Shown: piece after piece, positions 1 to 64,000 of the stretch
Position numbering within the stretch: the first letter of the stretch is position 1
How the letters are laid out: the number at the start of each line of letters is the position of its first letter
DNA from: an uncultured Gemmatimonadota bacterium
GTDB lineage: Bacteria > GCA-2686955
Reading direction: 5' to 3'
DNA length: 64,000 nucleotides
Assembly (NCBI GenBank): GCA_964490075.1
Contig: CAZBBK010000006.1
Span: 1-64,000, forward strand
Position numbers and translations under genes: made by a program
Notes under the pieces: model-generated
Database searches by the model: none
The model's input: the letters and a program-made list of their open reading frames with translations, nothing else
What the model was told of the DNA's origin: nothing

Positions 1-2
1 TA

Positions 3-935
3 TCAAAATCATGGGGTCCACCCCCGCGCTGCCAGAACTCCTCGATGAACTCCCCTTCTTGGAGCTTCGGTTTCTTCAGCTCCCCCCCTGAAGTTACGCT
101 CGAAGACTGCCGAATGGACCGGGGGAACACGTACAGCGGGCGAGGAATTCAGGCCAAGGGAGGCGAGCTCAGGCTTCGCGACTGCGAAATCAGTAGATGC
201 AACGCTTGTGGCGACGGTGGCGCCATCGCCATGGAATACGGAGCGCAGCTCCAAGCATGGAGCTGCGTGATCAGGGACAATCGCGCTTCGGGCAGCGGCG
301 GTGGTATAGACCTGCGGAGTGGTACCGCTCATCTCTTCAACTGCATCGTGAGCGGCAACAGCTCCTATTACGAAGGCGGCGGGATCGATTGCTCTCCTGG
401 GGGACTGCTCTACTCAGAAGCGCGCATCATCGCTGGTAATGCGTCGGGATGGGACGGCGGCGGCATCTCCAACTGGAGCGATCAGCGCACGACTTGGCTC
501 AAGAACTGCACTGTTCTAGGCAACACAGGTGCCTGGGAAGGGGGCGGTATTTGGAGTTTGGTACCGGTAGGCGCGGTCGACGTCATCAATTGCATCATCA
601 GGGACAACGTCCCCGATCAGATCTCCGGGGTCGATTTCGAAGCCCGGTACTGCAACATCTTGGGCGGTTACGCCGGAGAGGGGAACATAGACGCTGATCC
701 GATTTTCGTTTCGGCCGGAGGTTTCGATCACCTGCTCGGACCGAACTCGCCTTGCATCGACGCGGGAGATCCCGCTGTGGAAGACCAAATCTACGACTGG
801 TTGCCCCAGTGGCCCTATTCGAATGGGCCTCGATCCGACATGGGCGCGTACGGTGGTGCGAGCAATCGCGGTTGGCTGCCGGCTCGCGCGTGGAGTCGGA
901 GGGCCTGGGACTCGATGGGGGAGGCGGAAGACTAG
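3..935 (+). CDS. Right-handed parallel beta-helix repeat protein, probably 5'-truncated by the window edge
   Basis: Frame is open from base 3. Repeated 'GN.A..GGGI' units; C-terminal GNIDADPIF...SPCIDAGDP...SDMGAYGG motif shared with 33928-35454 and 35553-36851. Confidence 0.8.
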   Translation, partial: SKSWGPPPRCQNSSMNSPSWSFGFFSSPPEVTLEDCRMDRGNTYSGRGIQAKGGELRLRDCEISRCNACGDGGAIAMEYGAQLQAWSCVIRDNRASGSGGGIDLRSGTAHLFNCIVSGNSSYYEGGGIDCSPGGLLYSEARIIAGNASGWDGGGISNWSDQRTTWLKNCTVLGNTGAWEGGGIWSLVPVGAVDVINCIIRDNVPDQISGVDFEARYCNILGGYAGEGNIDADPIFVSAGGFDHLLGPNSPCIDAGDPAVEDQIYDWLPQWPYSNGPRSDMGAYGGASNRGWLPARAWSRRAWDSMGEAED

Positions 936-1000
936 ACCAGGCTCAGAACCGATCCAGCCCCCATTGTACGGCCCCCGTATGCTCCCATGTCGGCGCTCGG
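936..1000 (-). pseudogene. Remnant of a beta-helix protein C-terminus
   Basis: Minus strand reads PSADMGAYGG and, after a 1-nt shift, YNGGWIG, matching the tail of the three intact paralogues. No upstream body. Confidence 0.5.
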
Positions 1001-1163
1001 CCCGCTGGGTGTCCGATTCGGCCAGAGTGATGGCACCGGGAGCTTCGCCGCCGACATCCCCACGCCCGGCCTACCCGACGCCCACATTTTCGTGCAGACC
1101 CTCGTGACGACCGCCGGGGCGGATAAGGGCTCCAATGCGGAGGGGGTGGCGGTCTGTCCCTGA
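987..1163 (+). pseudogene. Short ORF resembling an orphan C-terminal domain of a secreted protein
   Basis: 58-aa ORF MSALGPLGVRFGQSDGTGSFAADIPTPGLPDAHIFVQTLVTTAGADKGSNAEGVAVCP with coding-like codon use; family not identified. Confidence 0.3.
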
Positions 1164-1199
1164 CGGGGCGACTCCCGAGGCAGCGAGTCGACCGGTGGG

Positions 1200-1913
1200 T
1201 CACTCCGGCAGATCGGTGAAACGCAGCCAAACGAGGTAGATGCTCGTGCCGAACACGCTGAGCTGCCCCTCCAGCCAGGAGCGGTGCTTGAACCACAGGG
1301 GAGAAGTGTAGTTGGCGACCAGAAACTCATCGGCGGAGGCGCGCAGCACCGAGGGGAAGGCGGTGTCGGCCGCTCCGGGCAGGTCGATGAGATGCTCCAC
1401 CTGATGCCGCTCGCGGTCGATTCGATAGAGCGCGGAGCGCTTCGGTCGACTGGAATAGGCCGGCAGGTAGATCGAGCGCTGCAGCGGGATCGGCAGAAGA
1501 TCCAGCCCCATATCGTAGGGACCGCCCACGTCGCGACGGGCGAGCAGATAGAGCTCGCGCCCTCTGCGGAACATGCGCGGCGAGTCGTAGCGCTCCGGAT
1601 CACACGGTGACGGGAACCGCCACGCCCCCAGGTCGCCCGCAGGAGCCCACGCCACATGAGACCCGAAACCGCTTCGATCGCCATCTTCGTTGCGCGTGAC
1701 CGCCCACAGATCGCCCCCCTCGTCGAATTCGAAGGCCGCCTCGGACACGCCGCCGCGGTCCTGAGCCTGGGCGCGCGCCTGTCGCTCTTCGACGATTGAA
1801 CTTGTCGTCTTGGGCGAGATGCCGATCCGGCTCGAGCGCTGTCGTGCGATCCTGGATATCGGTCTTCGCCGGAACGACGGCCCGATCCACAGGTACCGAC
1901 CCCATTCCAACAA
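1200..1913 (-). pseudogene. Probably 5'-truncated beta-propeller/BNR-like hypothetical protein
   Basis: From about 1755 it reads as globular protein (GVSEAAFEFD...WAVTRNEDGD...DLPGAADTAFPS...VANYTSP); the first ~55 codons look non-coding. Confidence 0.45.
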
Positions 1914-1931
1914 AGTAGCGACAGGGTAGGC

Positions 1932-2090
1932 TCAAATCATGTCGACGTAGGACGATGCGACCAGATCGTGGGGGGCGATCTCGAGCTGCTCCATCAAGCG
2001 CTCGACGATCCGCGCGCCCGCCGCCACCGATTACCGAGGCTCCAACACGACTTCCAGCTCGATGAAGTCGCCGAGGTCTTCGACGCGGGC
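1932..2090 (-). pseudogene. CYTH / class IV adenylate cyclase (CyaB-like) C-terminal fragment
   Basis: Manual translation RVEDLGDFIELEVVLEPR*SVAAGARIVERLMEQLEIAPHDLVASSYVDMI*; in-frame TAA at 2031-2033; N-terminus missing. Confidence 0.65.
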
Positions 2091-2159
2091 GAAGCCCCGG
2101 GCGCAGGCGCATCGCCGCTACCAGCGCGACTCGACCGGAGGACGACGGTTTCACCGTGC

Positions 2160-2309
2160 CGTTCCGGGGACGCTAGAGGGCGCTTTCGAGCAGGCCCGGA
2201 TCGCGAACCCGAAGGTCCCTCCAAAGCGCTCCAGCAGGCGCCGATGGATGGCGAGCACCGCATCGACCGCCGGAAACCGTACTCGGTCACGAACCAGGTG
2301 GCGGGTCAT
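2160..2309 (-). pseudogene. Fic/Doc (death-on-curing) toxin N-terminal fragment
   Basis: FPAVDAVLAIHRRLLERFGG, then a frameshift to GVRDPGLLESAL*RPR, the typical Doc N-terminus with a premature stop; no Fic catalytic motif. Confidence 0.65.
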
Positions 2310-2326
2310 GGACGACACCGACCCCG

Positions 2327-3157
2327 TCAATCCCCGCCCTTCGCCCTCGATCCCTTCGGTAGCTCGGCGAGCGAAGTGACCTCCGCCGCATCCCCCTTGC
2401 GCCGAACCGCCACCATTTCGGCCACCACCGCGAGCGCGATCTCCTCGGGCGTCTCGGCGCCGATGTCGAGTCCCATCGGGGCGTGAATCCGCGCGAAGCG
2501 CTCCTCCGGAGCTCCGGCGCTCTTCAGGCGCAGGCGGAAGCGCTGGATCTTGCTGCGGCTGCCGACCAGGCCGAGATAGCGGAACTCCCTGCCGATCAGC
2601 TCGGTCAGCAGCGCCTCGTCGGTGCGATGGGTGTGGGTGACGATCACGATGTAGTCGTCGGCACGCAGAGGGATCGCCGGCGCTGCATCGGAGAACTCCT
2701 CGACCCGCAGCTCGGTCGCCGAGGGGAAGCGATCCTTGGTCGCGAACTCCTCGCGGTCGTCGATGACCACGACCTGGAAACCCGCGTCCACGGCGTAACG
2801 GGCCAGCGGCCGGGCCACGTGACCGGCGCCGAAGAGGTAGAGGCGCGGCGCTCCGCCGAGCGCTTCGATCATCAATTCCACGGTTCCTCCACAGCACATG
2901 GCCAGGTCGGCGCCCAGGGCGTAGCTGCGACGCAGCGGCGACGCGCCCTCGAGCGCCCGCAGAGCCTCGGCCTTGACCTCTTCCTCGAGCCGTCCGCCCC
3001 CGATCGTGCCCTCGATCGCACCCGACGCGCGCACGATCATCCGAGTCCCCGCATGCCTGGGCGAGGACCCTTGGGTTTCGAGGATGGTGACCAGGACGAA
3101 GCGCTCACCGGCGTCAAGGAGCTCGGCCGCGCGGCGCAACAGATCGGCGAAGGTCAT
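2327..3157 (-). CDS. xdhC: Xanthine dehydrogenase accessory protein XdhC/CoxI
   Basis: GSSPRHAG, GTIGGG, MCCGG, FGAGHV, YLGLVGS and PMGLDIGAETPEEIA motifs. Confidence 0.9.
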   Translation of the reverse strand: MTFADLLRRAAELLDAGERFVLVTILETQGSSPRHAGTRMIVRASGAIEGTIGGGRLEEEVKAEALRALEGASPLRRSYALGADLAMCCGGTVELMIEALGGAPRLYLFGAGHVARPLARYAVDAGFQVVVIDDREEFATKDRFPSATELRVEEFSDAAPAIPLRADDYIVIVTHTHRTDEALLTELIGREFRYLGLVGSRSKIQRFRLRLKSAGAPEERFARIHAPMGLDIGAETPEEIALAVVAEMVAVRRKGDAAEVTSLAELPKGSRAKGGD

Positions 3158-3178
3158 GGGGCGATGCTAGCACCGGCT

Positions 3179-3194
3179 GGGCATGACCCTTGCA
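3179..3194 (+). promoter_or_regulatory. Sigma54-type -24/-12 promoter motif upstream of radC
   Basis: GGGCATGACCCTTGCA: GG-N10-GC with GGCAYG and TTGCA blocks, intergenic. Confidence 0.5.
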
Positions 3195-3273
3195 ATTCGC
3201 CATCCCCGCGCCACCTTCCGGGCCGGCGCAACGTCGGAAACACGTTGAAAACTGGCGACTTGGATGATTCGAA

Positions 3274-4101
3274 ATGTCAAAGACCGACCCCCGAAGGGGT
3301 GAATGCGAGACCCCCGGCACCGGCTCGCCGATCGAACTGAATCCGCTGCGCATCCCGGCGCTCGCGACGATCCCGCGCGATCAGGAGCAACGCCCGCGGG
3401 AGCGGCTGCGCGCACTCGGGCCGATCGCACTGACCGACGCCGAGCTGCTGGCCCTGATTCTGGCCACCGGGGCGCGCGGGGTTTCGGCAACGGAACTGGC
3501 CGGCCGCCTGCTGGAGTGGGGTGGGGGACTGCGCAGCCTGGGTTGCCGCGGAATCGGGGAGCTGGAGCGCTGCCACGGACTGGGCCCGGCCAAGGCGTCG
3601 CGCCTCGCCGCCGCCTTCGAGATCGGACGGCGAGTGGCGCGGATGCCGCTGCACGCCGGCGCCAGCATCGCCTCGGCGGCCGACGTGGCGGCCCATTTCG
3701 GTCCTCACCTGCGCGACCGCAAGCAGGAGGTCTTCTTCACGCTGCTGCTGGACGGCCGGCACCGTCTCTTGCGCTCCGCGCGGGTTGCCGAAGGATGCCT
3801 GACCGCCGCGCTGGTCCACCCGCGCGACGCGCTGCGCCCCGGCGTGCTGGAAGCGGCGGCGGCGTTGATCTTCGTCCACAACCACCCCTCCGGCGACCCC
3901 ACCCCCAGCCCCGAGGATCTCGACCTGACCCACCAGCTCGTCGAGGCAGCCGACATCCTGGCGATCGAAGTTCTCGACCACGTCATCCTGGGCGACAGCG
4001 CCCACACCAGCCTGGCCGCCGAGGGTCTGCTGCGGGCCGGCGGCACGCTCCGGTCGGGGGCGGCGGACCGCGGCGGCGGAGCGCCGTACCGGATGCGGTA
4101 G
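3274..4101 (+). CDS. radC: RadC / JAB-domain protein
   Basis: RPRERL...L(T)DAELLA, HhH GLGPAKA, HNHPSGDPTPSPED and LDHVI motifs; exact start uncertain. Confidence 0.9.
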   Translation: MSKTDPRRGECETPGTGSPIELNPLRIPALATIPRDQEQRPRERLRALGPIALTDAELLALILATGARGVSATELAGRLLEWGGGLRSLGCRGIGELERCHGLGPAKASRLAAAFEIGRRVARMPLHAGASIASAADVAAHFGPHLRDRKQEVFFTLLLDGRHRLLRSARVAEGCLTAALVHPRDALRPGVLEAAAALIFVHNHPSGDPTPSPEDLDLTHQLVEAADILAIEVLDHVILGDSAHTSLAAEGLLRAGGTLRSGAADRGGGAPYRMR

Positions 4102-4144
4102 ACTCGCCGGGTCCACCGAAGAACCCGTCGCCGGAAGAGCCCAA

Positions 4145-5347
4145 ATGCCGTATCTGCTGCGTCTCAATCCGCTCGTCGATCGAATCCAACCCTCTGCCAC
4201 GATTGCGATTAGCAACCGCGCCCGCGAACTGAAACGGGCCGGGGTCGACGTCATCTCGTTGAGCGCTGGCGAGCCCGACTTCGACACCCCGGAGCACATC
4301 GTGCAGGGCGCCATCGACGGCATCCGCGCCGGCATGACCCGCTACACGCCGGCCGACGGCGCGGTGGAGCTGAAGCAGGCGATCGCCGACAAGCTGCGGC
4401 GCGAGAACGGGCTCGACTACGCGCTCGACGAGATCGCCGCCTCCTGCGGCGGCAAACACACCCTGCACAACATCCTGGCGGTGATCCTCTCCCCCGGCGA
4501 CGAGGTGATCATCCCCACCCCCTACTGGGTCAGCTACCCAGAGCAGGTGCGCCTGGCTGGCGGCGTTCCCAGCTTTGTCGAAACCACCGCCGCCGAGGGC
4601 TTCCACGCCTCACCCGATGCTCTCGAGGCGGCGATCGGCCCGCGCACCCGGGCCCTGATCGTCAACTCGCCGAGCAACCCGACCGGCGCCGTCTACAGCC
4701 CGGACGAGCTGCGCGCGATCGTCGACCTGGCCGTCCGGCGCGGGCTCTTGATCATCTCCGACGAGGTCTACGAGCACATCCTCTACGACGCTGCGGAGCA
4801 GGTCTCGACGGCATCGCTCACGGCCGCGGCCCGCGACCACGTGATCGTTGCCAACTCGGTCAGCAAGACTTACGCCATGACCGGATGGCGCGTCGGCTAC
4901 GCCGCCGGTCCCGCCAAGATCATGCGCGCCATCGCCCGCTTGCAGAGCCACCAGAGCCAGAACCCCGCCGCCCCCTCCCAGGCCGCTGCCATCGCTGCGC
5001 TGAACGGGGGGCTCGACTGTGTGGTGACCATGGCCGAGGCCTTTACCGAGCGCCGCAGGCGGACCATCGCGGCGATCGAGAGCATCGAGGGCCTGCGGTT
5101 GTCGCCCCCGCGGGGAGCTTTCTACGCCTTCCCCGACGCCACCGAGCTGCTACGCCGAGCCGGGACAGGAATGCGCGGATCGGTCGATCTCTGTGCCTAC
5201 CTGCTGGACGAGTACAAGGTCGCCTGCGTGCCGGGTGAAGCATTCGGTGCGCCGACCTGCTTCCGAATCTCCTTTGCCACCGCCACCGATGCGCTGACCG
5301 AAGCGCTGGAGAGGATCGCCGAGGCGTTCGCCAAGCTGGCCCACTGA
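4145..5347 (+). CDS. aspC: PLP-dependent class I/II (aspartate) aminotransferase
   Basis: GEPDFDTP, NSPSNPTG, SDEVYE and SKTYAMTGWRVG (PLP lysine). Confidence 0.88.
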   Translation: MPYLLRLNPLVDRIQPSATIAISNRARELKRAGVDVISLSAGEPDFDTPEHIVQGAIDGIRAGMTRYTPADGAVELKQAIADKLRRENGLDYALDEIAASCGGKHTLHNILAVILSPGDEVIIPTPYWVSYPEQVRLAGGVPSFVETTAAEGFHASPDALEAAIGPRTRALIVNSPSNPTGAVYSPDELRAIVDLAVRRGLLIISDEVYEHILYDAAEQVSTASLTAAARDHVIVANSVSKTYAMTGWRVGYAAGPAKIMRAIARLQSHQSQNPAAPSQAAAIAALNGGLDCVVTMAEAFTERRRRTIAAIESIEGLRLSPPRGAFYAFPDATELLRRAGTGMRGSVDLCAYLLDEYKVACVPGEAFGAPTCFRISFATATDALTEALERIAEAFAKLAH

Positions 5348-5410
5348 CCGACACGAACCATGCCCCCGGCCGGCCGCCGCGACGTCCGCGAACCCATAAG
5401 GACCGTCGCC

Positions 5411-6973
5411 ATGACCAAAGTGCTGATCGCCGATGCCGTGGACTCGGTCTGCGCCGACCGCCTGCGCCAGACCTGCGAGGTTGTGGAGCGCCCGGGTTTG
5501 GACCCGGAGGCGCTCGCCGAGGCCGCCGCCGAAGCCGAAGTGATGGTGGTGCGCAGCGGAGCGCGGGTGACGGAGCAGGTGATTCGCGCCGGCCGCAGCC
5601 TGCGCCTGATCGGCCGCGCCGGAGCTGGAGTCGACACCATCGACGTCACCGCCGCGACCCGCCACGGCGTGATCGTCATGAACACGCCCGGCGGCAACGC
5701 TGTTTCGACCGCCGAGCACACAGTCGCGCTGCTCTTCTCCTGCGCCCGCAACGTCGCCGAATCCGACCGCAGCCTGCGGGCCGGCCGCTGGGAGCGCAAG
5801 CGTTTCGTCGGCACCGAGCTGCGCGGCAAGACCCTGGGCATCGTGGGCCTCGGCAAAGTCGGCAAGGAGGTGGCGCGGATCGCCGGCGGGCTCGGCATGA
5901 AGGTCATCGCCCACGATCCCTTCCTGGCGGAGTCGGAATCGGCCGCCCTGGTCGACCTGGACCGACTCTTCGCAGAGGCCGACTTCGTGAGCCTGCACAC
6001 CCCCCTGACCGAGACCACCCGCCACCTGGTCGACGCCCGGAGACTGGCGTCGATGAAGCCGAGCGCGCGCCTCATCAACTGTGCCCGAGGCGGGCTGGTC
6101 GACGAGCAAGCGCTGGCGGCGGCGGTGGCGGAGGGGAAGATCCTCGGTGCCGCGGTCGACGTCTACTCGAGCGAGCCCCCCACCAACGACCCGCTCCTGG
6201 AGGTGGACGCCATCACCACCACGCCCCATCTCGGCGCCTCGACCCGCGAGGCCCAGGTGCAGGTCGCGCTGCAGATCGCCGAGCAGATCGAGGCCTGGGT
6301 GAAGGACGGCAGCGTGGTCAACGCGGTCAACTTCCCTTCCCTGGGCGGGGAAGAGGCGGCCCGGATGGCGCCCTATCTCGAGCTGGCCACCGGCCTGGGA
6401 TCGTTCGCGGTGCAGCTGCTCGACCAGCCGCCGACCGAGCTCAAGGTCGAGGTGCACGGCGATCTGCTGGAGATCGACACCCGTCCCCTGATGGCCGCCG
6501 CCGCCAAGGGACTGCTCGATCAGATGCTCGACGAACCCACAAACCTGGTGAGCGCCACGACCTTGGCGCGGGATCGAGGAATCGAGCTGACCGAGATCCG
6601 CAGCTCCGAGCACGACGACTTCGCTGGACTGATCTCGGTCACGGTGGCGGGCAACGATCGCCTGCACAGCGTTGCCGGCACCCTCTTCGGCCGCAAGGAG
6701 GGGCGCCTGGTCGGTCTCGATGGGCGGCGCTTCGACGCCGCTCTGGCCGGGCCGATGCTGCTGGTCGCCAACGAGGACCGTCCCGGGGTCATGGGATCGC
6801 TCGGCACCCTGCTGGGCGAGCGTGGCATCAACATCGCCGCCATGAGCCTGTGCCGGGTGGAGGACGGGGCGCGCATCCTGTTGAACCTGGACGCCGCCGT
6901 TCCCGCCGAGGCGCTCGCCGAGATCGCCGCACGGCCGGAGTTCCGCGCGGTGCACACCTTTGCCATCTCCTAG
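5411..6973 (+). CDS. serA: D-3-phosphoglycerate dehydrogenase (type I, ASB+ACT domains)
   Basis: RAGAGVD, GLGKVG, NCARGG, PHLGASTREAQ and C-terminal ACT domain (NEDRPGVMG); start taken at MTKVLIAD. Confidence 0.9.
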   Translation: MTKVLIADAVDSVCADRLRQTCEVVERPGLDPEALAEAAAEAEVMVVRSGARVTEQVIRAGRSLRLIGRAGAGVDTIDVTAATRHGVIVMNTPGGNAVSTAEHTVALLFSCARNVAESDRSLRAGRWERKRFVGTELRGKTLGIVGLGKVGKEVARIAGGLGMKVIAHDPFLAESESAALVDLDRLFAEADFVSLHTPLTETTRHLVDARRLASMKPSARLINCARGGLVDEQALAAAVAEGKILGAAVDVYSSEPPTNDPLLEVDAITTTPHLGASTREAQVQVALQIAEQIEAWVKDGSVVNAVNFPSLGGEEAARMAPYLELATGLGSFAVQLLDQPPTELKVEVHGDLLEIDTRPLMAAAAKGLLDQMLDEPTNLVSATTLARDRGIELTEIRSSEHDDFAGLISVTVAGNDRLHSVAGTLFGRKEGRLVGLDGRRFDAALAGPMLLVANEDRPGVMGSLGTLLGERGINIAAMSLCRVEDGARILLNLDAAVPAEALAEIAARPEFRAVHTFAIS

Positions 6974-6979
6974 GCCCGG

Positions 6980-8068
6980 ATGGCCGACGCCACACCTCCA
7001 GAAAAACGAGGCGGTAGCGCGGAGCAAGAGCTCGCGCGCCTGCGCGAGCGCGTCGACAACCCGATTCTGCGAATCGACGGCAAGGGCAAGGTGGTGCTGG
7101 TCAACCGTGCCCTCGAGGCCCTCGTCGGCATCGAGCGGGCCCACATTCTCGGCTACCCGGCCACGCGAATCCTCAGCCGCGAGAGCATCGCCCGGGTTCG
7201 GACCGGCGACGCCCAAGGCGTCGAGCAGCTCGCCTTCGTCGCGGATGACGGCACGCGACGCACCTTGGCGGCGCTCCTGGAACGACTCCCCGACGGCGAG
7301 ATCGAGCTCTTGGCACAGGCATCGGTCGAGGTACCGGCCGCCCTGGTCGAGCTGCACGGCCGCGCGGCGATGGGCGCGATCACCGCCGAGGTCGCCCACG
7401 AGATCAACAACCACCTGCTGGTGCTCGGCGGCTATGCGCAGCTGATGCCGCTCCACGTCCAGCGCCAGGACTGGAGCCGGGTGGAGAAGGACGCGCAGAT
7501 GGTGGTGGCGGAGGTGGAGCGCTGCCGGGTGATGACCGACGGCATGCTGCGCTTCTCGCCGCGCTCCGGCGGCGAGACCCTCACGCCGCTCGGCATCGCG
7601 CTGCGCGAGACCAAGTCGTTCCTGTCACGGCTCAACCGCTTCGATTCGATCGCGCTGACGCTGGAGATCGGGACCCGCGCCCCGGCGGCAACGATCGCAC
7701 CGATGCTGTTCAGGCAGATGCTGCTCAATGCGCTGAGCGCGACCGCGGGAGTCCTCCACCGGAGCAGCGCGGGCAGAGGCGAGATCAGGGTGGCGCTGCG
7801 CGCCACGCGTGCCCAGGCCATCCTGGCGATCGCTGCGCGACCGCTCCCGGCGCCGGAAGGCGATGCCCCCCGGGAAGCGCCGCCGCCCCCCGGGGAACGG
7901 GGCCCGCTGCCGGCCGTGATCGACGCCCACCCCCGGATCTCCCACCAGGCCCTGGTGCGAATCTGCCGGGCGACCGACACCGAGATCGAGATCGCCCCCG
8001 CGGGAACCACGATCGGCCTCGACGCGACTCGTCTGGAGTTGCGGCTCCCGCTCGCCGAGGGGATTTGA
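6980..8068 (+). CDS. PAS + HisKA protein with degenerate ATPase domain
   Basis: PAS-like N-terminus (IDGKGKVVLVNRALEALVG), H-box AEVAHEINNHL, partial N-box QMLLN; no DxGxG or GxGLGL boxes. Confidence 0.7.
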   Translation: MADATPPEKRGGSAEQELARLRERVDNPILRIDGKGKVVLVNRALEALVGIERAHILGYPATRILSRESIARVRTGDAQGVEQLAFVADDGTRRTLAALLERLPDGEIELLAQASVEVPAALVELHGRAAMGAITAEVAHEINNHLLVLGGYAQLMPLHVQRQDWSRVEKDAQMVVAEVERCRVMTDGMLRFSPRSGGETLTPLGIALRETKSFLSRLNRFDSIALTLEIGTRAPAATIAPMLFRQMLLNALSATAGVLHRSSAGRGEIRVALRATRAQAILAIAARPLPAPEGDAPREAPPPPGERGPLPAVIDAHPRISHQALVRICRATDTEIEIAPAGTTIGLDATRLELRLPLAEGI

Positions 8069-8220
8069 CGAGCCCGATCGCTTCCGCGGGCGCAACGACA
8101 TTCCTGATCATATACTGATAGAGCTGACGGCTCCCACAGCGCCGGGGGGAGATCGGGGTTGTTGAACATCCCTGAACTTGGCGCCGAGGCCGTCGGGCAG
8201 AGCGACATTGCGTACAAGCG

Positions 8221-8291
8221 TTCGCAACTTCTTGAGTTTTGGTGCGTTGCGAAGAAAGGCCGTTGACACGCTCCAAACGCGGCGCTAAACA
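8221..8291 (+). promoter_or_regulatory. Inverted-repeat operator plus sigma70-like promoter
   Basis: TTCGCAAC-N17-GTTGCGAA (8221-8253), then TTGACA (8263-8268), 17 nt, TAAACA (8286-8291). Confidence 0.45.
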
Positions 8292-8474
8292 GATTCGTGC
8301 GTGGGCGAACCAGTCCGATTCGGCAGGGCCTGGCACCTCAGCGCCACGGCAGGAGTTCACCAGGACACGCCGCGCGGCACAGCCAGGGCGAGCTTTCCGC
8401 GATCGTCAGCGGCGATCGATCGCGGCGGCCGTCCCGGTACTGGATCGAAACCACTCCCACGCTGGAGGTCGAAG

Positions 8475-9041
8475 ATGGTCAACTCCGCCGAAGTCGGCAG
8501 GCGCATCAAGAAGATCCGCTCCGAGAAGCAGATGACGCTGCGCGATGTGGCGCGACGCGCCGGTGTGTCAGCAACCCTGATATCTGACATCGAGCGCGGC
8601 AAGACCTCTCCCACCATCAAGAGCCTCTCCAAGATCAGCCGGGCGCTCGACGAGAGCATCGTCCTGTTCATCGAAGACAGCCTGGCGACCGAGCTCTGCG
8701 TGACCACCCCCAAGGAACGCGCAACCGTGGTCTCGGATCGTGGCGAGCTGGTCATGACCTCGATGTCCGCCGGCATCTCCTCGAGCCACCTCGACATCGT
8801 CGAAGCGACCTATCAGCCCCATTCCAAGTCCCCCGCGCCGCTCGTGCATCACGGCGAGAAGTGCGGACTGGTGCTGAAAGGGGAGCTGGAGGTCGAGCTC
8901 AAGGGCCAGGTCCACCGGGTCTCGGCCGGCTCCAGCATCCACTTCAAGGCCGACCACCCGCACACCATCAGCAACCCCCTCGATGAGCCTACTCGGGTCC
9001 TTTGGGTGGTCACCCCGCGCCTGACGACCCCGGTTCTTTGA
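8475..9041 (+). CDS. XRE-family HTH regulator with cupin domain (PuuR-like)
   Basis: GGAGG RBS; VGRRIKKIR...ISDIERGKTSP HTH; HHGEKCGLVLKG...HTISNP cupin. Confidence 0.88.
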   Translation: MVNSAEVGRRIKKIRSEKQMTLRDVARRAGVSATLISDIERGKTSPTIKSLSKISRALDESIVLFIEDSLATELCVTTPKERATVVSDRGELVMTSMSAGISSSHLDIVEATYQPHSKSPAPLVHHGEKCGLVLKGELEVELKGQVHRVSAGSSIHFKADHPHTISNPLDEPTRVLWVVTPRLTTPVL

Positions 9042-9340
9042 CCTCGATCCGCGACACGATCCGCCTGGTCGCGCGGCTCTACACCTTTTGCGCGGCGGTC
9101 GTCGGCATGGCCGCCGGCATCGGCGCCGTCAGTCTGGTCACATGGGGGCGGAATCTGCCGGCGGTGGCGGGAGCTTGCGCGCTGCTCGCGCTCGCTGCCG
9201 TCGTGGTCGTCACGCTGCTGCTCATCGCCCAGCTCTTCGAGCTCCTGGTCGGCGCGGCGGCCGACCTGCGCGAACAGACTCTGCTGCTGCGACGACTCGC
9301 CGGGACATTGCGCGATCGCCCGGAGCAACTCCCGGAATAG
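9038..9340 (+). CDS. Small two-TM membrane protein
   Basis: TTG start overlaps the upstream stop; two hydrophobic segments. Confidence 0.6.
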   Translation: MTSIRDTIRLVARLYTFCAAVVGMAAGIGAVSLVTWGRNLPAVAGACALLALAAVVVVTLLLIAQLFELLVGAAADLREQTLLLRRLAGTLRDRPEQLPE

Positions 9341-9357
9341 CCGCCTCGAGGCGGAAT

Positions 9358-10608
9358 TCAGGCGGCCGCGGCGACCACGCGCAGCACGCGCTCCAGGTTG
9401 GCGATGTGGGGCGTGCTCTCGTAAAGCTCGAGCACGCGCGCGCGCGCCCGAGCGCCCAGCGTCCGCGCCTGTTCGGGATCGCGCAGCAAGCGCAGAATCG
9501 CCTCCCCGAGGCCGCGCTGGTCCCCCATCGGCACCACGAAGCCGGTTCGACCGTCGATCAACCACTCGGTGATCGCACCAGCATCGAAGCCGACCACCGG
9601 CACGCCATGGGCCTGCGCCTCGATGCCGGCCGCGCAGAAGGCCTCCGGCACCAGGGAGGGAACGATCAACACCGCGACGCGCCGGTAGAACTCGCGCATC
9701 CGATCGGAATCGAGTTGCCCGAGAAGGCGAATCCGCTCCTCCTGACCGACCCGCGCGACCGTTTGGCGGGCCGCGGCCAGGCCCGGTCCTCCGCCGATCA
9801 GCTCCACTTCGAAGGGCGGATCGGAGGGCATCTGCAGCACCTCCGCCAGGAGCAGCTCTAGCCCTTTCACACCGTCCCAGCGACCGACCGCGCCGATGAT
9901 CGGTGTCCCCCTCACGCTTCCCTTGGCGGGCTGCAGCTCACTGCCCGGCCAGCGCAGACATTGGCCGACCACGTGGATTCGCTCGGGCCGCAATCCGTTG
10001 CGCACCAGCTCGTTCTTCATGTACTCGCTGTAGGAGAGCACGGCGGGCAGGGATCGCAAGAGGCGCAGCTCGCCGAGCCTCAGCCAGGTCTCGCGGGCCT
10101 GCTCCGTGAGCGGACCGACATCGACATCGCCACGGCGATCGGCGATCAGACACCCCGCGCTCAGGCAGCGCCAGCCGGCCCGATACGAGCACTGGCGGGG
10201 CAGTCCACCGCGCGCCGCCCCAGGCAAGATCTTGGAGCGCAGGCGCGGGCAGAAGGCCCGGGCATCGTGCACGAACTTGGCCACCGGGAGCTCGCGCGCC
10301 AGCGCCCGAATCACCATCGGGGTGATGAACTCGATGCTGTTGTGCAGCAGCGCGATCTCGGGGCGGAAGCCGCGCAGCGCAGGTTCGATCGCGGCGATCA
10401 TCGCCTTGCTGGTTCTGAAGCCGCGGGCGCGGCCGACCCCCCAGCAGCGCTCGCCGCGTAGCGGCGCCGGCATGAGCCGCTCATCCGGCACCACCCAAGC
10501 CACCGAATGGCCTCCCTGCTCGAGAAGCTCCGCCGTTCGATAGGCGTAGGTCTCCGCGCCTCCCACGTGCCGGCTGTCGAGGCTCAGAATCTGCAGAATG
10601 CGCATCAT
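9358..10608 (-). CDS. Glycosyltransferase family 4 (GT-B)
   Basis: MRILQI...GGAE N-terminus; PSLVPEAF...EAQAHGVPVV (EX7E) motif. Confidence 0.88.
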   Translation of the reverse strand: MMRILQILSLDSRHVGGAETYAYRTAELLEQGGHSVAWVVPDERLMPAPLRGERCWGVGRARGFRTSKAMIAAIEPALRGFRPEIALLHNSIEFITPMVIRALARELPVAKFVHDARAFCPRLRSKILPGAARGGLPRQCSYRAGWRCLSAGCLIADRRGDVDVGPLTEQARETWLRLGELRLLRSLPAVLSYSEYMKNELVRNGLRPERIHVVGQCLRWPGSELQPAKGSVRGTPIIGAVGRWDGVKGLELLLAEVLQMPSDPPFEVELIGGGPGLAAARQTVARVGQEERIRLLGQLDSDRMREFYRRVAVLIVPSLVPEAFCAAGIEAQAHGVPVVGFDAGAITEWLIDGRTGFVVPMGDQRGLGEAILRLLRDPEQARTLGARARARVLELYESTPHIANLERVLRVVAAAA

Positions 10609-10616
10609 CGACTTTC

Positions 10617-11882
10617 GTGACTCACCGCGGGTTATGGTTGAAGCTCGCGTCCGCCGTCGCAGGGCGAAGGCGCAGCTCGTTCAGGCGTTTCTTCCGGCAC
10701 CGCCGATCGGGAGGCGGGATTTTGAACTCGTACCGTTTCTACCAGCTCAACTTCGAGGCGACTCGACGCTGCAATCTCGCCTGCCCGAGCTGCATGGTTG
10801 GATGCAACGATGTCGAGCTGGTGCGCGACAAGGCGAAGGATGAGCTCTCGTTCGACGAGATCATCGAGCGGGTCTTCCTGCCCGCCCGCGAGTTGAACAT
10901 CATCCAGATCGGATTCAGCGGCGGGGAGTTCTTGCTGCGCGAGGATGCCGTCGAGCTAGTCGAAGCGGCTGCCAATCAAGGCTTTCGCGTCGGCATTCTA
11001 ACCAACGGTTCGCTGATCGACAGCAATCGTCTCGAGAACCTCAAGAAGGCGGCCGGTGGGCGACTGGTCATGACCTTCGGGATCAACTCGATCGTCGACC
11101 CGGTGCTGCAACGGATGAGCAGAGACGCCGAGCTAGAGGTCACGTTGCGAGCGATGGAGCTCTGCAAGGAGCACGGGATCGGGCGCCACGTGGTGGTAAC
11201 GGTCGGCAGCTTCAACGCCGGCGACCTCGACACCACGCTCGAATGGCTCACCAAGAACCGGCTCACCTTCAATCGGGCGCCCTTCACCCGTCGCAACTCC
11301 GGAGCCGAGCGCTTTGCAGAGCTGGGCTACTCCCGCGACGACATCGAGCATCGGATCCACCCCGCGCTGCGCCGCAGACTCAACGGCTACACCAGCCAGA
11401 CCCCCTTCTTCCTCTCGCCGGAGCTCCACCGCCGGGCTTCGGGAGGTGGCCAGATGAACGGCACCGTGCCCCAGAATCCGCCGGTCGGCTGCTGGTGCGG
11501 CAATTGGATCTCGGTCAGCGCCGAAGGCGATGTGGCGCCCTGTGTGATCTTGCAGGACGAGCTGGTGGCCGGCAACGTCCGGAAGCAGAGCTTGCCAGAG
11601 ATCGTGAAAGGGAGTCCGATCTTCGTCGATCTGCTCGACCGACATCGGCTGAAGGGGCGCTGCGGGCGCTGTCGCTACAAGGCAACCTGCGGCGGCTGCC
11701 GCGCCCTGGCCTACTTCGACAGCGGCGACTACCTCGCGGAGGATCCAACCTGCTTCTTCGAGCCGCACGACGAGCGCACGGCGTCGCCCCACGAGCAAGA
11801 GACGAATCGCGTCTTTCGCCACTATCTGCGACTGGCCGCCCACGCCGGAATGTACCAGCGCCCGATGCGGGGCAACGCCTGA
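10617..11882 (+). CDS. Radical SAM protein with SPASM domain
   Basis: CNLACPSC, SGGE, and SPASM cysteines CWCG...GDVAPC...CGRCRYKATCGGCRA...DPTC; start uncertain. Confidence 0.88.
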   Translation: MTHRGLWLKLASAVAGRRRSSFRRFFRHRRSGGGILNSYRFYQLNFEATRRCNLACPSCMVGCNDVELVRDKAKDELSFDEIIERVFLPARELNIIQIGFSGGEFLLREDAVELVEAAANQGFRVGILTNGSLIDSNRLENLKKAAGGRLVMTFGINSIVDPVLQRMSRDAELEVTLRAMELCKEHGIGRHVVVTVGSFNAGDLDTTLEWLTKNRLTFNRAPFTRRNSGAERFAELGYSRDDIEHRIHPALRRRLNGYTSQTPFFLSPELHRRASGGGQMNGTVPQNPPVGCWCGNWISVSAEGDVAPCVILQDELVAGNVRKQSLPEIVKGSPIFVDLLDRHRLKGRCGRCRYKATCGGCRALAYFDSGDYLAEDPTCFFEPHDERTASPHEQETNRVFRHYLRLAAHAGMYQRPMRGNA

Positions 11883-11891
11883 GACCTCCGC

Positions 11892-12911
11892 ATGGCGCGC
11901 TACTCTGCCGGCATTCCCACCGACTACCTGTCCCGCAGACGCGACGCGGTGCGCTGGCTGCGCCACGGTTGGTTGCGCAGCGCCGGGCGCCGCGCCCTGG
12001 TGGTCGGCCCGCTGCGGCGCATCGCCGGTGCGCTGCCCTGGCATCGCCTGGTTACTTTCCCGCCGGTGCTGAGCATCGAGCTCACCAACGCGTGCAATCT
12101 GCGCTGCGTCATGTGCCAGCGCTTCCACGCCACGACCCGATCGGTCGGCTCGATGGACTTCGAGGTGTTTCGGCGGATCGTCGACGAGCTGGTCGGTTCT
12201 CCGAGCGCCGAAGTCCTGCTCACCGGGTTCGGGGAGCCGATGGTCCACAAGGAATTTGATCGCTTCCTGCACCACGCCGTCGAACGCGGCCTGACCCAGC
12301 TCTTCATCATCTCCAACGCCACGCTGCTCGACGCCGAAAAGACCGATTCGATTCTCTCCGCCGGGATTCGCTCGATCCACTTCTCGATCGACGGCAACAG
12401 TGCGCCAACCTACGAGTCGATTCGCCTGGGGGCACGCTTCGACGAGACCCTGGCCAATATCACCCACTTCCTGGCGGAGCGGGAGCGGCGCGGCCTGACG
12501 CGCCCTTCGGTGGTGCTGCGCAGCATCGAGATGCCACAGACGCTGCCCGAGCTCGACGGCTTCAGGCGGCGCTGGCAGGGGCTGCTGCGACCGAGCGACG
12601 AGATCCAGGTGCAGCCGCTGAGCCCCGCGGGCGACGCGAAGCCCACACCGGAAGCGGAGGGCAATGGGACGGTGCGCGGTCCTTCCATGCCGTGTACGAC
12701 GCTGTGGAAGAAGCTCGGGGTCAACTGGAACGGGGAGCTCTCGTTCTGCTGCGCGCCGGGGCTCCGAAGCGACCTGCACCTGGGCCTGCGCTTCCCGGAG
12801 GTCTCGATCGCCGGCGCCTGGTCCCATCAGAAGGTGAACCAGATTCGGCGTCTGCACATCACCGGGCGCAAGCATCTCGCCTCGGCTTGCGAGGGCTGCG
12901 CGCGCGGGTGA
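11892..12911 (+). CDS. Radical SAM protein with SPASM/twitch domain
   Basis: ELTNACNLRCVMC, GFGEP, PCTTLW...FCC...CEGC. Confidence 0.85.
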   Translation: MARYSAGIPTDYLSRRRDAVRWLRHGWLRSAGRRALVVGPLRRIAGALPWHRLVTFPPVLSIELTNACNLRCVMCQRFHATTRSVGSMDFEVFRRIVDELVGSPSAEVLLTGFGEPMVHKEFDRFLHHAVERGLTQLFIISNATLLDAEKTDSILSAGIRSIHFSIDGNSAPTYESIRLGARFDETLANITHFLAERERRGLTRPSVVLRSIEMPQTLPELDGFRRRWQGLLRPSDEIQVQPLSPAGDAKPTPEAEGNGTVRGPSMPCTTLWKKLGVNWNGELSFCCAPGLRSDLHLGLRFPEVSIAGAWSHQKVNQIRRLHITGRKHLASACEGCARG

Positions 12912-14897
12912 TCAGGGCAGCAGAGAGGCGGACTCGATCTCGACCTCGAACTCGCCGTGGCATTGGACGACGAGGCGAGCCTCGGAGATGCGATCACGCA
13001 GATTCCAGTGCAGGGAGTTGACCAGCGCCAGATCGACCGTCTCGACCTGCCCGGGGCGCAGTGCAGCCCGGTCGAGATCGAGGTGGCGGTCGATCGGGCC
13101 ATCGAACCAGCGCAGGGTCACCGCGATGGGATCTAGCCCTTGCTCCGGCGGAGCATCGGGGCGGGGCCACGAGCGCAGGCGCAGCCGCAGGATCCGATAG
13201 GCCCAGGGATGATCCAGCTCGGTCGCCGCGGTCCAGCAATGGCGGCAGTCGGGGATCGGCTCCGGGCACAGCTCCATCGGCTCGACGGCCACCGAATCGC
13301 GGGCCGCGATCCGCATCCCGAGCTCATCGTGGAGCGCGACCCAGCGCTCGTCCCTCAGGTCGAAGATCAGGATGGAATCGCCCAGGGCGGAAGCCGGGAT
13401 GGGCCGGAGCGTCCGGGCGCTGTCGAAACGCGTCTCCGCGCCGACGCTGAACATCGGCGCGATGCTCATCCGCGCACGCTCCACCACCGCGGCCGACTTG
13501 CGCCGCCCGCTCGGCTCCAGCATGAAGATGCGCGCCCCCGCCATCTCGAGACCGTGCGCCGCGAGCAGCTCCTGCGCGGCTTGCTCCGCGATCCGCCCCA
13601 TCCGCACGTAGCGCTCGGCCCAGCCCCGAGCGCCAGCCGCGTAGCAAGAGAAGAGCAGCGCCACCGCCGCAGCCGATCCCACGCGCATGCGGCGCGCCGC
13701 CGCCCCGGATCGACCGGCCGGCGCGGACCAGAGGGCATCGAGCAGCGTGGCGATGAAAAGGCACGAGAGCACCGCGGGCAGGTAGTAGCTCCAGGTCTCG
13801 TAGACCTCCAGGGGAAGGGTGTCGGGATCGGTGAGGATGTGGGAGACCGGCACCTGGCTCGCGGGCAGAGCCAGCGCCGCGCCACAGAGGACGCGCAGCC
13901 TGGTGGCGGCCGCGGGCGATCCGCGCCATGGAACGCGGGTCGCCAGCACGACGAGCACGACGATGCCGCCCGCCGCGAGCGCCAGCACCCGGGCGTTGGA
14001 CAGCCCCGGGACTCCCTCCGGCGGATATCCCGGCGCCACCGGAACGAGCTGGGATCCGAGCAGCCAGGGCAGACGCTCCAGGTAGGCATGAGCGAGCTTG
14101 CCGAGCTCGGCGATCCCCTCCGCCGGTTTGAACATATCGCTGCGATTGCTCATCGGCGGATTGAACAGCCCCCCGAAGATCCGGAAACGCCACCAGATGC
14201 TGAACCCCAGCGCCAACCACGGTCCGCTGAGGGCGAGAAGGACTCGCTTGTGCAGGCCGAAGCGCACCCAGAGCAGGACCGTCGCCACCGCCGGAAGGGC
14301 CAGGGCCGTCTCTTTGCTGAACAGGGCCAGCAGAGTGAGGATCCAGGCGGCGCCGAGTCGGCCGAAGCGCAGCCGCTCCCCAGCCAGCGCGGAGATCAGA
14401 GCCCAGAGGGCGGCAATGTAGAAACAGGCGGCGACCGACTCCTCGCGCATCGTGATCCAGGTTGCGACGATCCCGGCGACGGGGTAGACGAGGAAGAGCG
14501 ACCCCGCGGCCACGCCCGCCCCCGTACTCAACCCCGCGGCGACGGCCAGACGGATGAGCAGCAGCGCGGCGAGAACGTGAAAGGCGAGGGTGCTGGCGTG
14601 CCAGCCGCGCACATCTTCCCCATAGAGGTAGTAGTCGACCGAGTCCCAGAGCAGCGGCATCGCCCGTACGTAGCCGGTACTCGTACGGGGCAGGCGGAAG
14701 ACCTCCCGCTCGATCACCTCGCGAGAGAAGCCCTGCTCGCGCACCTCCTTGGCGCCCGCCATGTGCGCCAGGTCGTCGTGGTAGAGATCGCCGCTCAGGC
14801 CGCGTCCGTACATCAGGAGCGCCGCTCCCCCGAAGAGCAGGATCACCAGGGCACCGAGCAGAGCGCGACCGAGCAGAGAAGGGCGTTGGCTCGACAT
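12912..14897 (-). CDS. Multi-TM GT-C-like (ArnT/PMT/TMTC-type) membrane protein
   Basis: TM1 followed by YHDD, YVR, and GWHASTLAFH motifs; about 11-12 hydrophobic segments; soluble C-terminus. Confidence 0.65.
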   Translation of the reverse strand: MSSQRPSLLGRALLGALVILLFGGAALLMYGRGLSGDLYHDDLAHMAGAKEVREQGFSREVIEREVFRLPRTSTGYVRAMPLLWDSVDYYLYGEDVRGWHASTLAFHVLAALLLIRLAVAAGLSTGAGVAAGSLFLVYPVAGIVATWITMREESVAACFYIAALWALISALAGERLRFGRLGAAWILTLLALFSKETALALPAVATVLLWVRFGLHKRVLLALSGPWLALGFSIWWRFRIFGGLFNPPMSNRSDMFKPAEGIAELGKLAHAYLERLPWLLGSQLVPVAPGYPPEGVPGLSNARVLALAAGGIVVLVVLATRVPWRGSPAAATRLRVLCGAALALPASQVPVSHILTDPDTLPLEVYETWSYYLPAVLSCLFIATLLDALWSAPAGRSGAAARRMRVGSAAAVALLFSCYAAGARGWAERYVRMGRIAEQAAQELLAAHGLEMAGARIFMLEPSGRRKSAAVVERARMSIAPMFSVGAETRFDSARTLRPIPASALGDSILIFDLRDERWVALHDELGMRIAARDSVAVEPMELCPEPIPDCRHCWTAATELDHPWAYRILRLRLRSWPRPDAPPEQGLDPIAVTLRWFDGPIDRHLDLDRAALRPGQVETVDLALVNSLHWNLRDRISEARLVVQCHGEFEVEIESASLLP

Positions 14898-15053
14898 GAT
14901 CAGGGTGCAATGTCGCATGGGCGGAAGAGCAGACGCAATGGTGGGTAAGAACCGACCCGCGGCCGTGGACTTTTTGACCCTCGTCCCGGTCGCGGAGGCC
15001 CATCGATCGTCGCAAGTGCTTGCCTGGCAAGGGCCGAAATGAGTGAGCGATCG

Positions 15054-15069
15054 CGGCACGGCTGCTGCA
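15054..15069 (+). promoter_or_regulatory. Sigma54-type promoter motif upstream of the lamin-tail gene
   Basis: CGGCACGGCTGCTGCA (GG-N10-GC), 12 nt before the ATG at 15082. Confidence 0.4.
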
Positions 15070-15081
15070 AGGCAGGACCGC

Positions 15082-15951
15082 ATGCGCACCGAGACCGCCG
15101 CCGCCCTGCTCTTCCTCTGCGCCGTTTCCACGGCCGCCCCGGCCGGCCTGGTGATCAGCGAGATCCTGGCCGGCCCGATCGAGGAGCCGGGCTCACCGGG
15201 AGCGCGCGAGTGGGTGGAGCTCTGGAACCGGGGTCCGGGAGCGATCGATCTCGAGGGCTGGAGCCTGAACGACGGCAAGGAGGATGATCTCCTGGTGGCG
15301 CTGGAGCCGGGCGGCGCGACGCTCTTGGCGCCGAGATGCTTCGCCCTGATCCTCGATCCCGACCGCCCGCCCCTCGATGCCCCGTGGCCGCGCGGCACGC
15401 TGCTGATGACGGTCGACGACCGATCGATCGGCAACGGTCTCTCGCCCTCCGATCGGCTGCGAATCGCCCCGCCCTTCGGCCGCGGGGCGGCCTGCTACTT
15501 TGCGGCCACCGAGCGCGCGCCGCCCGATCCCGGGCGCGGGCTCTCGATCGAGCGCGTCGATCTCGGTCGCGGCGGCTGCGAGGGCGACGAGGGTTGGCGA
15601 CCGAGCCGCCTGGTCGGCGGCACCCCTGGAGCCCTGAATTCCGCCGGACTCGAGATGGCGCGCGCGGATCTGGCGGGCGCACGGCGCTGGCTGTGGCGCT
15701 CGGGGGAGCTGGGACTCGATCTGAGCGCGTGGAGCGCGTCATGGATGGCCGGCGAGCGGTCGATCGCGCTGGGAGGCGGGGAGGGGAGGGCGCAGCTCCG
15801 AGCCGCCACCGCGGCGGACGGTTCGGCGACCCTCGCGCTGCGGCTGGGGCCCGACCCCGAAGGGCGGGTGCTGCACCTCTTCGTCGATCTGGGTCCGGGA
15901 TCGCTGCTGCCCGGGCGTTTCGGTGACGCGCCTATGGGTCCGGCTCGCTGA
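15082..15951 (+). CDS. Secreted lamin-tail domain (LTD) protein
   Basis: Signal peptide; LVISEIL...EWVELWN...IDLEGWSL...GTPGALNS, the same pattern as the LTD repeats in 17071-21585. Confidence 0.75.
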   Translation: MRTETAAALLFLCAVSTAAPAGLVISEILAGPIEEPGSPGAREWVELWNRGPGAIDLEGWSLNDGKEDDLLVALEPGGATLLAPRCFALILDPDRPPLDAPWPRGTLLMTVDDRSIGNGLSPSDRLRIAPPFGRGAACYFAATERAPPDPGRGLSIERVDLGRGGCEGDEGWRPSRLVGGTPGALNSAGLEMARADLAGARRWLWRSGELGLDLSAWSASWMAGERSIALGGGEGRAQLRAATAADGSATLALRLGPDPEGRVLHLFVDLGPGSLLPGRFGDAPMGPAR

Positions 15952-17074
15952 CGAAGGCGTGAGGCCGGATCTTCTCGAGCGTGGCGGGTCCGATTCCCTT
16001 TACCTCCGTCAGCTCATCCACCGAGCCGAAGAGGCCGTGCTGGGCGCGATGCTCCAGAATCCGCTGCGCCGTCACCGGCCCCACGCCAGGCAGGCGGTCG
16101 AGCTCCTCGGCGCCGGCGGTGTTGAGGTCGATCGGCTGGTCGGGAACGCTGGAGCCGCGGCTGGAAGCGGCCCGGAAGCGGGCCGGTGGACCGCCGAGCA
16201 CTGAGCCGTAGCGCAGCACCAGCCCCAGGCGCTGGGTGCCGCCCAGGCTCGGATGATCCACGAAGGCGTAGTCGAGCCGCACCCGATCGACGCGGGCCCC
16301 GAATCCGAGCGAGTAGGTCATCGGCATGCGCGAGTAGCCCGATTCGGGATCACCGACCGTGGCGGCGATTCCCGCCCGCAGCGCCAGCATCTCGTGAACC
16401 CGCAGCTCCTGCCCCACATGGAGCCGCGCCGGAAAGCCCTCTTCGAAGGCCAGGTCGGCGGCCAGCAAGATGCCACGCTCCACGTCGAACGCGATGCCGA
16501 GGCGCCCGGCACGCCCTGGCTCGATCCCGATCGCCCCGATGCTCGGTCCGTTGGCATGGCGCAACGTGGCGCCGAGGCGGATCCGGTCGGTGGTGCGGTA
16601 GAGCAGCCCGAGATCGATGCTCGGACCCCAGTCGGCGCCATAGGTCGGCCGGATATCGAGCCCCAGCAACGCCACCGACGCACCGACCAGGAATCGATCG
16701 TGCAGCTCGCGGGCGAAGGCCAGGCGCAGGCTCTTCTCGACGTAGTAGTCGGACCGGCCCAGAGTCGTAACGCCGACGCCGAAGGAGCCGAGCAGCGTCG
16801 GCTGGACCACCGCACACGCCATCTGGTCCAGGTTGCGCAGACCGAAGGGGCGCGCCACCTCCGCCACGACCTCGCCGCCGCTCAACAGACGCATCCCGGC
16901 CGGGTTCCAGAACAGGGCCGCGGAATCGTCGGCCAGCGCCGCGTGGGCTCCGCCGAGGGCCAGGGGACGGGCGCCGCGCTCGAGATCCTCGAAGGCGGCC
17001 CGGGCCGGGTCGGCCGCCAGCGCGAGCAGCAGAGCGAGCACGAGAGACGCGCGGGGGCAGGTTCGAGTCTTCAC
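15932..17074 (-). CDS. PorV/PorP-like outer-membrane barrel fused to a C-terminal ComEA-type helix-hairpin-helix domain
   Basis: Signal peptide; GARPLALGGA...ALFWNPAG barrel N-motif; C-terminal IDLNTAGAEELDRLPGVGPVTAQRI...VKGIGPATLEKI; GTG overlaps the upstream stop. Confidence 0.82.
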   Translation of the reverse strand: MKTRTCPRASLVLALLLALAADPARAAFEDLERGARPLALGGAHAALADDSAALFWNPAGMRLLSGGEVVAEVARPFGLRNLDQMACAVVQPTLLGSFGVGVTTLGRSDYYVEKSLRLAFARELHDRFLVGASVALLGLDIRPTYGADWGPSIDLGLLYRTTDRIRLGATLRHANGPSIGAIGIEPGRAGRLGIAFDVERGILLAADLAFEEGFPARLHVGQELRVHEMLALRAGIAATVGDPESGYSRMPMTYSLGFGARVDRVRLDYAFVDHPSLGGTQRLGLVLRYGSVLGGPPARFRAASSRGSSVPDQPIDLNTAGAEELDRLPGVGPVTAQRILEHRAQHGLFGSVDELTEVKGIGPATLEKIRPHAFVSEPDP

Positions 17075-20000
17075 CGCAGCGGCCTCGCAATCACCACGCT
17101 GCGCTTGGCGCGCAGCAGACGCTCCCCCTGCGCCTCGGCGAGCAGGATGTAGATGCCGACCTCCAGGCTGCGGCCGGCGTCGTCGGTGCCGTCCCAGACC
17201 AGCACACCGTTGGCGCTGCCGACCTCGTCGACCAGGGTGCGCACGGGGCGTCCGAGCGAGTCGAAGACCCGCAGAGTGAACACCGACTTCGAAGGCAGCC
17301 GGTAACGGATCGCCGCCACGTCCTGGAAGCCGTTGCCGTCGGGCGAGAAAGGGTCGGGCTCCACGTCGAGGGAGATTCCGGCCGAGAATCCGCCGGCCAG
17401 ACTGTTGGGCGCTCCGGGAGTCGACCCGGAGGGATCGACCGAGAGCCACCAGTTGGCGTCGCTGGCGGCGGTGGCGCCGGGATCGATCCGCTCCCACGAG
17501 CTGCCGGCCTCGAAATCCCTGCGGCCCCGCCACGCATCGTCGTAGGGGATCCGATCGACGACGAAGCCCTGCGGCTCGGCGAGCGCGATCACGTCGTCGG
17601 TGTTGTTCAGGGTCTCCCATCCGGTCGGCTCGAGGACCGGCACGTCGACCAGCGGAAAGGCGGCGCGCATCTTGTCGAGATCCTGGGTCAGCACCACGAA
17701 GGAGCCGGGCGCCATACGCAGCCGCTCCTGGTCCCCGAGCAAGGCGGCGCGGTCGGCGTCGTCGCCCAGCGTCCATCCTTCGAGATCGATGTCACGATCC
17801 GATGCGTTGAGGAGCTCGATCCACTCCGGCTGACCCAGCTCCTCGTCGGGCCGATTCATGAACTCGTTCACCACCAGCGCCACATCGACATCGCCAACCG
17901 CCAGATCGAGTCGGGCGCGGTCGTTGGTGGGACGGTCGTCGGCCGAGAGCCGCGCCACCACCCGGTGCCGGCCCTGCTCGAGCCCGCCTTCGAAAACGAT
18001 CTCGACCGAATCACCGGGATCGAGCGCCGCGATCTCCACCGGCCCACCCGCCAGCTCGGAGGGGTCGAGGATGTCGTCCAGGTCGGCGTCGACATAGAGC
18101 TCGATGCCGGCACCGCTCACCGAGGTGGTGCCGGCCACCGCCACCACCACCGTGAGCCCCAGATCCTCGAGCGGCCCGGCGGCCGGGTTGGCCGCGTAGA
18201 GGCGCTGGCACGACAGGTCGCTCGCCACCGGAGTCACCGAGTTGACCGATCCCGGCGTGAAGGTCGCGAGTGAACGTCTCCAGCCCGCCACCAGATCGGT
18301 GGCGCCCGGAAGGACGCGCTCCAGCGAGCGACCCTCCCCGGGGTCGAAGGGGAAACCGACGATCGAGGCGTCGCGCTCGAAGGGATCGTCCGAGTCGACC
18401 GGCGCGCCGAAGGTCGAAGCGACATCGGCCCGGCCGGTGCCGTCGGGGAAGAAGAGGGTGAGCGGCTCGGTGGTCGACAAGCCGGAGGTGGCGAGATCGC
18501 CGTCGCTCACGCCGACCACCAGCGTGCCGGGCGGCGGGTCGAGGGGCTGCGCGGCGTCGCGTGCCACGTAGTCCTGGTCGAGCACCAGGGCGTAGCCGCC
18601 CGGCGGCACGACCGTGGTGCCGGCGAGCGCGTCGGGATCGGCGAGATCGTCGTGGGTCCAGGCGCGCAGCGTGTCGACGCCGTCGCCGTCGCTCAGCATC
18701 CACCCGTCCAGGTCGATCGAGTCGCCCGAGGCGTTGTAGAGCTCGACCCATTCGTCGGATTCGCCCCCCGGAATCTCCGACTCCAGCCCCTCGGGATTGC
18801 TGACCACTTCGTTGATCACCACCACCAGCCCGAAGCGCCGCTCGACCACGTCGTTGTCGGGATTGAGATCGCCCGCGGCGCTCAGGGTGGCGCGCACCTC
18901 GGGAGCGCCCCCCGGATAGTCGCTCCAGTCGATCTCGACCGTCTCGACGGCGCCGGGCTCGATCACCGCGCTGGAGGCGGCGCCGATCGGCAGCAGCGAA
19001 TCGCCCAGCGAGTGCTCCAGAGTCACGCCGACCGGCCCCACGTTCTGGAGCCCTTCGTTGTGGACCGTGACGGCGATCCCGACCAGGTCGCCGGGCTGGG
19101 GGTCGGCGCTCAGCATGGCCACGTCACCGGCGCTGATCCCGGCGTCGACATCGAAAGGAGTGGCTGCGTTCTGCTTCCCCGGCGTGCCGCCGCTCGGCGA
19201 GACCGCCCAGTTGCTCTCGGCGTCGGGAAGTCGCGGATCGATCCGCTCCAGCGAACGGCCGTCGCCTGGATCGAAGGGGATTCCGTCCAGGTCGTCGTCG
19301 TCGCGCTCCAGCGGATCGTCGGCGTCGAGCGGGGTGCCGAAGGTGTCCAGGACATAGTCCCGGCTCTGGCCGCCCGCGTCATAGAGGGTCAGGGGATCGG
19401 TGGTGGCGAGCCCGTTGCCGAGCTTGGTGTCGCCGCTGGTGAGGATCAGCGCACCGGCCGCCAGGGCGTAGGGTTGCGGGCCGCCACGCTGCGGCGCCGC
19501 GTAGTCGGCGTCGAGGACGACCGCGAAGCCGCCAGCGGGCAGCAGCGTGGTGCCGGTGACGAGATCGGGCCCCTCCAGCTCACCGTGCTGCGCATCGTCC
19601 CAGGGCACCAAATCGTCCACCGCGTCGCCGTCCGATAGCGACCAGCCGGCGAGGTCGATCGCGTCGTCCCCCAGATTCTGGAGCTCGATGTACTCGTCGG
19701 CCACTCCGCCGGGGATTTCGGTCTCGCCTCCGGCCGGGTTGGACATCACTTCGGAGATGACCACCTCTTGCAGGCGCACCAGCACGCTGCGCTCAGCGGA
19801 GTCGTTGTCGGGATTCTGGTCGCCGGCGGTCGTCGCGGTGACGGAGAAGGTGTGGGAACCCTCGCTGATCGCCACGGCGGTCGCCGTCACCACGACCGAG
19901 TCGCCCGCGGCCAGATCGTTCAGCACCGATGAGTCGAAAGGCGCTGCGCCGTCGAGCGCGAAGTCGACATCGACGGTGGCGAGTGCCTCGATCCCCGCGT

Positions 20001-21585
20001 TGGTCACCAGCGCCGAAACGACCACGTCGTCGCCTGGCAGGGGCCGCGAAGGATCGAGGATCAGTCCCGCGAGCGGCACCGCCGCGTCGATGCCCAGGGG
20101 AGTCACCGAGTTGGCCGAACCGGGCGTGCCCCCCGGCAGCGAAACCGCCCAGTTGCCTTCTTCGTCGGCGCCGGCCGGGTCGATCCGCTCCAGCGCATTG
20201 CCGTCGCCGGGCCCGAAAGGGATGCCGTCCAGGCCGTCATCGTCGCGGTCCCCGGGGCTCTCCTCGTCCTTGGGAGTGCCGAAGGTGTCGATCACCTGGT
20301 CGCGACCGGTCCCCCCCGCCTCGTAGAGAGTCAGGGGGTCGGTGGTGGTCAGGCCGCCGCCGCCGCCGATATCCGAGCCGTCGACCGTCAGGATCACGGT
20401 GCCGGCGGGGATGGCATAGGGCTGAGGTTCTCCCCGTTCCTCCGACGCATGGTCGGGGTCGAGCACCAGCGCGTAGCCTCCGGCCGGGACCAGGGTCGTG
20501 CCGGTCACCAGACCGGGCGCCTCCAGCTCTCCATGGGTCTCGATTTGCCAGGCGATCAGCTCGTCGACCGCGTCGCCGTCGGTCAGGCTCCAGCCGGCCA
20601 GATCGACTTCGACAGCGCCGAGGTTCAGCAGCTCGACGTACTCGTCCGCCAGCCCACCCGGGATCTCGCCCTCGAAACCCGCGGGGTCGGCCATCACCTC
20701 GCTGATCGCGACCTCCGCCCGGCCAACCGTGACCGGACGATCGAGGCGGTCGTTGGCCGGATTCTCGTCGCCCGGCGCGTCGACCTCGACGGTCAGCGTG
20801 TGGGAGCCGGCGGCGGCATCGAGCCAGGTGGCCGCGACGGTGGCGGTGTCGCCCGGCGCCAGGTCGAGGATCGTGTCGGTCGCGAAGGCCGCCCCGCCGT
20901 CGAGCGCGAATCCGACTTCGGCCTGGTCGATGACTCGGATGCCGCCGTTCACGACGCCGACCTCGATCTCGATGTCGTCGCCAGGCAGCGGCATCGCCGG
21001 GATCAGGGTCAGCAGCTCGTCGAAAAGCGCCGCGTCGACATCGACCGGCGTCACCGAGTTCTTCGCGCCGGGCGTGACCCCATCGGGATCGACGCTCGCC
21101 GTCCAGTTGCTCGCGTCGTCGCCCGCCAGCGGCACGATCTTCTCTTTCGAGACACCGTCCTCGCCCCCGGACGACCAGCGGAACTTCCGCTCCCCTCCCA
21201 GGTCGTCGAGCACCGCCACCGAATCGCCGCTGTTGCCGAGCGACATCTTGATCTCGACCAGCGGCGTGCCGGGGGGCAAGGGCCACTGGCCGCGCAAGGT
21301 GGTCGAATCGTCGGCGATGACGACGAAGCCGAAGGGATCGATGGTGATCCCGCCGGGCAGAGCGGTGGTATCGGGCGACGAGCCGCCGTCGATCAGCTCC
21401 CAGCCGGTGAGATCGACGCTGTCGCCGCCGCCGTTGTGCAGCTCCACGAACTCCAGTTTGGTCTGGCTCCCCGGCTCGTTCACCAGCACCTCGTTCAGGA
21501 CCACTTCGCCACGATCGGCCGCCGCCGCCGATGCCAGCAGCCCCGCGCTCGCCGCCGCCACCCAGCGTCGCGCCCGGCCGCTCAT
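17071..21585 (-). CDS. 1504-aa secreted protein: 5 LTD + 4 CARDB-like Ig domains + FlgD/T9SS-like C-terminal domain
   Basis: Signal peptide MSGRARRWVAAA; five (V/I)xE(V/F)...E(Y/W/F)(V/I)EL.N...TPG..NS/NA units alternate with D.NP.ND Ig domains; tail PDPFSPDGNG...FDSLGRPVRTL...WDGTDDAGRSLEVGIYIL. Confidence 0.85.
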   Translation of the reverse strand: MSGRARRWVAAASAGLLASAAAADRGEVVLNEVLVNEPGSQTKLEFVELHNGGGDSVDLTGWELIDGGSSPDTTALPGGITIDPFGFVVIADDSTTLRGQWPLPPGTPLVEIKMSLGNSGDSVAVLDDLGGERKFRWSSGGEDGVSKEKIVPLAGDDASNWTASVDPDGVTPGAKNSVTPVDVDAALFDELLTLIPAMPLPGDDIEIEVGVVNGGIRVIDQAEVGFALDGGAAFATDTILDLAPGDTATVAATWLDAAAGSHTLTVEVDAPGDENPANDRLDRPVTVGRAEVAISEVMADPAGFEGEIPGGLADEYVELLNLGAVEVDLAGWSLTDGDAVDELIAWQIETHGELEAPGLVTGTTLVPAGGYALVLDPDHASEERGEPQPYAIPAGTVILTVDGSDIGGGGGLTTTDPLTLYEAGGTGRDQVIDTFGTPKDEESPGDRDDDGLDGIPFGPGDGNALERIDPAGADEEGNWAVSLPGGTPGSANSVTPLGIDAAVPLAGLILDPSRPLPGDDVVVSALVTNAGIEALATVDVDFALDGAAPFDSSVLNDLAAGDSVVVTATAVAISEGSHTFSVTATTAGDQNPDNDSAERSVLVRLQEVVISEVMSNPAGGETEIPGGVADEYIELQNLGDDAIDLAGWSLSDGDAVDDLVPWDDAQHGELEGPDLVTGTTLLPAGGFAVVLDADYAAPQRGGPQPYALAAGALILTSGDTKLGNGLATTDPLTLYDAGGQSRDYVLDTFGTPLDADDPLERDDDDLDGIPFDPGDGRSLERIDPRLPDAESNWAVSPSGGTPGKQNAATPFDVDAGISAGDVAMLSADPQPGDLVGIAVTVHNEGLQNVGPVGVTLEHSLGDSLLPIGAASSAVIEPGAVETVEIDWSDYPGGAPEVRATLSAAGDLNPDNDVVERRFGLVVVINEVVSNPEGLESEIPGGESDEWVELYNASGDSIDLDGWMLSDGDGVDTLRAWTHDDLADPDALAGTTVVPPGGYALVLDQDYVARDAAQPLDPPPGTLVVGVSDGDLATSGLSTTEPLTLFFPDGTGRADVASTFGAPVDSDDPFERDASIVGFPFDPGEGRSLERVLPGATDLVAGWRRSLATFTPGSVNSVTPVASDLSCQRLYAANPAAGPLEDLGLTVVVAVAGTTSVSGAGIELYVDADLDDILDPSELAGGPVEIAALDPGDSVEIVFEGGLEQGRHRVVARLSADDRPTNDRARLDLAVGDVDVALVVNEFMNRPDEELGQPEWIELLNASDRDIDLEGWTLGDDADRAALLGDQERLRMAPGSFVVLTQDLDKMRAAFPLVDVPVLEPTGWETLNNTDDVIALAEPQGFVVDRIPYDDAWRGRRDFEAGSSWERIDPGATAASDANWWLSVDPSGSTPGAPNSLAGGFSAGISLDVEPDPFSPDGNGFQDVAAIRYRLPSKSVFTLRVFDSLGRPVRTLVDEVGSANGVLVWDGTDDAGRSLEVGIYILLAEAQGERLLRAKRSVVIARPLR

Positions 21586-22823
21586 GGTCCGACCCCTTCG
21601 ATGACGCGGAATCCGCTGCCGTCCGACACCACGATCAGGGTTCCCTCCTCGTCGGTGCGCCGCACCTCCACGCCTGCGTCGGACCAGCGCTGCACGGCGC
21701 CCGGATCGGGATGCCCGAAGGAGTTGTCGGCGCCGACCGAGATCAGCGCCAGCTCGGCGTCGACAGCGGCCACGAAGGGCGCCGACGAGCTGAAGGCCGA
21801 GCCGTGGTGGGGCACCTGCACCACCTCCACGTCGAGCTCGGCCGCCGCGCGCTCCACCAGCTCGCCCTCGGTCTCGGTCCCGATGTCGCCGGTGAGCAGC
21901 ATCTCGAACTCCCCGAACTCCACCCGCGTCACCACCGAGAGCTCGTTCAGCTCGTCCTCCTCGGCGTCGCACTCGGTGCTCAGCGAATCGGCCGGATTGA
22001 GCACCGACAGACGGCTCTCGGCATCGATCTCGAGCTCGCGCCCGTCGGCGACGTTGTGCACCTCGAGCCCGCCGGCATCGACCAGGCTGTCGACCACCGC
22101 GTGCAGCTCGGCGAGGTCGGCGCCGCCCGCGGCACGCCGGCAGCTGCGCCACAGGGTCTGCACCGGAATCCCCCGCAGCACGGAGATGAGCCCGCCGTAG
22201 TGGTCGCGGTCCTGGTGCGTCGAGACCACCAGGTCGAGGGCGTTGACCTCGGCGCTGCGCAAGTACTGCAGCAGCCCCGGTCCCTCCTCCGGCTCCCCCC
22301 CGTCCACCATCACCTTCGGCCCCTCCGGGAACTCCACCAGGATCGCGTCGCCCTGCCCCACGTCGATCATGTGGACACGGATCTCGTCCGCCCCCAGGGC
22401 CGTGACCCTGACCCCCGCCTGGTCGTTGGAGGGGTCGTCGTCGTCGGCTTCGAGGCGTGCCAGGAAGCGATGTTCCCCCGCCGGAATCGAGTCGAGGCGG
22501 GTCGCGACCGTGAGCGAGTCGCCGGAGCTCAGCACGACGATTTCGCTCGCCTCGCCGAGCAGCTCCTCGGCGGACCCGATCTCGTCGGCGTCGGCGTCCA
22601 GGAAGAAGCTGAGCAGGGCGTGGGTGGCCAGCTCCGCACCCTGGTTGGTCACCGTGGCCTCGAGCAGCACGCTGCGGCCGACGGTGGCCGGCGACGGGCT
22701 CGCCGCCAGGCGCGTCAGGGCCAGATCGAAGGTGGAGACCTGGGGCGCGGCCGGCTCGCGCGCGCAAGCCCCGAGCACGATCAGCGACGCGATCGCCGCC
22801 CCGCTCCCTCGCCGCCCCCTCAT
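21582..22823 (-). CDS. Lipoprotein: CARDB-like Ig + ComEC-type metallo-beta-lactamase domain
   Basis: Lipobox LGAC; DVGQGDA, THQDRDHYGG, LTGD, VPHHGS, NSFGHP and RTD motifs; no membrane channel domain. Confidence 0.85.
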   Translation of the reverse strand: MRGRRGSGAAIASLIVLGACAREPAAPQVSTFDLALTRLAASPSPATVGRSVLLEATVTNQGAELATHALLSFFLDADADEIGSAEELLGEASEIVVLSSGDSLTVATRLDSIPAGEHRFLARLEADDDDPSNDQAGVRVTALGADEIRVHMIDVGQGDAILVEFPEGPKVMVDGGEPEEGPGLLQYLRSAEVNALDLVVSTHQDRDHYGGLISVLRGIPVQTLWRSCRRAAGGADLAELHAVVDSLVDAGGLEVHNVADGRELEIDAESRLSVLNPADSLSTECDAEEDELNELSVVTRVEFGEFEMLLTGDIGTETEGELVERAAAELDVEVVQVPHHGSAFSSSAPFVAAVDAELALISVGADNSFGHPDPGAVQRWSDAGVEVRRTDEEGTLIVVSDGSGFRVIEGVGP

Positions 22824-23098
22824 GACGCGCCCCCCTCCGCTTCGCCGTCCTCCGCCTCGCGCGTCATTTCGAGCAGCCTTCGCTGCAGCTCGGAGGTGCG
22901 CCCGCGCAGCGCCGCTTCCCGATCGGGGTCGCGCTGCAGCGTGATCTTCAAACAGGCGCCTTCGCCCGCCCCTTCCGGCAAGCGCTGCTGGGGCAGCAGC
23001 AGCTCCCCGCCGCCGACGATGGCGATCACCGCCCGCCCCTCCTCGATCCGATCCACGGCCGCCGCCAGCACTCGTCTCCCATCGCCGTCTTCGGTCAT
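22820..23098 (-). CDS. DUF3006-like small protein
   Basis: AVDRIEEGRAV...LPEGAGEG..L plus C-terminal helix; ATGA overlaps at both ends. Confidence 0.75.
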   Translation of the reverse strand: MTEDGDGRRVLAAAVDRIEEGRAVIAIVGGGELLLPQQRLPEGAGEGACLKITLQRDPDREAALRGRTSELQRRLLEMTREAEDGEAEGGAS

Positions 23099-24897
23099 AG
23101 CGAAATCCTGAGCCCGAGCCGGGCCTCCGTGTCGGGGTTCACCTCGCGCTCGTCATCCTGGTAGCGACGACTGCGCACCCGCGCTTCGAACTGATAACGG
23201 TCCAGGAAGCGCATCCGCTCCTCGACCTGGAGCTCCGCGTAGGCGTCGCCGGCCGAGTCGAAATCTCTGTCCACCCAGCGGAAACGCAGCCAGGGAGAAA
23301 GCGGGGCCAGCCGCCTGAGCGAGGTCTCCAGCCAGATCTCGCCAGAGTGTACATCGCCCCCCGTCGCACTGCGCGCGCGCAGCACGCCGCGCAGGCGTAG
23401 ATCGGTGTGGGCGCCGATGTCGCTGCGACCGTCCAGGATCAAGGTGCGCCGCTCGCGCGCTTCGCCCTCGGTGTCGTCGCTATCCCAGAGGTGGCTGAAC
23501 ACGGCACGGCGCCGCGTGGAGGCGCGCCACGCCAGGGTCAGATCGGCTTTGCGGTCGGTCTCGCCGTCCAGCGCGTTGGCCCAGCGCGCGAACGCCCCCT
23601 CCACACTCCAGCGCTCGGCGAGGTCGAGCTCGGTCTCGATCAGCGCTCCGCGCTCGCCGGCCTGGCGGTCGCGGATCTCTATCTCGTCCTCCGGCAGCGC
23701 GTCGAAGGCGACCCGGTCGACGTCCGCCGTGCCGCCGCCGTGCACGTTCACGAAGTCGGTGCCGTAGTGCCAGACCGTCGCCCCGCTCTCGAACACCGCG
23801 CCACGCGCCTCGACGCGCAGCTCGCTGCCGAGGCCGTGGCCGGGGCTCCACGAGCTCTCTCCCGAGATCTCCACGAGTCCGATCCTGCTCGCCCCGAAGA
23901 GCGCCAGAAAGTCGCGCTCGAACGTGTCGCCCGAGGCCGCGCCGAGCAACGACTGTCGCGCCCCCAGCGCCCCGATCGAATGCTCCGCCCAGCGCCGCTC
24001 CAGCGACGCCGCCAGCACCCGATCGCGAAGCAGCGCGTAGCGGTTCTCCGAGATCAACACCACCGGCGCCAGCGCCCCGGCGCGCAGCGCGGCGTAGAGC
24101 CCGTTGTAACGCCCCAGGCGCGGCACCAGCAGGGTGCCCACTCCCGGCCCGGGCGTGCGCAGGCTGGCGGTCAAGGCCACCCGCCGCCCGAGCGTGATCC
24201 CCATTCCGAGCTGCTCGCGAATGGTGCCGGCGATCACCCGCTGCACCGGCCCCGCGCCGGCATCGTAGGAGAGCGAGCGCTCCTCGAAGCCGGGCCGCTC
24301 GTCCTCTTCGGAGCGGGCCCGAAAGCGCAACCGAATCGCCCCCGCGCCGGCCGGCATGCGCAGATCGGCGCTGAGATCGTTGCGCAGATCGCCCCCCTCG
24401 TGAAAATCGCGCGCCGATTGCATCTTGAGCCAGCCATCGAGCTCGATCCCCGGCAGTCGCGGCAACCCCCTCGCCGGCGCCGGCGCGCCATCCTCGCGCG
24501 CCGCCAAATCGACCACCCGGGCGAAGGCCCGAAGCTGGTCCGCGTCGACCCCCGGCACGGCGACCAGGTCGGCCACCGAAACGAAGCTCTCGACCTCGTC
24601 GCGGCGCCGCTCGATCGCCCGCAAGTCGTGGGGCGTCACACCGGGCACCGCCAACAGCCGCGACAGCTCGTCGCCGTTCAGGTCGACCGGATCGCGCAAG
24701 AGCTCCAGCAGCTCATCGCGGGTCTGCTCGTCGAGCCGGCCCTCGGCGTAGGCATCCTCGACGTCCTCCTCCGACTCGAGGCGCAGGTCGGTGATGAGCT
24801 GGGCGCCCCCGTGGTCGAAGGTCGCGCAGACGAGCAGCAGCGCCAAAAGTCCTGCCGCGCGCCGGCCGCCGGAACCGTGCCGCCGGCGCCGATTCAC
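23095..24897 (-). CDS. HhH (ComEA-like) domain + predicted outer-membrane beta-barrel
   Basis: Signal peptide; PVDLN...LLAVPGVTP...FVSVADLVAVPGV HhH; C-terminal amphipathic strands ending RLGLRISL. Confidence 0.75.
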   Translation of the reverse strand: MNRRRRHGSGGRRAAGLLALLLVCATFDHGGAQLITDLRLESEEDVEDAYAEGRLDEQTRDELLELLRDPVDLNGDELSRLLAVPGVTPHDLRAIERRRDEVESFVSVADLVAVPGVDADQLRAFARVVDLAAREDGAPAPARGLPRLPGIELDGWLKMQSARDFHEGGDLRNDLSADLRMPAGAGAIRLRFRARSEEDERPGFEERSLSYDAGAGPVQRVIAGTIREQLGMGITLGRRVALTASLRTPGPGVGTLLVPRLGRYNGLYAALRAGALAPVVLISENRYALLRDRVLAASLERRWAEHSIGALGARQSLLGAASGDTFERDFLALFGASRIGLVEISGESSWSPGHGLGSELRVEARGAVFESGATVWHYGTDFVNVHGGGTADVDRVAFDALPEDEIEIRDRQAGERGALIETELDLAERWSVEGAFARWANALDGETDRKADLTLAWRASTRRRAVFSHLWDSDDTEGEARERRTLILDGRSDIGAHTDLRLRGVLRARSATGGDVHSGEIWLETSLRRLAPLSPWLRFRWVDRDFDSAGDAYAELQVEERMRFLDRYQFEARVRSRRYQDDEREVNPDTEARLGLRISL

Positions 24898-26003
24898 CGC
24901 CGCTCCGCCCGCTCGGAGATCACCTGCAGCCGCTTGCCGTCGCTGAGAAAACGAATCGTCCCCTCCCGATCGGTCCGGCGCACCTCCACCCCCGCCGCTT
25001 CGAGATGCTCGACCGTCGACTGGTGCGGGTGTCGGAACTTGTTGCGCCGGCCGCACGAGATGGCCGCGACGCTCGGCCGCACCTGGGCCAGGAAGGGCGC
25101 CGTGGTGGAGCTGCGCGATCCGTGGTGCCCCACCTTCAAGAGGCAGGCGGAGGGGATCTCTCCGGAACGTAAGAGCTCCTCTTCCTCTTCCGCCTCGGCG
25201 TCGCCGGTGAGCAGCGCCACGAAGTCGCCGTAGACGATCTCGATCACCACCGAGCTGTTGTTGACGTTCTCGTCGGGCCTCGGGTCGGGCCCCAGGACCC
25301 GCACCCGCACCCGAGGATCGAGCGCCAGCGTGTCGCCGATGGCCGCGACCCGGTAGCGGATCTGCCGCTCCGCGAGCAGTCCCAGCAGCGTTTCGTAGGT
25401 GTCGGAGGCGTAGGGCGCACCGGGGTCGACGAAGAGGCCGATGGGCAGCGCTCGCGCCACCGCGACCATGCCGCCGATGTGGTCGGCGTGGGGATGGGTG
25501 CCGACCGCGACGTCGATGCGCTCGATGCCGCGGCGCCGCAGGTAGGGCACCACCACCTTCTCGCCCATGTCGTCGGGGACCTGGAAGTAGCCGTCCTCGC
25601 CCTTGCGCGGCGTGCGGCTGTGAAAGGCGACCCCGGCGTCGACCAGCAGCGTGCGCCCGTTGGGCGCAATGACCAGGATCGCGTCGCCCTGGCCCACGTC
25701 GAGCACGGCGATCTCCAGGGTGTCGGCGCCGGCCGGCAGCGCTCTGCGCTCGATCCGGCAGCGCGGCCCGACCGGCTCCAGCCGCCCCGCTCCCTTGTGC
25801 TTCTCGACTCCCTTGGGACCGGCCGCGGGGGCCTTCGCGCGCGGCGCCGAGCTTCGGTCCGGCACCCGCCGCCGTGCCTCGATTCGATCGGTGTAGGGAT
25901 TGCGGAAGAAGCCCGACGAGCCGCAGCCAGCGACCAGCGTCGCGGCCAGCACGAGCGTGATCAGCGATCGCGGTCCGCTACGGAAGAGGGGGGATCCGAT
26001 CAT
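24894..26003 (-). CDS. Lipoprotein with ComEC-type metallo-beta-lactamase domain
   Basis: Lipobox LVAGC; DVGQGDA, THPHADHIGG, NNSSVV, LTGDAE, KVGHHGS, NKFRHPH, RTDREG. Confidence 0.88.
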   Translation of the reverse strand: MIGSPLFRSGPRSLITLVLAATLVAGCGSSGFFRNPYTDRIEARRRVPDRSSAPRAKAPAAGPKGVEKHKGAGRLEPVGPRCRIERRALPAGADTLEIAVLDVGQGDAILVIAPNGRTLLVDAGVAFHSRTPRKGEDGYFQVPDDMGEKVVVPYLRRRGIERIDVAVGTHPHADHIGGMVAVARALPIGLFVDPGAPYASDTYETLLGLLAERQIRYRVAAIGDTLALDPRVRVRVLGPDPRPDENVNNSSVVIEIVYGDFVALLTGDAEAEEEEELLRSGEIPSACLLKVGHHGSRSSTTAPFLAQVRPSVAAISCGRRNKFRHPHQSTVEHLEAAGVEVRRTDREGTIRFLSDGKRLQVISERAERR

Positions 26004-26012
26004 CGGCGCGCG

Positions 26013-27134
26013 CTATCTCAGCAACATCAGCGTCAAGACCCGCTCGGAGCCGCCCCGGGTGCTCAGACGACATCGATAGACCCCGCTGGCCAGCGCGGAT
26101 GCGTGCCACTCGAGACGATGCTCGCCGGCCGGGCGTGGCGCGTCGCGCAGCGGTGCATCGACCAGCCGTCCGCTCAGGTCGTGGATCTCGATCGTGATCC
26201 GTGCCGGCGCCGCCAAGGAGTAGGAGATCGACACCCGCGGATTGAAGGGGTTGGGACTGGCGGCTAGGGCCGTGATCGCCGCGCTCGGAGGAGCTTCCCG
26301 CCCGCCGGCATCGTCCTCCACCCCCGAGGGACTCCAGAAGTAGGCACGGCGCACCAGGGTGGTGTCGACCACGAAGGGGTTCGGCTTCTGGTCCTGGTGG
26401 ACGGCGATCAGCTCGGTGCGCGTCGCCTCCCAGGCGTCGACCGGATCGAGCGCGTGCCAGTCCCGCAGCGCGCTCTTCTGCTTGGAGAAGAAGTAGGGGT
26501 CGGCGCTGTCGGCCTGCTCCTGGTACATCGTGTAGAAGTAGAACATCGCCCGTGCCACGTTCCCCTTGTGGTCCTCGCGCGGCTCGAAGCGGACGTTCTG
26601 CTGCTCCTCGCTGTACTCGTCGATGTGGGTGAAGGGGACGTAGTCGATGTCGTAGTCGAGCCGCCACCAGCGATCGGCGTGGGGATCGTAGACCTCGCCG
26701 AAGGCCAGGCTGCCGCGAGCGGAGTTTGTCACGTCGCGGGTCGGGAAAAGGTGGTGCATGTCGGCCCTGGCCTGGCCGCTGGCGCCCTTGCTCTGGGGCC
26801 AGGTGTGCTCGGTGTTGATGCCGCGGCTCTCGGCGTAGCTCGAGGGGTCGCTGCCGGGATCGATGTAGATCGTCAGGCCGGTGTAGACGCAGGTCAGCGA
26901 GTCCTGGTGGTTGTCGATCTCGCCGAAGAGCTCGTCCTTGGCGTCGCCGTAGCTCAAGGTCTGGCCTGGCTTGTAGGAGCCGAACAGGGCGTCGAGCAGA
27001 TCGTCGCCGTAGAGATCGGGGAAGATCGGCGTGTCCTGGGCCTGGAGCGGAGAGGCCCGGAGCAGCAGGCAGCAGCCGGCCGCAAGCAGTTTGACGAGAG
27101 GGCTCTGGGGAATGGAGATCGGCACGGTGGGCAC
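26013..27134 (-). CDS. Secreted endonuclease I family (His-Me finger) nuclease with FlgD/T9SS-like C-terminal domain
   Basis: Signal peptide; NTEHTWPQS, DMHHLFPT...NSARG, FEPREDHKGNVARAMFYF, NPFV; tail PNPFNP...IHDLSGRLV...LASGVY. Confidence 0.88.
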   Translation of the reverse strand: MPTVPISIPQSPLVKLLAAGCCLLLRASPLQAQDTPIFPDLYGDDLLDALFGSYKPGQTLSYGDAKDELFGEIDNHQDSLTCVYTGLTIYIDPGSDPSSYAESRGINTEHTWPQSKGASGQARADMHHLFPTRDVTNSARGSLAFGEVYDPHADRWWRLDYDIDYVPFTHIDEYSEEQQNVRFEPREDHKGNVARAMFYFYTMYQEQADSADPYFFSKQKSALRDWHALDPVDAWEATRTELIAVHQDQKPNPFVVDTTLVRRAYFWSPSGVEDDAGGREAPPSAAITALAASPNPFNPRVSISYSLAAPARITIEIHDLSGRLVDAPLRDAPRPAGEHRLEWHASALASGVYRCRLSTRGGSERVLTLMLLR

Positions 27135-27176
27135 TCCTGGCGGCGATCTTCAGAGTAACCGCCGCCGGGCGCCGGA

Positions 27177-28562
27177 TCAGAATCCGAAGGTCAGCGCCGC
27201 CGTCACCCGGAAGAGCCGCTCCTCCACACGCTCGCGTTCGGTGCGCGGTTCGGCGGCGAAGAACAGATCGTTGATCGGATCGTCGTCGCGATAGGCCGCG
27301 TAGCCGAGGGCCCCCGCCACGTCGATCGTGGCCGGGCCGGCGCTGAGTTGGGTTCCCGCGCTGAAGCCGACCCGGTTGCGTTCGGCACCCGAGTAGGGCG
27401 CGCCGTAGGTGAAACCGAAGCGGAAAGGCGTGCCGCCCGGCAACAGGTGCTCGACCCCGAGCCGGTAGCGAGTCAGATCTTCCGGATCACGCGAGCTCAG
27501 CACATCTCCGTCGCTGGCCCAGGGCTCGTAGTCGACCTGGAACGCGAGGACCGTGCGCACCTCGTTCACCGGATGGAAGAGCAGGCCGACCGAGTGCCGC
27601 GGCGGGATCTTCGACTCCAGCGTGACCTGCTCGGTGGCAACGGAATCGCCCACCGTGGTGGTCCGGGAATCGTCGAAGTCGAGCGCCACGCCGGAGCGGA
27701 AGGCGTAGGCGAGCTCGAAGCGCTGCTCGAAGGCGAGGCGCAGGCCGCCGGTGAACGCCGTCGCCGTGGCCTCGATCTGGTTCTCCACGCTCCAGTCGGG
27801 ATAAGGAAGCAACGGCTCGTCCCAGACGATTTCGCCGGTGATCTGGTCGACGATGGTCACCGGTTCGTAGGTGACCGCCAGCTCGTTCGAGATCTCGGCC
27901 ATCAGGTAGTCGACACCGGCACCCACGGCAAGCGCCCAGCGATCGTTCGCGAAGAGCTCGTGCCCGAGCGAGAACACCGCCCGATCGATCCCCCCGCTCT
28001 GGACGAAAGAATTCGAGGCCAGCGGCAGGTCGGTGTAGTCGCCGACGATGTTCTGCGCCGGCAGCATTTCGCGGACGTCGTCGGGGAAGAACGAGACGAA
28101 CTGCCAGGGCGACAGGATTTGTTCTCGATAGGTGTAGTCGGCGACCCGCGCCGGCCGATAGGCCAGCCCGAGCACCGGCAGCTTCGGATGCACCGCCCAG
28201 GCCGCCGTCACCCCCGGGTAGCCATAACGGTGGGAGTTGAGGGCGTAGATGTTGTCGGTCAGGTAGCCGGAGAACGAGTCGTGCACCGGGTAGGAGCGAC
28301 GCTCGTCGTTGGCGTCGAGCATGCCCAGAATCTGCACCTCGACCCCTTCGTGCCCCGCCAGCGCCGCCGGGTTGGCTCCCACCGCCGCCGCGCCGCGCGC
28401 CACGGTCATTCCGGTGCCGCCCAAGGCCGTCTCGCGCGCGCCGGCGTCCTCGAAAGCTGTTCCCAGGTCCCACTCCGAGTTGGGAGCGGGGCGCGCCACG
28501 GTCGCCATGCTCAGGCCGGCGATGGTCGTGCGGAGGATGCGGATCTTCATTGGCGTCACCAT
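27177..28562 (-). CDS. FadL/PorV-like outer-membrane beta-barrel protein
   Basis: GARETALGG...NPAAL N-motif, amphipathic strands, terminal Phe (LTFGF); alternative start at 28550. Confidence 0.72.
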   Translation of the reverse strand: MVTPMKIRILRTTIAGLSMATVARPAPNSEWDLGTAFEDAGARETALGGTGMTVARGAAAVGANPAALAGHEGVEVQILGMLDANDERRSYPVHDSFSGYLTDNIYALNSHRYGYPGVTAAWAVHPKLPVLGLAYRPARVADYTYREQILSPWQFVSFFPDDVREMLPAQNIVGDYTDLPLASNSFVQSGGIDRAVFSLGHELFANDRWALAVGAGVDYLMAEISNELAVTYEPVTIVDQITGEIVWDEPLLPYPDWSVENQIEATATAFTGGLRLAFEQRFELAYAFRSGVALDFDDSRTTTVGDSVATEQVTLESKIPPRHSVGLLFHPVNEVRTVLAFQVDYEPWASDGDVLSSRDPEDLTRYRLGVEHLLPGGTPFRFGFTYGAPYSGAERNRVGFSAGTQLSAGPATIDVAGALGYAAYRDDDPINDLFFAAEPRTERERVEERLFRVTAALTFGF

Positions 28563-31057
28563 GTGTAGTCCAGCTGCAGCCGGAACTGGGTCGATTCGCT
28601 GAGCTCCAGAGGAGCGTCGTTTTCTTTCGATGCGAACTCGAACTCGCCGTTGTAGTAGCGCGCGTCGCGCCAATTGGTCGGGTTCTCGCGGTGCCAGGCC
28701 ACCTTCATGTAGAGCGAGAGATGGTCCGAGAGACGGTCCCAGATCGACACCCAGGCGCGCGTCCCTTCGCCGTCCACCACCAGGAACTCGGTGTCCTCGA
28801 AGTTCCAGAAGAAGCCCTTGAAAGCGGTGGCGCCGGCGCGCAGCTTGAGCCGCTCGTTGACTCGATGATCGACCACGGTTCCGAGAGCGATCGAGGGCTC
28901 GGTCTCCGACCCTTGCAGGGGCACGCGCTCGTCCTGGTCGGTCTCGCGGTAGATCGGCCCGCCCTCCTCGGTGCCGGCCAGGCGCCCGCGCGAGGGCCAC
29001 CGAGTGTGGCCGATGTGATACAGAAACTCGATTCCGTTGCGGTCCGACAGAAAGAGCCGCAGGCGGATGCGATCCTCGATCGTCTGGCTGATCTCGATCG
29101 TCTCGCGGAACCCTTCCTCGTTGCGCGACTGCCATTTGTGTCGCCACTGGATGCGCAGGGGCCAGGTCGGCTGGAACTCGAGCCGAGGCACGATGCGCTT
29201 GAACGCTGATCCGTCCGACTTGCGCAGCCAGGTCGAGTAGTCGACCGTCGCCAGCAGCATGCGGTGCAGGCGGAATCGGGTCGATCCGTAGAAGCCGCGC
29301 TCCGGCGCCGGCTGGGCGCTGTTCACGAAGAGCTCCGCCATCAGCGGATTGGTCAGCCGGAAGGGATCCTCGAAGAGTGTGCCGTCGTAACGCTCCTTCT
29401 CGCTGAAAGCGCGGTTGAAGGGATTGTCGTAGTCGACGTCGTAGTCGCGGTACAAGAGGAGCAGGTTCAGATTCGACCACTGGGCGAAGGCGCTGGCGAT
29501 GAACGCATCGCCGGCGCCGAGCTGCTTGGCGTATTCGACTTGCCCGACCGCGTTCTTCCACACCACCTGGGCGTCGCCGCCCACCACCCGCCGGAACTTC
29601 CCCTCGAGCTGGTTGGCCAGCAGATACTCGTTGTCGATGGGGCCGATCTCGTCGCGGGCGTCGTCCAGAATCACGCCCTCGTAGGAGGGCAGAAAGAAAC
29701 GATCGTAGAGCGACTCGTAGCCGGTGACCGCCAGGTGGGTGCCGGGGGCGAGCTCGTAGCGGATGCTGCCGCCCCAGGTGGTCTCGTTCACCGAGTCGGC
29801 GGCGATATAGGCGTCGCTGGAGTCGAGCTGCGAGGGATGCAGTCCGAGCGTGTCGGGCAGATCGGCGGAGTCGAGCTTGGGATCGAGGGTGATCAGCGCC
29901 TGCACCTGACCCGCGGCATCCAGGATCGCGTCACGATCGTCGCTCGACCAGAAGCCGATGATGCGCCAGTCGTTCCACGCCATCTGCGCCGCCGCTCCGC
30001 GGAACGCGTGCTGGTCGGTGCGGCTGATGTCGCCGAGAATCCCCTGCTGGCGCTTGTCGAAGATCAGCCCGCTCTTGCGCGGCCGATAGAAGTCGGTGTT
30101 CTCGAGGATCAGTCCCCGGCCCATCGCCAACGAGTAGTTGCCGGCCACGAAATGCTCGAGCGTGAAGGGACCGAGGGCGCGGTGCCTGGTTCCCAGGTAG
30201 CCCTTGAGCGTGCCGTTCAAGTCGCTCTCGAAGGCGCGCCGGTGGGTGATCAGGCCCGCTTCCCAGGTCTCCCCCACGCGCCCGCGAATCTTCGTCGTCA
30301 CCTCGGGATGCTGCTCGTCGAGTCCGAGCAACGAGTAAGCGTCGCGTACGAACTGTTGATTGTAGTAGGTGGAGTCGTTGTCGGCGGCGTACAGGTCCTC
30401 GCGATAGAGCTCTTCGCTGTCGGTGATGGTGAGCGGACGGGTGATGCGCACTTGCGCGTCGCCGCTGAAGCCGCGCCCGATCTCGTCCTGGTAGCGCACG
30501 TAGTCGCGCACCGAACGCCAGCCGTAGTACGAAAGCCCCGGTGTGCTGCGCAGGTCACGCGCCGACTTGATGTTCTCGCCGCCGCGCACATGGCGCACGA
30601 TCGCCGCGGCATCGATCGGCGACACTCCGGGAAGCGACTGCAGACGGTCGGTGCTGGCCGTCGCCAGAGTGATCGGCACTCGTAGCTGGTCGATGTAGTT
30701 GTCGATCAGCGCCTCGTTGGCCCCCTCTTGCGAGGTGAGGTTGGCGATGCTGGTGTAGAGTCGATCGAGGCGCTGCACGTCGAGGCCGCGCCCCTGCTCC
30801 GGCAGAATCGCCACGCGCTCGCGCAACCGCAGCAGCATCGGCTGCGTCAGTCCTGGAACCAGGCGCAGATCGTAGAACGACTCGAAGGCACCCTGGTAGG
30901 TCAGCCGCTCGAGCAACGCGTCGGTCACGTCGTCCGGCAGGCCCAGGGTGCGGATCTCGTCGGGAGAGGCGTTGTTGAGGTCGAGCGGGGGCACCGCATG
31001 GGCGCCGGTCGCGACCAGCAAAGCCGCGACGCAGACGTTGACCCTCAGGGCGCGCAT
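28556..31057 (-). CDS. Tandem HhH domains + large predicted outer-membrane beta-barrel
   Basis: Signal peptide; LDLNNAS...FESFYDLRLVPGL and LATAS..RLQSLPGVSPIDAAAIV HhH units; aromatic-rich strands; terminal beta-signal FRLQLDYTW. Confidence 0.8.
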   Translation of the reverse strand: MRALRVNVCVAALLVATGAHAVPPLDLNNASPDEIRTLGLPDDVTDALLERLTYQGAFESFYDLRLVPGLTQPMLLRLRERVAILPEQGRGLDVQRLDRLYTSIANLTSQEGANEALIDNYIDQLRVPITLATASTDRLQSLPGVSPIDAAAIVRHVRGGENIKSARDLRSTPGLSYYGWRSVRDYVRYQDEIGRGFSGDAQVRITRPLTITDSEELYREDLYAADNDSTYYNQQFVRDAYSLLGLDEQHPEVTTKIRGRVGETWEAGLITHRRAFESDLNGTLKGYLGTRHRALGPFTLEHFVAGNYSLAMGRGLILENTDFYRPRKSGLIFDKRQQGILGDISRTDQHAFRGAAAQMAWNDWRIIGFWSSDDRDAILDAAGQVQALITLDPKLDSADLPDTLGLHPSQLDSSDAYIAADSVNETTWGGSIRYELAPGTHLAVTGYESLYDRFFLPSYEGVILDDARDEIGPIDNEYLLANQLEGKFRRVVGGDAQVVWKNAVGQVEYAKQLGAGDAFIASAFAQWSNLNLLLLYRDYDVDYDNPFNRAFSEKERYDGTLFEDPFRLTNPLMAELFVNSAQPAPERGFYGSTRFRLHRMLLATVDYSTWLRKSDGSAFKRIVPRLEFQPTWPLRIQWRHKWQSRNEEGFRETIEISQTIEDRIRLRLFLSDRNGIEFLYHIGHTRWPSRGRLAGTEEGGPIYRETDQDERVPLQGSETEPSIALGTVVDHRVNERLKLRAGATAFKGFFWNFEDTEFLVVDGEGTRAWVSIWDRLSDHLSLYMKVAWHRENPTNWRDARYYNGEFEFASKENDAPLELSESTQFRLQLDYTW

Positions 31058-31995
31058 CAGAACTCGACTCCCACGCCAATGAAGTGCGACGCCGGTAAGA
31101 TCGGATGATCGCCGAAGGCGTAGTCCAGGACGAAATGACCGAAGCCGATCCGCGCTCCGCCCGAGAAGCGCGCCGGCTCCGACCCGACGCCCACTCTGAG
31201 CGTCAAGGGATCGGCGATCCGGTACTCCACCCCGGCCCGCAGCCGCGCCGGCTCTTCGCCCGAGGCCACTTCGACCTCACCGGTCGTGATCACGTCGGGA
31301 TAGGGCTCGTAGGTCGCTCCCAGCACGAGCTCCTCGAGGAGCTGAACACTGTCGGTATCGCCGAGCGAGGGACGATTGACGTTGCGCAGCACCGCGCTGA
31401 GCGCCGTGCGGCTCTCCAGCAGGGCACGCACGCCGACGTCGACACCTATTGTCGCGCCGCTGCCCAAGTCGATTCCGCCCACGTAGGACTCGGTGGCCGG
31501 CACGTAGGTTCCGGCCGAGGTTCCGAAGTCGAGCTGGTGGAAGTGCGCCGTCCAGCCGATCGCCAGGCTGGAGTGCACATCCTCCAGCACCGTGATCCCC
31601 TGGCCGACCGACACCGTCAGCTCGGTCGACAGATTGTCGCCGGCACCGGACTCGGTCGAAAACACCCGCACCCCGGCCGCCAGGCCGCCGAAGCGCCCGG
31701 TGGAGATCCCGCCGTAGGCCAGGTTGTGGCTCAGGAAGTCGAAGTTGCCGATCCGGTTGTGGCTGAAGGCCACCTGTGGGGTCGCGAGCTCCACCAGGGC
31801 GGCCGGGTTGTAGTAGAGCGCCGATGCATCGGTGATCAGGGCGCTGGCCGCGTCGCCGACGGCGATCGCCCGCGGTGTCGGTCCCTCGAGGTCGAACGCC
31901 GCCCGGGCCGGGCCGGCCGCGACGGTTGCAACGGTTGCGACGATCACCAAGGCGACCGCGGTCCTGGAAATTCGATCAGTCAAGGCGGGCTCCAA
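31057..31995 (-). CDS. PorV/PorP/PorQ-like outer-membrane barrel
   Basis: Signal peptide; PRAIAVG...ALYYNPAAL; LDYAF..HP.L; terminal Phe; clear paralogue of the barrel part of 15932-17074. Confidence 0.8.
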   Translation of the reverse strand: MEPALTDRISRTAVALVIVATVATVAAGPARAAFDLEGPTPRAIAVGDAASALITDASALYYNPAALVELATPQVAFSHNRIGNFDFLSHNLAYGGISTGRFGGLAAGVRVFSTESGAGDNLSTELTVSVGQGITVLEDVHSSLAIGWTAHFHQLDFGTSAGTYVPATESYVGGIDLGSGATIGVDVGVRALLESRTALSAVLRNVNRPSLGDTDSVQLLEELVLGATYEPYPDVITTGEVEVASGEEPARLRAGVEYRIADPLTLRVGVGSEPARFSGGARIGFGHFVLDYAFGDHPILPASHFIGVGVEF

Positions 31996-33646
31996 TCACG
32001 ATCGGCGCCGATGCCGAGCTGGTCGATCCGTCGCCGGTCTGCGAGGCTCGAACATTGACGACATAAGTGCCTGCCTGCAGCCGCTGGTTCAGGCGGTCGC
32101 GGCCGTCCCAGTAGAGATCGCGGTTGCCGTAGGGTGGAGCGTTGGCTCCTTCGTGCAGCGTGGCCACCGCGCGCCCGGTCACGTCGAAAACCTGTATCCA
32201 GACATAGCTGGCGGGAGGCGCGTTCCACACCACTCGCACCCTCTCGCCGGCGCGCGGAGCGAACAGAGGTCGCGGCACACTCACCGTTGCCGTCGCCACC
32301 TCCAGCGTGTCGAGCCCGTCCGGCGGCGTGCCGGCCAGGTTCAGATCATCCTGGTAGGCGAGGAGCACCTGAAATGCGTCGTTGTAGACCGAGCCGATTC
32401 CGGTCACTTCGATCAGCTGGTCGCGCGTCACGTTCTGTTCGATGTAGTCGCCCAGGTTGGTGGTATCCCAGACCCGCATCGTGGTGCTCCCCGAGCCGTC
32501 CGAGAGCGGCACGTTCCAGCCTCCGCCAGCGTTCGACGGCGTCTCCGTCACCCAGCCGTTGACGGTGATCAGAGTTCCGTCCCACGCGAAGGAGCTCGAC
32601 TCGCGAACCGTCAGCAAACGCGCCGCCGGCAGCTCGGCACCGGTGGAGATCACAGTGATGTCGGTGAGGTTGGTGAGCTCGGTGGTACCGTAGAGATTCG
32701 GCTCGCTGATGTAGTCCTCGACCACGCCGGTGATGCACACCTCGGTACCGCGCACCAGGTCGGCGCGCGGATCGAAGTCGAACACATTGATCCCCTTGCC
32801 AGACTCGTCCTGCACGTAGATCGAGGTGAAATCGTCGCGAATCAGGCCGTAGCCGACCGTCACCACCCCGCGAATCGTCACCTCTCTGCCGTCCCACAGG
32901 TGCAGGCTGTCCTGGATCGCCGCGATCGGCGTCGGATCGTCGCAGGTGCCGGGCTCGATCGTGCCGCCGGACCAGGGTCCGCCGACCCACAGGTCTTCCT
33001 GGTCGACCAGCAACACCTGGAAGTCCGAGTCGTAGGGGGAAACGATCCCTTTGACGCTGATCGAGTCGCCCTCGTCGACGGCGCCGAGGTCGATGCCGAT
33101 GGAGTCCCAGACCCGCACGGTGATCTGGCCGCTGCCATCGTCCACGGAGACGTTCGATCCGCCGCCGGCCGAGAAGATCGGCTCGGTCACCTGCCCGGTG
33201 ATCTGCACGTAGCGACCTTCGTGCTCTTCATCGTTGGCCGCCGCGGTGGTGAGCTGCGCGGGCGTCGGAAGCGGCTGCCCGGTGGCTTCGACCGAGGGCG
33301 CCGACGAGGGGATGATCTCGGTGGTCGGGTAATCGTTACCGCCCTGGTAGTCCTCGATCTCGCCCGTGACCTTGATCCGGTCGCCGCGGTTCCACGGGTA
33401 GAGATTGTTGTAGTCGAAGACCTGGATGCCCCAGCCGGAGTCGTCCTGGATGTAGACCGAGGTGCGGCCGGGCCAGAGGTCGCCGTTGTCCCCCAGGCTG
33501 ACTCCCTCGACCGTCACCGTTTGGCCGTCGTAGTGGGAGATGCTGTCCTGGATGTTGGCGATCGGGATGATGGTCTGGGCGGTCGCCGCTGCCCAGGCCG
33601 TGGCGAGGCAGAGGGGCAGGGCGAGGTGCAGCCTGTGGAGTCGCAC
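31976..33646 (-). CDS. Secreted protein with four OB-fold (nucleic-acid-binding-like) repeats + FlgD/T9SS-like C-terminal domain
   Basis: Signal peptide; duplicated pair PIA.IQDS...DG..VT..GV...Y.QD.SG.GI.VF / ..DGSG...RVWD; tail VFDVTGRAVATL...WDGRD...LQAGTYVV. Confidence 0.78.
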   Translation of the reverse strand: MRLHRLHLALPLCLATAWAAATAQTIIPIANIQDSISHYDGQTVTVEGVSLGDNGDLWPGRTSVYIQDDSGWGIQVFDYNNLYPWNRGDRIKVTGEIEDYQGGNDYPTTEIIPSSAPSVEATGQPLPTPAQLTTAAANDEEHEGRYVQITGQVTEPIFSAGGGSNVSVDDGSGQITVRVWDSIGIDLGAVDEGDSISVKGIVSPYDSDFQVLLVDQEDLWVGGPWSGGTIEPGTCDDPTPIAAIQDSLHLWDGREVTIRGVVTVGYGLIRDDFTSIYVQDESGKGINVFDFDPRADLVRGTEVCITGVVEDYISEPNLYGTTELTNLTDITVISTGAELPAARLLTVRESSSFAWDGTLITVNGWVTETPSNAGGGWNVPLSDGSGSTTMRVWDTTNLGDYIEQNVTRDQLIEVTGIGSVYNDAFQVLLAYQDDLNLAGTPPDGLDTLEVATATVSVPRPLFAPRAGERVRVVWNAPPASYVWIQVFDVTGRAVATLHEGANAPPYGNRDLYWDGRDRLNQRLQAGTYVVNVRASQTGDGSTSSASAPIVIGARLD

Positions 33647-33855
33647 GCGTTTGTTCCGGTCGAGGTGAAGGGATCGATTACGAGACGCGAGAGACTAACA
33701 CCCTCGACGACACGGCGCCGGTTCGTTTCGGAGCCGCAAGACCTGAACGGCGTCAACCATTGTTTACAACCGCGTGCCGTCTTGGACCGTTCCGAGATCG
33801 CCATCGTCACCCTAACCAATTCATTATAAACGCTTTATGTCTATCGCTCCAAGGT

Positions 33856-33871
33856 CGGCACGAAGCCTGCA
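33856..33871 (+). promoter_or_regulatory. Sigma54-type promoter motif
   Basis: CGGCACGAAGCCTGCA (GG-N10-GC), preceded by an AT-rich tract at about 33814-33840. Confidence 0.5.
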
Positions 33872-33927
33872 CTGTGTCCCGCCATCTCACCCACAGCATC
33901 CCCCCGCGCAACCAAGGGAGCCGATTC

Positions 33928-35454
33928 ATGAAGAAAGCAGCCGCCTTCGCCCTCCTCGCCCTGCCGAGCCTGTCCGCGGGCGCCGAAGCCAAGACGATCA
34001 ACGTCCCCGCCGACACCCCATTCATCGCCGCCGCGGTCTCCATGGCCCAGTCCGGCGACGAGGTCGTGGTGGCGCCCGGCACCTACCACGAGGACTGGAT
34101 CGTCACCAAGGGGAAGGCGATCACGATCCGCGGCAAGGATCCGATGAGCTGGGGCACGATCGAGAAGACCGTGGTCCGCGGCCAGGGCGACGGTCCGGTC
34201 TTCATCTTCAGCGGCGGCGAAGGCCCCGACACGGTGCTCGAGGGACTCACCATCACCGGCGCCGGCGGCAAGGGATCGCTGGCCGCCGGCATCACGGCGC
34301 TGAGCGCCAGCCCGACGCTGCGCAACTGCCTGGTGCGCGACAACCAGAGCCCGGGCATCCAGCTCAACGACTCCGACGCGATGATCGAGGGCTGCCGCGT
34401 GAGCCGCAATTCCGCCAAGATCGGCGGCGGCATCTATGCCTACCGGGGCTCGTCCCCGACCATCGACTACTGCACCATATCCGGCAACGTGGCGACCGGC
34501 ATCGGCGGCGGCGGCGTGGCCGCCTACTTGGGCAGCGAGACGACGATCCTGCGCAGCGTGATCACCGGCAACGAGGCGCTCGAGGCCGACGCCGCCCTGG
34601 GCGGGGGACTGTGGTGCGGCAGCCGCAGCTCGGCGCTCCTGGTCAACTCGCTGATCTCCGGCAACCGAGCCCTGATCGGCGGCGGCGTCGCGTCCGGCGT
34701 GGCTCCCTCCTCCAGCTACGCCTCGCCCGCCACCGTCGACATGCTCGACTGTGTGATCCGGGGCAACGTGGCGCTGGCGCACGGCGGCGGGTTCTACGCC
34801 GGTCCTCAGAGCGACGGATTCATCGATCGCACCGAGATCCTCTCCAACCACGCCGCCCATGACGGCGGCGCCCTGCACGCACTCGACCTGGCCCAGCCGG
34901 TGTTCAGCGCCTGCACCTTCGCCGGCAACAGCGCCGACGGCGACGGCGGTGCGCTCGCCACCGAGGGCTGCTCGCCGCGCTTCGAAAGCTGTCTCCTGGT
35001 CGACAATCACGCGCGCGGCCGCGGCGGCGCCCTGCACGCCCTGGAGGGCTCCCCGCGTCTGACCCACTGCAGCCTGACCGGCAACGAAGCGGAGTCGGGC
35101 GGCGCCCTCTGCTCCGCCACCGGCGCCCATCCCAAGGTCTACAGCTCGATTCTGTGGCGCGACCTCCCCGACGAGGTGGCGCTCGAAGGCGGCAACGCAT
35201 CGATCCACTACTCCGACGTGAAGGGCGGCTTCTTCGGCATCGGCAACATCGATCTCGACCCCAACTGGTTCTCCACCGGCGAGCACGCAATGCTGCTGCA
35301 CAAGGCCTCGCCCTGCATCGACGCCGGCGCTCCCTGGTCCAAGGACAGCGTCGACTGGACCCAGGACGGTCCCTGGTTCGCCGGCGCCAACACCGACGCA
35401 TCCGACATGGGCGTCTACGGCGGCGGCGAAGCCTGGCTCTGGTTTAGCGAGTAG
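33928..35454 (+). CDS. Secreted right-handed beta-helix repeat protein
   Basis: Signal peptide MKKAAAFALL; VAPGTYHE; many N.A..GG repeats; GNIDLDP...SPCIDAG...SDMGVYGG tail. Confidence 0.85.
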   Translation: MKKAAAFALLALPSLSAGAEAKTINVPADTPFIAAAVSMAQSGDEVVVAPGTYHEDWIVTKGKAITIRGKDPMSWGTIEKTVVRGQGDGPVFIFSGGEGPDTVLEGLTITGAGGKGSLAAGITALSASPTLRNCLVRDNQSPGIQLNDSDAMIEGCRVSRNSAKIGGGIYAYRGSSPTIDYCTISGNVATGIGGGGVAAYLGSETTILRSVITGNEALEADAALGGGLWCGSRSSALLVNSLISGNRALIGGGVASGVAPSSSYASPATVDMLDCVIRGNVALAHGGGFYAGPQSDGFIDRTEILSNHAAHDGGALHALDLAQPVFSACTFAGNSADGDGGALATEGCSPRFESCLLVDNHARGRGGALHALEGSPRLTHCSLTGNEAESGGALCSATGAHPKVYSSILWRDLPDEVALEGGNASIHYSDVKGGFFGIGNIDLDPNWFSTGEHAMLLHKASPCIDAGAPWSKDSVDWTQDGPWFAGANTDASDMGVYGGGEAWLWFSE

Positions 35455-35474
35455 CCCCGACTTCTCGCCACTGC

Positions 35475-35508
35475 GCGCCCCTTCGACCGGGAGTCGAGGG
35501 GGCGCTTT
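35475..35508 (+). terminator. Intrinsic terminator-like hairpin
   Basis: GCGCCCCTTCGAC-CGGGA-GTCGAGGGGGCGC (13 bp, one G.U) followed by TTT. Confidence 0.55.
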
Positions 35509-35552
35509 GGTTATCCTCGTTTCAGGACCCATCGACTCACAAGGAGCCTGAT

Positions 35553-36851
35553 ATGGATCGCCGCCTTGCGTCAGTCCCGACCGTGATCTGGATGATCGCC
35601 ACCCTCGCCGAGCCCGCGCCGGGGGGTGTGCTGCGCGTTCCCGGGGATCACTTCCTGATTCAGAACGCGCTGGACGCCAGCAATCCCGCCGATACCGTGA
35701 TCGTGGATCCCGGCACCTACTTCGAGGCGGCTCTCGACTACGGAGGAAAGAGCCTCTTGCTCACCAGCACATCCCCCTGCGATCCCGCGATCGTACGGAC
35801 CACGGTGATCGACGCATGGGGCTCGGATCGTGTCGTGCGCTTCGACTCGCAGGAGGACTCCAGCAGCGTTCTGGCGGGTTTCACCCTGCGCGGCGGGCGC
35901 GCCGGGCTTGGCGGGGGTATCGCCTGCTTCGGGACCTCCCCGCGGATCGTTCATTGTGTGATCCGCGACAACGTCGTCGAGGCCGGATACACCTCGATCG
36001 GCGTCGGCGGCGGGGTGTACTGTGTTGGCTCGACGGCCCTCTTCTCGTTCTGCGAGATTCGAGGGAATCGCGCCGAGCAATACGGACTGGGCGGTGGCGG
36101 CTCCGGGGGAGGCGTTTTCTGCGGCTTCTCTTCGCCTCATTTCACCAACTGCCGCATCACGGGAAACGTCGCGGAGGTTCAGCAAGAACTGGAGCTAGCC
36201 GGCGGCGGCGCTTTCTTCGCGCAAGACTCCTCCTCGGTCGTGATCTCGCACTGTGTCATCGACTCGAACTCGACTCCGTCCACCGGCGGTGGGCTGGTGT
36301 TCACCGACGACAGCCACCCATACGTTGGAAACACGATTGTCGCGGACAACAGCTCCGGTCTCGCAGGAGGAGGACTCGCCATTGGAGACGGTGCGGATCC
36401 TACGATCGTCAACTCGGTCGTCGTTGGAAATACCGGCGGCGGCGGTCTGCATGCGTGGCAATGCGCGCCTCAGGTCAGCAACTCGATCATCCGTGGTAAC
36501 CAACCATCCAACATCACAGACTACACCTATGGTCGACTCGGCGTCATCTACTCGAACGTCAGCGGTGGATGGGATGGCGAAGGAAATATCGATGCCGACC
36601 CGCTGTGGTGGTCGGCTCGAGACTATCGTTATCTCCTGAGACCGGGCTCGCCCTGCGTGGATACGGGCGATCCGAATCTGGTCGACGGTCTGTACGATTC
36701 CGATGAGCGCTGGCCGGGATGGTTTCCGGACGCCGAACGCTCCGACATGGGGGCCTACGGCGGTCCCGAGAACGAACGCTGGCTGCACAGCTGCTGGCTG
36801 ACCAGGGTGTCCAATCCGCAGCTCCGCACGCTTCCCTGCACTCCTCGTTAG
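35553..36851 (+). CDS. Secreted right-handed beta-helix repeat protein (paralogue)
   Basis: LRVPGDH..IQ.A, VDPGTYFE, GGG repeats, GNIDADP...SPCVDTGDP...RSDMGAYGG tail. Confidence 0.85.
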   Translation: MDRRLASVPTVIWMIATLAEPAPGGVLRVPGDHFLIQNALDASNPADTVIVDPGTYFEAALDYGGKSLLLTSTSPCDPAIVRTTVIDAWGSDRVVRFDSQEDSSSVLAGFTLRGGRAGLGGGIACFGTSPRIVHCVIRDNVVEAGYTSIGVGGGVYCVGSTALFSFCEIRGNRAEQYGLGGGGSGGGVFCGFSSPHFTNCRITGNVAEVQQELELAGGGAFFAQDSSSVVISHCVIDSNSTPSTGGGLVFTDDSHPYVGNTIVADNSSGLAGGGLAIGDGADPTIVNSVVVGNTGGGGLHAWQCAPQVSNSIIRGNQPSNITDYTYGRLGVIYSNVSGGWDGEGNIDADPLWWSARDYRYLLRPGSPCVDTGDPNLVDGLYDSDERWPGWFPDAERSDMGAYGGPENERWLHSCWLTRVSNPQLRTLPCTPR

Positions 36852-36874
36852 CGGCGATCTTCCAAGGACGCGCC

Positions 36875-37714
36875 TTGAGTAACGACACCATCCTGTTGAC
36901 CGGATGCTCCAGCGGCTTCGGTCGCGACACCTCGCTCTACCTGGCGCGGCGCGGCTTCCGGGTGGTGGCGACCATGCGCGATACCGAGAAGCGCGGGTCC
37001 CTCGAGCGGCTCGCCGCCGCGGCCGGTGTGTCGCTCGAGATCGAGCAGCTCGACGTGACCGACGCCAGCTCGATCGCCCGCTGTGTCGATGCGGTGCTGC
37101 TCCGGCACGGGCGCATCGACGGCCTGGTCAACAACGCGGGCTTCGGCGTCGCCGGCGCTTTCCACGATCTGTCGCTGGACGATCTCCGCGCCCAGCTCGA
37201 GACCAACTTCTTCGGTGCGGCGGCCCTGACCCGGGCCGTGCTTCCGCAGATGATCGAGCGCCGCCAAGGGAGAATCGTCAACATCTCCTCGATCGGCGGC
37301 TACTTCGCGGTCCCCTTCCTCTCCGCCTATCACGCATCGAAGTTCGCGCTCGAGGGACTCTCGGAATCGATGCGCCACGAGCTCCTACCCTTCGGGGTCT
37401 TCGTCTGCCTGATCGAGCCCGGGACCTTTCGCACGCCGATCTTCGACACCAATCGGCGCAACGCGAGCGGCAGCGACGATCCCTCCTCGCCCTTCCGCGC
37501 CACGATGGCGCGCGCCGAGAGCCGCCAGCAGCGCTTGCTGCGCCTCGCCCCGACCGATACTCGCCGGGTGTCGCGCGCCATCCACTCCGCGCTGACCGAA
37601 CGCAGTCCGCGCCTCAGGCGCTTCGTTGGAATCGACGCCCGGCTGCAGCGCCTTGCCAAGCGATTGCTACCCTTTCGTGTGCTCGAGGTCGGAATCTCGT
37701 TGTTGACGCGGTAG
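36875..37714 (+). CDS. Short-chain dehydrogenase/reductase
   Basis: TGCSSGFG, VNNAG, YHASK (YxxxK), IEPG; TTG start. Confidence 0.88.
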   Translation: MSNDTILLTGCSSGFGRDTSLYLARRGFRVVATMRDTEKRGSLERLAAAAGVSLEIEQLDVTDASSIARCVDAVLLRHGRIDGLVNNAGFGVAGAFHDLSLDDLRAQLETNFFGAAALTRAVLPQMIERRQGRIVNISSIGGYFAVPFLSAYHASKFALEGLSESMRHELLPFGVFVCLIEPGTFRTPIFDTNRRNASGSDDPSSPFRATMARAESRQQRLLRLAPTDTRRVSRAIHSALTERSPRLRRFVGIDARLQRLAKRLLPFRVLEVGISLLTR

Positions 37715-37801
37715 GGGCCATCGCGACTTCCAGTCAACGTCCGCCAGGCGAGCTCTCTTGCTGCCGGAGCGATAGCACTCGCGATGCGACCGGCCGGAGA
37801 C

Positions 37802-37864
37802 CCCACAATCCGCCACCAATTCGCGATCCGCACGGCGAATCGCGAATTGGTGGCGGATTGTGGG
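37802..37864. repeat. Perfect 26-bp inverted repeat with 11-nt spacer
   Basis: CCCACAATCCGCCACCAATTCGCGAT-N11-ATCGCGAATTGGTGGCGGATTGTGGG. Confidence 0.9.
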
Positions 37865-37904
37865 ACCGCTTGTCCCTTGGGAATTGCCAGGCTATCTTGC
37901 CAAT

Positions 37905-38159
37905 ATGGCACGCCAAACCACCATCGATCGCTTTGGACGAGTGCTGATTCCCAAGGAGATCCGGGATCGCCTCGGTCTCCGAGCCGGCGTCCACCTGCAT
38001 CTCACGATGGAGGAGGATCGCCTGGTCCTCGAGCGGGATGCGGCGGCTCCGAGGATCGAAGAGGAGACCGGGATCTTGGTGGTTCTGGGGACCGGATCCG
38101 AGATACCCGATCACCGATCGATCCGCGAGCAGGAGCTGGACCGGTCGACGCCATCATGA
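37905..38159 (+). CDS. AbrB/MazE-type antitoxin (VapB)
   Basis: TTIDRFGRVLIPKEIRDRLGL.G AbrB fold; ATGA overlap with the PIN gene. Confidence 0.85.
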   Translation: MARQTTIDRFGRVLIPKEIRDRLGLRAGVHLHLTMEEDRLVLERDAAAPRIEEETGILVVLGTGSEIPDHRSIREQELDRSTPS

Positions 38160-38623
38160 TGGTGTGTTTCGACACCTCGGTGCTCGTGGCCGCCACGCTG
38201 CGCGACCACCCTCGGCATCACCGGGCGATGCCGTGGATCGAGGCGGCGCACACGAGCACGATCCGGGGCGCCGTAACGCGCCATGGCCTGCTCGAGCTCT
38301 ACGCGGTTCTGACCCGGCTTCCTCGCAGCGCTGCCCTCGATCCGGCGCAGGCTCTCCGCGTCGTCAAGCGCCTGACCAACGTGTTGAAACCGCTGCCGAT
38401 GGTCGACTCCGCGTACGCCGCGGCGCTGGAGATTTGCGCCAACCGCGGAGGAAGCTCGGGGGCCGTCTTCGACGCCCTGCACCTCGCGACCGCCGGCGCG
38501 GCGGGCGCCGATGCGGTGCTCACCTTCAACACAAGAGACTTCACGCGCCTGGCCGGTCCCACCGACCCATCGATTCTGCTGCCGCCCGATCCGCCGCGAG
38601 TAGACCTCCTGCCCCACGAATGA
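38156..38623 (+). CDS. vapC: PIN-domain toxin (VapC)
   Basis: FDTSVLV, ELYAVLTR, FDALH, TFNTRDF. Confidence 0.85.
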   Translation: MMVCFDTSVLVAATLRDHPRHHRAMPWIEAAHTSTIRGAVTRHGLLELYAVLTRLPRSAALDPAQALRVVKRLTNVLKPLPMVDSAYAAALEICANRGGSSGAVFDALHLATAGAAGADAVLTFNTRDFTRLAGPTDPSILLPPDPPRVDLLPHE

Positions 38624-38642
38624 GGCTGGGGGAGCCCTCTTC

Positions 38643-39980
38643 TCACCTCCCCGTCGGAACCGTCCGCACCGTCAGAGCGCTCCCATCGGTGATCACCTCG
38701 ACGTGGCCGGTGACGTCGCGCCAGTAGGCCGCGCCCGGCACGATCGAGTCGGAGCGGAACACCGTGCTGCCGGCGCCGTGCAGGATGTCGATCACCCCGT
38801 CGTGGGGCAAGGCGTACTCCACCTGGGCGGCATCGATCGGCACCAGGGCCACGCGCGCGCTGACGCTGCTGGCCCAGGTGCGTTCGGTGGCGTCGTTGGA
38901 GCCGTGGTGCCCCACCTTCAGCACCAGCGCGTCGAGCGCTCCAGCGAAGCGGCCGCGCACCGTGTCGATCAGCGGCGTCTCGGCGTCGCCGGTGTAGATC
39001 AGGTCGACGTCGCCGTAGCTCACCCGGAACACGAAGGAGGAGTTGTTCTCGTTCGTTCCGTCGTCGCTCGAGGGCGCGAAAGGATTGCCCGCGTTCAGCA
39101 CCAGCACGTCGAGCTCGGGACCGAAGTCGAGCAGATCGCCGGTCTCCGGCTCGGCCACCTCGGCGCCCCCCGAAGTGGCGCAGGAGCGCAGCCAGCCGTA
39201 GGTTCCGGCCTTGGTCGTGATGTAGGGGGTGGAGAAGTAGACGCTGCCGACCTGGTAGTCGGGGTTGCCGCAAGGAGCCATGACGGTCTGGGTGAGGCCG
39301 GTGTAGTGATCGGCGTGCAGGTGGGTGATCACCAGGTCGTCGATGTGGTTGCCTTCGGGACCGAGCCAGGTCAGGCGGTCCTCCAAGAGCGCCCGCAGGC
39401 TGCCCTGGTTGTCGCCCGAGCCGGTGTCGATCAGCACCCGCCGCCCCGAGGGCGTCTCCAGCAGGTGGGCGTCACCCCAGCCCACGTCGATCATGGTGGC
39501 GCGCAGGAAGCTGGGAGTGGCGGGGGGGCTCCAGCCCTGCACCGCGGCCCGCAGCGCGGTGACCCGGTGCTCGACGCCGTCCTCGTCTTCGACGCGCAGC
39601 ACCAGATCGAGTGAATCGCGCGTGCCGAGCGGCCAGGCGAGCAGGGGCAGAACCCCCGTGGTGTCGGGCGCCGTGCCCTCCGCGGCCCAGGCGAAGACCG
39701 TCGCCCGGTCGTCGGGCAGGCCGATCTCGACCCGCGCCAAGCCGCGCACCGCCGATGCCCAGACCACCCGGTCACCCTCGAAGACCAGCGGCTCCGGGGC
39801 GGTGGGATCGGGATCATCGGGAGGCCCACCGGGTCCGAAGGGGTTCTCCTCCACCTTGCCGCAGCCCACCACAGCCAACACCAGCAACCACGCCGGCGCA
39901 CGCCTCCGCGGTGGATTGGCGCCCCCCTCGACGCTACTATGCGACCTGATCTCGTCGACCGACGATCCGTTGTTGCTCAT
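38643..39980 (-). CDS. Lipoprotein with ComEC-type metallo-beta-lactamase domain (third paralogue)
   Basis: Lipobox LAVVGC; DVGWGDA, THLHADH, NENNSS, YTGDAE, KVGHHGS; start uncertain. Confidence 0.8.
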   Translation of the reverse strand: MSNNGSSVDEIRSHSSVEGGANPPRRRAPAWLLVLAVVGCGKVEENPFGPGGPPDDPDPTAPEPLVFEGDRVVWASAVRGLARVEIGLPDDRATVFAWAAEGTAPDTTGVLPLLAWPLGTRDSLDLVLRVEDEDGVEHRVTALRAAVQGWSPPATPSFLRATMIDVGWGDAHLLETPSGRRVLIDTGSGDNQGSLRALLEDRLTWLGPEGNHIDDLVITHLHADHYTGLTQTVMAPCGNPDYQVGSVYFSTPYITTKAGTYGWLRSCATSGGAEVAEPETGDLLDFGPELDVLVLNAGNPFAPSSDDGTNENNSSFVFRVSYGDVDLIYTGDAETPLIDTVRGRFAGALDALVLKVGHHGSNDATERTWASSVSARVALVPIDAAQVEYALPHDGVIDILHGAGSTVFRSDSIVPGAAYWRDVTGHVEVITDGSALTVRTVPTGR

Positions 39981-39995
39981 TGAAAGGTCCGCCGC

Positions 39996-41651
39996 GTGTT
40001 GCATCGATTCGGGGCTCGCCCCCTTGCCACGATCTGGGCGCTTGCCGCTCCGCTCGCCACGGCGCCCGCCGGCGCCGAGGTTCCGCACGTCGGCGCGCGC
40101 GAGGGCGTGCTGCGCGTCCACCTGCTCCACACCAATGATATCCACGGCTACCTCGGAGCGCGAGAAGCGGGTTGGATGAATCCCGAGTTCCCGCCCGGGA
40201 TCGGCGGTGCCGGATCGGCGGCCGCCTACATCAAGCGGGTGCGCGCCGCGGCCGCGGCCGCCGGCGAGGGAGTGCTCTTGCTCGACGGCGGCGACATCTT
40301 CCAGGGCACCCGCCTGGGCGAGCGCAACCAGGGAGCGGCGATCATCGAGTGGATGAACGCCATCGAGTACGACGCCATGGTCCTGGGCAACCACGACTTC
40401 GACGTCGGTTGGGAGAACGCCCGGCGCCTCGCCACCATGGCCGAGTTCCCGGCGCTCGGCGCCAACGTGGCGCTGGCCGAGTCCGGCGTCCCGGTCGACT
40501 GGGCCGCGCCCTACGCGATGGTCGAGACCGCCGGTGTGCGCTTCGGCATCGTCGGCATCGTCACCCGCGACACCAAGACCCTGGTTCCGGCCGAGGAGCT
40601 CGGAAACGTCGATTTCCTCCCCGCCGACGAGACGGTGCGGCGCATCCTGCCGGAGCTGGAGGCGAAGGGCGCAGACGTGGTGATCGCGCTGGGCCATATC
40701 GGGGTCCCGCCGGGCTTCGAGACCCGCATGGAGTCGGTCGAGGAGAAGGTGGCGCAGACCCCCGAAGAGCGCGAGAGCGGGCTCAACGCCCAGGAGCTGG
40801 TGCACGCGGTGCGCGGCATCGACCTCATGGTCGGCGGGCACATCCACTGGGGGCTTCGCAAACCCTACGAGGACCCGATCACCCACTCGGTCTGCTTCCA
40901 GACCTACGGGCGCATGTCGGGGCTCGGCCATATCGTGCTGCTGATCGACGAAGAGACCAAGAGCTTCGCCGGTTACGAATTCGCCCACGCCGACGGTGCC
41001 GAGGTCACCCTCTTCAGCGACTATATCTGGCCCGATCGCGAGCACGCCGAGGCGATCGGGGCGGCGGTGGCCGAGGCCGAGGCGGGGATGGACCAGGTCG
41101 TCGGCCGGATCGGCGTGCACCTGGCCCGCGGCGATGCCGAGCACATCCTCGGCCAGGTGGTCGCCGACGCCTTCCGCGATGCGGTCGATGCCGACGTGGC
41201 CTTCACCAACCGCGGCGGCATCCGCACCGAGCTCCGGCGCGGCCCGGTCACTCCCCGCGACCTCTACGAAGTGCTGCCCTTCAACAACGAGCTCGAGCTC
41301 TACCTGGTCGACGGCACCACCTTGCGCGCCATGCTCGAGACCGGGGTCTCGGGCGGGCGCCGCGACCTGGAGCTCTCCGGTGCCGAGATCACCGTCGACC
41401 AGGCCGCCCCCGACGGCGCCAAGCTGACCCGCATCGAGGTCGGCGGCGTCCCCCTCGACGCCGAGGCCCAGTACACGGTGGTCACCACCTCGTACCTGGC
41501 CCAGGGCTCGATCGGCTGGGAGCTGCTGGTCGACATGCCCTCCCAGAGCACAGGATTCAGCGACCTGGAGGCCTTCCAGCGCTACATCGAGAACCACAGC
41601 CCGATCGTGGTAGAGTTCGTGCCGCGAATCGAGAGGGTCAACGTTCGGTAG
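39996..41651 (+). CDS. Secreted bifunctional metallophosphoesterase / 5'-nucleotidase (UshA-like)
   Basis: Signal peptide; HTNDIHG, LDGGD, GNHDFD, GGHIH; C-domain NRGGIR...LPFNN. Confidence 0.9.
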   Translation: MLHRFGARPLATIWALAAPLATAPAGAEVPHVGAREGVLRVHLLHTNDIHGYLGAREAGWMNPEFPPGIGGAGSAAAYIKRVRAAAAAAGEGVLLLDGGDIFQGTRLGERNQGAAIIEWMNAIEYDAMVLGNHDFDVGWENARRLATMAEFPALGANVALAESGVPVDWAAPYAMVETAGVRFGIVGIVTRDTKTLVPAEELGNVDFLPADETVRRILPELEAKGADVVIALGHIGVPPGFETRMESVEEKVAQTPEERESGLNAQELVHAVRGIDLMVGGHIHWGLRKPYEDPITHSVCFQTYGRMSGLGHIVLLIDEETKSFAGYEFAHADGAEVTLFSDYIWPDREHAEAIGAAVAEAEAGMDQVVGRIGVHLARGDAEHILGQVVADAFRDAVDADVAFTNRGGIRTELRRGPVTPRDLYEVLPFNNELELYLVDGTTLRAMLETGVSGGRRDLELSGAEITVDQAAPDGAKLTRIEVGGVPLDAEAQYTVVTTSYLAQGSIGWELLVDMPSQSTGFSDLEAFQRYIENHSPIVVEFVPRIERVNVR

Positions 41652-41723
41652 CTGTCGCGCACGAAACGAGCGGACCGCTCCCGGCCGGCGACCCGGCAAA
41701 TCGCGAACACAGGAGCAAAATCC

Positions 41724-42581
41724 ATGCGCATCGTCGAGACCATCACGGCGGCCTCCATCCTGGCCCTTCCCGGCGCCGCCTCCGCCCACCTGCTGATCAG
41801 CGAGTTCGTGGTCACCCCGACCGACGGCGAGTTCGTCGAGATCTACAACCCGGGCGGCAGCGCGGTCGATCTCAGCGACTACTATCTGAGCGACGCGATC
41901 TGGAGCGGGGACCCGATCCCCGATTACGTCAACCTGGTCGACGGCAGCTACACCACCTACGACACGGACTTCCTGGCCCAGTTCCCCTCCGGCGCGACGA
42001 TCGGCGCCTACGAGGCGATCACGGTGGCGGTCAACGGCGCCGGCTTCGAGACCGAGTGGGGGGTCCCGGCCACCTACGAGCTGATCGACTCCGGCGCGAC
42101 CACCGACATGGTCGATCCGGGCGGCGACTGGATCGGCGCAGGAGCCGGCATCACCAACTCCGGCGAGGTGCTGATCCTCTTCCACTGGGACGGGATGAGC
42201 GACCTGATCCAGGACGTCGACATCGCGCTCTGGGGCGACAAGGACGAGGCGGTCGACAAGACCGGCGTCGCCAAGGATGGCCCCGACGGCAACTCGGACA
42301 CCACGACCTACGCCGACGATACCGACCCCGCGTCGCAGAGTGCGCTCGCCGACGGCCACGCCTTCGGCAACAGCTTCCAGCGCGTCGACTGCGTAGAGCT
42401 GAGTGAGACCTCGACGGGCGGCAACGGAATCGACGGCGACGACGAGACCTCCGAGGACTTCAGCACCTGGACCGAGGACGTGCCGACTCCCAACGTCGGC
42501 CCTACTGGGCAGGACTGCACCGGCACCAGCGTACAGAGCATGAGCTGGACCCAGATGAAGGCCCGCGCCGCGGTCAAGTAG
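41724..42581 (+). CDS. Secreted acidic lamin-tail domain protein with SWxxxK C-terminal tail
   Basis: AGGAG RBS; signal peptide; HLLISEFVV...EFVEIYNP...VDLSDYYLSD; ends TSVQSMSWTQMKARAAVK. Confidence 0.8.
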   Translation: MRIVETITAASILALPGAASAHLLISEFVVTPTDGEFVEIYNPGGSAVDLSDYYLSDAIWSGDPIPDYVNLVDGSYTTYDTDFLAQFPSGATIGAYEAITVAVNGAGFETEWGVPATYELIDSGATTDMVDPGGDWIGAGAGITNSGEVLILFHWDGMSDLIQDVDIALWGDKDEAVDKTGVAKDGPDGNSDTTTYADDTDPASQSALADGHAFGNSFQRVDCVELSETSTGGNGIDGDDETSEDFSTWTEDVPTPNVGPTGQDCTGTSVQSMSWTQMKARAAVK

Positions 42582-42696
42582 TTTTACCTAGGCAAAGCAT
42601 GGCGCCCTCGGATCCACGTATTCGGGGGCGCCCCGCCATGCGCACAGGCTCCTGAGGGGTTGACCCCGCCGACCGCCTGCCGCACGATGCCCTGCC

Positions 42697-44055
42697 ATGT
42701 ACGCCATCGTCATCGGTGCCGGCGAGGTCGGCTTCCATATCGCCGCGCGGCTCTCCGACGAAAACCACGACGTGGTGGTCGTCGACTGCGACGATACCCG
42801 GTTGGAGAAGTGCCGGGATCTGCTCGACGTGGCCACCGTGGTCGGCTCGGGCTCGCAGGAGCAGGCCCTGCGCCAGGCGGAGATCGAGCGCGCCGACCTG
42901 ATCGTGGCCGTCACCGACATCGACGAAGTCAACATCGTCGCCTGCCTGATCGCCCGCGCCTTCGACGTCAAGCGCCGCCTGGCCCGAATCACCCACGTCG
43001 GTCCCGAAGGAACCCCCTCACGTCTCTCCGGCAGCGACCTCGGCGTCACGCGGGTCATCAACCCCAACGAAGAGGCGGTGCGTGAGATCGACAACCTGCT
43101 GCACCACTCGTCGGCGACCGAGGTGGTCGAGTACGCGCGCGGCAAGCTCACCCTGGTGCGGGTGCCGGTCAACGACGGCGCCCCGATGGCCGGCAAGCAG
43201 CTGCGCGAGCTGGCCCCGAGCCAGGAGAACCGCGCCTTCAACATCGTCTCGATCCAGCGCGGCAGCCAGACCTTGATTCCCCACGGCGATGACAAGGTCG
43301 AGAACGGCGACCAGGTCTCGGTGATCTGCCGCACCGACGCGGTCGACGACGTCGCCTTCCTGGCCGGACAGCGCAACGAGCCGATCAAGCGGGTGATGAT
43401 CGTCGGCGGCGGCGACCTGGGCCGCAATCTGGCGCGGCGCCTGGAGCGCAAGAAGATCGCGCCGATCATCATCGAGCGCGACCGCGCCGCCTGCGTGTTC
43501 CTGAACGAGAACCTCGACAGCACTCTGGTGCTGCAGGGCGACGGCACCGACATCCAGCTCCTGACCAGCGAAGGGGTCGGCGAGATGGATGCCTTCATCG
43601 CGCTGACCCCCGACGAAGAGAACAACATCCTCTCCTCCCTGATGGCGCGCCACCACGGCTGCCGCAAGGTGATCACCCTGATTCGCCGTCCCGACTACGT
43701 CGAGCTGATGCCCTCGATCGGCCTCGACGCGGTGGTATCGAAACGGCTGTCGACCATCAGCGGGATCTTGCGATCGGTACGCCGGGCGTCGATCGTCTCG
43801 GTCACCCTGTTCAAAGACTCCGACGCCGAGGCGATCGAGGTGCGGGCCGCCAAGGGCGCCACCATGGTCGGCAGGCCGCTCGACCGGCCGAGCAAGTTCC
43901 CCCGCAACGTGCTGATCGGGGCGGTGATCCGCGGCGAGAGCGGCAAGATAGAGGTAGAGCTGGCCTCGGGGGGCACCGTGATCCAGCCGGGCGACCGGGT
44001 GGTGATGTTCGGCCAGAAGGACGCGGTGCGCAAAGCGGAAAGCCTCATCGGTTGA
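42697..44055 (+). CDS. trkA: Trk potassium uptake regulatory subunit
   Basis: Two RCK units (IGAGEVG; VGGGDLG). Confidence 0.92.
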   Translation: MYAIVIGAGEVGFHIAARLSDENHDVVVVDCDDTRLEKCRDLLDVATVVGSGSQEQALRQAEIERADLIVAVTDIDEVNIVACLIARAFDVKRRLARITHVGPEGTPSRLSGSDLGVTRVINPNEEAVREIDNLLHHSSATEVVEYARGKLTLVRVPVNDGAPMAGKQLRELAPSQENRAFNIVSIQRGSQTLIPHGDDKVENGDQVSVICRTDAVDDVAFLAGQRNEPIKRVMIVGGGDLGRNLARRLERKKIAPIIIERDRAACVFLNENLDSTLVLQGDGTDIQLLTSEGVGEMDAFIALTPDEENNILSSLMARHHGCRKVITLIRRPDYVELMPSIGLDAVVSKRLSTISGILRSVRRASIVSVTLFKDSDAEAIEVRAAKGATMVGRPLDRPSKFPRNVLIGAVIRGESGKIEVELASGGTVIQPGDRVVMFGQKDAVRKAESLIG

Positions 44056-44065
44056 GCTGCGACTC

Positions 44066-45670
44066 ATGCGCCTGAAGACAGTCCTTCATCTGATCGGTGC
44101 GCTGCTGGTCGCACTCTCGGCCTGCATGGTGCTCACCCTGATGGTGAGCGTGCTGGCCGGCGACGGCATCTGGCGACAATGGATGTCGTCGTCGATTCTC
44201 ACCATGCTCTCCGGCATCGGACTATTGGTGGCGACCGGATCGGCCGTGAGCCCGGCACTGCGCGCCGAGACCAGCGACGCGGTCGCGGATCTGGGCGATG
44301 CCCTTCGGAAGCTGCGCTTTCGGGAGCGGCCCGAAGGCGCCGGCATCGGCGGCGAGCTGTGGCGTGTGCTGGGCTTGGTGCCTCAGCTCACGCGGCCGGC
44401 GGAGGATCTCCGCAGAAGCGAAGGATTCGCGGCGGTCTCGATCGGCTGGGTGGCGATGGCGGTGTTCGGGACCATCCCCTTCCTGCTCTCCGGCTCCATC
44501 CCGTCCATTACCGACGCTTTTTTCGAGACCATGAGCGGGTTCACCACCACCGGGGCGTCGATTCTGACCGATATCGAGGCGCTCAGCCCGTCGATCCTCT
44601 TCTGGCGATCGCTCACCCACTGGATCGGCGGCATGGGGATCATCGTTCTGTCGCTGGCGATTCTGCCCTTCCTCGGGGTCGGCGGAATGCAGCTTTTTCG
44701 CGCCGAAGTGCCGGGTCCCGCTCCCGATCGGCTGCAGCCGAGGATCACCGAGACGGCAAAGTTGCTATGGGGTGTCTATGTGGCTCTGACCGTCGTGGAA
44801 ATCGTGTTGCTGATGATCGCCGGCATGCCGCTGCTCGATTCCTGCTGCCACGCTTTCGGTACACTCGGAACCGGCGGATTTAGCACCAAGAACGCCTCGA
44901 TCGGAGCCTACGACAGTTTATGGATCCACTGGATCATCATCGTTTTCATGCTCTTCGCCGGCTCGAACTTCACGCTCCATTTCGCCGCCTTTCGCGATCG
45001 GAGCCTGCGCGGCTATCTGCGCGATGTGGAGTTCCGGGTCTACGCATTCATGATGGTCGCGACGATTCTCACGGTCGCCGGCGTGGTCTATTTCGGCGAT
45101 ACTTCTCGGGGGGCGGCGGGCGATCTCAGCTCAGCCGCGTTCACGGTCGCGGCGATGAGCACCTCGACCGGCTACACTTCGGTCGACTATGAGCAGTGGC
45201 CCTTTCTGATTCACGCCATTCTGCTGGTGCTGATGTTCGTGGGGGGATGCGCGGGGTCGACCGGGGGCGGCTTCAAGCTGGTGCGAGCCCTGCTCCTGGT
45301 GCGTTTCACGCGTATCGAGCTGCGGCGCTTGCTGCATCCGCGCGCCGTCATCTCGGTCAAGTACTCGGCCCGCCGGGTTCCCGAGCCGATCATCCAGAAC
45401 GTGCTCGGCTTCTTCCTGCTCTACATGATCTTCCTGACCCTGGGCGCTTTCGCCCTGACCCTCTTCGGCATCGATCTGCTCACCGCCGGCAGCGCCTCGC
45501 TGGCCTGCTTGAGCAATATCGGTCCCGGCCTGGCGGGAATCGGCCCGACCGCCAACTACGCTTGGATGCCCGACGCCGCCAAGTGGCTGCTGGCGGCCTG
45601 GATGCTGCTCGGACGCCTGGAGATCTACACGGTGTTGATCTTCTTCGCGCCGGAGCTCTGGCGGCGCTGA
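44066..45670 (+). CDS. trkH: Trk potassium uptake membrane subunit
   Basis: Four pore loops TTTGAS, GTGGFS, TSTGYT, SNIGPG; GGCAGSTGGG; GRLEI. Confidence 0.92.
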   Translation: MRLKTVLHLIGALLVALSACMVLTLMVSVLAGDGIWRQWMSSSILTMLSGIGLLVATGSAVSPALRAETSDAVADLGDALRKLRFRERPEGAGIGGELWRVLGLVPQLTRPAEDLRRSEGFAAVSIGWVAMAVFGTIPFLLSGSIPSITDAFFETMSGFTTTGASILTDIEALSPSILFWRSLTHWIGGMGIIVLSLAILPFLGVGGMQLFRAEVPGPAPDRLQPRITETAKLLWGVYVALTVVEIVLLMIAGMPLLDSCCHAFGTLGTGGFSTKNASIGAYDSLWIHWIIIVFMLFAGSNFTLHFAAFRDRSLRGYLRDVEFRVYAFMMVATILTVAGVVYFGDTSRGAAGDLSSAAFTVAAMSTSTGYTSVDYEQWPFLIHAILLVLMFVGGCAGSTGGGFKLVRALLLVRFTRIELRRLLHPRAVISVKYSARRVPEPIIQNVLGFFLLYMIFLTLGAFALTLFGIDLLTAGSASLACLSNIGPGLAGIGPTANYAWMPDAAKWLLAAWMLLGRLEIYTVLIFFAPELWRR

Positions 45671-45895
45671 TCAACCAGAGTCAGCGAGCTCCGCGAGACG
45701 GCGCCGCGCCTCCTCGGCCGCCGCGGTCTCGGGGTACTTCTCCGCCACCCGCCGGTACATCTTGGTGGCGTTCGGGATGTTGCCCTGCGCTTCTTCGAAG
45801 TGCGCGTGCTCGATCAGATCGCGGGCCTTGCCCTCCGATCCACCGCAGGAAGCGACGAGGAATACCAGGCTGCTGACGAGAAGGGCGCGGATCAT
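45671..45895 (-). CDS. Small TPR-like lipoprotein
   Basis: Lipobox LVASC; A..MYRRVAEKYPET.AA.EA single TPR-like unit. Confidence 0.65.
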   Translation of the reverse strand: MIRALLVSSLVFLVASCGGSEGKARDLIEHAHFEEAQGNIPNATKMYRRVAEKYPETAAAEEARRRLAELADSG

Positions 45896-45952
45896 CTGGG
45901 TTCTCCTTCGGAGGTTAGTCTAGCGGCGAAACCCGAGATTGGAGACATCCTC

Positions 45953-47167
45953 ATGCGCTCCCCGCTTCTGCTCGTCGCCGGATTCGCGACCATCGGCGCA
46001 GCAAGCGCCGATCAGACCATCCGCGTCGACCTGATCTCGTCGTACGACGGCGCCCCGACCTGGTCCCTGGTCCACATCCCCGACGCCTACACCCCGGGCG
46101 ACCCGACCCCGCTGGTGATCGGCTGCCACGGCATGGGAGGCGACGCCTACAGCGCCATCGACGGCTTCGCGTCCCACACCGGCCCGCGCGGCTGGATCCT
46201 GGCCGCGCCGCACACCCACGGCGAACGCTCCGGCGGCGAGACCTCGCTGGCCGCTCGCGCCGCCCAGCACGACGTCATCGACCTGGTTCAGTACTGCCTG
46301 GATCACTACGACATCGACAGCGACCGGATCTATCTCAGCGGCGGCTCGATGGGTGGCCTGCAGACCTCGATCAGCGCCGCCAAGTACCCCGATCTCTTCG
46401 CCGCCGCCTGGGAATGGATGGGACCGGCCGATCTGGAGGTGATCTGGTACGAGATCGACGGCTCGTTCCTGTTCCAAGGTCTCGCCGACGACACCGTGAT
46501 CGAGTGCGGTGGCGAGCCGACCGAGCAGCCCTTCGAGTATCGCCGGCGCTCTGCCCTCGAGTACGCCATGAACCTGCGCAGCGTCCCCTTCAAGATCGGC
46601 CACGGACGCACCGACATCCTGGTCTACCCCCACCACGCCAACGACCTGGACGCCGCCATCCGCTCCTGGGACCCGCTTTACTACGACGGCATCCTGTGGC
46701 ATTGGGGCAGCCACTGGATCCTTCCGCGGCATTTCGCCCGCACCGTGGAGTGGTTCGAGGACAAGGTCCTGCTGCCCTCCCCCGACTTCTTGCAGCTCAC
46801 CGTCGACGAGGACCTGCGCTACCACTACCTCGACGTGGCTCCGCGCGCTCCGGACAACGACTTCGCGCGACTGCAGAGCGAGCTGCTGCCGGCCGCCAAT
46901 ACCTGGGACCTCAAGATCCGAGGGGCGCTGCGCGCCGGTCTCTACCTGGCCGACTCGAGCCTAAACGGCGGCTCCGACCTCGCCCTCAGCGTTCTGCGGC
47001 TCGACGAGATCGACCTGGTGCTGATCGGGCTCGAGGGCACGGTCGATGCCGTGCAGCGCAACGGCGTCCCCTTCGCCGACTACGAGATCGAGGGCGCGCG
47101 CCTGGTTCTGCACGCACCCGGCAACGGGCGTGTGGAAGAGGACTACCTGATTCGGATCGTGCATTGA
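45953..47167 (+). CDS. Secreted alpha/beta-hydrolase (esterase/depolymerase/S9-like)
   Basis: GGAG RBS; signal peptide; PLVIGCHG, DRIYLSGGSMGG nucleophile elbow, HGRTD. Confidence 0.8.
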   Translation: MRSPLLLVAGFATIGAASADQTIRVDLISSYDGAPTWSLVHIPDAYTPGDPTPLVIGCHGMGGDAYSAIDGFASHTGPRGWILAAPHTHGERSGGETSLAARAAQHDVIDLVQYCLDHYDIDSDRIYLSGGSMGGLQTSISAAKYPDLFAAAWEWMGPADLEVIWYEIDGSFLFQGLADDTVIECGGEPTEQPFEYRRRSALEYAMNLRSVPFKIGHGRTDILVYPHHANDLDAAIRSWDPLYYDGILWHWGSHWILPRHFARTVEWFEDKVLLPSPDFLQLTVDEDLRYHYLDVAPRAPDNDFARLQSELLPAANTWDLKIRGALRAGLYLADSSLNGGSDLALSVLRLDEIDLVLIGLEGTVDAVQRNGVPFADYEIEGARLVLHAPGNGRVEEDYLIRIVH

Positions 47168-47209
47168 AAAAGGGCCGCCCACCGGAGGGCAACATCTCCG
47201 GTGGGCGGC
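47167..47209 (-). terminator. Intrinsic terminator between convergent genes
   Basis: 14-bp perfect stem GCCGCCCACCGGAG/CTCCGGTGGGCGGC with an A5 tract (U-tract on the minus strand). Confidence 0.75.
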
Positions 47210-47238
47210 AGGGAGTGCAGGCGATCTTCGCTCCGTGG

Positions 47239-48102
47239 TCAGTTCTCGTAGTACCTCTCCAAGATCGCTCTCCGGGACTGCATCCGAAGGCGCCCCAACG
47301 CCTTCTCTTTGATCAAGCGGATATTCTCCTTGGTGCAGCCGAACTGGTCTCCGATCGCCTGCAGGGTGTGTCGGGGCTGGCCGGCCAATCCGAAATAGAG
47401 CGAGACCACGCGCGCCTGGCGCGGAGTGAGCGTGCCCAGCGCACGCTGCACGTCTGCTCCCAGAGCCTCTTCGGTCAGCTTGGCCTCAACCGAGTCCTCG
47501 AAACCGGTCTCCAAGAAGTCGATCAGTGAGCTCTCGCCATCGGCGGAGACCGGAGCGTCGAGCGACAGGTGGGCGCGGCCGAGCACCAGGTCGTGGGCGA
47601 CGATGTCGGGGTCTAGGCTGAGGCGCGCCGCGATCTCTTCGACCTTCGCCTCGCGATGCTCGCTGCGCTCGATCTCGCGCGCAATCCGCTTCACGCGTTT
47701 GATTTCTTGGGACTTGTACTGGGGGTAGCGCACCACTCCGACGGTCTCGGAAAGCGCCTTCAAGATCGACTGACGGATCCACCAGACCGCGTAGGAGATG
47801 AAGCGCACTCCTTTGGCCTCGTCAAAACGGTGCGCCGCTTTGATCAGGCCGTAGTTGCCCTCGCTGATCAGGTCCTCGAGCGGCAACCCACGGTTGCGAA
47901 ACTGGTTGGCAACCTTGACGACGAAGCGCAGATTGGCGGTGATCAGGCGATCGAGAGCGGCCTGGTCGCCGGCGCGGCATTTGCGCGCCAGGCGGACCTC
48001 GGTCTCGCGATCGAGAAGCGATTCGCGGCCGATCTCGTTCAGATACTGGCTCAGGATGTCGACGGGTTCGTAAGGAACCGAGCTCGTTTGAATGAGTGCC
48101 AT
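47239..48102 (-). CDS. Sigma70-family factor (short RpoD/RpoS-like, lacks region 1.1)
   Basis: YLNEIG..LL, ANLRFVV, DLISEGN.GL, FISYAVWWIRQ, region 4 HTH; RBS AAGGA upstream of ATG 48102. Confidence 0.9.
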   Translation of the reverse strand: MALIQTSSVPYEPVDILSQYLNEIGRESLLDRETEVRLARKCRAGDQAALDRLITANLRFVVKVANQFRNRGLPLEDLISEGNYGLIKAAHRFDEAKGVRFISYAVWWIRQSILKALSETVGVVRYPQYKSQEIKRVKRIAREIERSEHREAKVEEIAARLSLDPDIVAHDLVLGRAHLSLDAPVSADGESSLIDFLETGFEDSVEAKLTEEALGADVQRALGTLTPRQARVVSLYFGLAGQPRHTLQAIGDQFGCTKENIRLIKEKALGRLRMQSRRAILERYYEN

Positions 48103-48210
48103 GGCGTCTGTTTCCTTTCGGGCAGATGTCGTCACGGCGGAGCTCCCCGGAGCACCGTTCGCAGCGCGATCCTGGATCCCGGCCGAACCCAGGCACGAAG
48201 TTAACAGCGT

Positions 48211-48226
48211 TGCAAAAATCGTGCCG
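48211..48226 (-). promoter_or_regulatory. Sigma54-type promoter upstream of the sigma70 gene
   Basis: Minus strand CGGCACGATTTTTGCA, near-consensus (TGGCACG-N4-TTGCW). Confidence 0.7.
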
Positions 48227-48408
48227 ATCGGACAAAGCGTCCTGTCGGTTCGGCCCGCGATCTACTATCTATAGGCACCATAGTCGGAAAACGTTCCACC
48301 CGCATCGGCTCGACGCTGCCCGGCGCCGCCCGGGGGACCGAATCGCAGCTTTCGGGCCGCGGTGAAGCGCTACAGTGCCAAGATGACACGGCACCCTCGC
48401 GTGTCCTC

Positions 48409-49224
48409 GTGAGGAGACACCGCTGGCCTACGACGACGACGTTCTCCGTGCTGAACCGCATCCGACGCCGCTTCATCACCTCGCGCCTGGAACGGCAGCT
48501 CACCTACCAGCGCGCCATCGGCGCCGGATCGCGCCCCGCCGCGAGCTGGGTCGAGCCACCAGCCGGCCCGGCGCTGGTCCTCGCGCCCCATCCCGACGAC
48601 GAGATCCTGGGCGCCGGCGGCACCGCGGCCCTGCACGCCCGGCGCGGCGACCGGGTCGAGGCCGCCATCGTCACCGATGGCGCGAGTGGGGGGGAGCCGG
48701 GCACCGATCCGACCCGCCTGGTGGCGATTCGCGAGGCGGAGTCGCGCCAGGCCGTGCACTGCATCGGCTTCCACGACATCCACTTCGGGCGCGCCGCGGA
48801 GGGACTGCCGGAGGCACGGATCGAAGAGGCCCGTTGGCTCGGGGCCCTGATCGAGAGGCTCCGCCCGCGGGTGATCTACCTGCCCTCGCCGATCGACTTC
48901 CACCCCGACCACGCGCTGGCCAACGATCTGCTGGCCCTGACGCTGAGTCGCGGCGCCCCCGCGCCCGACCAGGTCGCGGCCTTCGAGGTGTGGTCGCCGA
49001 TCCTGCCCAATCGGCTGATCGACATCTCGGCGACCCTCGAGGCCAAGCGCCGGGCGATCGCCGCCTTCCCCTCGCAGACCGGGCGCTCCAACATCGAAGG
49101 CGCGTCGCTGGGGATTGCCGCCTACCGGGGGCTGGGACGCGCGGGCTGCCGTGCCGCCGAGGCGTTCTGGATGTCGCCGCCGAGCGCTTTTCTCGAGATC
49201 TGGGAGTCGCTGAGATGGCACTGA
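48409..49224 (+). CDS. PIG-L/LmbE family deacetylase
   Basis: APHPDDE, R.AE, HPDH and SQ motifs. Confidence 0.85.
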   Translation: MRRHRWPTTTTFSVLNRIRRRFITSRLERQLTYQRAIGAGSRPAASWVEPPAGPALVLAPHPDDEILGAGGTAALHARRGDRVEAAIVTDGASGGEPGTDPTRLVAIREAESRQAVHCIGFHDIHFGRAAEGLPEARIEEARWLGALIERLRPRVIYLPSPIDFHPDHALANDLLALTLSRGAPAPDQVAAFEVWSPILPNRLIDISATLEAKRRAIAAFPSQTGRSNIEGASLGIAAYRGLGRAGCRAAEAFWMSPPSAFLEIWESLRWH

Positions 49225-51002
49225 ACGAGCCGGCGCGCGTCCGGCGCAAAACCCGCATCATCGCCACGGTCGGACCGGTAAGCAGCGCGAGCGCCCGACT
49301 GCGCGCGCTGATCGACGCGGGTGTCGACCTGTTCCGGCTCAACATGAGCCACGGGTCGCATGCCTTTCATCGCAGCGCGGCGCGGCGGATTCGCGAGCAG
49401 GCTCGAGCGGCCGGGCGCAACGTCGCGATCCTGATCGACCTGCCGGGCCCGAAGATCCGCCTGGGCGAAATACAAGGTGGCAGCGTTCGGCTGCGCCCGG
49501 GCGCTCGGATCGCCATCGACGCAGACCTCGCGCGTTCCGGCGACCGGCGGCGGGTGGCGGTGAACTGGCCCGAGCTGCTGGCGGCGCTGCACCCCGGATC
49601 GCGACTGCTGCTCGACGACGGCAACATCGAGCTCCATGTCGACGAGGCGAGCGCCGAGCGCGCCTCGGCCACTGTGCTGCGCGGCGGCCCGCTGGCGTCG
49701 CGCAAGGGGGTGATCCTCCCCGGGGCCACCGCGGGGCTGAGCTGCCTCACCGATGCCGACCGCCGCCACCTGGCCTTCGGAGTGCGCGTGGGAGTGGACT
49801 GGATCGCGATCTCGTTCGTGAACAGCGCCCACGACGTGCGCGAGGTGCGTGCCTTGGTCGAGCGCCTCGGCGCCAAGACCCCGCTGCTGGCCAAAATCGA
49901 AACCGCGCTCGCGGTTTCCAATCTGGCCTCGATCGTCGACACCGCCGACGGCGTCATGGTGGCGCGCGGCGACCTGGGCATCGAGACCCCGGTCCAGGAG
50001 CTGCCGCTGGTCCAGAAACGCATCATTCGCCTGGCACGGGCCGCCGCCAAGCCGGTCGTGGTGGCGACCCAGATCCTCGAGTCGATGGTGGAGAAGGCCC
50101 AACCGACTCGCGCCGAGGTGACCGACATCGCCAACGCGGTGCTCGACGGCGCCGACGCGCTGATGCTCTCGGCCGAGACCGCCGTGGGTTCCTTTCCGGT
50201 CGCGGCGGTGACGACGCTGGCGTCGACCGCGGCCCGTGTAGAACAAGCGATGCGGGGGGATCGCGACACCGCCCACGACCACACCGGCCCCGAACGAAGT
50301 GCGTCGGTGGAAGCCTTCGGCAGAGCGACCCGCGAGATCGCCCGCTCGATGGGCGCCGAGGCGATCCTGGCCCTGACCCGCTCGGGTCGCACCGCCGTCA
50401 ACCTGGCGAGCTTCCTGCCGGTAGCCCCGGTGGTGGCCGTGGTGGCGAGCGAGGCCGTCGCGCGGCGCCTGACGATCGTGCGCGGTGTGTTTCCGCTGGT
50501 GCTGCCGGCCGTCGCCGATGACGGCCGGCGCCTCGACGACGCGCTGCGCGAGGCGGAGCGAAGCGGGACGGTGGAGCCGGGGGACCTTCTGGTGATCACC
50601 GCCGGGGTGCCGGCGAACGAGGGCGTGAGCACCAACACCATCACGGTGCGCATCGCCGACGGCTTCTACCTGCGTGGCTACGGCGCCGGCGCGCGGCGCC
50701 GCGCGAGCGGCACGATCCTGCGCCTGACGACGCCCGTGGACGAAGCTCCCGCCGAGGATCTGGGCGCCAAGGTCGTGCTCGCCCACGACCTCACCGAGGA
50801 CGCCGTCCACGCCCTGGCCGGCTGCGCCGGCATCATCACCGAGCGCGGGGGAGCGGGGGGGGCGACCGCGCGCGCCTGCACGGCGGCCGAGATCCCGGCG
50901 GTGCTGGGGGTTGCGGCGGCCCTGGAGAAGCTGCAAGACGGGGTCGCGGTGACGCTCGATACCGGCAAGGGCTTGGTGCGGGTGGTGCGGGGGAGTGGTT
51001 GA
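49215..51002 (+). CDS. pyk: Pyruvate kinase with C-terminal PEP-utiliser mobile domain
   Basis: KTRIIATVGP, RLNMSHG, ARGDLG, ATQILESM, PTRAE, MLSAETA; extra ~110-aa swivelling-like domain. Confidence 0.92.
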   Translation: MALNEPARVRRKTRIIATVGPVSSASARLRALIDAGVDLFRLNMSHGSHAFHRSAARRIREQARAAGRNVAILIDLPGPKIRLGEIQGGSVRLRPGARIAIDADLARSGDRRRVAVNWPELLAALHPGSRLLLDDGNIELHVDEASAERASATVLRGGPLASRKGVILPGATAGLSCLTDADRRHLAFGVRVGVDWIAISFVNSAHDVREVRALVERLGAKTPLLAKIETALAVSNLASIVDTADGVMVARGDLGIETPVQELPLVQKRIIRLARAAAKPVVVATQILESMVEKAQPTRAEVTDIANAVLDGADALMLSAETAVGSFPVAAVTTLASTAARVEQAMRGDRDTAHDHTGPERSASVEAFGRATREIARSMGAEAILALTRSGRTAVNLASFLPVAPVVAVVASEAVARRLTIVRGVFPLVLPAVADDGRRLDDALREAERSGTVEPGDLLVITAGVPANEGVSTNTITVRIADGFYLRGYGAGARRRASGTILRLTTPVDEAPAEDLGAKVVLAHDLTEDAVHALAGCAGIITERGGAGGATARACTAAEIPAVLGVAAALEKLQDGVAVTLDTGKGLVRVVRGSG

Positions 51003-51015
51003 GCGCGCGGGATGG

Positions 51016-51420
51016 CTATGGAGCCAGGAGATCGAGTCGCGGGAAGTAGGTCCGATAACGACCCGCGTCTCGCGAGAGCAGGCGCAGGCCGCACACCGCG
51101 GCGTGGGCGCCGATGTAGAAGTCGGGCAGCACCGAGCCTTTCGCCCCGCCGCTCCGGCGATCGCGTAAGAAGGCCTTCCCGGCCAGGAACGCGGCTTCCC
51201 ACGGAAGCGCCAGCCTGTGGAACGAATGCGCCGGCAGCGCCAGCTCCAGCTCCTCGATCGTTTCGAATCCAACCGACAGCTCGGCATAGACGATCGGGTT
51301 GATCGCGAGCCGGCCTTCATCCGCGCAGCGCGCGAGAGCATCCGCCGACCAGGAAGCCCAACGAACGTCATCGGTGAGCAAGTCGAGCAGAACGTTGCTG
51401 TCGACCAATGTGGTGACCAC
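51016..51420 (-). CDS. vapC: PIN-domain toxin (VapC)
   Basis: LVDSNVLLD, IVYAELS, LPDFYIGAHA, LSRD..RY. Confidence 0.88.
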   Translation of the reverse strand: MVTTLVDSNVLLDLLTDDVRWASWSADALARCADEGRLAINPIVYAELSVGFETIEELELALPAHSFHRLALPWEAAFLAGKAFLRDRRSGGAKGSVLPDFYIGAHAAVCGLRLLSRDAGRYRTYFPRLDLLAP

Positions 51421-51422
51421 GA

Positions 51423-51647
51423 TTACTCCCGCGTGAGCGCCATGATCTCATCGGTCGTCATCGCCACCCCCCCACGGCCGCGGAGATGCGCGACGATGCG
51501 CCGCCCCCGGGACTCCTCCCTCACCGCGGGCACGATGCGGACGGCGTTGCCTTCGACGTGGAATTCGACCTCCGCGCCAGGCAGGAGTCCGAAGCGTTCG
51601 CGGATCTCGATCGGAATGGTGACCTGCCCCTTGGTGGTGATCTTCAT
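51423..51647 (-). CDS. AbrB-type antitoxin (VapB)
   Basis: MKITTKGQVTIPIEIRERFGL; TDEIMALTR. Confidence 0.88.
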   Translation of the reverse strand: MKITTKGQVTIPIEIRERFGLLPGAEVEFHVEGNAVRIVPAVREESRGRRIVAHLRGRGGVAMTTDEIMALTRE

Positions 51648-51670
51648 CGTGGGCCTTCCTGGGTAGGTGT

Positions 51671-51685
51671 AATACCTGTTGTATT
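51671..51685. promoter_or_regulatory. Putative TA operator palindrome
   Basis: AATAC-N5-GTATT in an AT-rich patch 24 nt upstream of the antitoxin. Confidence 0.4.
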
Positions 51686-51836
51686 CTTACTCCTGGTGCG
51701 TCCGCGTATCAAGTGGGTGAATCGCGCGAGGTCTCTTGGCTCCGGCTCCGCCAGGCTGGGTGGCGGAGCATGGCTGTGAGCCGGTGGCCTTCTACAGGTT
51801 CTCGGCTTCACTGTATGCGGCCGGCTTGGATGCAGA

Positions 51837-51863
51837 CTGGATTCCGGCTTTCGCCGAAATGAC
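51837..51863. repeat. Degenerate REP/dRS3-like short palindromic element
   Basis: CTGGATTCCGGCTTTCGCCGAAATGAC resembles the widespread CTGGATTCCCGCTTTCGCGGGAATGAC element. Confidence 0.6.
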
Positions 51864-52223
51864 GGGGCTGGTGCCTGGACGGTCCTCCGGGTACGCGACC
51901 GCCGCTACGCAGCGCACCGGCGGAAGGGAGGGGGGCGCGGGCTTGGTGATCCGGGCGCGGATCGTGACCGGCACCGGGCGGTCACCAAAGAAGGCGGGGG
52001 GACCCGGCAGCGGCCCGAGCGCCCTGCTGCGCGATCTTCCCCGAGGCCGGGGGCGATGCCGCTCCTGGCAACGAGGAGCGGCCAAGGTCTGTCCCCCGAA
52101 AGGGGCCACTCCGGAATGTCGTGGCGACGGCCAATGGTCCCGGGGGATCTCGGCTGCCCCGGCCCGATTCCGCAACATCTTCCGGAAACCGGCTACCATC
52201 GGTGTGCGCTCACACGAGGAGGA

Positions 52224-52724
52224 ATGCCGTGCTTCGCATGCGCTTTGGAGAGACGGCAGCCATCTGGCGGGCGGCGTCGATGGGATCGACGGGCGACGGA
52301 AGGGGATTCGTACAGCTACAGCGGGGGATTCGTGACGGCGGGCGGAGACGTGGGGGTCTTCGCGGCGGAGGACTTCGATTCGGCCATTCTCGCCACGTGG
52401 ATCGCTGGCTCGGAGTCGCTTCAGCCGGTCGAGTGGATGCGCACGGACGACAACGTCGAGGCGATGGCGACCCACGGTGGATCGCTGGTCCTGGGGAACT
52501 ACAACGCCGCCTACCACACCTGCAAAGGCTGGCTCGCCGCCCGGGACGTCGGGCCGGATGGGGTGCTGACGAGCCTGGACGTCGCCCCGATCCGCGGCGC
52601 GCTCGCGGCCGGCTGCGGCTTCGACAACACGCTGCGCATCCAGCCTACCGAGTACGCGCTGCCGCCCGTCCTTCTCAGCCAGTGGACGGACCAAGGAACA
52701 CGGAAGACCCGCGAGGAGCTCTGA
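52224..52724 (+). CDS. Hypothetical protein, possibly a remnant of a beta-propeller protein
   Basis: Strong RBS GAGGAGG; the C-terminal two-thirds are coding-like while the first ~25 codons look frameshifted. Confidence 0.35.
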   Translation: MPCFACALERRQPSGGRRRWDRRATEGDSYSYSGGFVTAGGDVGVFAAEDFDSAILATWIAGSESLQPVEWMRTDDNVEAMATHGGSLVLGNYNAAYHTCKGWLAARDVGPDGVLTSLDVAPIRGALAAGCGFDNTLRIQPTEYALPPVLLSQWTDQGTRKTREEL

Positions 52725-52800
52725 CCCGGTCCCGCGATCCACTCCGGTCCAGCGACCGAGTAAGATGGAGACAAGCCCCGCACCCAAGAGGAGGAAAGCC

Positions 52801-53115
52801 ATGCCCCGCTACGTGTTGATGACCCGCCTGAGCCCCGAGCTGATGCAGGACCCGCGCGGCCGCAAGGCGATCGGGAAGGAGTGGAAGCGTCGCGTCGACC
52901 ATCTCTGTCCCGAGGTGAGCTGGATCGAGCACTACGCGCTGCTCGGCCCCTACGATTTCATGGACATCTACGAGGCCCCCGACGACGAGGTGGCCCACAA
53001 GGTGTCGCTGATCTCGCGCGCCTCGGGCGCCCTGAGCGCCGAGAGTTGGCCGGCCATCCGCTACGATCGTTTCCTGGAGATCGCCGAGGCGGTCGAGGAG
53101 GAGACGCAGGCGTAG
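52801..53115 (+). CDS. GYD-domain protein
   Basis: GAGGAGG RBS; YALLGPYDF..IYEAPD motif. Confidence 0.8.
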   Translation: MPRYVLMTRLSPELMQDPRGRKAIGKEWKRRVDHLCPEVSWIEHYALLGPYDFMDIYEAPDDEVAHKVSLISRASGALSAESWPAIRYDRFLEIAEAVEEETQA

Positions 53116-53128
53116 CGTAGGCCCTTGG

Positions 53129-55870
53129 TCAAGGGGCGCCAGCGGACTCTTCGGCCTCGCCGGCGGTCTCGCCGTGGAGCGACTCGAGCAGCCCCTCGAG
53201 TCGCTCGAGCCGCTGCTCCAGCTCTTCGTGGGACCGCTCCAGGTCGCCGAGGCGCCGGCCGAGCTCGAAGGGGCCCTCGTCTTCTTGCGCGTGCCAGCCG
53301 TGGATCTCGGCGATCGCCTCCTCTGCGGCGCGCGTCATGCGCGGGTCGGGATCGGAGACGGCCACGCGCCGCAGAGTCGGGATCGCGGCGGGGTCGCCGA
53401 GCCGCGCCAGGCCCGCGACCGCATCTTCGCGCACGTAGTAGTTGAAGTCGGTGGTGAGCGCTTGCAGCTCCAGGCGCAACGCGCGGCGTCGGGGGGCCTC
53501 GGTCTCGGGGTCGAGCCGGGCGCCGCAGCGGCCGAGGATCGTGGCGCTGTGGCTGCGGATCCAGCTGCTCGGCTCGTCGCGCAGGAGCTCGCGCGCCGCC
53601 TTCAGCGCGGTGTTCGTCTGGCCGACCGCCATCAGTCCATCGAGGGCGCTTCGCCGGATCTGCTCCTGGAAGGAGGGCATCTCCAGCCCCTTGCGACAGG
53701 CCTTGGCCGCACCCGGCGCACCGATCGAGACCAGTGCTTCGAGGGCCGCGGCGCGGGGGCCGTAGCCCGGGTCCTTCTTCGCCATGCGGCGCAACGCGCG
53801 CGCCGCCTCGTCATCGCCAACGAATGCGCCGAGCGCCTCGGCCACGCTTGCACGCACCCGTGGGTCGCGGTCGCTGGCGGCGGCCAGCAGCGCATCGCGG
53901 GCCGCGGCGCCGCCCACGGCTCCCAGAGCGCGCGCCGCCGCGCTTCGCACCCGATGATGCGGATCGCCGGTCAGCGCGGCATCGAGGGCGGCGACCCCCA
54001 ACGGGCTTTCCCCCGCCTCGCCCAGCGCACGCGCCGTGCGAATCCGCGCAACGGGATAGGCGCCGCCGGCCGTGGCCGCCAGCTCGCTGAGCCGTTCCAG
54101 GCGCCGTGCCAGCTCGTCCGCCGGCAGATCCTCTTCGATCGCCGCCAGGAGCCAACCCCGGGGATCGAGAATCACCGACGCTGGAGCACCGGAGAGCGGA
54201 AGCGACACTTCCTTCTGCGCGCCTTCGATGCGACCGCGATGCAGGCTCGGTTCGCCATCCTCCGCCAGAACGGCCACTTCGAAGTCGGTCTGGAAGAGCG
54301 TGGCGCCGTCGCCGACGTCTTGAGTCTGGCGCAGCTCGACGCGCGCAACCGACAGCGCCTCGTCCCAGCTCCAGCTCATCTCCAGCTCGGGATGCCCGGG
54401 GCCGCGCACCCACTGGTCGAAGAAACGCTCCATCGAACGGCCGGTGGATTCCTCGATCGCGTCGACCAGATCCTGGGTGGTGACATTTTTCCAGGCGCGG
54501 CTCTCGGTGTAGTGAGCGAGCGCCCTCTGGAACAGCTCCTCGCCGAGCTCGAAGCGCAACAGGTGCAAAACGCGCGAGCCCTTGGCATAGGCATGCTCGT
54601 CGAAGAGGTCCATCGCGATCTCGTAGCGCCGCTCGACGATGGCGCGGCGCTCGCCGGAACCGAGGTAGCCGTCGAGCGCATCCAGCGACCGAATCGTCGC
54701 TTCCTCCCAGCCGTCCAGCGCCTCGGTCACCAACACCTCGCCGTAGGTGGCGAACCCTTCGTTGAGCCAGATATGGGACCAGTCCCGGCAGGTAATCATG
54801 TCGCCGAACCACTGATGGGCCAGCTCGTGCGCCACCAGGTCGTCCATTCGTCCTTCGTCGTAGGCGGTCGCGTCGCGCAACGACGCCGCGTTCAGCGTGG
54901 TGGCGCTGATATTCTCCATTCCTCCGAACATGAACTCGTCGACCGCCACCTGGGCGTACTTCTCGTAGGGGTAGGGAAACTCGAGGTAGTCGGAGAGTGC
55001 CGTGAGCATCGCCGGTGTGGTGCCGAAGTTGCGCGGGATCCGCTCGGCGAGACCCGCCGGAACGTAGTAGTCGACCGAGATCTCTCCCCAGGTGTCGTGG
55101 AACTCGTCGAGCTCGCCGATCGCGACGCTGATCAGGTAGGTGACGTGCGGCTGGGATTCGTACCAGCGCCAAATTCGGGTGTCGTCCGGTCCTTCGTCGA
55201 CGCCGAGCAAGGCGCCGTTGCCGATCACCGTGTAGCGACGGTCGACGGTGTAACGCGCCGAGCTGGTGCCGCGGTCGTTGGGGTAGTCCCACGAGGGGAA
55301 CCAGTAACGCGACTCCTGCTCCTCGCCCTGGCTCCAGGCCTGGGGAGCTCGATCCGGCGCGTGCGGCGCGGGCCCGATGAAGTTGAGTCCGCGGCGCGGG
55401 CGGCCCCGGTAGTCCACCGCCAGCGTGAAGCGCTCGCCGCCCGCGAAGGGCCGGGTCAGGTCGATGGTGATGATCTCGCCGCGATGTTCGAATGGCAGCG
55501 GCACGGCGGTCCCGAGAGGAAGCGGGCCGTGCAGAGGGCCGGGCGTCGTCACCAGGCGCACCTGCTCGATCTGGAGATCGATGGCGTGCAGCCGCACCTG
55601 CTCGAGATCGTCGTGCAGCGAGGCCGCGGTGATCGCGGAGGTCCCGGCGATGCTCCCTTGGTCGAGATCGATGCGCAGGTCGAGTGCGGTGTGCAGCAGG
55701 TCGAAGTCGCGGTCCGGCGCGTAGCGCGCCGGGGGCGGATCGTCGCCGGCGGCCGTGAGCGCAGCGCGCCCGCAGCGTTCGATCGAGTCGTGCGCGAGGG
55801 CGGAGGATGCGGCGGCGAGAGCCACCAGGAGCGCGTGCACAGGGCGGATGCGAGGGGAGCGTGGTTTCAT
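53129..55870 (-). CDS. pepN: M1 family aminopeptidase with C-terminal HEAT repeats
   Basis: GGMEN, HELAHQW...NEGFA (HEXXH-X18-E), YAKG; HEAT repeats; signal-like N-terminus. Confidence 0.88.
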   Translation of the reverse strand: MKPRSPRIRPVHALLVALAAASSALAHDSIERCGRAALTAAGDDPPPARYAPDRDFDLLHTALDLRIDLDQGSIAGTSAITAASLHDDLEQVRLHAIDLQIEQVRLVTTPGPLHGPLPLGTAVPLPFEHRGEIITIDLTRPFAGGERFTLAVDYRGRPRRGLNFIGPAPHAPDRAPQAWSQGEEQESRYWFPSWDYPNDRGTSSARYTVDRRYTVIGNGALLGVDEGPDDTRIWRWYESQPHVTYLISVAIGELDEFHDTWGEISVDYYVPAGLAERIPRNFGTTPAMLTALSDYLEFPYPYEKYAQVAVDEFMFGGMENISATTLNAASLRDATAYDEGRMDDLVAHELAHQWFGDMITCRDWSHIWLNEGFATYGEVLVTEALDGWEEATIRSLDALDGYLGSGERRAIVERRYEIAMDLFDEHAYAKGSRVLHLLRFELGEELFQRALAHYTESRAWKNVTTQDLVDAIEESTGRSMERFFDQWVRGPGHPELEMSWSWDEALSVARVELRQTQDVGDGATLFQTDFEVAVLAEDGEPSLHRGRIEGAQKEVSLPLSGAPASVILDPRGWLLAAIEEDLPADELARRLERLSELAATAGGAYPVARIRTARALGEAGESPLGVAALDAALTGDPHHRVRSAAARALGAVGGAAARDALLAAASDRDPRVRASVAEALGAFVGDDEAARALRRMAKKDPGYGPRAAALEALVSIGAPGAAKACRKGLEMPSFQEQIRRSALDGLMAVGQTNTALKAARELLRDEPSSWIRSHSATILGRCGARLDPETEAPRRRALRLELQALTTDFNYYVREDAVAGLARLGDPAAIPTLRRVAVSDPDPRMTRAAEEAIAEIHGWHAQEDEGPFELGRRLGDLERSHEELEQRLERLEGLLESLHGETAGEAEESAGAP

Positions 55871-55903
55871 GGCTCGGGATTCTAGGCGATCGCGCGCATG
55901 GAA

Positions 55904-55936
55904 CGGGCGAATCGCGAATCGGGTGGCGGATTAGGG
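55904..55936. repeat. Diverged half-copy of the 37802-37864 palindrome
   Basis: CGGGCGAATCGCGAATCGGGTGGCGGATTAGGG versus CGGCGAATCGCGAATTGGTGGCGGATTGTGGG. Confidence 0.65.
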
Positions 55937-55949
55937 TTCGCGCAAGTCC

Positions 55950-56480
55950 TTAGTACCACACATTCATGCTCTCGATCCCACCGCTAAAGTTGGTGTTGTT
56001 GATCAAGCGCCCGCCGTAGCGCTACCCCATACGCGCGAAGGTGATGTTCATCCCGGCCGACATCGCCCTGCTGATGGTATGCGCGGTGCACATGCCGAGC
56101 ATCCTCATCTCCCCTTCCATCACCGGGAGCAGGTGCGGCGCGAGCCCACGGCCACGGTGTTCGGGCGGAGTCGCGAAGTCGGTCATCTCGACATTGCAAG
56201 CATCAGGATCCATCTCGGAAGACGCGACGGCGGCGACTCGGCCATCTTGGAGCACGCAGCAGTAGTTCACACGGCTACGCATCGTCTCCAGCAGATAGTC
56301 GGGCTCGTGGATCGGGAAGGGGTAGGAGCGAAAGACGTCCGCGTAGATATGGGTGATCTCCTCGACGAGCTCTGGCCCGGCCCGCACGATATTCGGCGGC
56401 GCGCTCGCGCCATCCGAAATCCCCTCCCCTTGTCTCTGCTCCGCCACAGCGAGCACCCGCTGGGCTTGCTCGGCGTTCGA
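55950..56480 (-). pseudogene. Beta-lysine N6-acetyltransferase (AblB/YodP-like) C-terminal fragment
   Basis: [68 protein letters not shown]; internal stop, no N-terminus. Confidence 0.75.
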
Positions 56481-56489
56481 ATCGACGCC

Positions 56490-56930
56490 AGGCCGACCAG
56501 CAAGAAGACCCACTGAATCGTGTCGGTGTAGATGACCGCTTTCAGACCGCCGGCCACCGTGTAGGCGGCGGTGATGAGCGTCACCGAGGCGAGCTTGGCC
56601 CCGGCCAGAATCTGGGCGCCGGTGAAGGCGAGATAGCCGAACCCGGAGATCAGGGCGGCCAGCAGGGCCACCCGATCGCTGTAGCGCCAGCGCAGGAAAT
56701 CCGGGAAGGTGAGCATCCCGTGGCGCGCGTCGATTGCCTTGATGCGCGGGATGATGAAGATCGCGGCGAGCCAGGCGCCCAGAAGCCGGCAAAGAGCAGC
56801 CAGCTCCCGGCCAGTCCCATCGCGAACCCGAGGCCACCGAGGCCGATCGAGAAGCCGCCGCCGACATCGGTGGCGACGATCGACAGCCCGACGTGGTGGG
56901 CACCGATGGCGCGACCGCCGACATGATTGT
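56490..56930 (-). pseudogene. Sodium:solute symporter (SSS) fragment
   Basis: VGGRAIG...[17 protein letters not shown], frameshift, then TFPDFL..RY...[18 protein letters not shown]; internally deleted and truncated. Confidence 0.75.
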
Positions 56931-57052
56931 CTCGATCCTCCGCGAGCGGATCGCGCATGTCGCTGCACACATCGGATCCGCACACTCGCCGGGCCGCATT
57001 GCCCACCCTACCAGCCGAGCAGACGGGTCTCATCCGCGTCGCCCGGTTCCGA

Positions 57053-58645
57053 TCAGTCGGTTCGAGAATAGACCTGTTGTCCGTCGACGAAGGTCTGGTC
57101 GACCCGCATGTGCCGCAGGGCGGTGGCATTTCGATCGAGCACCTCCCAAGGGTCGCGCTCCAGGATCACCAGATCGGCGAAGTGTCCCGGCTCCAAGACG
57201 CCGCAGGGGAAAGCGTAGCCATGGATCGACGCGGGTCGTGAGGTGTGGGCCGCCAGGGCATCGGTCAACGTGATCCTCTCTTCGGCGATCCAAGGAGACA
57301 CCCCTTGGGACTCCATACGGGTCACCGCCGCCTCGATCCCTCGCCACGGATCGGCGCCCTCGACCGGGGCGTCGGAACCGAACACCACGAGCGAGCCGCG
57401 CTCCTGCAGAGTGGAAAAAGGGTAGGCCCAACGCCGGGCGGTGGGGTTCGGCAGGTTGCGCTCGACGATTTCGCGGTCGGTCCACATATGAGAGGGCTGT
57501 CCGCTGAAGACCACGGGGCGCAGGTCGTGGCGCGCCAGGATCCGTTCCGAGAGCAGTTGCGCGTGCTCCAGGCGGTGGCGACGGCCGGCGCTCCGCGGCC
57601 GCTGCTCCAGGCAACGCAGCGCCTGCTCCACGGCGCGGTCGCCGATCGCGTGCAACACAGCCGGCACCCGCGCGGCGGCGCAGGCGTCGAGCCATTCGAG
57701 GAGCTCCGCGTCGCCCATGTTCAGAATCCCCCGATCGGTGGTTCCCGCGTAGGGATGGCTCACGGCGGCGGTGAGCGATCCGAAGGAGCCGTCGAGGAAG
57801 ATCTTCGCTCCGGCGGGACTCAGCCAGCACGGGACGCCGGAGCGGAACAGATCCGCGGTGGCCCTCAGCTCCGCCGGCTCGCCGAAGACCAGGTTGCAGA
57901 GCACGCGCACCCGGTCGTGCGCGTTCCTCTGATAGCGCCGTACGAGCTCGAAGTCGGCGCGCGTCTCCTGGGTGTGCAGCGCCGTGATTCCACAGCTCCA
58001 CAGGTGGCGCACGAAGGGGGGCAAGAGACGCTCCTTGTCGGCGTCCGAGGCGGCGGGAACCAACATCTCGCGCAGCTCGAAGATCTCCTCGAACACCAGT
58101 CCGGTGAGCCGCCCGTCCATGCGCTCGACCACACTCTTGGCGGGAAGCCGCGGCAACGCCTGAAGGCGTTCGAGCCCCAGGGTATTCAGCCAGGCGGAGT
58201 GCCAGTCCTTGCTGACCAGGAACACCGGATGGGCGCTGCAGCCGGCATCGAGGACCGCGGGGGAGGCGGAGTGCTCGGCCAGCAAGACCGAGCGTTCCCA
58301 ACCGTGGCCGGTGATCCAGCCCCCCGGGGAGCGGGCGGCCGCGTGCTCGGCGACGACCTCGGTGAGGCGGCGTGTCGTGGTCACGTCCCGCAGGTCGAGG
58401 GCCGCGCGCTGCAGCGCCGCCAGCACCAGGTGGACGTGGCTGTCGCAGAATCCCGGCAGCAGAGGGCGGCCGTCCAGCTCCACGATTTCGGCGCCGCGTG
58501 CCCGCGCGGGATCGAGCGCCTCCTCCGGTCCCACGTAGTCGATCGACCGTCCCCTGCAGAGCAACACGCCGCGCCGCAAGGGCGGGCCCTTCATCGGGCG
58601 GATGGGACCGCCGCGGAACAGGGTGCGGGGGCCGGCGCGGGTCAT
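57053..58645 (-). CDS. Amidohydrolase family 3 (YtcJ-like)
   Basis: [34 protein letters not shown]. Confidence 0.88.
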
Positions 58646-58658
58646 TGCGTTTCGGAGC

Positions 58659-59729
58659 TCACAAGGTGTCGTGAAAGGCCTCGGTCACGTACCAATTAGA
58701 CGGCTCCTGGACGACGCGCTCCGGCACCTTGTCGGGTTCGAAGACGGTGAAGACGAGTGGCCGCTCCTTTCCTTCCCAGTAGAAGCCGGCGGCGAGCAAG
58801 GCTTGCAGATGGGGCTCCGTCGCCGCAAGACTGATCTCGAGCCACGGCGCACGCCCGGAGGCCCAGCGCATGATCCCGCGCGCCATCGCCGCCAGGTCGA
58901 TCGGCTCGCTGGAGCCCCACAGGTCGACGATCACCCAGGTTCCGTCCCCGGGTGGGGGATGGCGAATCACCGCGTAGCGCAGGATTTCGCCGCCGGTGAC
59001 CAGCGCCAGCCGGGTGTAGGTCCGCCGCGGGGCCTCGTCGAAGCGCCAGCGCAGCCAGTCGAGCGACCGCTCCTCGGTGCATCGGTAGTCGTCGCGGTAG
59101 CGCTCCCAGAGCGGCGCGAAACGGCTGTCGAAGCGATCCAGCGTCTCGATCCGTGCTCGCCGTGGATGGCGCATCGGGGTGCGCCAGCGACCCAGCGCAT
59201 GCAGACGGTGGCGCGGGAAGCTCGCCAAGTTGGCCCGCAGTACCTTCATCGTCGTCAGGCGCCGGTAGCCGAGCAGGCGCCGGCCGATGCGGTAGGCCTC
59301 CTCGGTCGGGGCGCCGATCCCCCAGGTCACGTCGACCAGCTTGGCCCAGCGGCGCTGGTTCTCGAAGAGCCACCACTGCAGGCGCCCGCCCCGATGCGCC
59401 TCATCGATCATGTTGTCGACCGGCACCCCCGTGCGGACGATTTTGCGGCCGACCTGAAAGCGGCGGATCAGGCTTCCGTAGTGGCCGACCAGTAGCCCCT
59501 CGCCATCGACGGCGACGCTCGAGGCACGGCACCCCAGGTGGCTCCCCTGGAACATCCAGCGCAGCTCCGCCAGCCACTCGCTCCGGGTCCCCGGCCGGGA
59601 TTCGGCGAAGACCCGCTCAGCCAAGGAGGCCACCGCCGGCAGGTCCTCGGGCTGGGAAGGGCGAATCGTCAGATCGCCGAACCTCTCCCGCAGGGCCGGA
59701 TCGGCGTGGTGCCCGAACTCAATTCGCAT
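58659..59729 (-). CDS. Tandem-GNAT family N-acetyltransferase
   Basis: IDEAHRGG acetyl-CoA motif; RSLDWLRWRF second domain. Confidence 0.72.
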   Translation of the reverse strand: MRIEFGHHADPALRERFGDLTIRPSQPEDLPAVASLAERVFAESRPGTRSEWLAELRWMFQGSHLGCRASSVAVDGEGLLVGHYGSLIRRFQVGRKIVRTGVPVDNMIDEAHRGGRLQWWLFENQRRWAKLVDVTWGIGAPTEEAYRIGRRLLGYRRLTTMKVLRANLASFPRHRLHALGRWRTPMRHPRRARIETLDRFDSRFAPLWERYRDDYRCTEERSLDWLRWRFDEAPRRTYTRLALVTGGEILRYAVIRHPPPGDGTWVIVDLWGSSEPIDLAAMARGIMRWASGRAPWLEISLAATEPHLQALLAAGFYWEGKERPLVFTVFEPDKVPERVVQEPSNWYVTEAFHDTL

Positions 59730-59931
59730 GGCCGAGACGGCGCGCCCGGAGAGAGCGCGAGGGAGATGTGACGGGGGAGGGGGCTGCGGTCATGGTTGCT
59801 ACGAGTCCGATGCCTGGTGCGGGGGGGCACGCCCCTCCAACTCCCAGCTTGGGGGAACAACTGGTGGGTGTCTAGCCCCCTTCGTGGGGATTGCTCCGGA
59901 GCCGAGCTGGCGCGCGCCTTATTCTGCATGC

Positions 59932-60960
59932 ATGAATGAAACGCTGCTGTTGACCCACGACGCATTCCTGCTGCACGACACCGGCTACGGTCACCCGGAG
60001 CGCAGCGACCGGCTGCGGGCGATCTGGGAGCTGCTCGACAAGGAGCCGGTGGCGGGGACGCGAGTCGAGTCCGCGGAACCGGCGTCGCTGGAAGCGGTCG
60101 CCCGCGTCCACAGCGCGGCTCATATCGAAGCGATGAACGCGCTGCGCGGGCGCCGCGCCAGCATCGGCGCGGAGACCATCGTCTCGCCCGGATCGATCGA
60201 TGCGGCCTGGCTGGCGGCGGGGGCGGGAATCGAGGCGGTCGATGCGGTGTGCCGCGGGGACGCGACAAGCTGCTTCGCGCTGGTACGGCCGGTCGGACAC
60301 CACGCCGAGGCGAGTCGAGCGATGGGTTTCTGCCTGTTCAACAACGTCGCGGTCGCGGCGGCGCACGCACGGGCGGTGCACCATGTTTCTCGGGTATTGA
60401 TCGTCGACTGGGACGTGCACCACGGCAATGGCACCCAACATATGTTCGAATCCGATGCCGGGGTGCTCTTCTTCAGCACCCACCAGTTCCCCTTCTTTCC
60501 GGGGACCGGCGCGGTCGAAGAGGCGGGGACCGGCGAGGGGCGCGGGTTCACGATCAACGTGCCGCTGCCGGCTGGGCGCCGCGACGACGACTACAACGCG
60601 ATCTTCGAGGAGCTCCTGGCGCCGGTCGCGGAGTCGTTTCGGCCGGAGCTGGTGCTGGTGTCGGCCGGATTCGATGCCCATCGAGACGATCCTCTGGGCG
60701 GCATGGCGCTCAGCGATCGAGGTTTCGCGACTCTCTGCGCCACGGCGCGGCGGATCGCCGAGACCCACGCCGGTGGCAAGCTGGTGCTGGTGCTGGAAGG
60801 CGGCTACGACCTCGCGGGGCTGGCGCGCGGCGTGCACGCCTGCGTGCGGGTGCTGACCGGGGACGATCCGGCGGCGGGAGCGGACGGGCCGGGGAAGCGC
60901 GGCGGGGCCGCCCTGAAGCGGGCGCTGGAGGTGCAGAGGGAGTTCTGGGCGCTACCGTGA
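59932..60960 (+). CDS. Histone deacetylase family (class II / acetylpolyamine amidohydrolase-like)
   Basis: HPER..RL, RPVGHH, GFCLFNN, DWDVHHGNGTQ, SAGFDAH, LEGGY. Confidence 0.9.
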   Translation: MNETLLLTHDAFLLHDTGYGHPERSDRLRAIWELLDKEPVAGTRVESAEPASLEAVARVHSAAHIEAMNALRGRRASIGAETIVSPGSIDAAWLAAGAGIEAVDAVCRGDATSCFALVRPVGHHAEASRAMGFCLFNNVAVAAAHARAVHHVSRVLIVDWDVHHGNGTQHMFESDAGVLFFSTHQFPFFPGTGAVEEAGTGEGRGFTINVPLPAGRRDDDYNAIFEELLAPVAESFRPELVLVSAGFDAHRDDPLGGMALSDRGFATLCATARRIAETHAGGKLVLVLEGGYDLAGLARGVHACVRVLTGDDPAAGADGPGKRGGAALKRALEVQREFWALP

Positions 60961-61473
60961 ATCGGCGTCGACGAGATCCTTGACGAACCACCGGTCGCAG
61001 CCGAAGTGGCCGGTGGCGCCCAAGGGCCGGTCGATCGGCCGGAAGCCGACGGAGCGGTAGAGGGACTGAGCCCGATCCATGGCGGCGAGGGTCTCGAGGT
61101 AGCAGAGGGAGAAGCCGGCGGCGGTGGCGCGTTCCAGGATCAGGCGCAGCAGATGGCGGCCGGCACCCAGGCCACGCGTATCGGGCAGCAGGTACATCTT
61201 GCGCAGCTCGCAGACCTCGGCGGCGCCACCCTCGAGTGGCGCGAAGCCTGCACCTCCCACCACGCGCCCGGCGCGGCAGACCACCCAGTAGCCGGCGCGG
61301 GCGGCCGCATAGGCGGCGCTCATGGCGTCGATCTCGGCGTCGTGGAAGGCGAAGCCGGGGCCGTCGGCGCCGTACTCACCGAGCACCCGCCGGATGATGG
61401 CGGCGATGGCGGGATCGTCGCGGGGCTCGATTCGGCGGATCTCGAGCGCGGGGGAGGGTGGGGACGGGGTCAT
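60952..61473 (-). CDS. GNAT N-acetyltransferase (YjgM-like)
   Basis: VCELRKMYLL..TRGLGAG, CYLET, A..LY...GF, GATGHFGCD. Confidence 0.85.
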   Translation of the reverse strand: MTPSPPSPALEIRRIEPRDDPAIAAIIRRVLGEYGADGPGFAFHDAEIDAMSAAYAAARAGYWVVCRAGRVVGGAGFAPLEGGAAEVCELRKMYLLPDTRGLGAGRHLLRLILERATAAGFSLCYLETLAAMDRAQSLYRSVGFRPIDRPLGATGHFGCDRWFVKDLVDADSR

Positions 61474-61659
61474 GCTGCGGCGTAGGGTCTGGTGGGCGGT
61501 GGGGGGTGTCAAGGGTGGGGGTTCCACGCTGGGGTTTCGATATGGCGGTTCGCCACTCGCCCTCTTGCTCGACATAGGACCGGGTTCCACGATCAGAAGA
61601 GCGAGTCATGACGCCCTTTAGAGACACAACTCACCGCTCTCGAACGAGAGTGCGGGGTT

Positions 61660-61932
61660 GTGACGCGGTTGGCGCTGGGGCGGGGTGAGGACGCCGTGGG
61701 CAAGGCATGGCTCGACGTCGTCAACCTGAACGACGCCCACAAGTGGATCAGCGCCAGCGGGGAAAGCACCGAGATCGAGATCCACCCCGAGAGCGAGACC
61801 CCCGATCAGTCGTGGCATCCCGGGATCGGCACCGACACCCATCAGCCGATCACCCGCTGGAGACTGGAGCTGGACGGATCGTACGGCGACGCTTCGATCG
61901 TCCTGGTCCGCATTCCTCATCCCCCCTCCTGA
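61660..61932 (+). CDS. Hypothetical protein or gene remnant
   Basis: 90-aa ORF with coding-like codon bias; no recognisable motif. Confidence 0.35.
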   Translation: MTRLALGRGEDAVGKAWLDVVNLNDAHKWISASGESTEIEIHPESETPDQSWHPGIGTDTHQPITRWRLELDGSYGDASIVLVRIPHPPS

Positions 61933-62047
61933 TCGGAGCCAATCATGCTCCTTCTCCTGCCCCTCGCCAGCGCCGCTCCCCAGTCGATGTGGCCGCTGTG
62001 CGACAATCCGCCCACTCCATTCATCCCATCCAAACCGCTCTCCAACG

Positions 62048-62983
62048 ATGCCCCGGCAACCCACGAAACCCGCCCCGCTGCGCCCCGGCGACACCATCGG
62101 CGTGTTCGCCCCCGCCAGCCCGATCCAGCGACCGATGCTCGACGCGGGCGTGGCGCTGCTCGAGACACGGGGTTTCGCGGTGCGGGTGGCGCGCGGAATC
62201 GACGATCGGCGGCGCTACCTGGCCGGCGATGACGCGGCCCGGGCGGCGGGCTTCGCGGAGCTGGCCGGCGATCCCGAGGTGCGGGTGCTGTGGGGGGCGC
62301 GCGGCGGCTACGGCTGCGGGCGCATCGTCGACCGTCTCGATCTGGGGGCGCTGGCGGGGCGCCCGGTGGTGGGGTCAAGCGACTTGACGGCGATCTCGCT
62401 GGCGCTGAGGCGCCGGGGGTCGACCTTCCTGCACGGCGCCATGGTCGCCTCGGAGCCACCTCTGCAGCGCGCCGGCATCGACCTGGTGCTCGATCTGCTC
62501 ACCGGCACGCGCGGGGCGGGGTTCGAGATCGGCCGCACGACGCTGCGCACGGTGGTCGAGGGCGGGGACGAGGCGGTGGAGGGGGTGCTGGAGGGGGGCT
62601 GTCTGTCGCTGCTGGCGGCCGCCGCCGGGACCCCCGACGCGCTGTTGGCAGCGGGCGCGATCTGCGTCATGGAGGACGTCGGGGAGCGGCCCTTTCGGAT
62701 CGATCGAATGCTGGTCCAGCTGCGGCGGGCGGGCTGCCTGGACGGGGTGCGGGCGGTGGTCTTCGGCGAGATGCCGGGCTGCTCGCAGAATGCCGACCAG
62801 GGCTACGAGCTCGACGAGGTGCTGGCGGACTGCTTGGGTGATCTGGGGGTGCCGATCCTGGCCGGGCTGCCGGTCGGCCACGTCGTCTCGGCGCCGCATT
62901 TCCCGGTCCCGATGGGATTGCGGGCGCGATTGGAGGGCGGCCGTCTGGTGCTCGACGAGGCGCTGGTGGAGGCGAGGACGTGA
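62048..62983 (+). CDS. ldcA: LD-carboxypeptidase (peptidase S66)
   Basis: RGGYG, GSSDLT (catalytic Ser), EDVGE and GH motifs; adjacent to mpl. Confidence 0.88.
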   Translation: MPRQPTKPAPLRPGDTIGVFAPASPIQRPMLDAGVALLETRGFAVRVARGIDDRRRYLAGDDAARAAGFAELAGDPEVRVLWGARGGYGCGRIVDRLDLGALAGRPVVGSSDLTAISLALRRRGSTFLHGAMVASEPPLQRAGIDLVLDLLTGTRGAGFEIGRTTLRTVVEGGDEAVEGVLEGGCLSLLAAAAGTPDALLAAGAICVMEDVGERPFRIDRMLVQLRRAGCLDGVRAVVFGEMPGCSQNADQGYELDEVLADCLGDLGVPILAGLPVGHVVSAPHFPVPMGLRARLEGGRLVLDEALVEART

Positions 62984-62994
62984 AAGGAGTGGGC

Positions 62995-64000
62995 TTGGAG
63001 AGAGGGAGTCGATTCCACCTGCTCGGCATCGGCGGGACCGCCATGGCCTCGCTGGCCGGGCTGCTGCGCCAGCTCGGGCACCAGGTGCAGGGCTCGGACG
63101 GGCCGATCTATCCGCCGATGAGCGACGTGCTGGCGGCGCTCGACGTGAGGGTCTTCGAGGGCTATGACGCGTCCCATCTCGATCCGCCCCCGGACGCGGT
63201 GGTGGTCGGCAACGCCATTCCGCGCGGCAACCCCGAGCTGGAGGCGGCGCTCGAGCGCGACCTTCCCTACTGGTCGATGCCGGCTTTGCTCGCGCAGCTG
63301 GTGCTGTGGAAGCGTACCCGGCTGGTGGTCAGCGGCACGCACGGCAAGACCACGACCACGGCGATGGCCGCCTGGTTGCTGCACCGCGCCGACCCCGAGA
63401 GCGGCTGGCTGGTGGGGGGGCTGCCGCTGGGTCTGCCGGCCAACCACCGCGTGGGTCGGCCGGGGCATCCCTTCGTCATCGAGGGGGACGAATACGACAC
63501 CGCCTACTTCGACAAGGCCGCGAAGTTCTTTCACTACCGTCCCCAGCGCCTGGTGATCAACGCCGTGGAGTTCGACCACGCCGACATCTACAGCGACCTG
63601 GAGACGATCGAGCTGCAGTTTCGGCGCCTGGTGAACACCGTTCCGCGTTCGGGGGTGGTGATCGCCTGCGCCGATGACGCGGGGGCTTTGCGGGTGGTGG
63701 AGGGCTCAGGGGCCGAGGTGCTGAGCTTCGGGGTGGGGCCGCGGGCGACGGGCGCGGCGGAGCCCGACTTCTGGGCTCTGGAGCTGGAAAGCGGCCCGGA
63801 GGGGGTGGAATTCGCGCTTCGGGTGCGGGGCAAGGATCGAGGACGCTGGCGCATCGGCGAGCCGGGGGTCTTCAACGTGCGCAACATGCTGGCCGCCCTG
63901 GCGCTGGTCGAGGGGACCGGGCTCGACTGGGGTGCGACGCGGGCGGCGGTGGCGGAGTATCGCGGGGTGCGGCGGCGGCTGGAGCTGCGCGGCGAGGTGC
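62995..64000 (+). CDS. mpl: Murein peptide ligase Mpl, runs off the window end
   Basis: Absent from the ORF track (no stop in window). HLLGIGGTAM, YPPMS, GNAIPRGNPE, GTHGKTTTT, EGDEYDTAYFDK, EFDHADIY; TTG after AAGGAG (alternative GTG at 62980). Confidence 0.9.
   Translation, partial: MERGSRFHLLGIGGTAMASLAGLLRQLGHQVQGSDGPIYPPMSDVLAALDVRVFEGYDASHLDPPPDAVVVGNAIPRGNPELEAALERDLPYWSMPALLAQLVLWKRTRLVVSGTHGKTTTTAMAAWLLHRADPESGWLVGGLPLGLPANHRVGRPGHPFVIEGDEYDTAYFDKAAKFFHYRPQRLVINAVEFDHADIYSDLETIELQFRRLVNTVPRSGVVIACADDAGALRVVEGSGAEVLSFGVGPRATGAAEPDFWALELESGPEGVEFALRVRGKDRGRWRIGEPGVFNVRNMLAALALVEGTGLDWGATRAAVAEYRGVRRRLELRGEV

What the first reader, a model, noticed from the sequence alone, without database searches (positions are those of the whole stretch)
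15932..33646. Candidate undescribed extracellular-DNA capture/utilisation operon (11 coupled genes)
Seen: 11 co-directional genes; 8 of the 10 junctions overlap and the other gaps are 9 and 42 nt. Ten products carry export signals, and most have nucleic-acid-handling domains: 4xOB-fold, HhH in three proteins, endonuclease I, two ComEC-type MBL domains. There are also five predicted outer-membrane barrels and an LTD/CARDB scaffold. No pilin, secretin, ComEC channel, DprA or SusC/SusD is present in the window. Established: ComEA HhH binds dsDNA non-specifically, EndA-family enzymes are secreted DNases, the ComEC MBL domain is a proposed nuclease, and PorV-type barrels shuttle T9SS cargo. Inference: a surface complex that binds, cuts and imports DNA or its products without a pilus, analogous to a polysaccharide utilisation locus but for DNA. 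Novelty could not be verified without a literature and database search.
Basis: partly seen in the sequence, partly recalled or inferred. Interest (0 to 1): 0.92.

Follow-up and report, generated by a model that had tools for sequence, protein, structure and literature searches.

The report
Pilus-free outer-membrane DNA-scavenging gene cluster
A marine bacterium carries an 11-gene operon of surface DNA-binding proteins, secreted nucleases and unusual outer-membrane barrels fused to DNA-binding modules, built around a four-gene core shared by many related phyla, and it most likely harvests environmental DNA as food.

Summary

The conserved unit is smaller than the operon. It is a four-gene core:
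- g10: a HIN-like 4xOB/DUF5689 T9SS cargo.
- g9: a PorV-like barrel.
- g8: two ComEA-type HhH modules on a ~24-26-strand barrel of a new family.
- g7: a FadL-like barrel.

In the 79 best of 481 related loci, from FCB-group MAGs (Eisenbacteria, Krumholzibacteriota, Zixibacteria, Calditrichota, Fibrobacterota, Gemmatimonadota):
- g9 lies upstream in 72 of 73;
- a g10-like gene lies upstream in 64 of 64;
- g7 lies downstream in 63 of 68;
- a 5'-nucleotidase follows in 47 of 61.

UgpB-like ABC importers, ComEC-type MBL lipoproteins and LTD cargo recur nearby. The other seven genes are specific to this family.

A satellite module (MBL, 5'-nucleotidase, LTD) lies at 38.6-42.6 kb.

Best reading: nutritional eDNA scavenging across the outer membrane without a pilus or a TonB-dependent transporter.

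The "PUL for DNA" idea is already published: ddbABCDEF in Bacteroides (2025) and the Riemerella transformation genes. Both share DUF5689 but use a TonB-dependent transporter. My searches found no paper describing this HhH-barrel architecture. No function was tested here.

The parts
31976..33646 (-). g10: secreted DNA-binding cargo, 556 aa. It has a signal peptide, two HIN-like tandem-OB units (4 OB folds; DUF5689) and a C-terminal FlgD_ig/T9SS-type sorting domain.
   Evidence: Pfam. The AF2 model has pLDDT 89.2. The best Foldseek matches are the p204 HINab-dsDNA complex (3.8e-11), RPA, RADX, CST and HIN domains. It is the only DUF5689 match in the genome.
31057..31995 (-). g9: PorV/PorQ-like (FadL-superfamily) outer-membrane barrel, 312 aa.
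   Evidence: NCBIfam PorV_fam 7.4e-9, 35.6 bits, below the cut-off of 90. It lies immediately upstream of the g8 homologue in 72 of 73 loci with enough flank.
28556..31057 (-). g8: 833 aa. A signal peptide, then two ComEA-type HhH (HHH_3) modules (residues ~25-190), then a ~24-26-strand outer-membrane barrel of an undescribed family.
   Evidence: Pfam. The AF2 model has pLDDT 72.6 and pTM 0.69. Foldseek finds only generic large barrels at TM 0.2-0.3. There are 481 relatives among species-representative genomes and 170 clusters at E<=1e-30.
27177..28562 (-). g7: FadL/OmpP1/DUF5723-like outer-membrane barrel, 461 aa. It ends in ...TFGF.
   Evidence: Atlas score 0.98 to FadL/DUF5723 clusters. Weak Toluene_X and BamG hits. 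It lies downstream of the g8 homologue in 63 of 68 loci.
26013..27134 (-). g6: secreted endonuclease I with a T9SS-type C-terminal tail, 373 aa.
   Evidence: Endonuclease_1 1.1e-24, above the cut-off. Por_Secre_tail 3.7e-5. Weak match to Vvn 1oup.
24894..26003 (-). g5: lipoprotein carrying a ComEC-type metallo-beta-lactamase nuclease domain, 369 aa.
   Evidence: TIGR00361 1.4e-48 over profile positions 440-663. PDB ComEC nuclease domain 9ic4 at 5.5e-56. The HxHxDH and HHG motifs are kept. The lipobox LVAGC is visible.
23095..24897 (-). g4: second HhH-plus-putative-barrel protein, 600 aa. It is a shorter, diverged counterpart of g8.
   Evidence: The N-terminal HhH region is homologous to that of g8 (hhalign 92%). 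The C-terminal 460 aa has a strong beta-amphipathic signal (z 5.2) and resembles uncharacterised Zixibacteria and Cloacimonadota proteins. The barrel was not modelled.
22820..23098 (-). g3b: DUF3006 protein, 92 aa, with no signal peptide.
   Evidence: Pfam DUF3006 6.8e-12. No paper holds the term and there is no solved relative.
21582..22823 (-). g3: lipoprotein, 413 aa, with an Ig/CARDB-like domain and a ComEC-type MBL domain. Its metal motif is the variant HxDxDH.
   Evidence: TIGR00361 3.8e-33. Alignment.
17071..21585 (-). g2: 1504-aa T9SS cargo with 5 lamin-tail domains, CARDB/DUF11 Ig domains and a FlgD_ig tail.
   Evidence: LTD 9.6e-65 in 5 stretches, CARDB 1.3e-19, FlgD_ig 2.6e-6.
15932..17074 (-). 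g1: PorV-like barrel (a paralogue of the g9 family) fused to a C-terminal ComEA HhH domain, 380 aa.
   Evidence: HHH_3 9.5e-22, comEA TIGR01259 7.7e-20, PorV_fam 8.7e-15. It shares 27-31% identity with g9-family members. tblastn alignments run from g9 homologues into the first HhH of g8 homologues.
15043..15951 (+). Small LTD protein gene, convergent with g1.
   Evidence: LTD 4.7e-8, 33.8 bits against a cut-off of 34.3. It is conserved in G002.
38643..39980 (-). Satellite: third ComEC-type MBL lipoprotein. It is the own-genome best match of the MBL that accompanies the cassette in other phyla.
   Evidence: TIGR00361 7.8e-24. The HxHxDH motif is kept.
39996..41651 (+). Satellite: exported UshA-like 5'-nucleotidase.
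   Evidence: Metallophos plus 5_nucleotid_C. It shares 37% identity over full length with the 5'-nucleotidase that follows g7 in other phyla. UshA 1.3e-53.
41724..42581 (+). Satellite: exported LTD protein, 285 aa.
   Evidence: LTD 9.6e-11. The signal-like N-terminus is visible.

Best explanation
This is a nucleic-acid (probably eDNA) scavenging system of a T9SS-bearing, high-GC marine FCB-group bacterium. It is built around a conserved outer-membrane cassette.

Proposed steps (all inferred; none was tested):
1. T9SS exports the cargo proteins g10 (4 OB folds, HIN-like), g2 (5xLTD) and the endonuclease I g6. Each is encoded beside a PorV/FadL-like barrel (g9, g1, g7) that may hold it on the surface through its C-terminal domain.
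2. Surface OB and LTD domains capture DNA. Endonuclease I and the ComEC-type MBL lipoproteins g5 and g3 (plus a third MBL at 38.6 kb) cut it.
3. Fragments cross the outer membrane through the large g8 barrel, and perhaps through g4. The fused ComEA-type HhH modules, together with the ComEA domain on g1, bind the incoming strand on the periplasmic side and bias its entry. No pilus or TonB would be needed.
4. A periplasmic or exported 5'-nucleotidase releases phosphate and nucleosides for uptake. In other phyla a UgpB-like ABC importer is encoded in the same cluster.
5. DUF3006 (g3b), which has no signal peptide, may restrain or chaperone the adjacent MBL nuclease before export.

What is shown: gene structure, domains, folds, synteny, and the presence of T9SS core genes.
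For: Domains and folds:
- Every one of the 11 products except DUF3006 carries a nucleic-acid-related or outer-membrane/secretion domain.
- The g10 model (pLDDT 89) matches dsDNA- and ssDNA-binding tandem-OB proteins best: p204 HINab-dsDNA at 3.8e-11, then RPA, RADX and CST. This is the likeness reported for DdbD of the Bacteroides DNA-utilisation locus.
- g8 is modelled as N-terminal HhH modules plus a ~24-26-strand barrel. 21 of 22 family members found carry PF12836.
- g5 matches solved ComEC nuclease domains at 5.5e-56. The metal ligands are kept in g5 and the satellite MBL, and are variant in g3.

Synteny, in the 79 best of 481 relatives:
- g9 in 72 of 73;
- g10-like in 64 of 64;
- g7 in 63 of 68;
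- 5'-nucleotidase right after g7 in 47 of 61;
- ABC substrate-binding protein in 21 of 48, and permeases in 18 and 20 of 48;
- ComEC-type MBL in 25 of 79;
- LTD cargo recurrent.
The substrate-binding protein is most like UgpB (1.2e-44, below the cut-off).

In this window and genome:
- The cassette's usual 5'-nucleotidase, MBL and LTD partners sit 5-9 kb away in the window.
- The genome has SprA, PorU and PorV. More than 20 proteins share the PorU-type C-terminal domain, g10 among them.
- None of the neighbour families conserved in the 79 loci that I annotated is ComEC, ComF or DprA.
Against: - No experiment or expression datum exists. No RNA run was listed.
- The barrels g9, g1 and g7 match PorV and FadL models only below the curated cut-offs. 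The g4 barrel is not modelled.
- The coordinates of the g8 model could not be inspected. Pore size, plugging by the N-terminal domain and the side on which the HhH modules lie are therefore unknown.
- FadL/PorV-type barrels are not known to carry nucleic acids.
- HhH, OB and LTD folds also occur in proteins that do not bind DNA.
- The ABC importer is not linked in this genome, and its UgpB likeness does not point to nucleosides.
- The 79 loci are the closest 80 of 481 and are related to one another, so the counts overstate independence.
- The g3 MBL has a variant metal motif.
Confidence: 0.6

Rival explanations
1. An outer-membrane DNA-uptake machine for natural transformation. The surface OB protein captures dsDNA, the HhH barrels with their ComEA modules bring intact DNA into the periplasm, and the unlinked ComEC and DprA finish the job. 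This would parallel the pilus-independent system of Riemerella anatipestifer.
For: - A DUF5689 protein and an HhH protein are essential for transformation in R. anatipestifer, and that system is related to ddb.
- The locus holds ComEA-type HhH in three proteins and ComEC-type nuclease domains.
- The genome has a full ComEC and DprA.
Against: - The cluster holds a non-specific endonuclease I. In other phyla the cassette is followed by a 5'-nucleotidase in 47 of 61 loci and accompanied by ABC importers. These enzymes destroy rather than preserve DNA.
- No comEC, comF or dprA is among the conserved neighbours that I annotated.
- The genome also has secretins and pilin-like genes for the classical route.
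- The two roles are not exclusive.
Confidence: 0.15
2. An eDNA-matrix adhesion and remodelling module. Large LTD/CARDB and OB cargo tie the cell to extracellular DNA in biofilms or particles, and the nucleases trim the matrix. The barrels only anchor T9SS cargo.
For: - g2 is an adhesin-like 1504-aa repeat protein.
- Each cargo gene lies beside a PorV/FadL-like barrel gene.
- ExeM-type LTD/OB nucleases, and a ddbF homologue, are linked to biofilms in the papers seen (search listing; passage).
Against: - It does not explain barrel-fused HhH modules, which an N-terminal position would place in the periplasm.
- It does not explain the conserved 5'-nucleotidase and ABC importer next to the cassette.
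Confidence: 0.1
3. A T9SS cargo-handling cluster whose barrels (g9, g8, g7, g4, g1) serve only in secretion or anchoring of the neighbouring cargo. DNA products would enter through unrelated porins, and the HhH modules would have a structural role.
For: - g9 and g1 are PorV/PorQ-like.
- The genome has 12 PorV_fam matches and many CTD cargo proteins.
- From memory, not from a call: PorQ holds PorZ on the surface in Porphyromonas.
Against: - g8 is far larger than any PorV/PorP-type anchor and has no structural relative among them.
- HhH is retained in 21 of 22 family members.
- g1 and g4 repeat the barrel-plus-HhH theme.
Confidence: 0.1
4. A cell-envelope defence that degrades foreign (phage or plasmid) DNA before entry.
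For: The MBL domains of g5 and g3 cross-match MBL effectors of defence systems: LmuA, Avs1a and PDC-M48B at 1e-13 to 1e-19 and NCBIfam Avs1a and 6A-MBL.
Against: - Matches to ComEC are far stronger (1.4e-48; PDB 5.5e-56).
- 6 of the 8 proteins scanned have no PADLOC match.
- No sensor or NTPase partner is present, and all the enzymes are exported.
Confidence: 0.03

Closest known systems
ddbABCDEF DNA-utilisation locus of Bacteroides thetaiotaomicron (Sharan et al., bioRxiv 10.1101/2025.03.18.642099; I read the abstract and all of Results)
   Same: - One locus joins secreted or lipoprotein nucleases, a DUF5689 HIN/p202-like DNA-binding surface protein, and an outer-membrane transporter.
- Its logic is PUL-like.
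- It needs no pilus.
   Different: - ddb is anchored by a TonB-dependent transporter, DdbC. Here there is none in the window. The DUF5689 protein instead sits beside a PorV-like barrel, an HhH-fused ~24-26-strand barrel and a FadL-like barrel.
- Cargo here is T9SS-sorted rather than SPII-anchored.
- This locus adds ComEC-type MBL nucleases, endonuclease I, LTD proteins and ComEA modules.
- The paper reports ddb within Bacteroidota. This cassette is in other FCB phyla.
Riemerella anatipestifer natural-transformation genes RA0C_RS04920 (DUF5689), RA0C_RS04915 (TonB-dependent-like barrel) and RA0C_RS02645 (HhH protein) (Huang et al. 2021, PMC8459023; I read passages only)
   Same: - A DUF5689 surface protein is encoded next to an outer-membrane barrel, and an HhH DNA-binding protein is also required.
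- DNA passage through the outer membrane is pilus-independent.
   Different: - There the barrel is a carboxypeptidase-regulatory-domain, TonB-type protein, and the HhH protein is separate and unlinked.
- That function is transformation, shown by mutants.
- Here HhH is fused to the barrels, and the company of endonuclease I and 5'-nucleotidase points to catabolism.
'DNA-degradation loci' of Ca. Izemoplasmatales (Wasmund et al. 2021, PMC8289736; I read passages only)
   Same: The loci co-locate extracellular nucleases, 5'-nucleotidases, ABC importers and a large protein with nucleic-acid-binding and lamin-tail domains. They occur in marine sediment DNA foragers.
   Different: - Those organisms have no outer membrane, so there are no barrels, no T9SS and no ComEA-barrel fusions.
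- Homology of the components was not compared here.
ComEA / ComEC of classical competence systems
   Same: - The HhH modules of g1 (TIGR01259 7.7e-20) and g8 are of the ComEA type.
- The MBL domains of g5, g3 and the satellite protein are the ComEC C-terminal nuclease type. Nuclease activity of that domain is reported in PMC8579336; I saw only its title and the start of its abstract, in the search listing.
   Different: - The domains are detached from their usual carriers. HhH is fused to outer-membrane barrels, and the MBL stands as a free lipoprotein without the ComEC channel (PF03772 is found only on contig C2).
T9SS PorV/PorQ shuttle and anchor barrels
   Same: - g9 and g1 match PorV_fam.
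- Cargo proteins carry C-terminal sorting domains like that of the genome's own PorU.
   Different: - Scores are below the family cut-off (35.6 and 55.1 bits against 90).
- g1 carries a ComEA domain that no described PorV has, as far as I recall.

Membership tests
Ddb-type DNA-utilisation locus (Sharan et al. 2025) | Anchored by a DdbC-type TonB-dependent outer-membrane transporter | tested here: not met
   PF00593 gives 10 matches in the genome, none on contig C6. g8 shows no TonB-dependent receptor domain.
Ddb-type DNA-utilisation locus (Sharan et al. 2025) | DUF5689, HIN/p202-like DNA-binding protein encoded beside the transporter | tested here: met
   g10 matches DUF5689 at 41.8 bits against a cut-off of 28.6. 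Its model matches p204, p202, IFI16 and AIM2 HIN domains.
Ddb-type DNA-utilisation locus (Sharan et al. 2025) | Secreted nucleases in the same locus | tested here: met
   Endonuclease_1 in g6 and ComEC-type MBL in g5 and g3, all with export signals. Activity was not tested.
Ddb-type DNA-utilisation locus (Sharan et al. 2025) | Required for depletion of exogenous DNA | not testable with these tools
   The organism is known only as a metagenome-assembled genome.
Natural-transformation DNA-uptake machinery | ComEC channel (Competence domain), DprA, and a pilus or secretin linked to or part of the system | tested here: not met
   PF03772 is on C2, PF02481 on C31, secretins on C97, C29, C90, C36 and C9, and pilin motifs lie outside the window. 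None is among the annotated conserved neighbours in the 79 loci.
Natural-transformation DNA-uptake machinery | ComEA-type HhH DNA-binding module | tested here: met
   g1 matches TIGR00426 at 53.3 bits against a cut-off of 53.1 and HHH_3 at 9.5e-22. g8 matches HHH_3 at 43.8 bits against 27.
T9SS PorV/PorQ family (NF033709) | Score above the curated cut-off of 90 bits | tested here: not met
   g9 scores 35.6, g1 55.1 and g7 23.2 bits. Five other genes in the genome pass the cut-off.
T9SS cargo | C-terminal sorting domain, and T9SS core genes in the genome | tested here: met
   FlgD_ig or Por_Secre_tail at the C-termini of g10, g6 and g2. SprA scores 522 bits summed, and PorU 439 bits, with PorV beside it. 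GldM was not found, but the control search was uninformative.
Polysaccharide utilisation locus (SusC/SusD) | A SusC-like TonB-dependent transporter with an adjacent SusD-like lipoprotein | tested here: not met
   There is no TonB-dependent barrel in the window. SusD itself was not searched for.

The most novel reading that the evidence does not exclude
The g8 family would be a new class of outer-membrane nucleic-acid conduit. It is a ~24-26-strand barrel with ComEA-type HhH modules fused to it. It is independent of TonB and of any pilus, and it works with dedicated PorV/FadL-like partner barrels and HIN-like T9SS cargo. It is the common route by which many FCB-group phyla (Eisenbacteria, Krumholzibacteriota, Zixibacteria, Calditrichota, Fibrobacterota, Gemmatimonadota-labelled MAGs) take DNA or oligonucleotides across the outer membrane. 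It could serve both feeding and gene acquisition.
Probability: 0.33. Interest if true: 0.85.

Novelty: new variant of a known kind. Interest (0 to 1): 0.7.

Why it matters
Extracellular DNA is a major pool of phosphorus, nitrogen and carbon in the sea and in sediments. How diderm bacteria outside the Proteobacteria and Bacteroidota get it across the outer membrane is largely unknown.

Known routes use a type IV pilus with a secretin, or, in Bacteroidota, a TonB-dependent transporter paired with a DUF5689 protein. This locus keeps the DUF5689/HIN-like binder but replaces the transporter with a barrel that carries its own ComEA-like modules. The same four-gene core recurs in at least 481 species-level genomes of mostly uncultured FCB lineages.

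If the barrel is the conduit, three things follow:
- It defines a third outer-membrane route for nucleic acids.
- It gives a genomic marker for DNA foragers in metagenomes.
- It offers a simple passive-ratchet model that can be tested in vitro.

Tried and rejected
- Complex prediction of the g8 barrel (residues 192-833) with g9 (residues 30-312), each given as an alignment: no support (score 0.00; controls not run). This says nothing either way.
- Sequencing runs: 4 DNA runs of marine metagenomes from one study hold the stretch, and one may be its source. No RNA holder is listed, so nothing can be said on expression.
- Sigma-70 promoter and intrinsic-terminator scan of 15000-34500: 0 promoter-like and 2 terminator-like sites, fewer than in shuffles. 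Uninformative for this lineage.
- Foldseek of the g8 model found only generic large barrels (SlpA, FimD usher, TonB-dependent receptors, MtrB, AlgE) at TM 0.2-0.3. No specific relative emerged.
- hhalign of g4 against the g8 family aligned only the HhH region, not the barrel.
- Pfam at E<=10 gave no barrel family for g4 or g8.
- PADLOC matched only the MBL fold. The defence reading was rejected.
- DUF3006: no paper and no solved relative.
- A GldM search found nothing, but the control genomes also gave nothing.
- The 840-aa ORF at 12912-15434 was considered as a 12th gene and rejected. Its first ~180 codons are out of frame with the coding signal and overlap the plus-strand LTD gene. The rest is a multi-pass membrane protein with no Pfam match.
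- Literature searches for this architecture found nothing beyond the papers cited.
- Supplementary tables of the ddb and Riemerella papers, which list homologue distributions, could not be opened.

Full report
**1. Observation**

The window is contig C6:1-64000 of a 5.7-Mb, 136-contig, 95%-complete genome with ~70% G+C. Four DNA runs of marine metagenomes hold the stretch.

In such G+C-rich DNA, raw ORF lists are full of shadows. I therefore used third-position G+C per frame and the candidate starts. These give 11 genes on the minus strand, named here by position in the operon:

| Gene | Coordinates | Length (aa) |
|---|---|---|
| g10 | 33646-31976 | 556 |
| g9 | 31995-31057 | 312 |
| g8 | 31057-28556 | 833 |
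| g7 | 28562-27177 | 461 |
| g6 | 27134-26013 | 373 |
| g5 | 26003-24894 | 369 |
| g4 | 24897-23095 | 600 |
| g3b | 23098-22820 | 92 |
| g3 | 22823-21582 | 413 |
| g2 | 21585-17071 | 1504 |
| g1 | 17074-15932 | 380 |

By eye, ten N-termini look like signal peptides. Those of g5 and g3 have lipoboxes. g3b has none. No predictor was available.

**2. Domains**

- g10: OB-fold, DUF5689 and a FlgD_ig C-terminal domain.
- g9: weak PorV/PorQ match.
- g8: two HHH_3 modules.
- g7: weak FadL and BamG matches.
- g6: endonuclease I plus a T9SS tail.
- g5 and g3: the MBL domain of ComEC, aligned to positions 440-663 of TIGR00361. g5 matches solved ComEC nuclease domains at 5.5e-56.
- g4: a sub-threshold HHH_3.
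- g3b: DUF3006.
- g2: five LTD, CARDB and a FlgD_ig tail.
- g1: a PorV-like barrel plus a canonical ComEA HhH domain (9.5e-22).

The HxHxDH and HHG metal motifs are intact in g5. In g3 the motif is HxDxDH.

**3. Folds**

*g8.* An AlphaFold2 model built from 20 homologues (pLDDT 72.6, pTM 0.69) shows a helical N-terminal region (25-190) and then about 24-26 long strands from 252 to 832. Foldseek against the PDB finds only generic large barrels at TM 0.2-0.3: SlpA, the FimD usher, TonB-dependent receptors and MtrB. This makes g8 a barrel of no described family.

*g10.* The model (pLDDT 89.2) is two repeats of two OB-like barrels plus an Ig-like tail. Its best matches are the p204 HINab-dsDNA complex (3.8e-11), RPA, RADX, CST, telomere end-binding proteins and the HIN domains of p202, IFI16 and AIM2.

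*Other barrels.*
- g7 is FadL/DUF5723-like by language-model features (0.98).
- The HhH region of g4 is homologous to that of g8 (hhalign 92%). The rest of g4 has the strongest alternating-hydrophobic signal of all 11 proteins (z 5.2), but it was not modelled.
- The barrel of g1 is a paralogue of the g9 family (27-31% identity). tblastn alignments of g1 run from g9 homologues straight into the first HhH of g8 homologues. g1 therefore looks like a fused copy of that junction.

**4. Conservation**

*Close relatives.* g8 has full-length homologues in all 4 closest genomes and in 3 distant ones. Counting G000 itself and one weak HhH-only match, 9 of the 41 genomes searched had a match. In G002 all 11 genes stand in the same order at 54-84% identity. 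In the same-class genome G004 and in the three distant genomes, only g10-g9-g8 is there, with g7 as well in two of those four.

*Wider scan.* A scan of one genome per species found 481 stretches encoding a relative. The best 80 were kept, giving 79 distinct loci. By their record titles:
- 11 Krumholzibacteri-,
- 10 Gemmatimonad-,
- 9 Eisenbacteria, plus 1 Effluviviaceae,
- 4 Zixibacteria,
- 4 Calditrich-,
- 3 Fibrobacter-,
- 1 Latescibacterota,
- 1 Ignavibacteria,
- 1 Alphaproteobacteria,
- 1 Saccharimonadales,
- 33 unnamed.

The titles are the submitters' own.

*Counts among loci with enough flank:*

| Neighbour | Loci |
|---|---|
| g9 upstream | 72 of 73 |
| g10-like gene upstream | 64 of 64 |
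| g7 downstream | 63 of 68 |

*Other conserved neighbours.* I clustered all flank ORFs (926 ORFs) and annotated cluster representatives. The further conserved neighbours are:
- a UshA-like 5'-nucleotidase right after g7, in 47 of 61 loci;
- a UgpB-like substrate-binding protein, in 21 of 48;
- two ABC permeases, in 18 and 20 of 48;
- a ComEC-type MBL, in 25 of 79 (17 of 39 with full flanks);
- several LTD/OB T9SS cargo proteins.

The remaining clusters are housekeeping genes (RsgA, Mrp/ParA, M20 and M50 peptidases, a ClpX-like ATPase, a heptosyltransferase).

*Caveats.* These 79 are the closest of the 481 and are kin, so the fractions are not independent trials.

*Family size.* A profile search of 1.84 billion cluster representatives gives 170 clusters at E<=1e-30, many of them fragments. 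It gives 2965 at 1e-10 and 20991 at 1e-3, which I take to be mostly HhH-only matches; I did not check this.

**5. The window beyond the given coordinates**

- The own-genome best matches of the cassette's usual 5'-nucleotidase and MBL lie in the window itself. An MBL lipoprotein is at 38643-39980 (-). A 5'-nucleotidase is at 39996-41651 (+), at 37% identity over full length. An exported LTD protein follows at 41724-42581 (+).
- A small LTD gene (15043-15951, +) converges on g1.
- The ABC importer's best matches are on other contigs.

**6. The rest of the genome**

- T9SS core genes are present: SprA, and PorU with PorV beside it. There are 12 PorV-family matches. More than 20 proteins share the PorU-type C-terminal domain, g10 included.
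- A full ComEC, DprA, five secretins and ten pilin-type motifs exist, all outside the window.
- Ten TonB-dependent barrels exist, none on this contig.
- g10 is the only DUF5689 match in the genome.

**7. What it most likely is**

Every line of evidence points to nucleic acid as the substrate. The enzymes that travel with the cassette destroy DNA rather than preserve it: a non-specific endonuclease, ComEC-type nucleases, a 5'-nucleotidase and a phospho-compound-type ABC importer.

I therefore read it as a nutritional eDNA (perhaps also RNA) scavenging system, with confidence 0.6. The narrower claim has confidence about 0.33. It holds that the g8 barrel is the conduit and that its fused ComEA-type modules act on the periplasmic side as a binding ratchet. 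It rests on three things: barrel size; the retention of HhH in 21 of 22 family members; and the general rule, recalled rather than tested, that N-terminal extensions of outer-membrane barrels stay in the periplasm.

Each T9SS cargo gene lies beside a PorV/FadL-like barrel gene (g10-g9, g6-g7, g2-g1). This suggests dedicated anchoring, as I recall for PorQ-PorZ. That too is inference.

**8. Comparison with what is known**

The phrase 'a PUL for DNA' is no longer new.
- Sharan et al. (bioRxiv 2025; abstract and Results read) showed that ddbABCDEF of B. thetaiotaomicron is required for DNA depletion. It comprises three nucleases, the TonB-dependent transporter DdbC and the DUF5689 protein DdbD, which they liken to p202 HIN. 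They describe it as PUL-like and related to the R. anatipestifer transformation genes.
- Huang et al. 2021 (passages read) found a DUF5689 protein, a TonB-type barrel and an HhH protein to be essential for transformation.
- Wasmund et al. 2021 (passages read) described 'DNA-degradation loci' with nucleases, 5'-nucleotidases, ABC importers and an LTD/OB giant in Izemoplasmatales.

The present system shares the DUF5689/HIN-like binder and the logic. It fails the defining feature of ddb, the TonB-dependent transporter. In its place are the HhH-fused barrel and the PorV/FadL-like barrels, with T9SS sorting.

Six literature searches found no paper describing that architecture. A survey of activated-sludge MAGs only notes that single Krumholzibacteriota and Eisenbacteria MAGs encode two or more secreted nucleases. 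Supplementary tables could not be read.

It is not independent evidence.

**9. Verdict**

- The novelty is a new variant of a known kind, containing a barrel family that appears undescribed.
- Nothing functional has been shown.

Noticed in passing
window 15932-17074 (g1), compared with g9/g8 homologues in L021, L025, L032, L050 and others: tblastn alignments of g1 run continuously from the g9-type barrel into the first HhH module of the neighbouring g8 homologue in a dozen loci. g1 therefore looks like a fusion derived from a duplicated g9-g8 junction. g4 likewise looks like a shortened g8. The distal half of the operon may be a partial duplication of the core.
   Followed up: partly
window 22820-23098 (g3b): This DUF3006 protein is the only product without an export signal, and it overlaps the start of the MBL nuclease gene g3 by 4 nt. 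It may be a cytoplasmic inhibitor or chaperone of that nuclease. No literature or solved relative was found.
   Followed up: partly
window 21582-22823 (g3): The first metal-binding motif of this ComEC-type MBL reads HxDxDH instead of HxHxDH. g5, the satellite MBL and two homologues from other phyla keep HxHxDH.
   Followed up: no
window 10617-12911 (+) and 9358-10608 (-): Two adjacent radical-SAM/SPASM proteins sit next to a GT4 glycosyltransferase. This may be a peptide-maturation or modification cluster.
   Followed up: no
window 12912-~14900 (-): A large multi-pass membrane protein (~660 aa from about codon 180 of the ORF) has no Pfam match. The 5' part of the listed 840-aa ORF is not coding in that frame.
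   Followed up: partly
window 33760-36851 (+): Two right-handed beta-helix / Chlamydia-PMP-repeat proteins are transcribed divergently from the operon, followed by a short-chain dehydrogenase at 36719-37714.
   Followed up: no
window 42697-45670 (+): A TrkA/TrkH potassium-uptake pair lies directly after the satellite LTD gene.
   Followed up: no
G000 C11:81166-87129 and C59:31185-36423: In two other places in the genome, a TonB-dependent barrel gene lies a few kb from a full-scoring PorV-family gene. These are other cargo or transport loci.
   Followed up: no
L046:710-2008 and its cluster in 27 loci: The substrate-binding protein of the ABC importer that accompanies the cassette is most like UgpB, the glycerol-3-phosphate binder (1.2e-44, below the cut-off). 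It is not like nucleoside binders. This hints at import of a phosphorylated product.
   Followed up: partly

Follow-up and report, generated by a model that had tools for sequence, protein, structure and literature searches.

A putative DNA-scavenging operon with HhH modules fused to predicted outer-membrane barrels in a marine Gemmatimonadota-like bacterium

Two proteins that carry HhH units ahead of a long beta-rich domain, P0001 (833 aa) and P0002 (600 aa), are read here as outer-membrane components of an operon for scavenging extracellular DNA, a reading to which we assign a probability of about 0.55. The operon lies within a window of 64,000 nucleotides (the whole stretch of DNA analysed), and its host, judged by homologues and relatives, is marine and Gemmatimonadota-like rather than a member of the Bacteroidota. 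Ten genes run on the minus strand from 33646 to 15932 with boundaries that overlap or nearly abut, and an intergenic scan found no terminator-like sites between them. Matches to Pfam, NCBIfam and PDB profiles place DNA-related domains throughout the operon, and three of its products are predicted outer-membrane proteins with ComEA-like HhH modules. A DNA-related role is well supported by the predicted content, which comprises a T9SS-tailed endonuclease I, a ComEC-type metallo-beta-lactamase (MBL) nuclease, OB-fold/DUF5689 and lamin-tail-domain (LTD) proteins and, in relatives, a 5'-nucleotidase. With the PADLOC defence models nine of the ten operon proteins gave no match, and the MBL protein gave partial, generic MBL-fold matches only. 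The operon probably serves, in a manner not yet described, to capture DNA from the environment and to move it across the outer membrane; we found no published description of this HhH-barrel family in the literature.

P0001 (28556-31057, minus strand) had been described in an earlier note with the right coordinates and length, and its translation of 833 aa ends in QLDYTW. The N-terminus, MRALRVNVCVAALLVATGAHA followed by VPP, is signal-peptide-like as judged by eye, and it precedes a pair of ComEA-like HhH units, at about residues 24-90 and 106-190, and a beta-rich predicted outer-membrane domain of about 640 aa. Both units of the earlier description were recovered with Pfam HHH_3 (E 2.7e-11, 43.8 bits against a cut-off of 27, two stretches); in a six-frame genome search the unit at 30815-30985 scored 22.9 bits, under the cut-off, and that at 30503-30679 scored 30.4 bits. 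From about residue 196 to 833 hydrophobic and polar segments alternate, about 24-31 of them by a crude count. The protein has many relatives (22 word-search matches, 170 cluster representatives at E<=1e-30, 534 species genomes), and the C-terminal residue is aromatic in all 72 complete homologues, F in 47 and W in 25, within the tail pattern h-R-h-Q-h-D-Y-x-F/W. The family thus shows the generic features of outer-membrane beta-barrels, namely a leader peptide, an aromatic-ended C-terminal beta-signal and no hydrophobic helices. We infer a barrel at the level of sequence, backed by the C-terminal F/W and the tail pattern in the homologues; covariation analysis, with an Neff of 49, was uninformative. 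When P0001 and 20 family members were scanned there was no match to any Pfam barrel family, and Plug, TonB-dependent receptor and CarboxypepD_reg domains were absent from P0001, P0002 and all 20 members even at E<=1. Nor did P0001 match any T9SS family in NCBIfam, and hhalign detected no relation to the neighbouring PorV-like (0.4%) or FadL-like (1.5%) families. In the predicted barrel part of the family Arg is the commonest conserved residue, occupying 18 of the 83 columns conserved at >=90% against a background of 8%, and 27 columns are basic-conserved vs 18 acidic-conserved, a pattern that would suit an anion-conducting lumen.

The earlier note had taken both proteins for outer-membrane channels that could replace a secretin plus ComEA. 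An outer-membrane location of P0001 is well supported by predicted features, as it agrees with the signal peptide, with the C-terminal signal of OMP type found in 72/72 homologues and with the flanking genes for PorV- and FadL-family barrels. The idea of a replacement did not survive, because secretins are matched five times in the genome, which also has a ComEC frame of 880 aa and, as a protein of its own, a ComEA of 156 aa; since these are kept, the operon replaces nothing, and another DNA route therefore exists in this genome.

P0002 (23095-24897, minus strand) likewise has the coordinates and length noted earlier, the 600-aa reading having a GTG start in overlap with the stop codon of the gene upstream and then a hydrophobic leader. 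Its single HhH unit is borne out by HHH_3 at 28.2 bits in the six-frame search, over the cut-off, and at 23.5 bits in the protein search, under it. A beta-rich C-terminal domain of about 450 aa follows, with alternating hydrophobic and polar segments over residues from about 150 to 600; the C-terminus, LRISL, keeps the alternating pattern but its final residue is Leu and not aromatic. P0002 has only three homologue clusters (52-71% identity), and significant BLASTP similarity of its C-terminal part is confined to these three close homologues. In the relative G002 it is kept together with the whole operon at 69% identity. Significant similarity between P0001 and P0002 lies in the HhH unit (94% by hhalign). 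A mid-protein motif common to the two, pointed out in the earlier note, is indeed present and colinear, with a G-x6-G-x-G spacing that is invariant in both families (G306/G313/G315 in profile A1, G224/G231/G233 in A2), but the motif match alone is not significant (hhalign E 0.2). A C-terminal stretch (P0001 584-652 against P0002 413-480) reached 93.8% in the default run and 3.7% with other settings. GC3 of the two genes is 0.86-0.88. P0002 is a short, lineage-restricted relative of P0001.

The last gene of the operon (15932-17074, minus strand) encodes a protein of 380 aa in which a PorV-family barrel (NCBIfam PorV_fam 8.7e-15) is followed by a C-terminal canonical ComEA HhH domain (Pfam HHH_3 1.8e-21). 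This third HhH fusion is absent from the earlier note and lies outside the span which that note covered. Its GTG start at 17074 overlaps the stop of the LTD gene. The protein passes the curated ComEA-repeat model TIGR00426 (53.3 bits, cut-off 53.1), and its family, profile A6, is close to the PorV-like profile A3 (hhalign 99.95%, E 1.3e-38). Full-length homologues are limited to P0180-P0182; in G002 a homologue at 74% identity directly follows the LTD gene.

The three fusions differ in the quality of their HhH units. Canonical Gly-hydrophobic-Gly hairpins were found only in the 380-aa fusion, which has LPGVGP and KGIGP (G-V-G and G-I-G). The 66 members of the P0001 family compared have hairpins without the canonical G-hydrophobic-G, reading LP-I-P/S-E-E in unit 1 and Q-N-V-S-P-V-D-A in unit 2, with further hairpins reading V-P-G-M-T and P-G-L-S, and they carry Asp or Glu where ComEA has Lys. 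Of the 66 sequences, 2% are positive in unit 1, where the mean net charge is -4.2, and 11% in unit 2, where the mean is -2.3; since the canonical ComEA tail of the 380-aa fusion is likewise at net -6, charge by itself carries little weight in this proteome. Against the curated ComEA models P0001 scored 22.7 bits with TIGR01259 (cut-off 152) and 16.7 bits with TIGR00426 (cut-off 53.1), and 8 of 20 family members gave weak matches to the non-DNA-binding HhH-like domain of the T2SS protein GspK. Binding of DNA by the HhH modules is a predicted property. The modules stand at the N-terminus of two predicted barrels and at the C-terminus of the third, and in one family member, P0085, TPR repeats come ahead of the HhH unit. 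As a rule the termini of outer-membrane proteins, and the TPR domains of TPR-porins, are periplasmic, and from these three points we infer that the HhH modules face the periplasm.

The genes around P0001 and P0002 give the operon its DNA-related character. The first gene (31976-33646, minus strand) encodes a secreted protein of 556 aa with an OB-fold (Pfam tRNA_anti-codon, 1.2e-16), DUF5689 (1.5e-10, 41.8 bits against a cut-off of 28.6) and a T9SS-type C-terminal tail (FlgD_ig 1.9e-7), and it also matches the N-terminal part of ExeM/NucH in NCBIfam (1.2e-10); it is the sole DUF5689 match in the genome and a candidate surface DNA receptor. It is followed by a small PorV/PorQ-like outer-membrane barrel of 312 aa (31057-31995, minus strand; NCBIfam PorV_fam 7.4e-9, below cut-off), whose family profile A3 hits PorV in the PDB (6h3i_F, 1.2e-5). 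Directly after P0001 comes a FadL-family barrel of 461 aa (27177-28562, minus strand), with profile A4 matching 9hiv_F 'Outer membrane protein' at 1e-17, TbuX/FadL/TodX at 1e-10 to 1e-13 and BamG at 3.6e-6; the PorV-like and FadL-like families are themselves related at 99% by hhalign. The next product, of 373 aa (26013-27134, minus strand), is a secreted nuclease consisting of endonuclease I (Pfam Endonuclease_1 1.1e-24) and a T9SS C-terminal sorting domain (Por_Secre_tail 3.7e-5; TIGR04183 9e-5). The 369-aa product of the following gene (24894-26003, minus strand) is a lipoprotein with an LVAGC lipobox that amounts to a stand-alone ComEC-type MBL nuclease domain: it matches NCBIfam ComEC_Rec2 at 1.4e-48 over model positions 440-663, the ComEC MBL domain 9ic4_A at 5.5e-56 and full-length ComEC 30bt_A at 1.3e-53, and both the lipobox and an HPHADH motif can be read from the translation. 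In the parts of the sources available to us, this type of MBL domain is described as acting during transformation, when it degrades DNA at the outer face of the cytoplasmic membrane (PMC8579336, PMC12455585). Beyond P0002 lie a 92-aa DUF3006 protein (22820-23098, minus strand; Pfam 6.8e-12), whose gene was found in L001, L002 and G002 only, and a secreted giant of 1898 aa (17071-22767, minus strand) with five LTD stretches (5.6e-64), CARDB (4.3e-19), DUF11 and a T9SS-type tail (FlgD_ig 2.5e-6). Outside the operon, on the plus strand, an UshA-like 5'-nucleotidase of 551 aa with a signal peptide (39996-41651; Pfam 5_nucleotid_C 3.3e-33, Metallophos 1.4e-11) adjoins a secreted LTD protein of 285 aa (41724-42581; LTD 9.6e-11, NCBIfam ExeM N-terminal part 4.6e-6).

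The core order of OB protein, PorV-like protein, HhH protein and FadL-like protein recurs across FCB phyla, its carriers being Gemmatimonadota, Eisenbacteria, Zixibacteria, Krumholzibacteriota, Calditrichota, Fibrobacteraceae, Marinimicrobia, Ignavibacteria and Bacteroidota MAGs; all 79 loci compared come from MAGs or uncultured records. The PorV-like gene is directly upstream of the HhH gene at 69/70 loci and the FadL-like gene directly downstream at 65/65, and a homologue of the OB-fold protein lies upstream on the same strand at 54 of the 56 loci with enough sequence. At 57/79 loci, many of them incomplete, the gene after the FadL-like one encodes a 5'-nucleotidase. The 551-aa enzyme of the present genome is 41-45% identical to these cassette-linked enzymes over its full length and is their displaced counterpart. 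EEP nucleases, LTD/DUF5689 proteins with T9SS tails and an ABC transporter are variable neighbours, and the single TonB-dependent transporter query, taken from L012, matched only its own locus among the 79. As the cassette 5'-nucleotidases bear SPI-like leaders, with a lipobox in 1/57 and no T9SS tail among the three that were domain-scanned, a phosphorylated substrate must reach the periplasm. As a counterpoint to DNA import, a periplasmic 5'-nucleotidase needs only the entry of mononucleotides, which is possible through porins or the FadL-like barrel.

Among known systems the nearest in logic are those built on DUF5689, of which the experimentally studied examples, as far as the available parts of the sources go, are only a DNA-utilisation locus (PMC12478041) and a natural-transformation system (PMC8459023). 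The former, the DNA-depleting locus ddbABCDEF of B. thetaiotaomicron, is described in the part available as combining the TonB-dependent transporter DdbC, the DUF5689 surface protein DdbD and nucleases (PMC12478041). Both it and the present operon belong to FCB lineages, place a DUF5689/OB-type surface protein beside an outer-membrane transporter candidate with secreted and periplasmic nucleases, and follow a PUL-like logic of binding, cutting, importing and digesting. Here, however, there is no TonB-dependent barrel but an HhH-tagged one with flanking PorV-like and FadL-like barrels, the DUF5689 protein carries no lipid anchor but a T9SS tail, and a 5'-nucleotidase belongs to the conserved core. 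In Riemerella anatipestifer a DUF5689 protein (RA0C_RS04920), a TonB-like barrel (RA0C_RS04915) and an HhH protein (RA0C_RS02645) are all reported, in the accessible part of the source, to be genetically required for DNA uptake (PMC8459023). By description only, this is the same set of surface DUF5689 protein, outer-membrane barrel and HhH DNA-binding protein, but the Riemerella HhH protein is separate, unlinked and predicted to be periplasmic and its barrel is TonB-like, whereas here HhH is fused to barrels of other families. As in the ddb and Riemerella systems a DUF5689 protein is present, two genes upstream of P0001, with endonuclease I and the MBL nuclease downstream, and this arrangement is conserved. 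ComEA, with structures such as PDB 8dss and 2duy, is matched at the structural level by the HhH units of P0001 (alignments at 3e-7 and 1.5e-5) and the proposed role, holding incoming DNA in the periplasm, is the same; ComEA, however, is small, soluble or membrane-anchored and has no barrel, while the present proteins are of 380, 600 and 833 aa and mostly predicted barrel, and the P0001 hairpins lack both the G-hydrophobic-G and the following Lys. With the secretin PilQ and the type IV pilus the operon would share the task of passing DNA through the outer membrane with direction given by a periplasmic HhH protein, but no operon protein matches the Pfam Secretin domain (PF00263) and no pilus or ATPase gene is linked to the operon, the secretin matches lying elsewhere in the genome. 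The flanking of a large barrel gene by FadL/PorV-family barrel genes recalls SprA-PorV (PDB 6h3i) and BamA-BamG, and in such FCB multi-barrel complexes the FadL/PorV-type barrels are described, in the part of the source available, as binding the large barrel and docking surface proteins (PMC12611786). The present arrangement differs in that P0001 has no detectable kinship to its own neighbours or to any Pfam barrel family. The uncharacterised DUF6029 of FCB phyla gave two weak, colinear matches below significance, one to P0001 504-686 through YRDYD...NP...ERG motifs (34%, E 4e-4) and the other through a GNY-x4-G-x-G-L motif (E 0.045), with a profile of three sequences only; it is also a language-model neighbour of P0001. 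DUF6029 proteins differ in lacking HhH units and in being sited elsewhere in genomes, and have no known function.

The preferred reading, DNA scavenging, is based on the domain content, the gene order with its conservation and the outer-membrane-type sequence signals. On this reading DNA would be held at the cell surface by the T9SS-secreted OB-fold/DUF5689 and LTD proteins, with the PorV-like barrel next to it probably serving as the docking site for the C-terminal tail of the OB protein, and would be cut by the secreted endonuclease I. The fragments would then cross the outer membrane via a putative complex centred on the 833-aa barrel and flanked by the PorV-like and FadL-like barrels. Tethered to barrel ends on what would be the periplasmic side, HhH modules may stop the incoming strand from sliding back: the large barrel has two degenerate ones, the short paralogue a single one and the PorV-family barrel a canonical ComEA domain. 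The ComEC-type nuclease lipoprotein and the periplasmic 5'-nucleotidase would digest the DNA to nucleosides and phosphate. The end use would be nutritional rather than genetic. In a bolder version, which we hold only tentatively, the PorV-like, HhH and FadL-like barrels would form a pilus- and TonB-independent DNA translocon in which double- or single-stranded fragments thread the Arg-lined barrel, drawn in purely by binding to ComEA-type modules tethered where up to three of the barrels open into the periplasm, as in a Brownian ratchet.

Other explanations have to be weighed against DNA scavenging. The HhH proteins might be a scaffold and not a conduit, hubs that hold together the surface receptor, two FadL/PorV-type barrels and periplasmic enzymes, with degradation outside and small products entering through the FadL-like barrel or general porins. 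The degenerate hairpins of the large family, with the weak resemblance of 8/20 members to the structural GspK domain, and the presence of secreted nucleases speak for this, as does the Bacteroidota BAM complex, where FadL-family barrels are bound accessory subunits that anchor surface proteins according to the available part of the source (BamG; PMC12611786). We nevertheless consider it rather unlikely: the periplasmic look of the cassette 5'-nucleotidase means that phosphorylated material must enter, the ComEC-type lipoprotein and the canonical ComEA domain on a barrel C-terminus imply polymeric DNA in the periplasm, and the Arg enrichment at conserved barrel positions is left unexplained. 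If the three barrels helped to secrete or attach the adjacent T9SS-tailed proteins as their specific cargo, with the HhH-like units serving protein contacts, this would fit the two PorV/PorQ-type neighbours, the cargo gene directly upstream and the presence of SprA in the genome, but P0001 is unrelated to its neighbours by profile comparison and matches no T9SS family in NCBIfam, and the linked periplasmic 5'-nucleotidase, the ComEC-type nuclease and the canonical ComEA tail would have no explanation, so that we think it very improbable; the reverse reading, export of DNA to a matrix, is less likely still.

Two further explanations, both improbable in our estimation, concern where the DNA is bound and what it is for. 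The HhH modules could lie outside the cell and tether environmental DNA there, whether in adhesion or biofilm or as a supply to surface nucleases, given that in P0001 and P0002 they are N-terminal, like the passengers of autotransporter-type proteins, and have predicted T9SS-secreted surface DNA-binding proteins as neighbours. However, the C-terminal domain of about 640 aa far exceeds autotransporter barrels, the third fusion, with its HhH at the C-terminus, resembles OmpA in layout, which favours the periplasm, the TPR repeats of P0085 recall periplasmic TPR-porins, and the predicted OB, DUF5689 and LTD proteins already supply surface DNA binding. Alternatively the complex could import long double-stranded DNA for natural transformation, to be passed to ComEC and not used as food. 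ComEA-type modules are hallmarks of competence, ComEC is in the genome, and a related DUF5689/TonB-type pair is, on the evidence of the accessible part of the source, essential for transformation in Riemerella (PMC8459023). Against this, the conserved partners are degradative (the 5'-nucleotidase at 57/79 loci, endonuclease I, EEP nucleases and the MBL nuclease), a Pfam search found no linked dprA, comF or recA within the window, and the system of B. thetaiotaomicron that is related to that of Riemerella has a catabolic role, as the part of its description available has it (PMC12478041).

If the translocon reading were true, it would represent a third kind of DNA entry through the outer membrane, beside the secretin/pilus and TonB-type routes, one spread widely among uncultured FCB phyla and, in the present lineage, extended by a second barrel and by a ComEC nuclease that stands alone.

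Translation and codon-position G+C (GC3 0.86–0.88) confirm that the two HhH frames are genuine minus-strand genes, in a window whose G+C is about 65–72%. The longer product (P0001, 28556–31057, 833 aa) begins with a leader resembling a signal peptide, followed by two HhH units and a long C-terminal part whose last residues are QLDYTW; HHH_3 is its sole Pfam match (E 2.7e-11, two stretches). The shorter (P0002, 23095–24897, 600 aa) starts at a GTG overlapping the stop codon of the upstream gene and consists of a leader, one HhH unit and then about 450 further residues; its HHH_3 score is 23.5 bits in the Pfam protein scan and 28.2 bits in a six-frame genome search. They are genes 3 and 7 of a ten-gene series transcribed in one direction from 33646 down to 15932, in which neighbouring genes overlap or nearly abut. 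Genes 1 and 2 encode an OB-fold/DUF5689 protein of 556 aa that bears a T9SS-type tail and a 312-aa PorV/PorQ-like barrel; P0001 is followed by a 461-aa FadL-family barrel (gene 4), an endonuclease I with a T9SS sorting domain (gene 5) and a 369-aa lipoprotein that is a ComEC-type metallo-beta-lactamase (MBL) domain (gene 6, 24894–26003); and P0002 by a DUF3006 protein (gene 8), a T9SS-tailed protein of 1898 aa that contains five lamin-tail domains (gene 9) and, beyond the span originally reported, a 380-aa protein (gene 10, 15932–17074), all on the minus strand. On the opposite strand, about 6 kb upstream of the operon, lie a 5′-nucleotidase with a signal peptide (39996–41651) and a lamin-tail-domain protein (41724–42581).

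No Rfam family was matched within 12–44 kb of the window and no sigma-70-like promoter was found; the two terminator-like sites are both intragenic and fewer than in shuffled sequence. The sequencing runs listed as containing this DNA were four of DNA, all from one marine study, and none of RNA. Two long minus-strand ORFs (33841–35532, 563 aa, and 38643–42359, 1238 aa) were rejected as antisense artefacts of the high G+C content, the true genes being on the plus strand; a GC3-based gene pick favoured the 1238-aa artefact and so masked the 5′-nucleotidase. A 794-aa ORF (27177–29561, minus strand) is over-extended, the real gene running only from 28562 downward. Divergent from the operon are two secreted right-handed beta-helix proteins (33760–35454 and 35553–36851, plus strand), the former with Chlamydia-PMP-type repeats, and a 279-aa ORF ending in a PIN domain (37784–38623, plus strand) lies between operon and 5′-nucleotidase. 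Directly downstream of the operon an 840-aa frame (12912–15434, minus strand) has several hydrophobic stretches and no Pfam match, its N-terminal 101 residues being 61% identical to those at the same place in a relative's genome (G002); beyond it two adjoining radical-SAM/SPASM proteins (10617–12911, plus strand) stand beside a GT4 glycosyltransferase (9358–10608, minus strand). A defence-system reading was also tried with PADLOC and rejected: nine of the ten operon proteins had no match, and the MBL protein gave only partial, generic MBL-fold matches.

The family of P0001 comprises full-length proteins annotated at most as ‘HhH domain’ or ‘ComE-like’. Relatives were found in 534 genomes in a scan of one genome per species, and a relative is present in all five searched genomes of the window's own GTDB phylum. 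The 79 retained loci derive from MAGs of Gemmatimonadota, Eisenbacteria, Zixibacteria, Krumholzibacteriota, Calditrichota, Fibrobacteraceae, Marinimicrobia, Ignavibacteria and Bacteroidota. Gene context was counted with the window's neighbour proteins as tblastn queries, the denominators being loci with enough flank. A PorV-like gene lies directly upstream of the HhH gene on the same strand in 69/70 loci, a FadL-like gene directly downstream on the same strand in 65/65, and an OB-fold gene upstream in 54/56. In 57 of the 79 loci, many of which are truncated, the FadL-like gene is followed by one for a 5′-nucleotidase (Metallophos + 5_nucleotid_C). The leaders of this enzyme resemble ordinary signal peptides by eye, a lipobox occurs in 1/57, and the three examples scanned for domains (L005, L011 and L061) lack a T9SS tail, so that the enzyme is most likely periplasmic. 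More variable neighbours are EEP nucleases, further LTD/DUF5689 T9SS proteins, an MBL protein and an ABC transporter, which is of the SBP_bac_8 type and lies a few genes upstream of the cassette in 24/79 loci (L004–L076). A TonB-dependent transporter was seen near the cassette at 1/79 loci (one query, from L012, matching only its own locus). In the window's lineage genes 5–10 have replaced the 5′-nucleotidase, which has been relocated; G002 shares the extended operon (gene 10 is 74% identical there) and a more distant relative (G001) keeps the standard cassette order.

The C-terminal part of P0001 is consistent with an outer-membrane barrel. P0001 has a leader peptide; all 72 complete homologues end in an aromatic residue, F in 47 and W in 25, within a tail h-R-h-Q-h-D-Y-x-F/W; about 24–31 conserved segments alternate hydrophobic and polar residues; and the immediate neighbours on both sides are FadL/PorV-family barrels. 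Residues ~196–833 had no Pfam match even at E≤1, PDB sequence searches with the barrel part returned nothing, and profile comparison detected no relation to the PorV-like and FadL-like neighbours. Covariation across 107 sequences (Neff 49; mutual information with APC) mainly reflected positions specific to subfamilies, and no strand pairing emerged. The barrel part does weakly and colinearly resemble DUF6029, the proteins of which (L094–L096) carry the motifs GNY-x4-G-x-G-L and YRDYD...NP...ERG in the same order, and this suggests a wider, unannotated barrel superfamily. The commonest conserved residue of the barrel part is arginine (18 of the 83 columns conserved at 90% or more, against a background of 8%), an enrichment that would fit a lumen carrying an anionic substrate but proves nothing.

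Unit 1 of the P0001 family aligns with ComEA structures, and its best match is to the HhH repeats of human EEPD1. Unlike the hairpins of ComEA (L-P-G-I-G-x-K and V-x-G-I-G-x-K), those of the family are degenerate (unit 1: L-P-I-P/S-E-E and V-P-G-M-T; unit 2: Q-N-V-S-P-V-D-A and P-G-L-S); across 66 sequences the conserved positions of unit 2 are S146 (63/66), P147 (66/66), D149 (63/66) and A150 (66/66). In almost every member both units carry a net negative charge, and eight of 20 members gave weak matches to the structural HhH-like domain of GspK. The degenerate hairpins, the acidity of the units and the GspK-like matches genuinely weigh against a simple DNA clamp of the ComEA kind on the large barrel. 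Charge is a weak guide, since in this proteome gene 10's canonical ComEA tail likewise has a net negative charge. Unit 2 of P0001 has its homologue in the HhH unit of P0002 together with the helix preceding it (94%, profile comparison). As to the mid-protein motif that the earlier note took the two proteins to share, a G-x6-G-x-G pattern is indeed colinear and invariant in both families, but alone it is not significant.

Both HhH-tagged proteins of that note are present, but with gene 10 the operon encodes three predicted outer-membrane HhH proteins. The barrel of gene 10 is paralogous to the PorV-like protein (hhalign 99.95%), and the protein ends in a canonical ComEA domain (HHH_3 1.8e-21; TIGR00426 53.3 bits against a cut-off of 53.1) with the hairpins LPGVGP and KGIGP intact. 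Such PorV–ComEA fusions are rare (3–4 homologue clusters, P0180–P0182 being the only full-length homologues), as is P0002 (three clusters). Gene 6 matches NCBIfam ComEC_Rec2 at 1.4e-48 and, in the PDB, the ComEC MBL domain (9ic4_A, 5.5e-56) and full-length ComEC (1.3e-53), and the HPHADH motif is present in its translation. The ComEC MBL domain is described as a nuclease working outside the cytoplasmic membrane (PMC8579336, PMC12455585). Being free-standing, the domain could be studied without the membrane channel, and the lipoprotein could serve as a practical soluble model for the C-terminal MBL nuclease of ComEC.

That the ten genes form an extracellular nucleic-acid scavenging operon is well supported and quite probable. 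For P0001 the reading we favour over any other is inferred: DNA fragments would pass the outer membrane through it while its HhH modules, tethered to the barrel, would retain the strand on the periplasmic side, and we give this statement as a whole a probability of roughly 0.55. The termini of outer-membrane proteins face the periplasm as a general rule, and for this reason the HhH modules are placed there; their display on the cell surface is a main rival. A variant with TPR repeats ahead of the HhH unit (P0085, 1251 aa, with the repeats N-terminal to HhH unit and barrel) and the OmpA-like layout of gene 10 were both counted in favour of the passage; P0139 (668 aa) also has a TPR repeat before its HhH unit, and in this arrangement the two resemble the TPR-porins of polysaccharide export. 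The ComEC-type nuclease and the canonical ComEA tail suggest that a polymer reaches the periplasm. A scaffold role for the HhH proteins, to be set beside the degenerate hairpins and GspK-like matches, and a role in T9SS cargo handling are further main rivals. We propose that the PorV-like protein, P0001 and the FadL-like protein may form a three-barrel complex because there are precedents in PorV with SprA (PDB 6h3i) and in BamG with BamA, where FadL-family barrels are reported to bind a larger barrel and to give surface proteins a docking site (PMC12611786).

The remaining main rival, use of the DNA for transformation rather than as food, is raised by Riemerella anatipestifer, in which each of three proteins is reported as essential for natural transformation: a DUF5689 surface protein, an adjoining barrel of TonB-like type and an HhH protein separate from it (PMC8459023). 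That HhH protein, RA0C_RS02645, was weighed as a candidate member of the P0001 family; it has its HhH domain at residues 236–301 (three HhH domains) and is predicted to be periplasmic, and its description mentions no barrel (PMC8459023). On the side of consumption, ddbABCDEF of Bacteroides thetaiotaomicron is reported as needed to deplete exogenous DNA; the locus is described as PUL-like, and its products are the TonB-dependent DdbC, the DUF5689 protein DdbD (modelled as a DNA-binding lid) and three nucleases (PMC12478041). The cassette has the surface receptor and the enzymes but lacks a TonB-dependent barrel, its candidate conduit being a different, unannotated barrel with fused HhH units. 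Replacement of secretin plus ComEA, as the earlier note proposed, does not hold: this genome has five secretin matches, ComEC and a separate small ComEA, its only one (156 aa, contig C31, L093 5140–5610, minus strand). The gene for the T9SS translocon, sprA (L093 6549–12707), lies two genes upstream of this ComEA, with an M28 peptidase gene between them.

The operon belongs with the DNA-utilisation or DNA-uptake loci of FCB bacteria. No published description of an HhH–barrel fusion was found in the literature outside subscription-only papers; new here are the short paralogue P0002, the PorV–ComEA fusion, the ComEC nuclease as a stand-alone lipoprotein, the counts that show how far the HhH hairpins have degenerated and the arginine enrichment of the barrel. 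The way DNA passes the outer membrane has been established for pilus/secretin systems; in Bacteroidota, TonB-type transporters have lately been proposed. In the cassette the same surface receptor and nucleases occur without either of these conduits, and its candidate conduit bears its own ComEA-like modules. The window's version is the richest among those examined, with three predicted HhH-tagged outer-membrane proteins, one fully canonical ComEA domain and a free-standing ComEC nuclease domain. Environmental DNA is a major pool of phosphorus and nitrogen. If the passage reading is true, the idea of a binding-driven ratchet would be testable within one polypeptide, and a large part of the uncultured FCB bacteria in marine and sediment habitats would recycle environmental DNA by an unstudied, possibly energy-free route.
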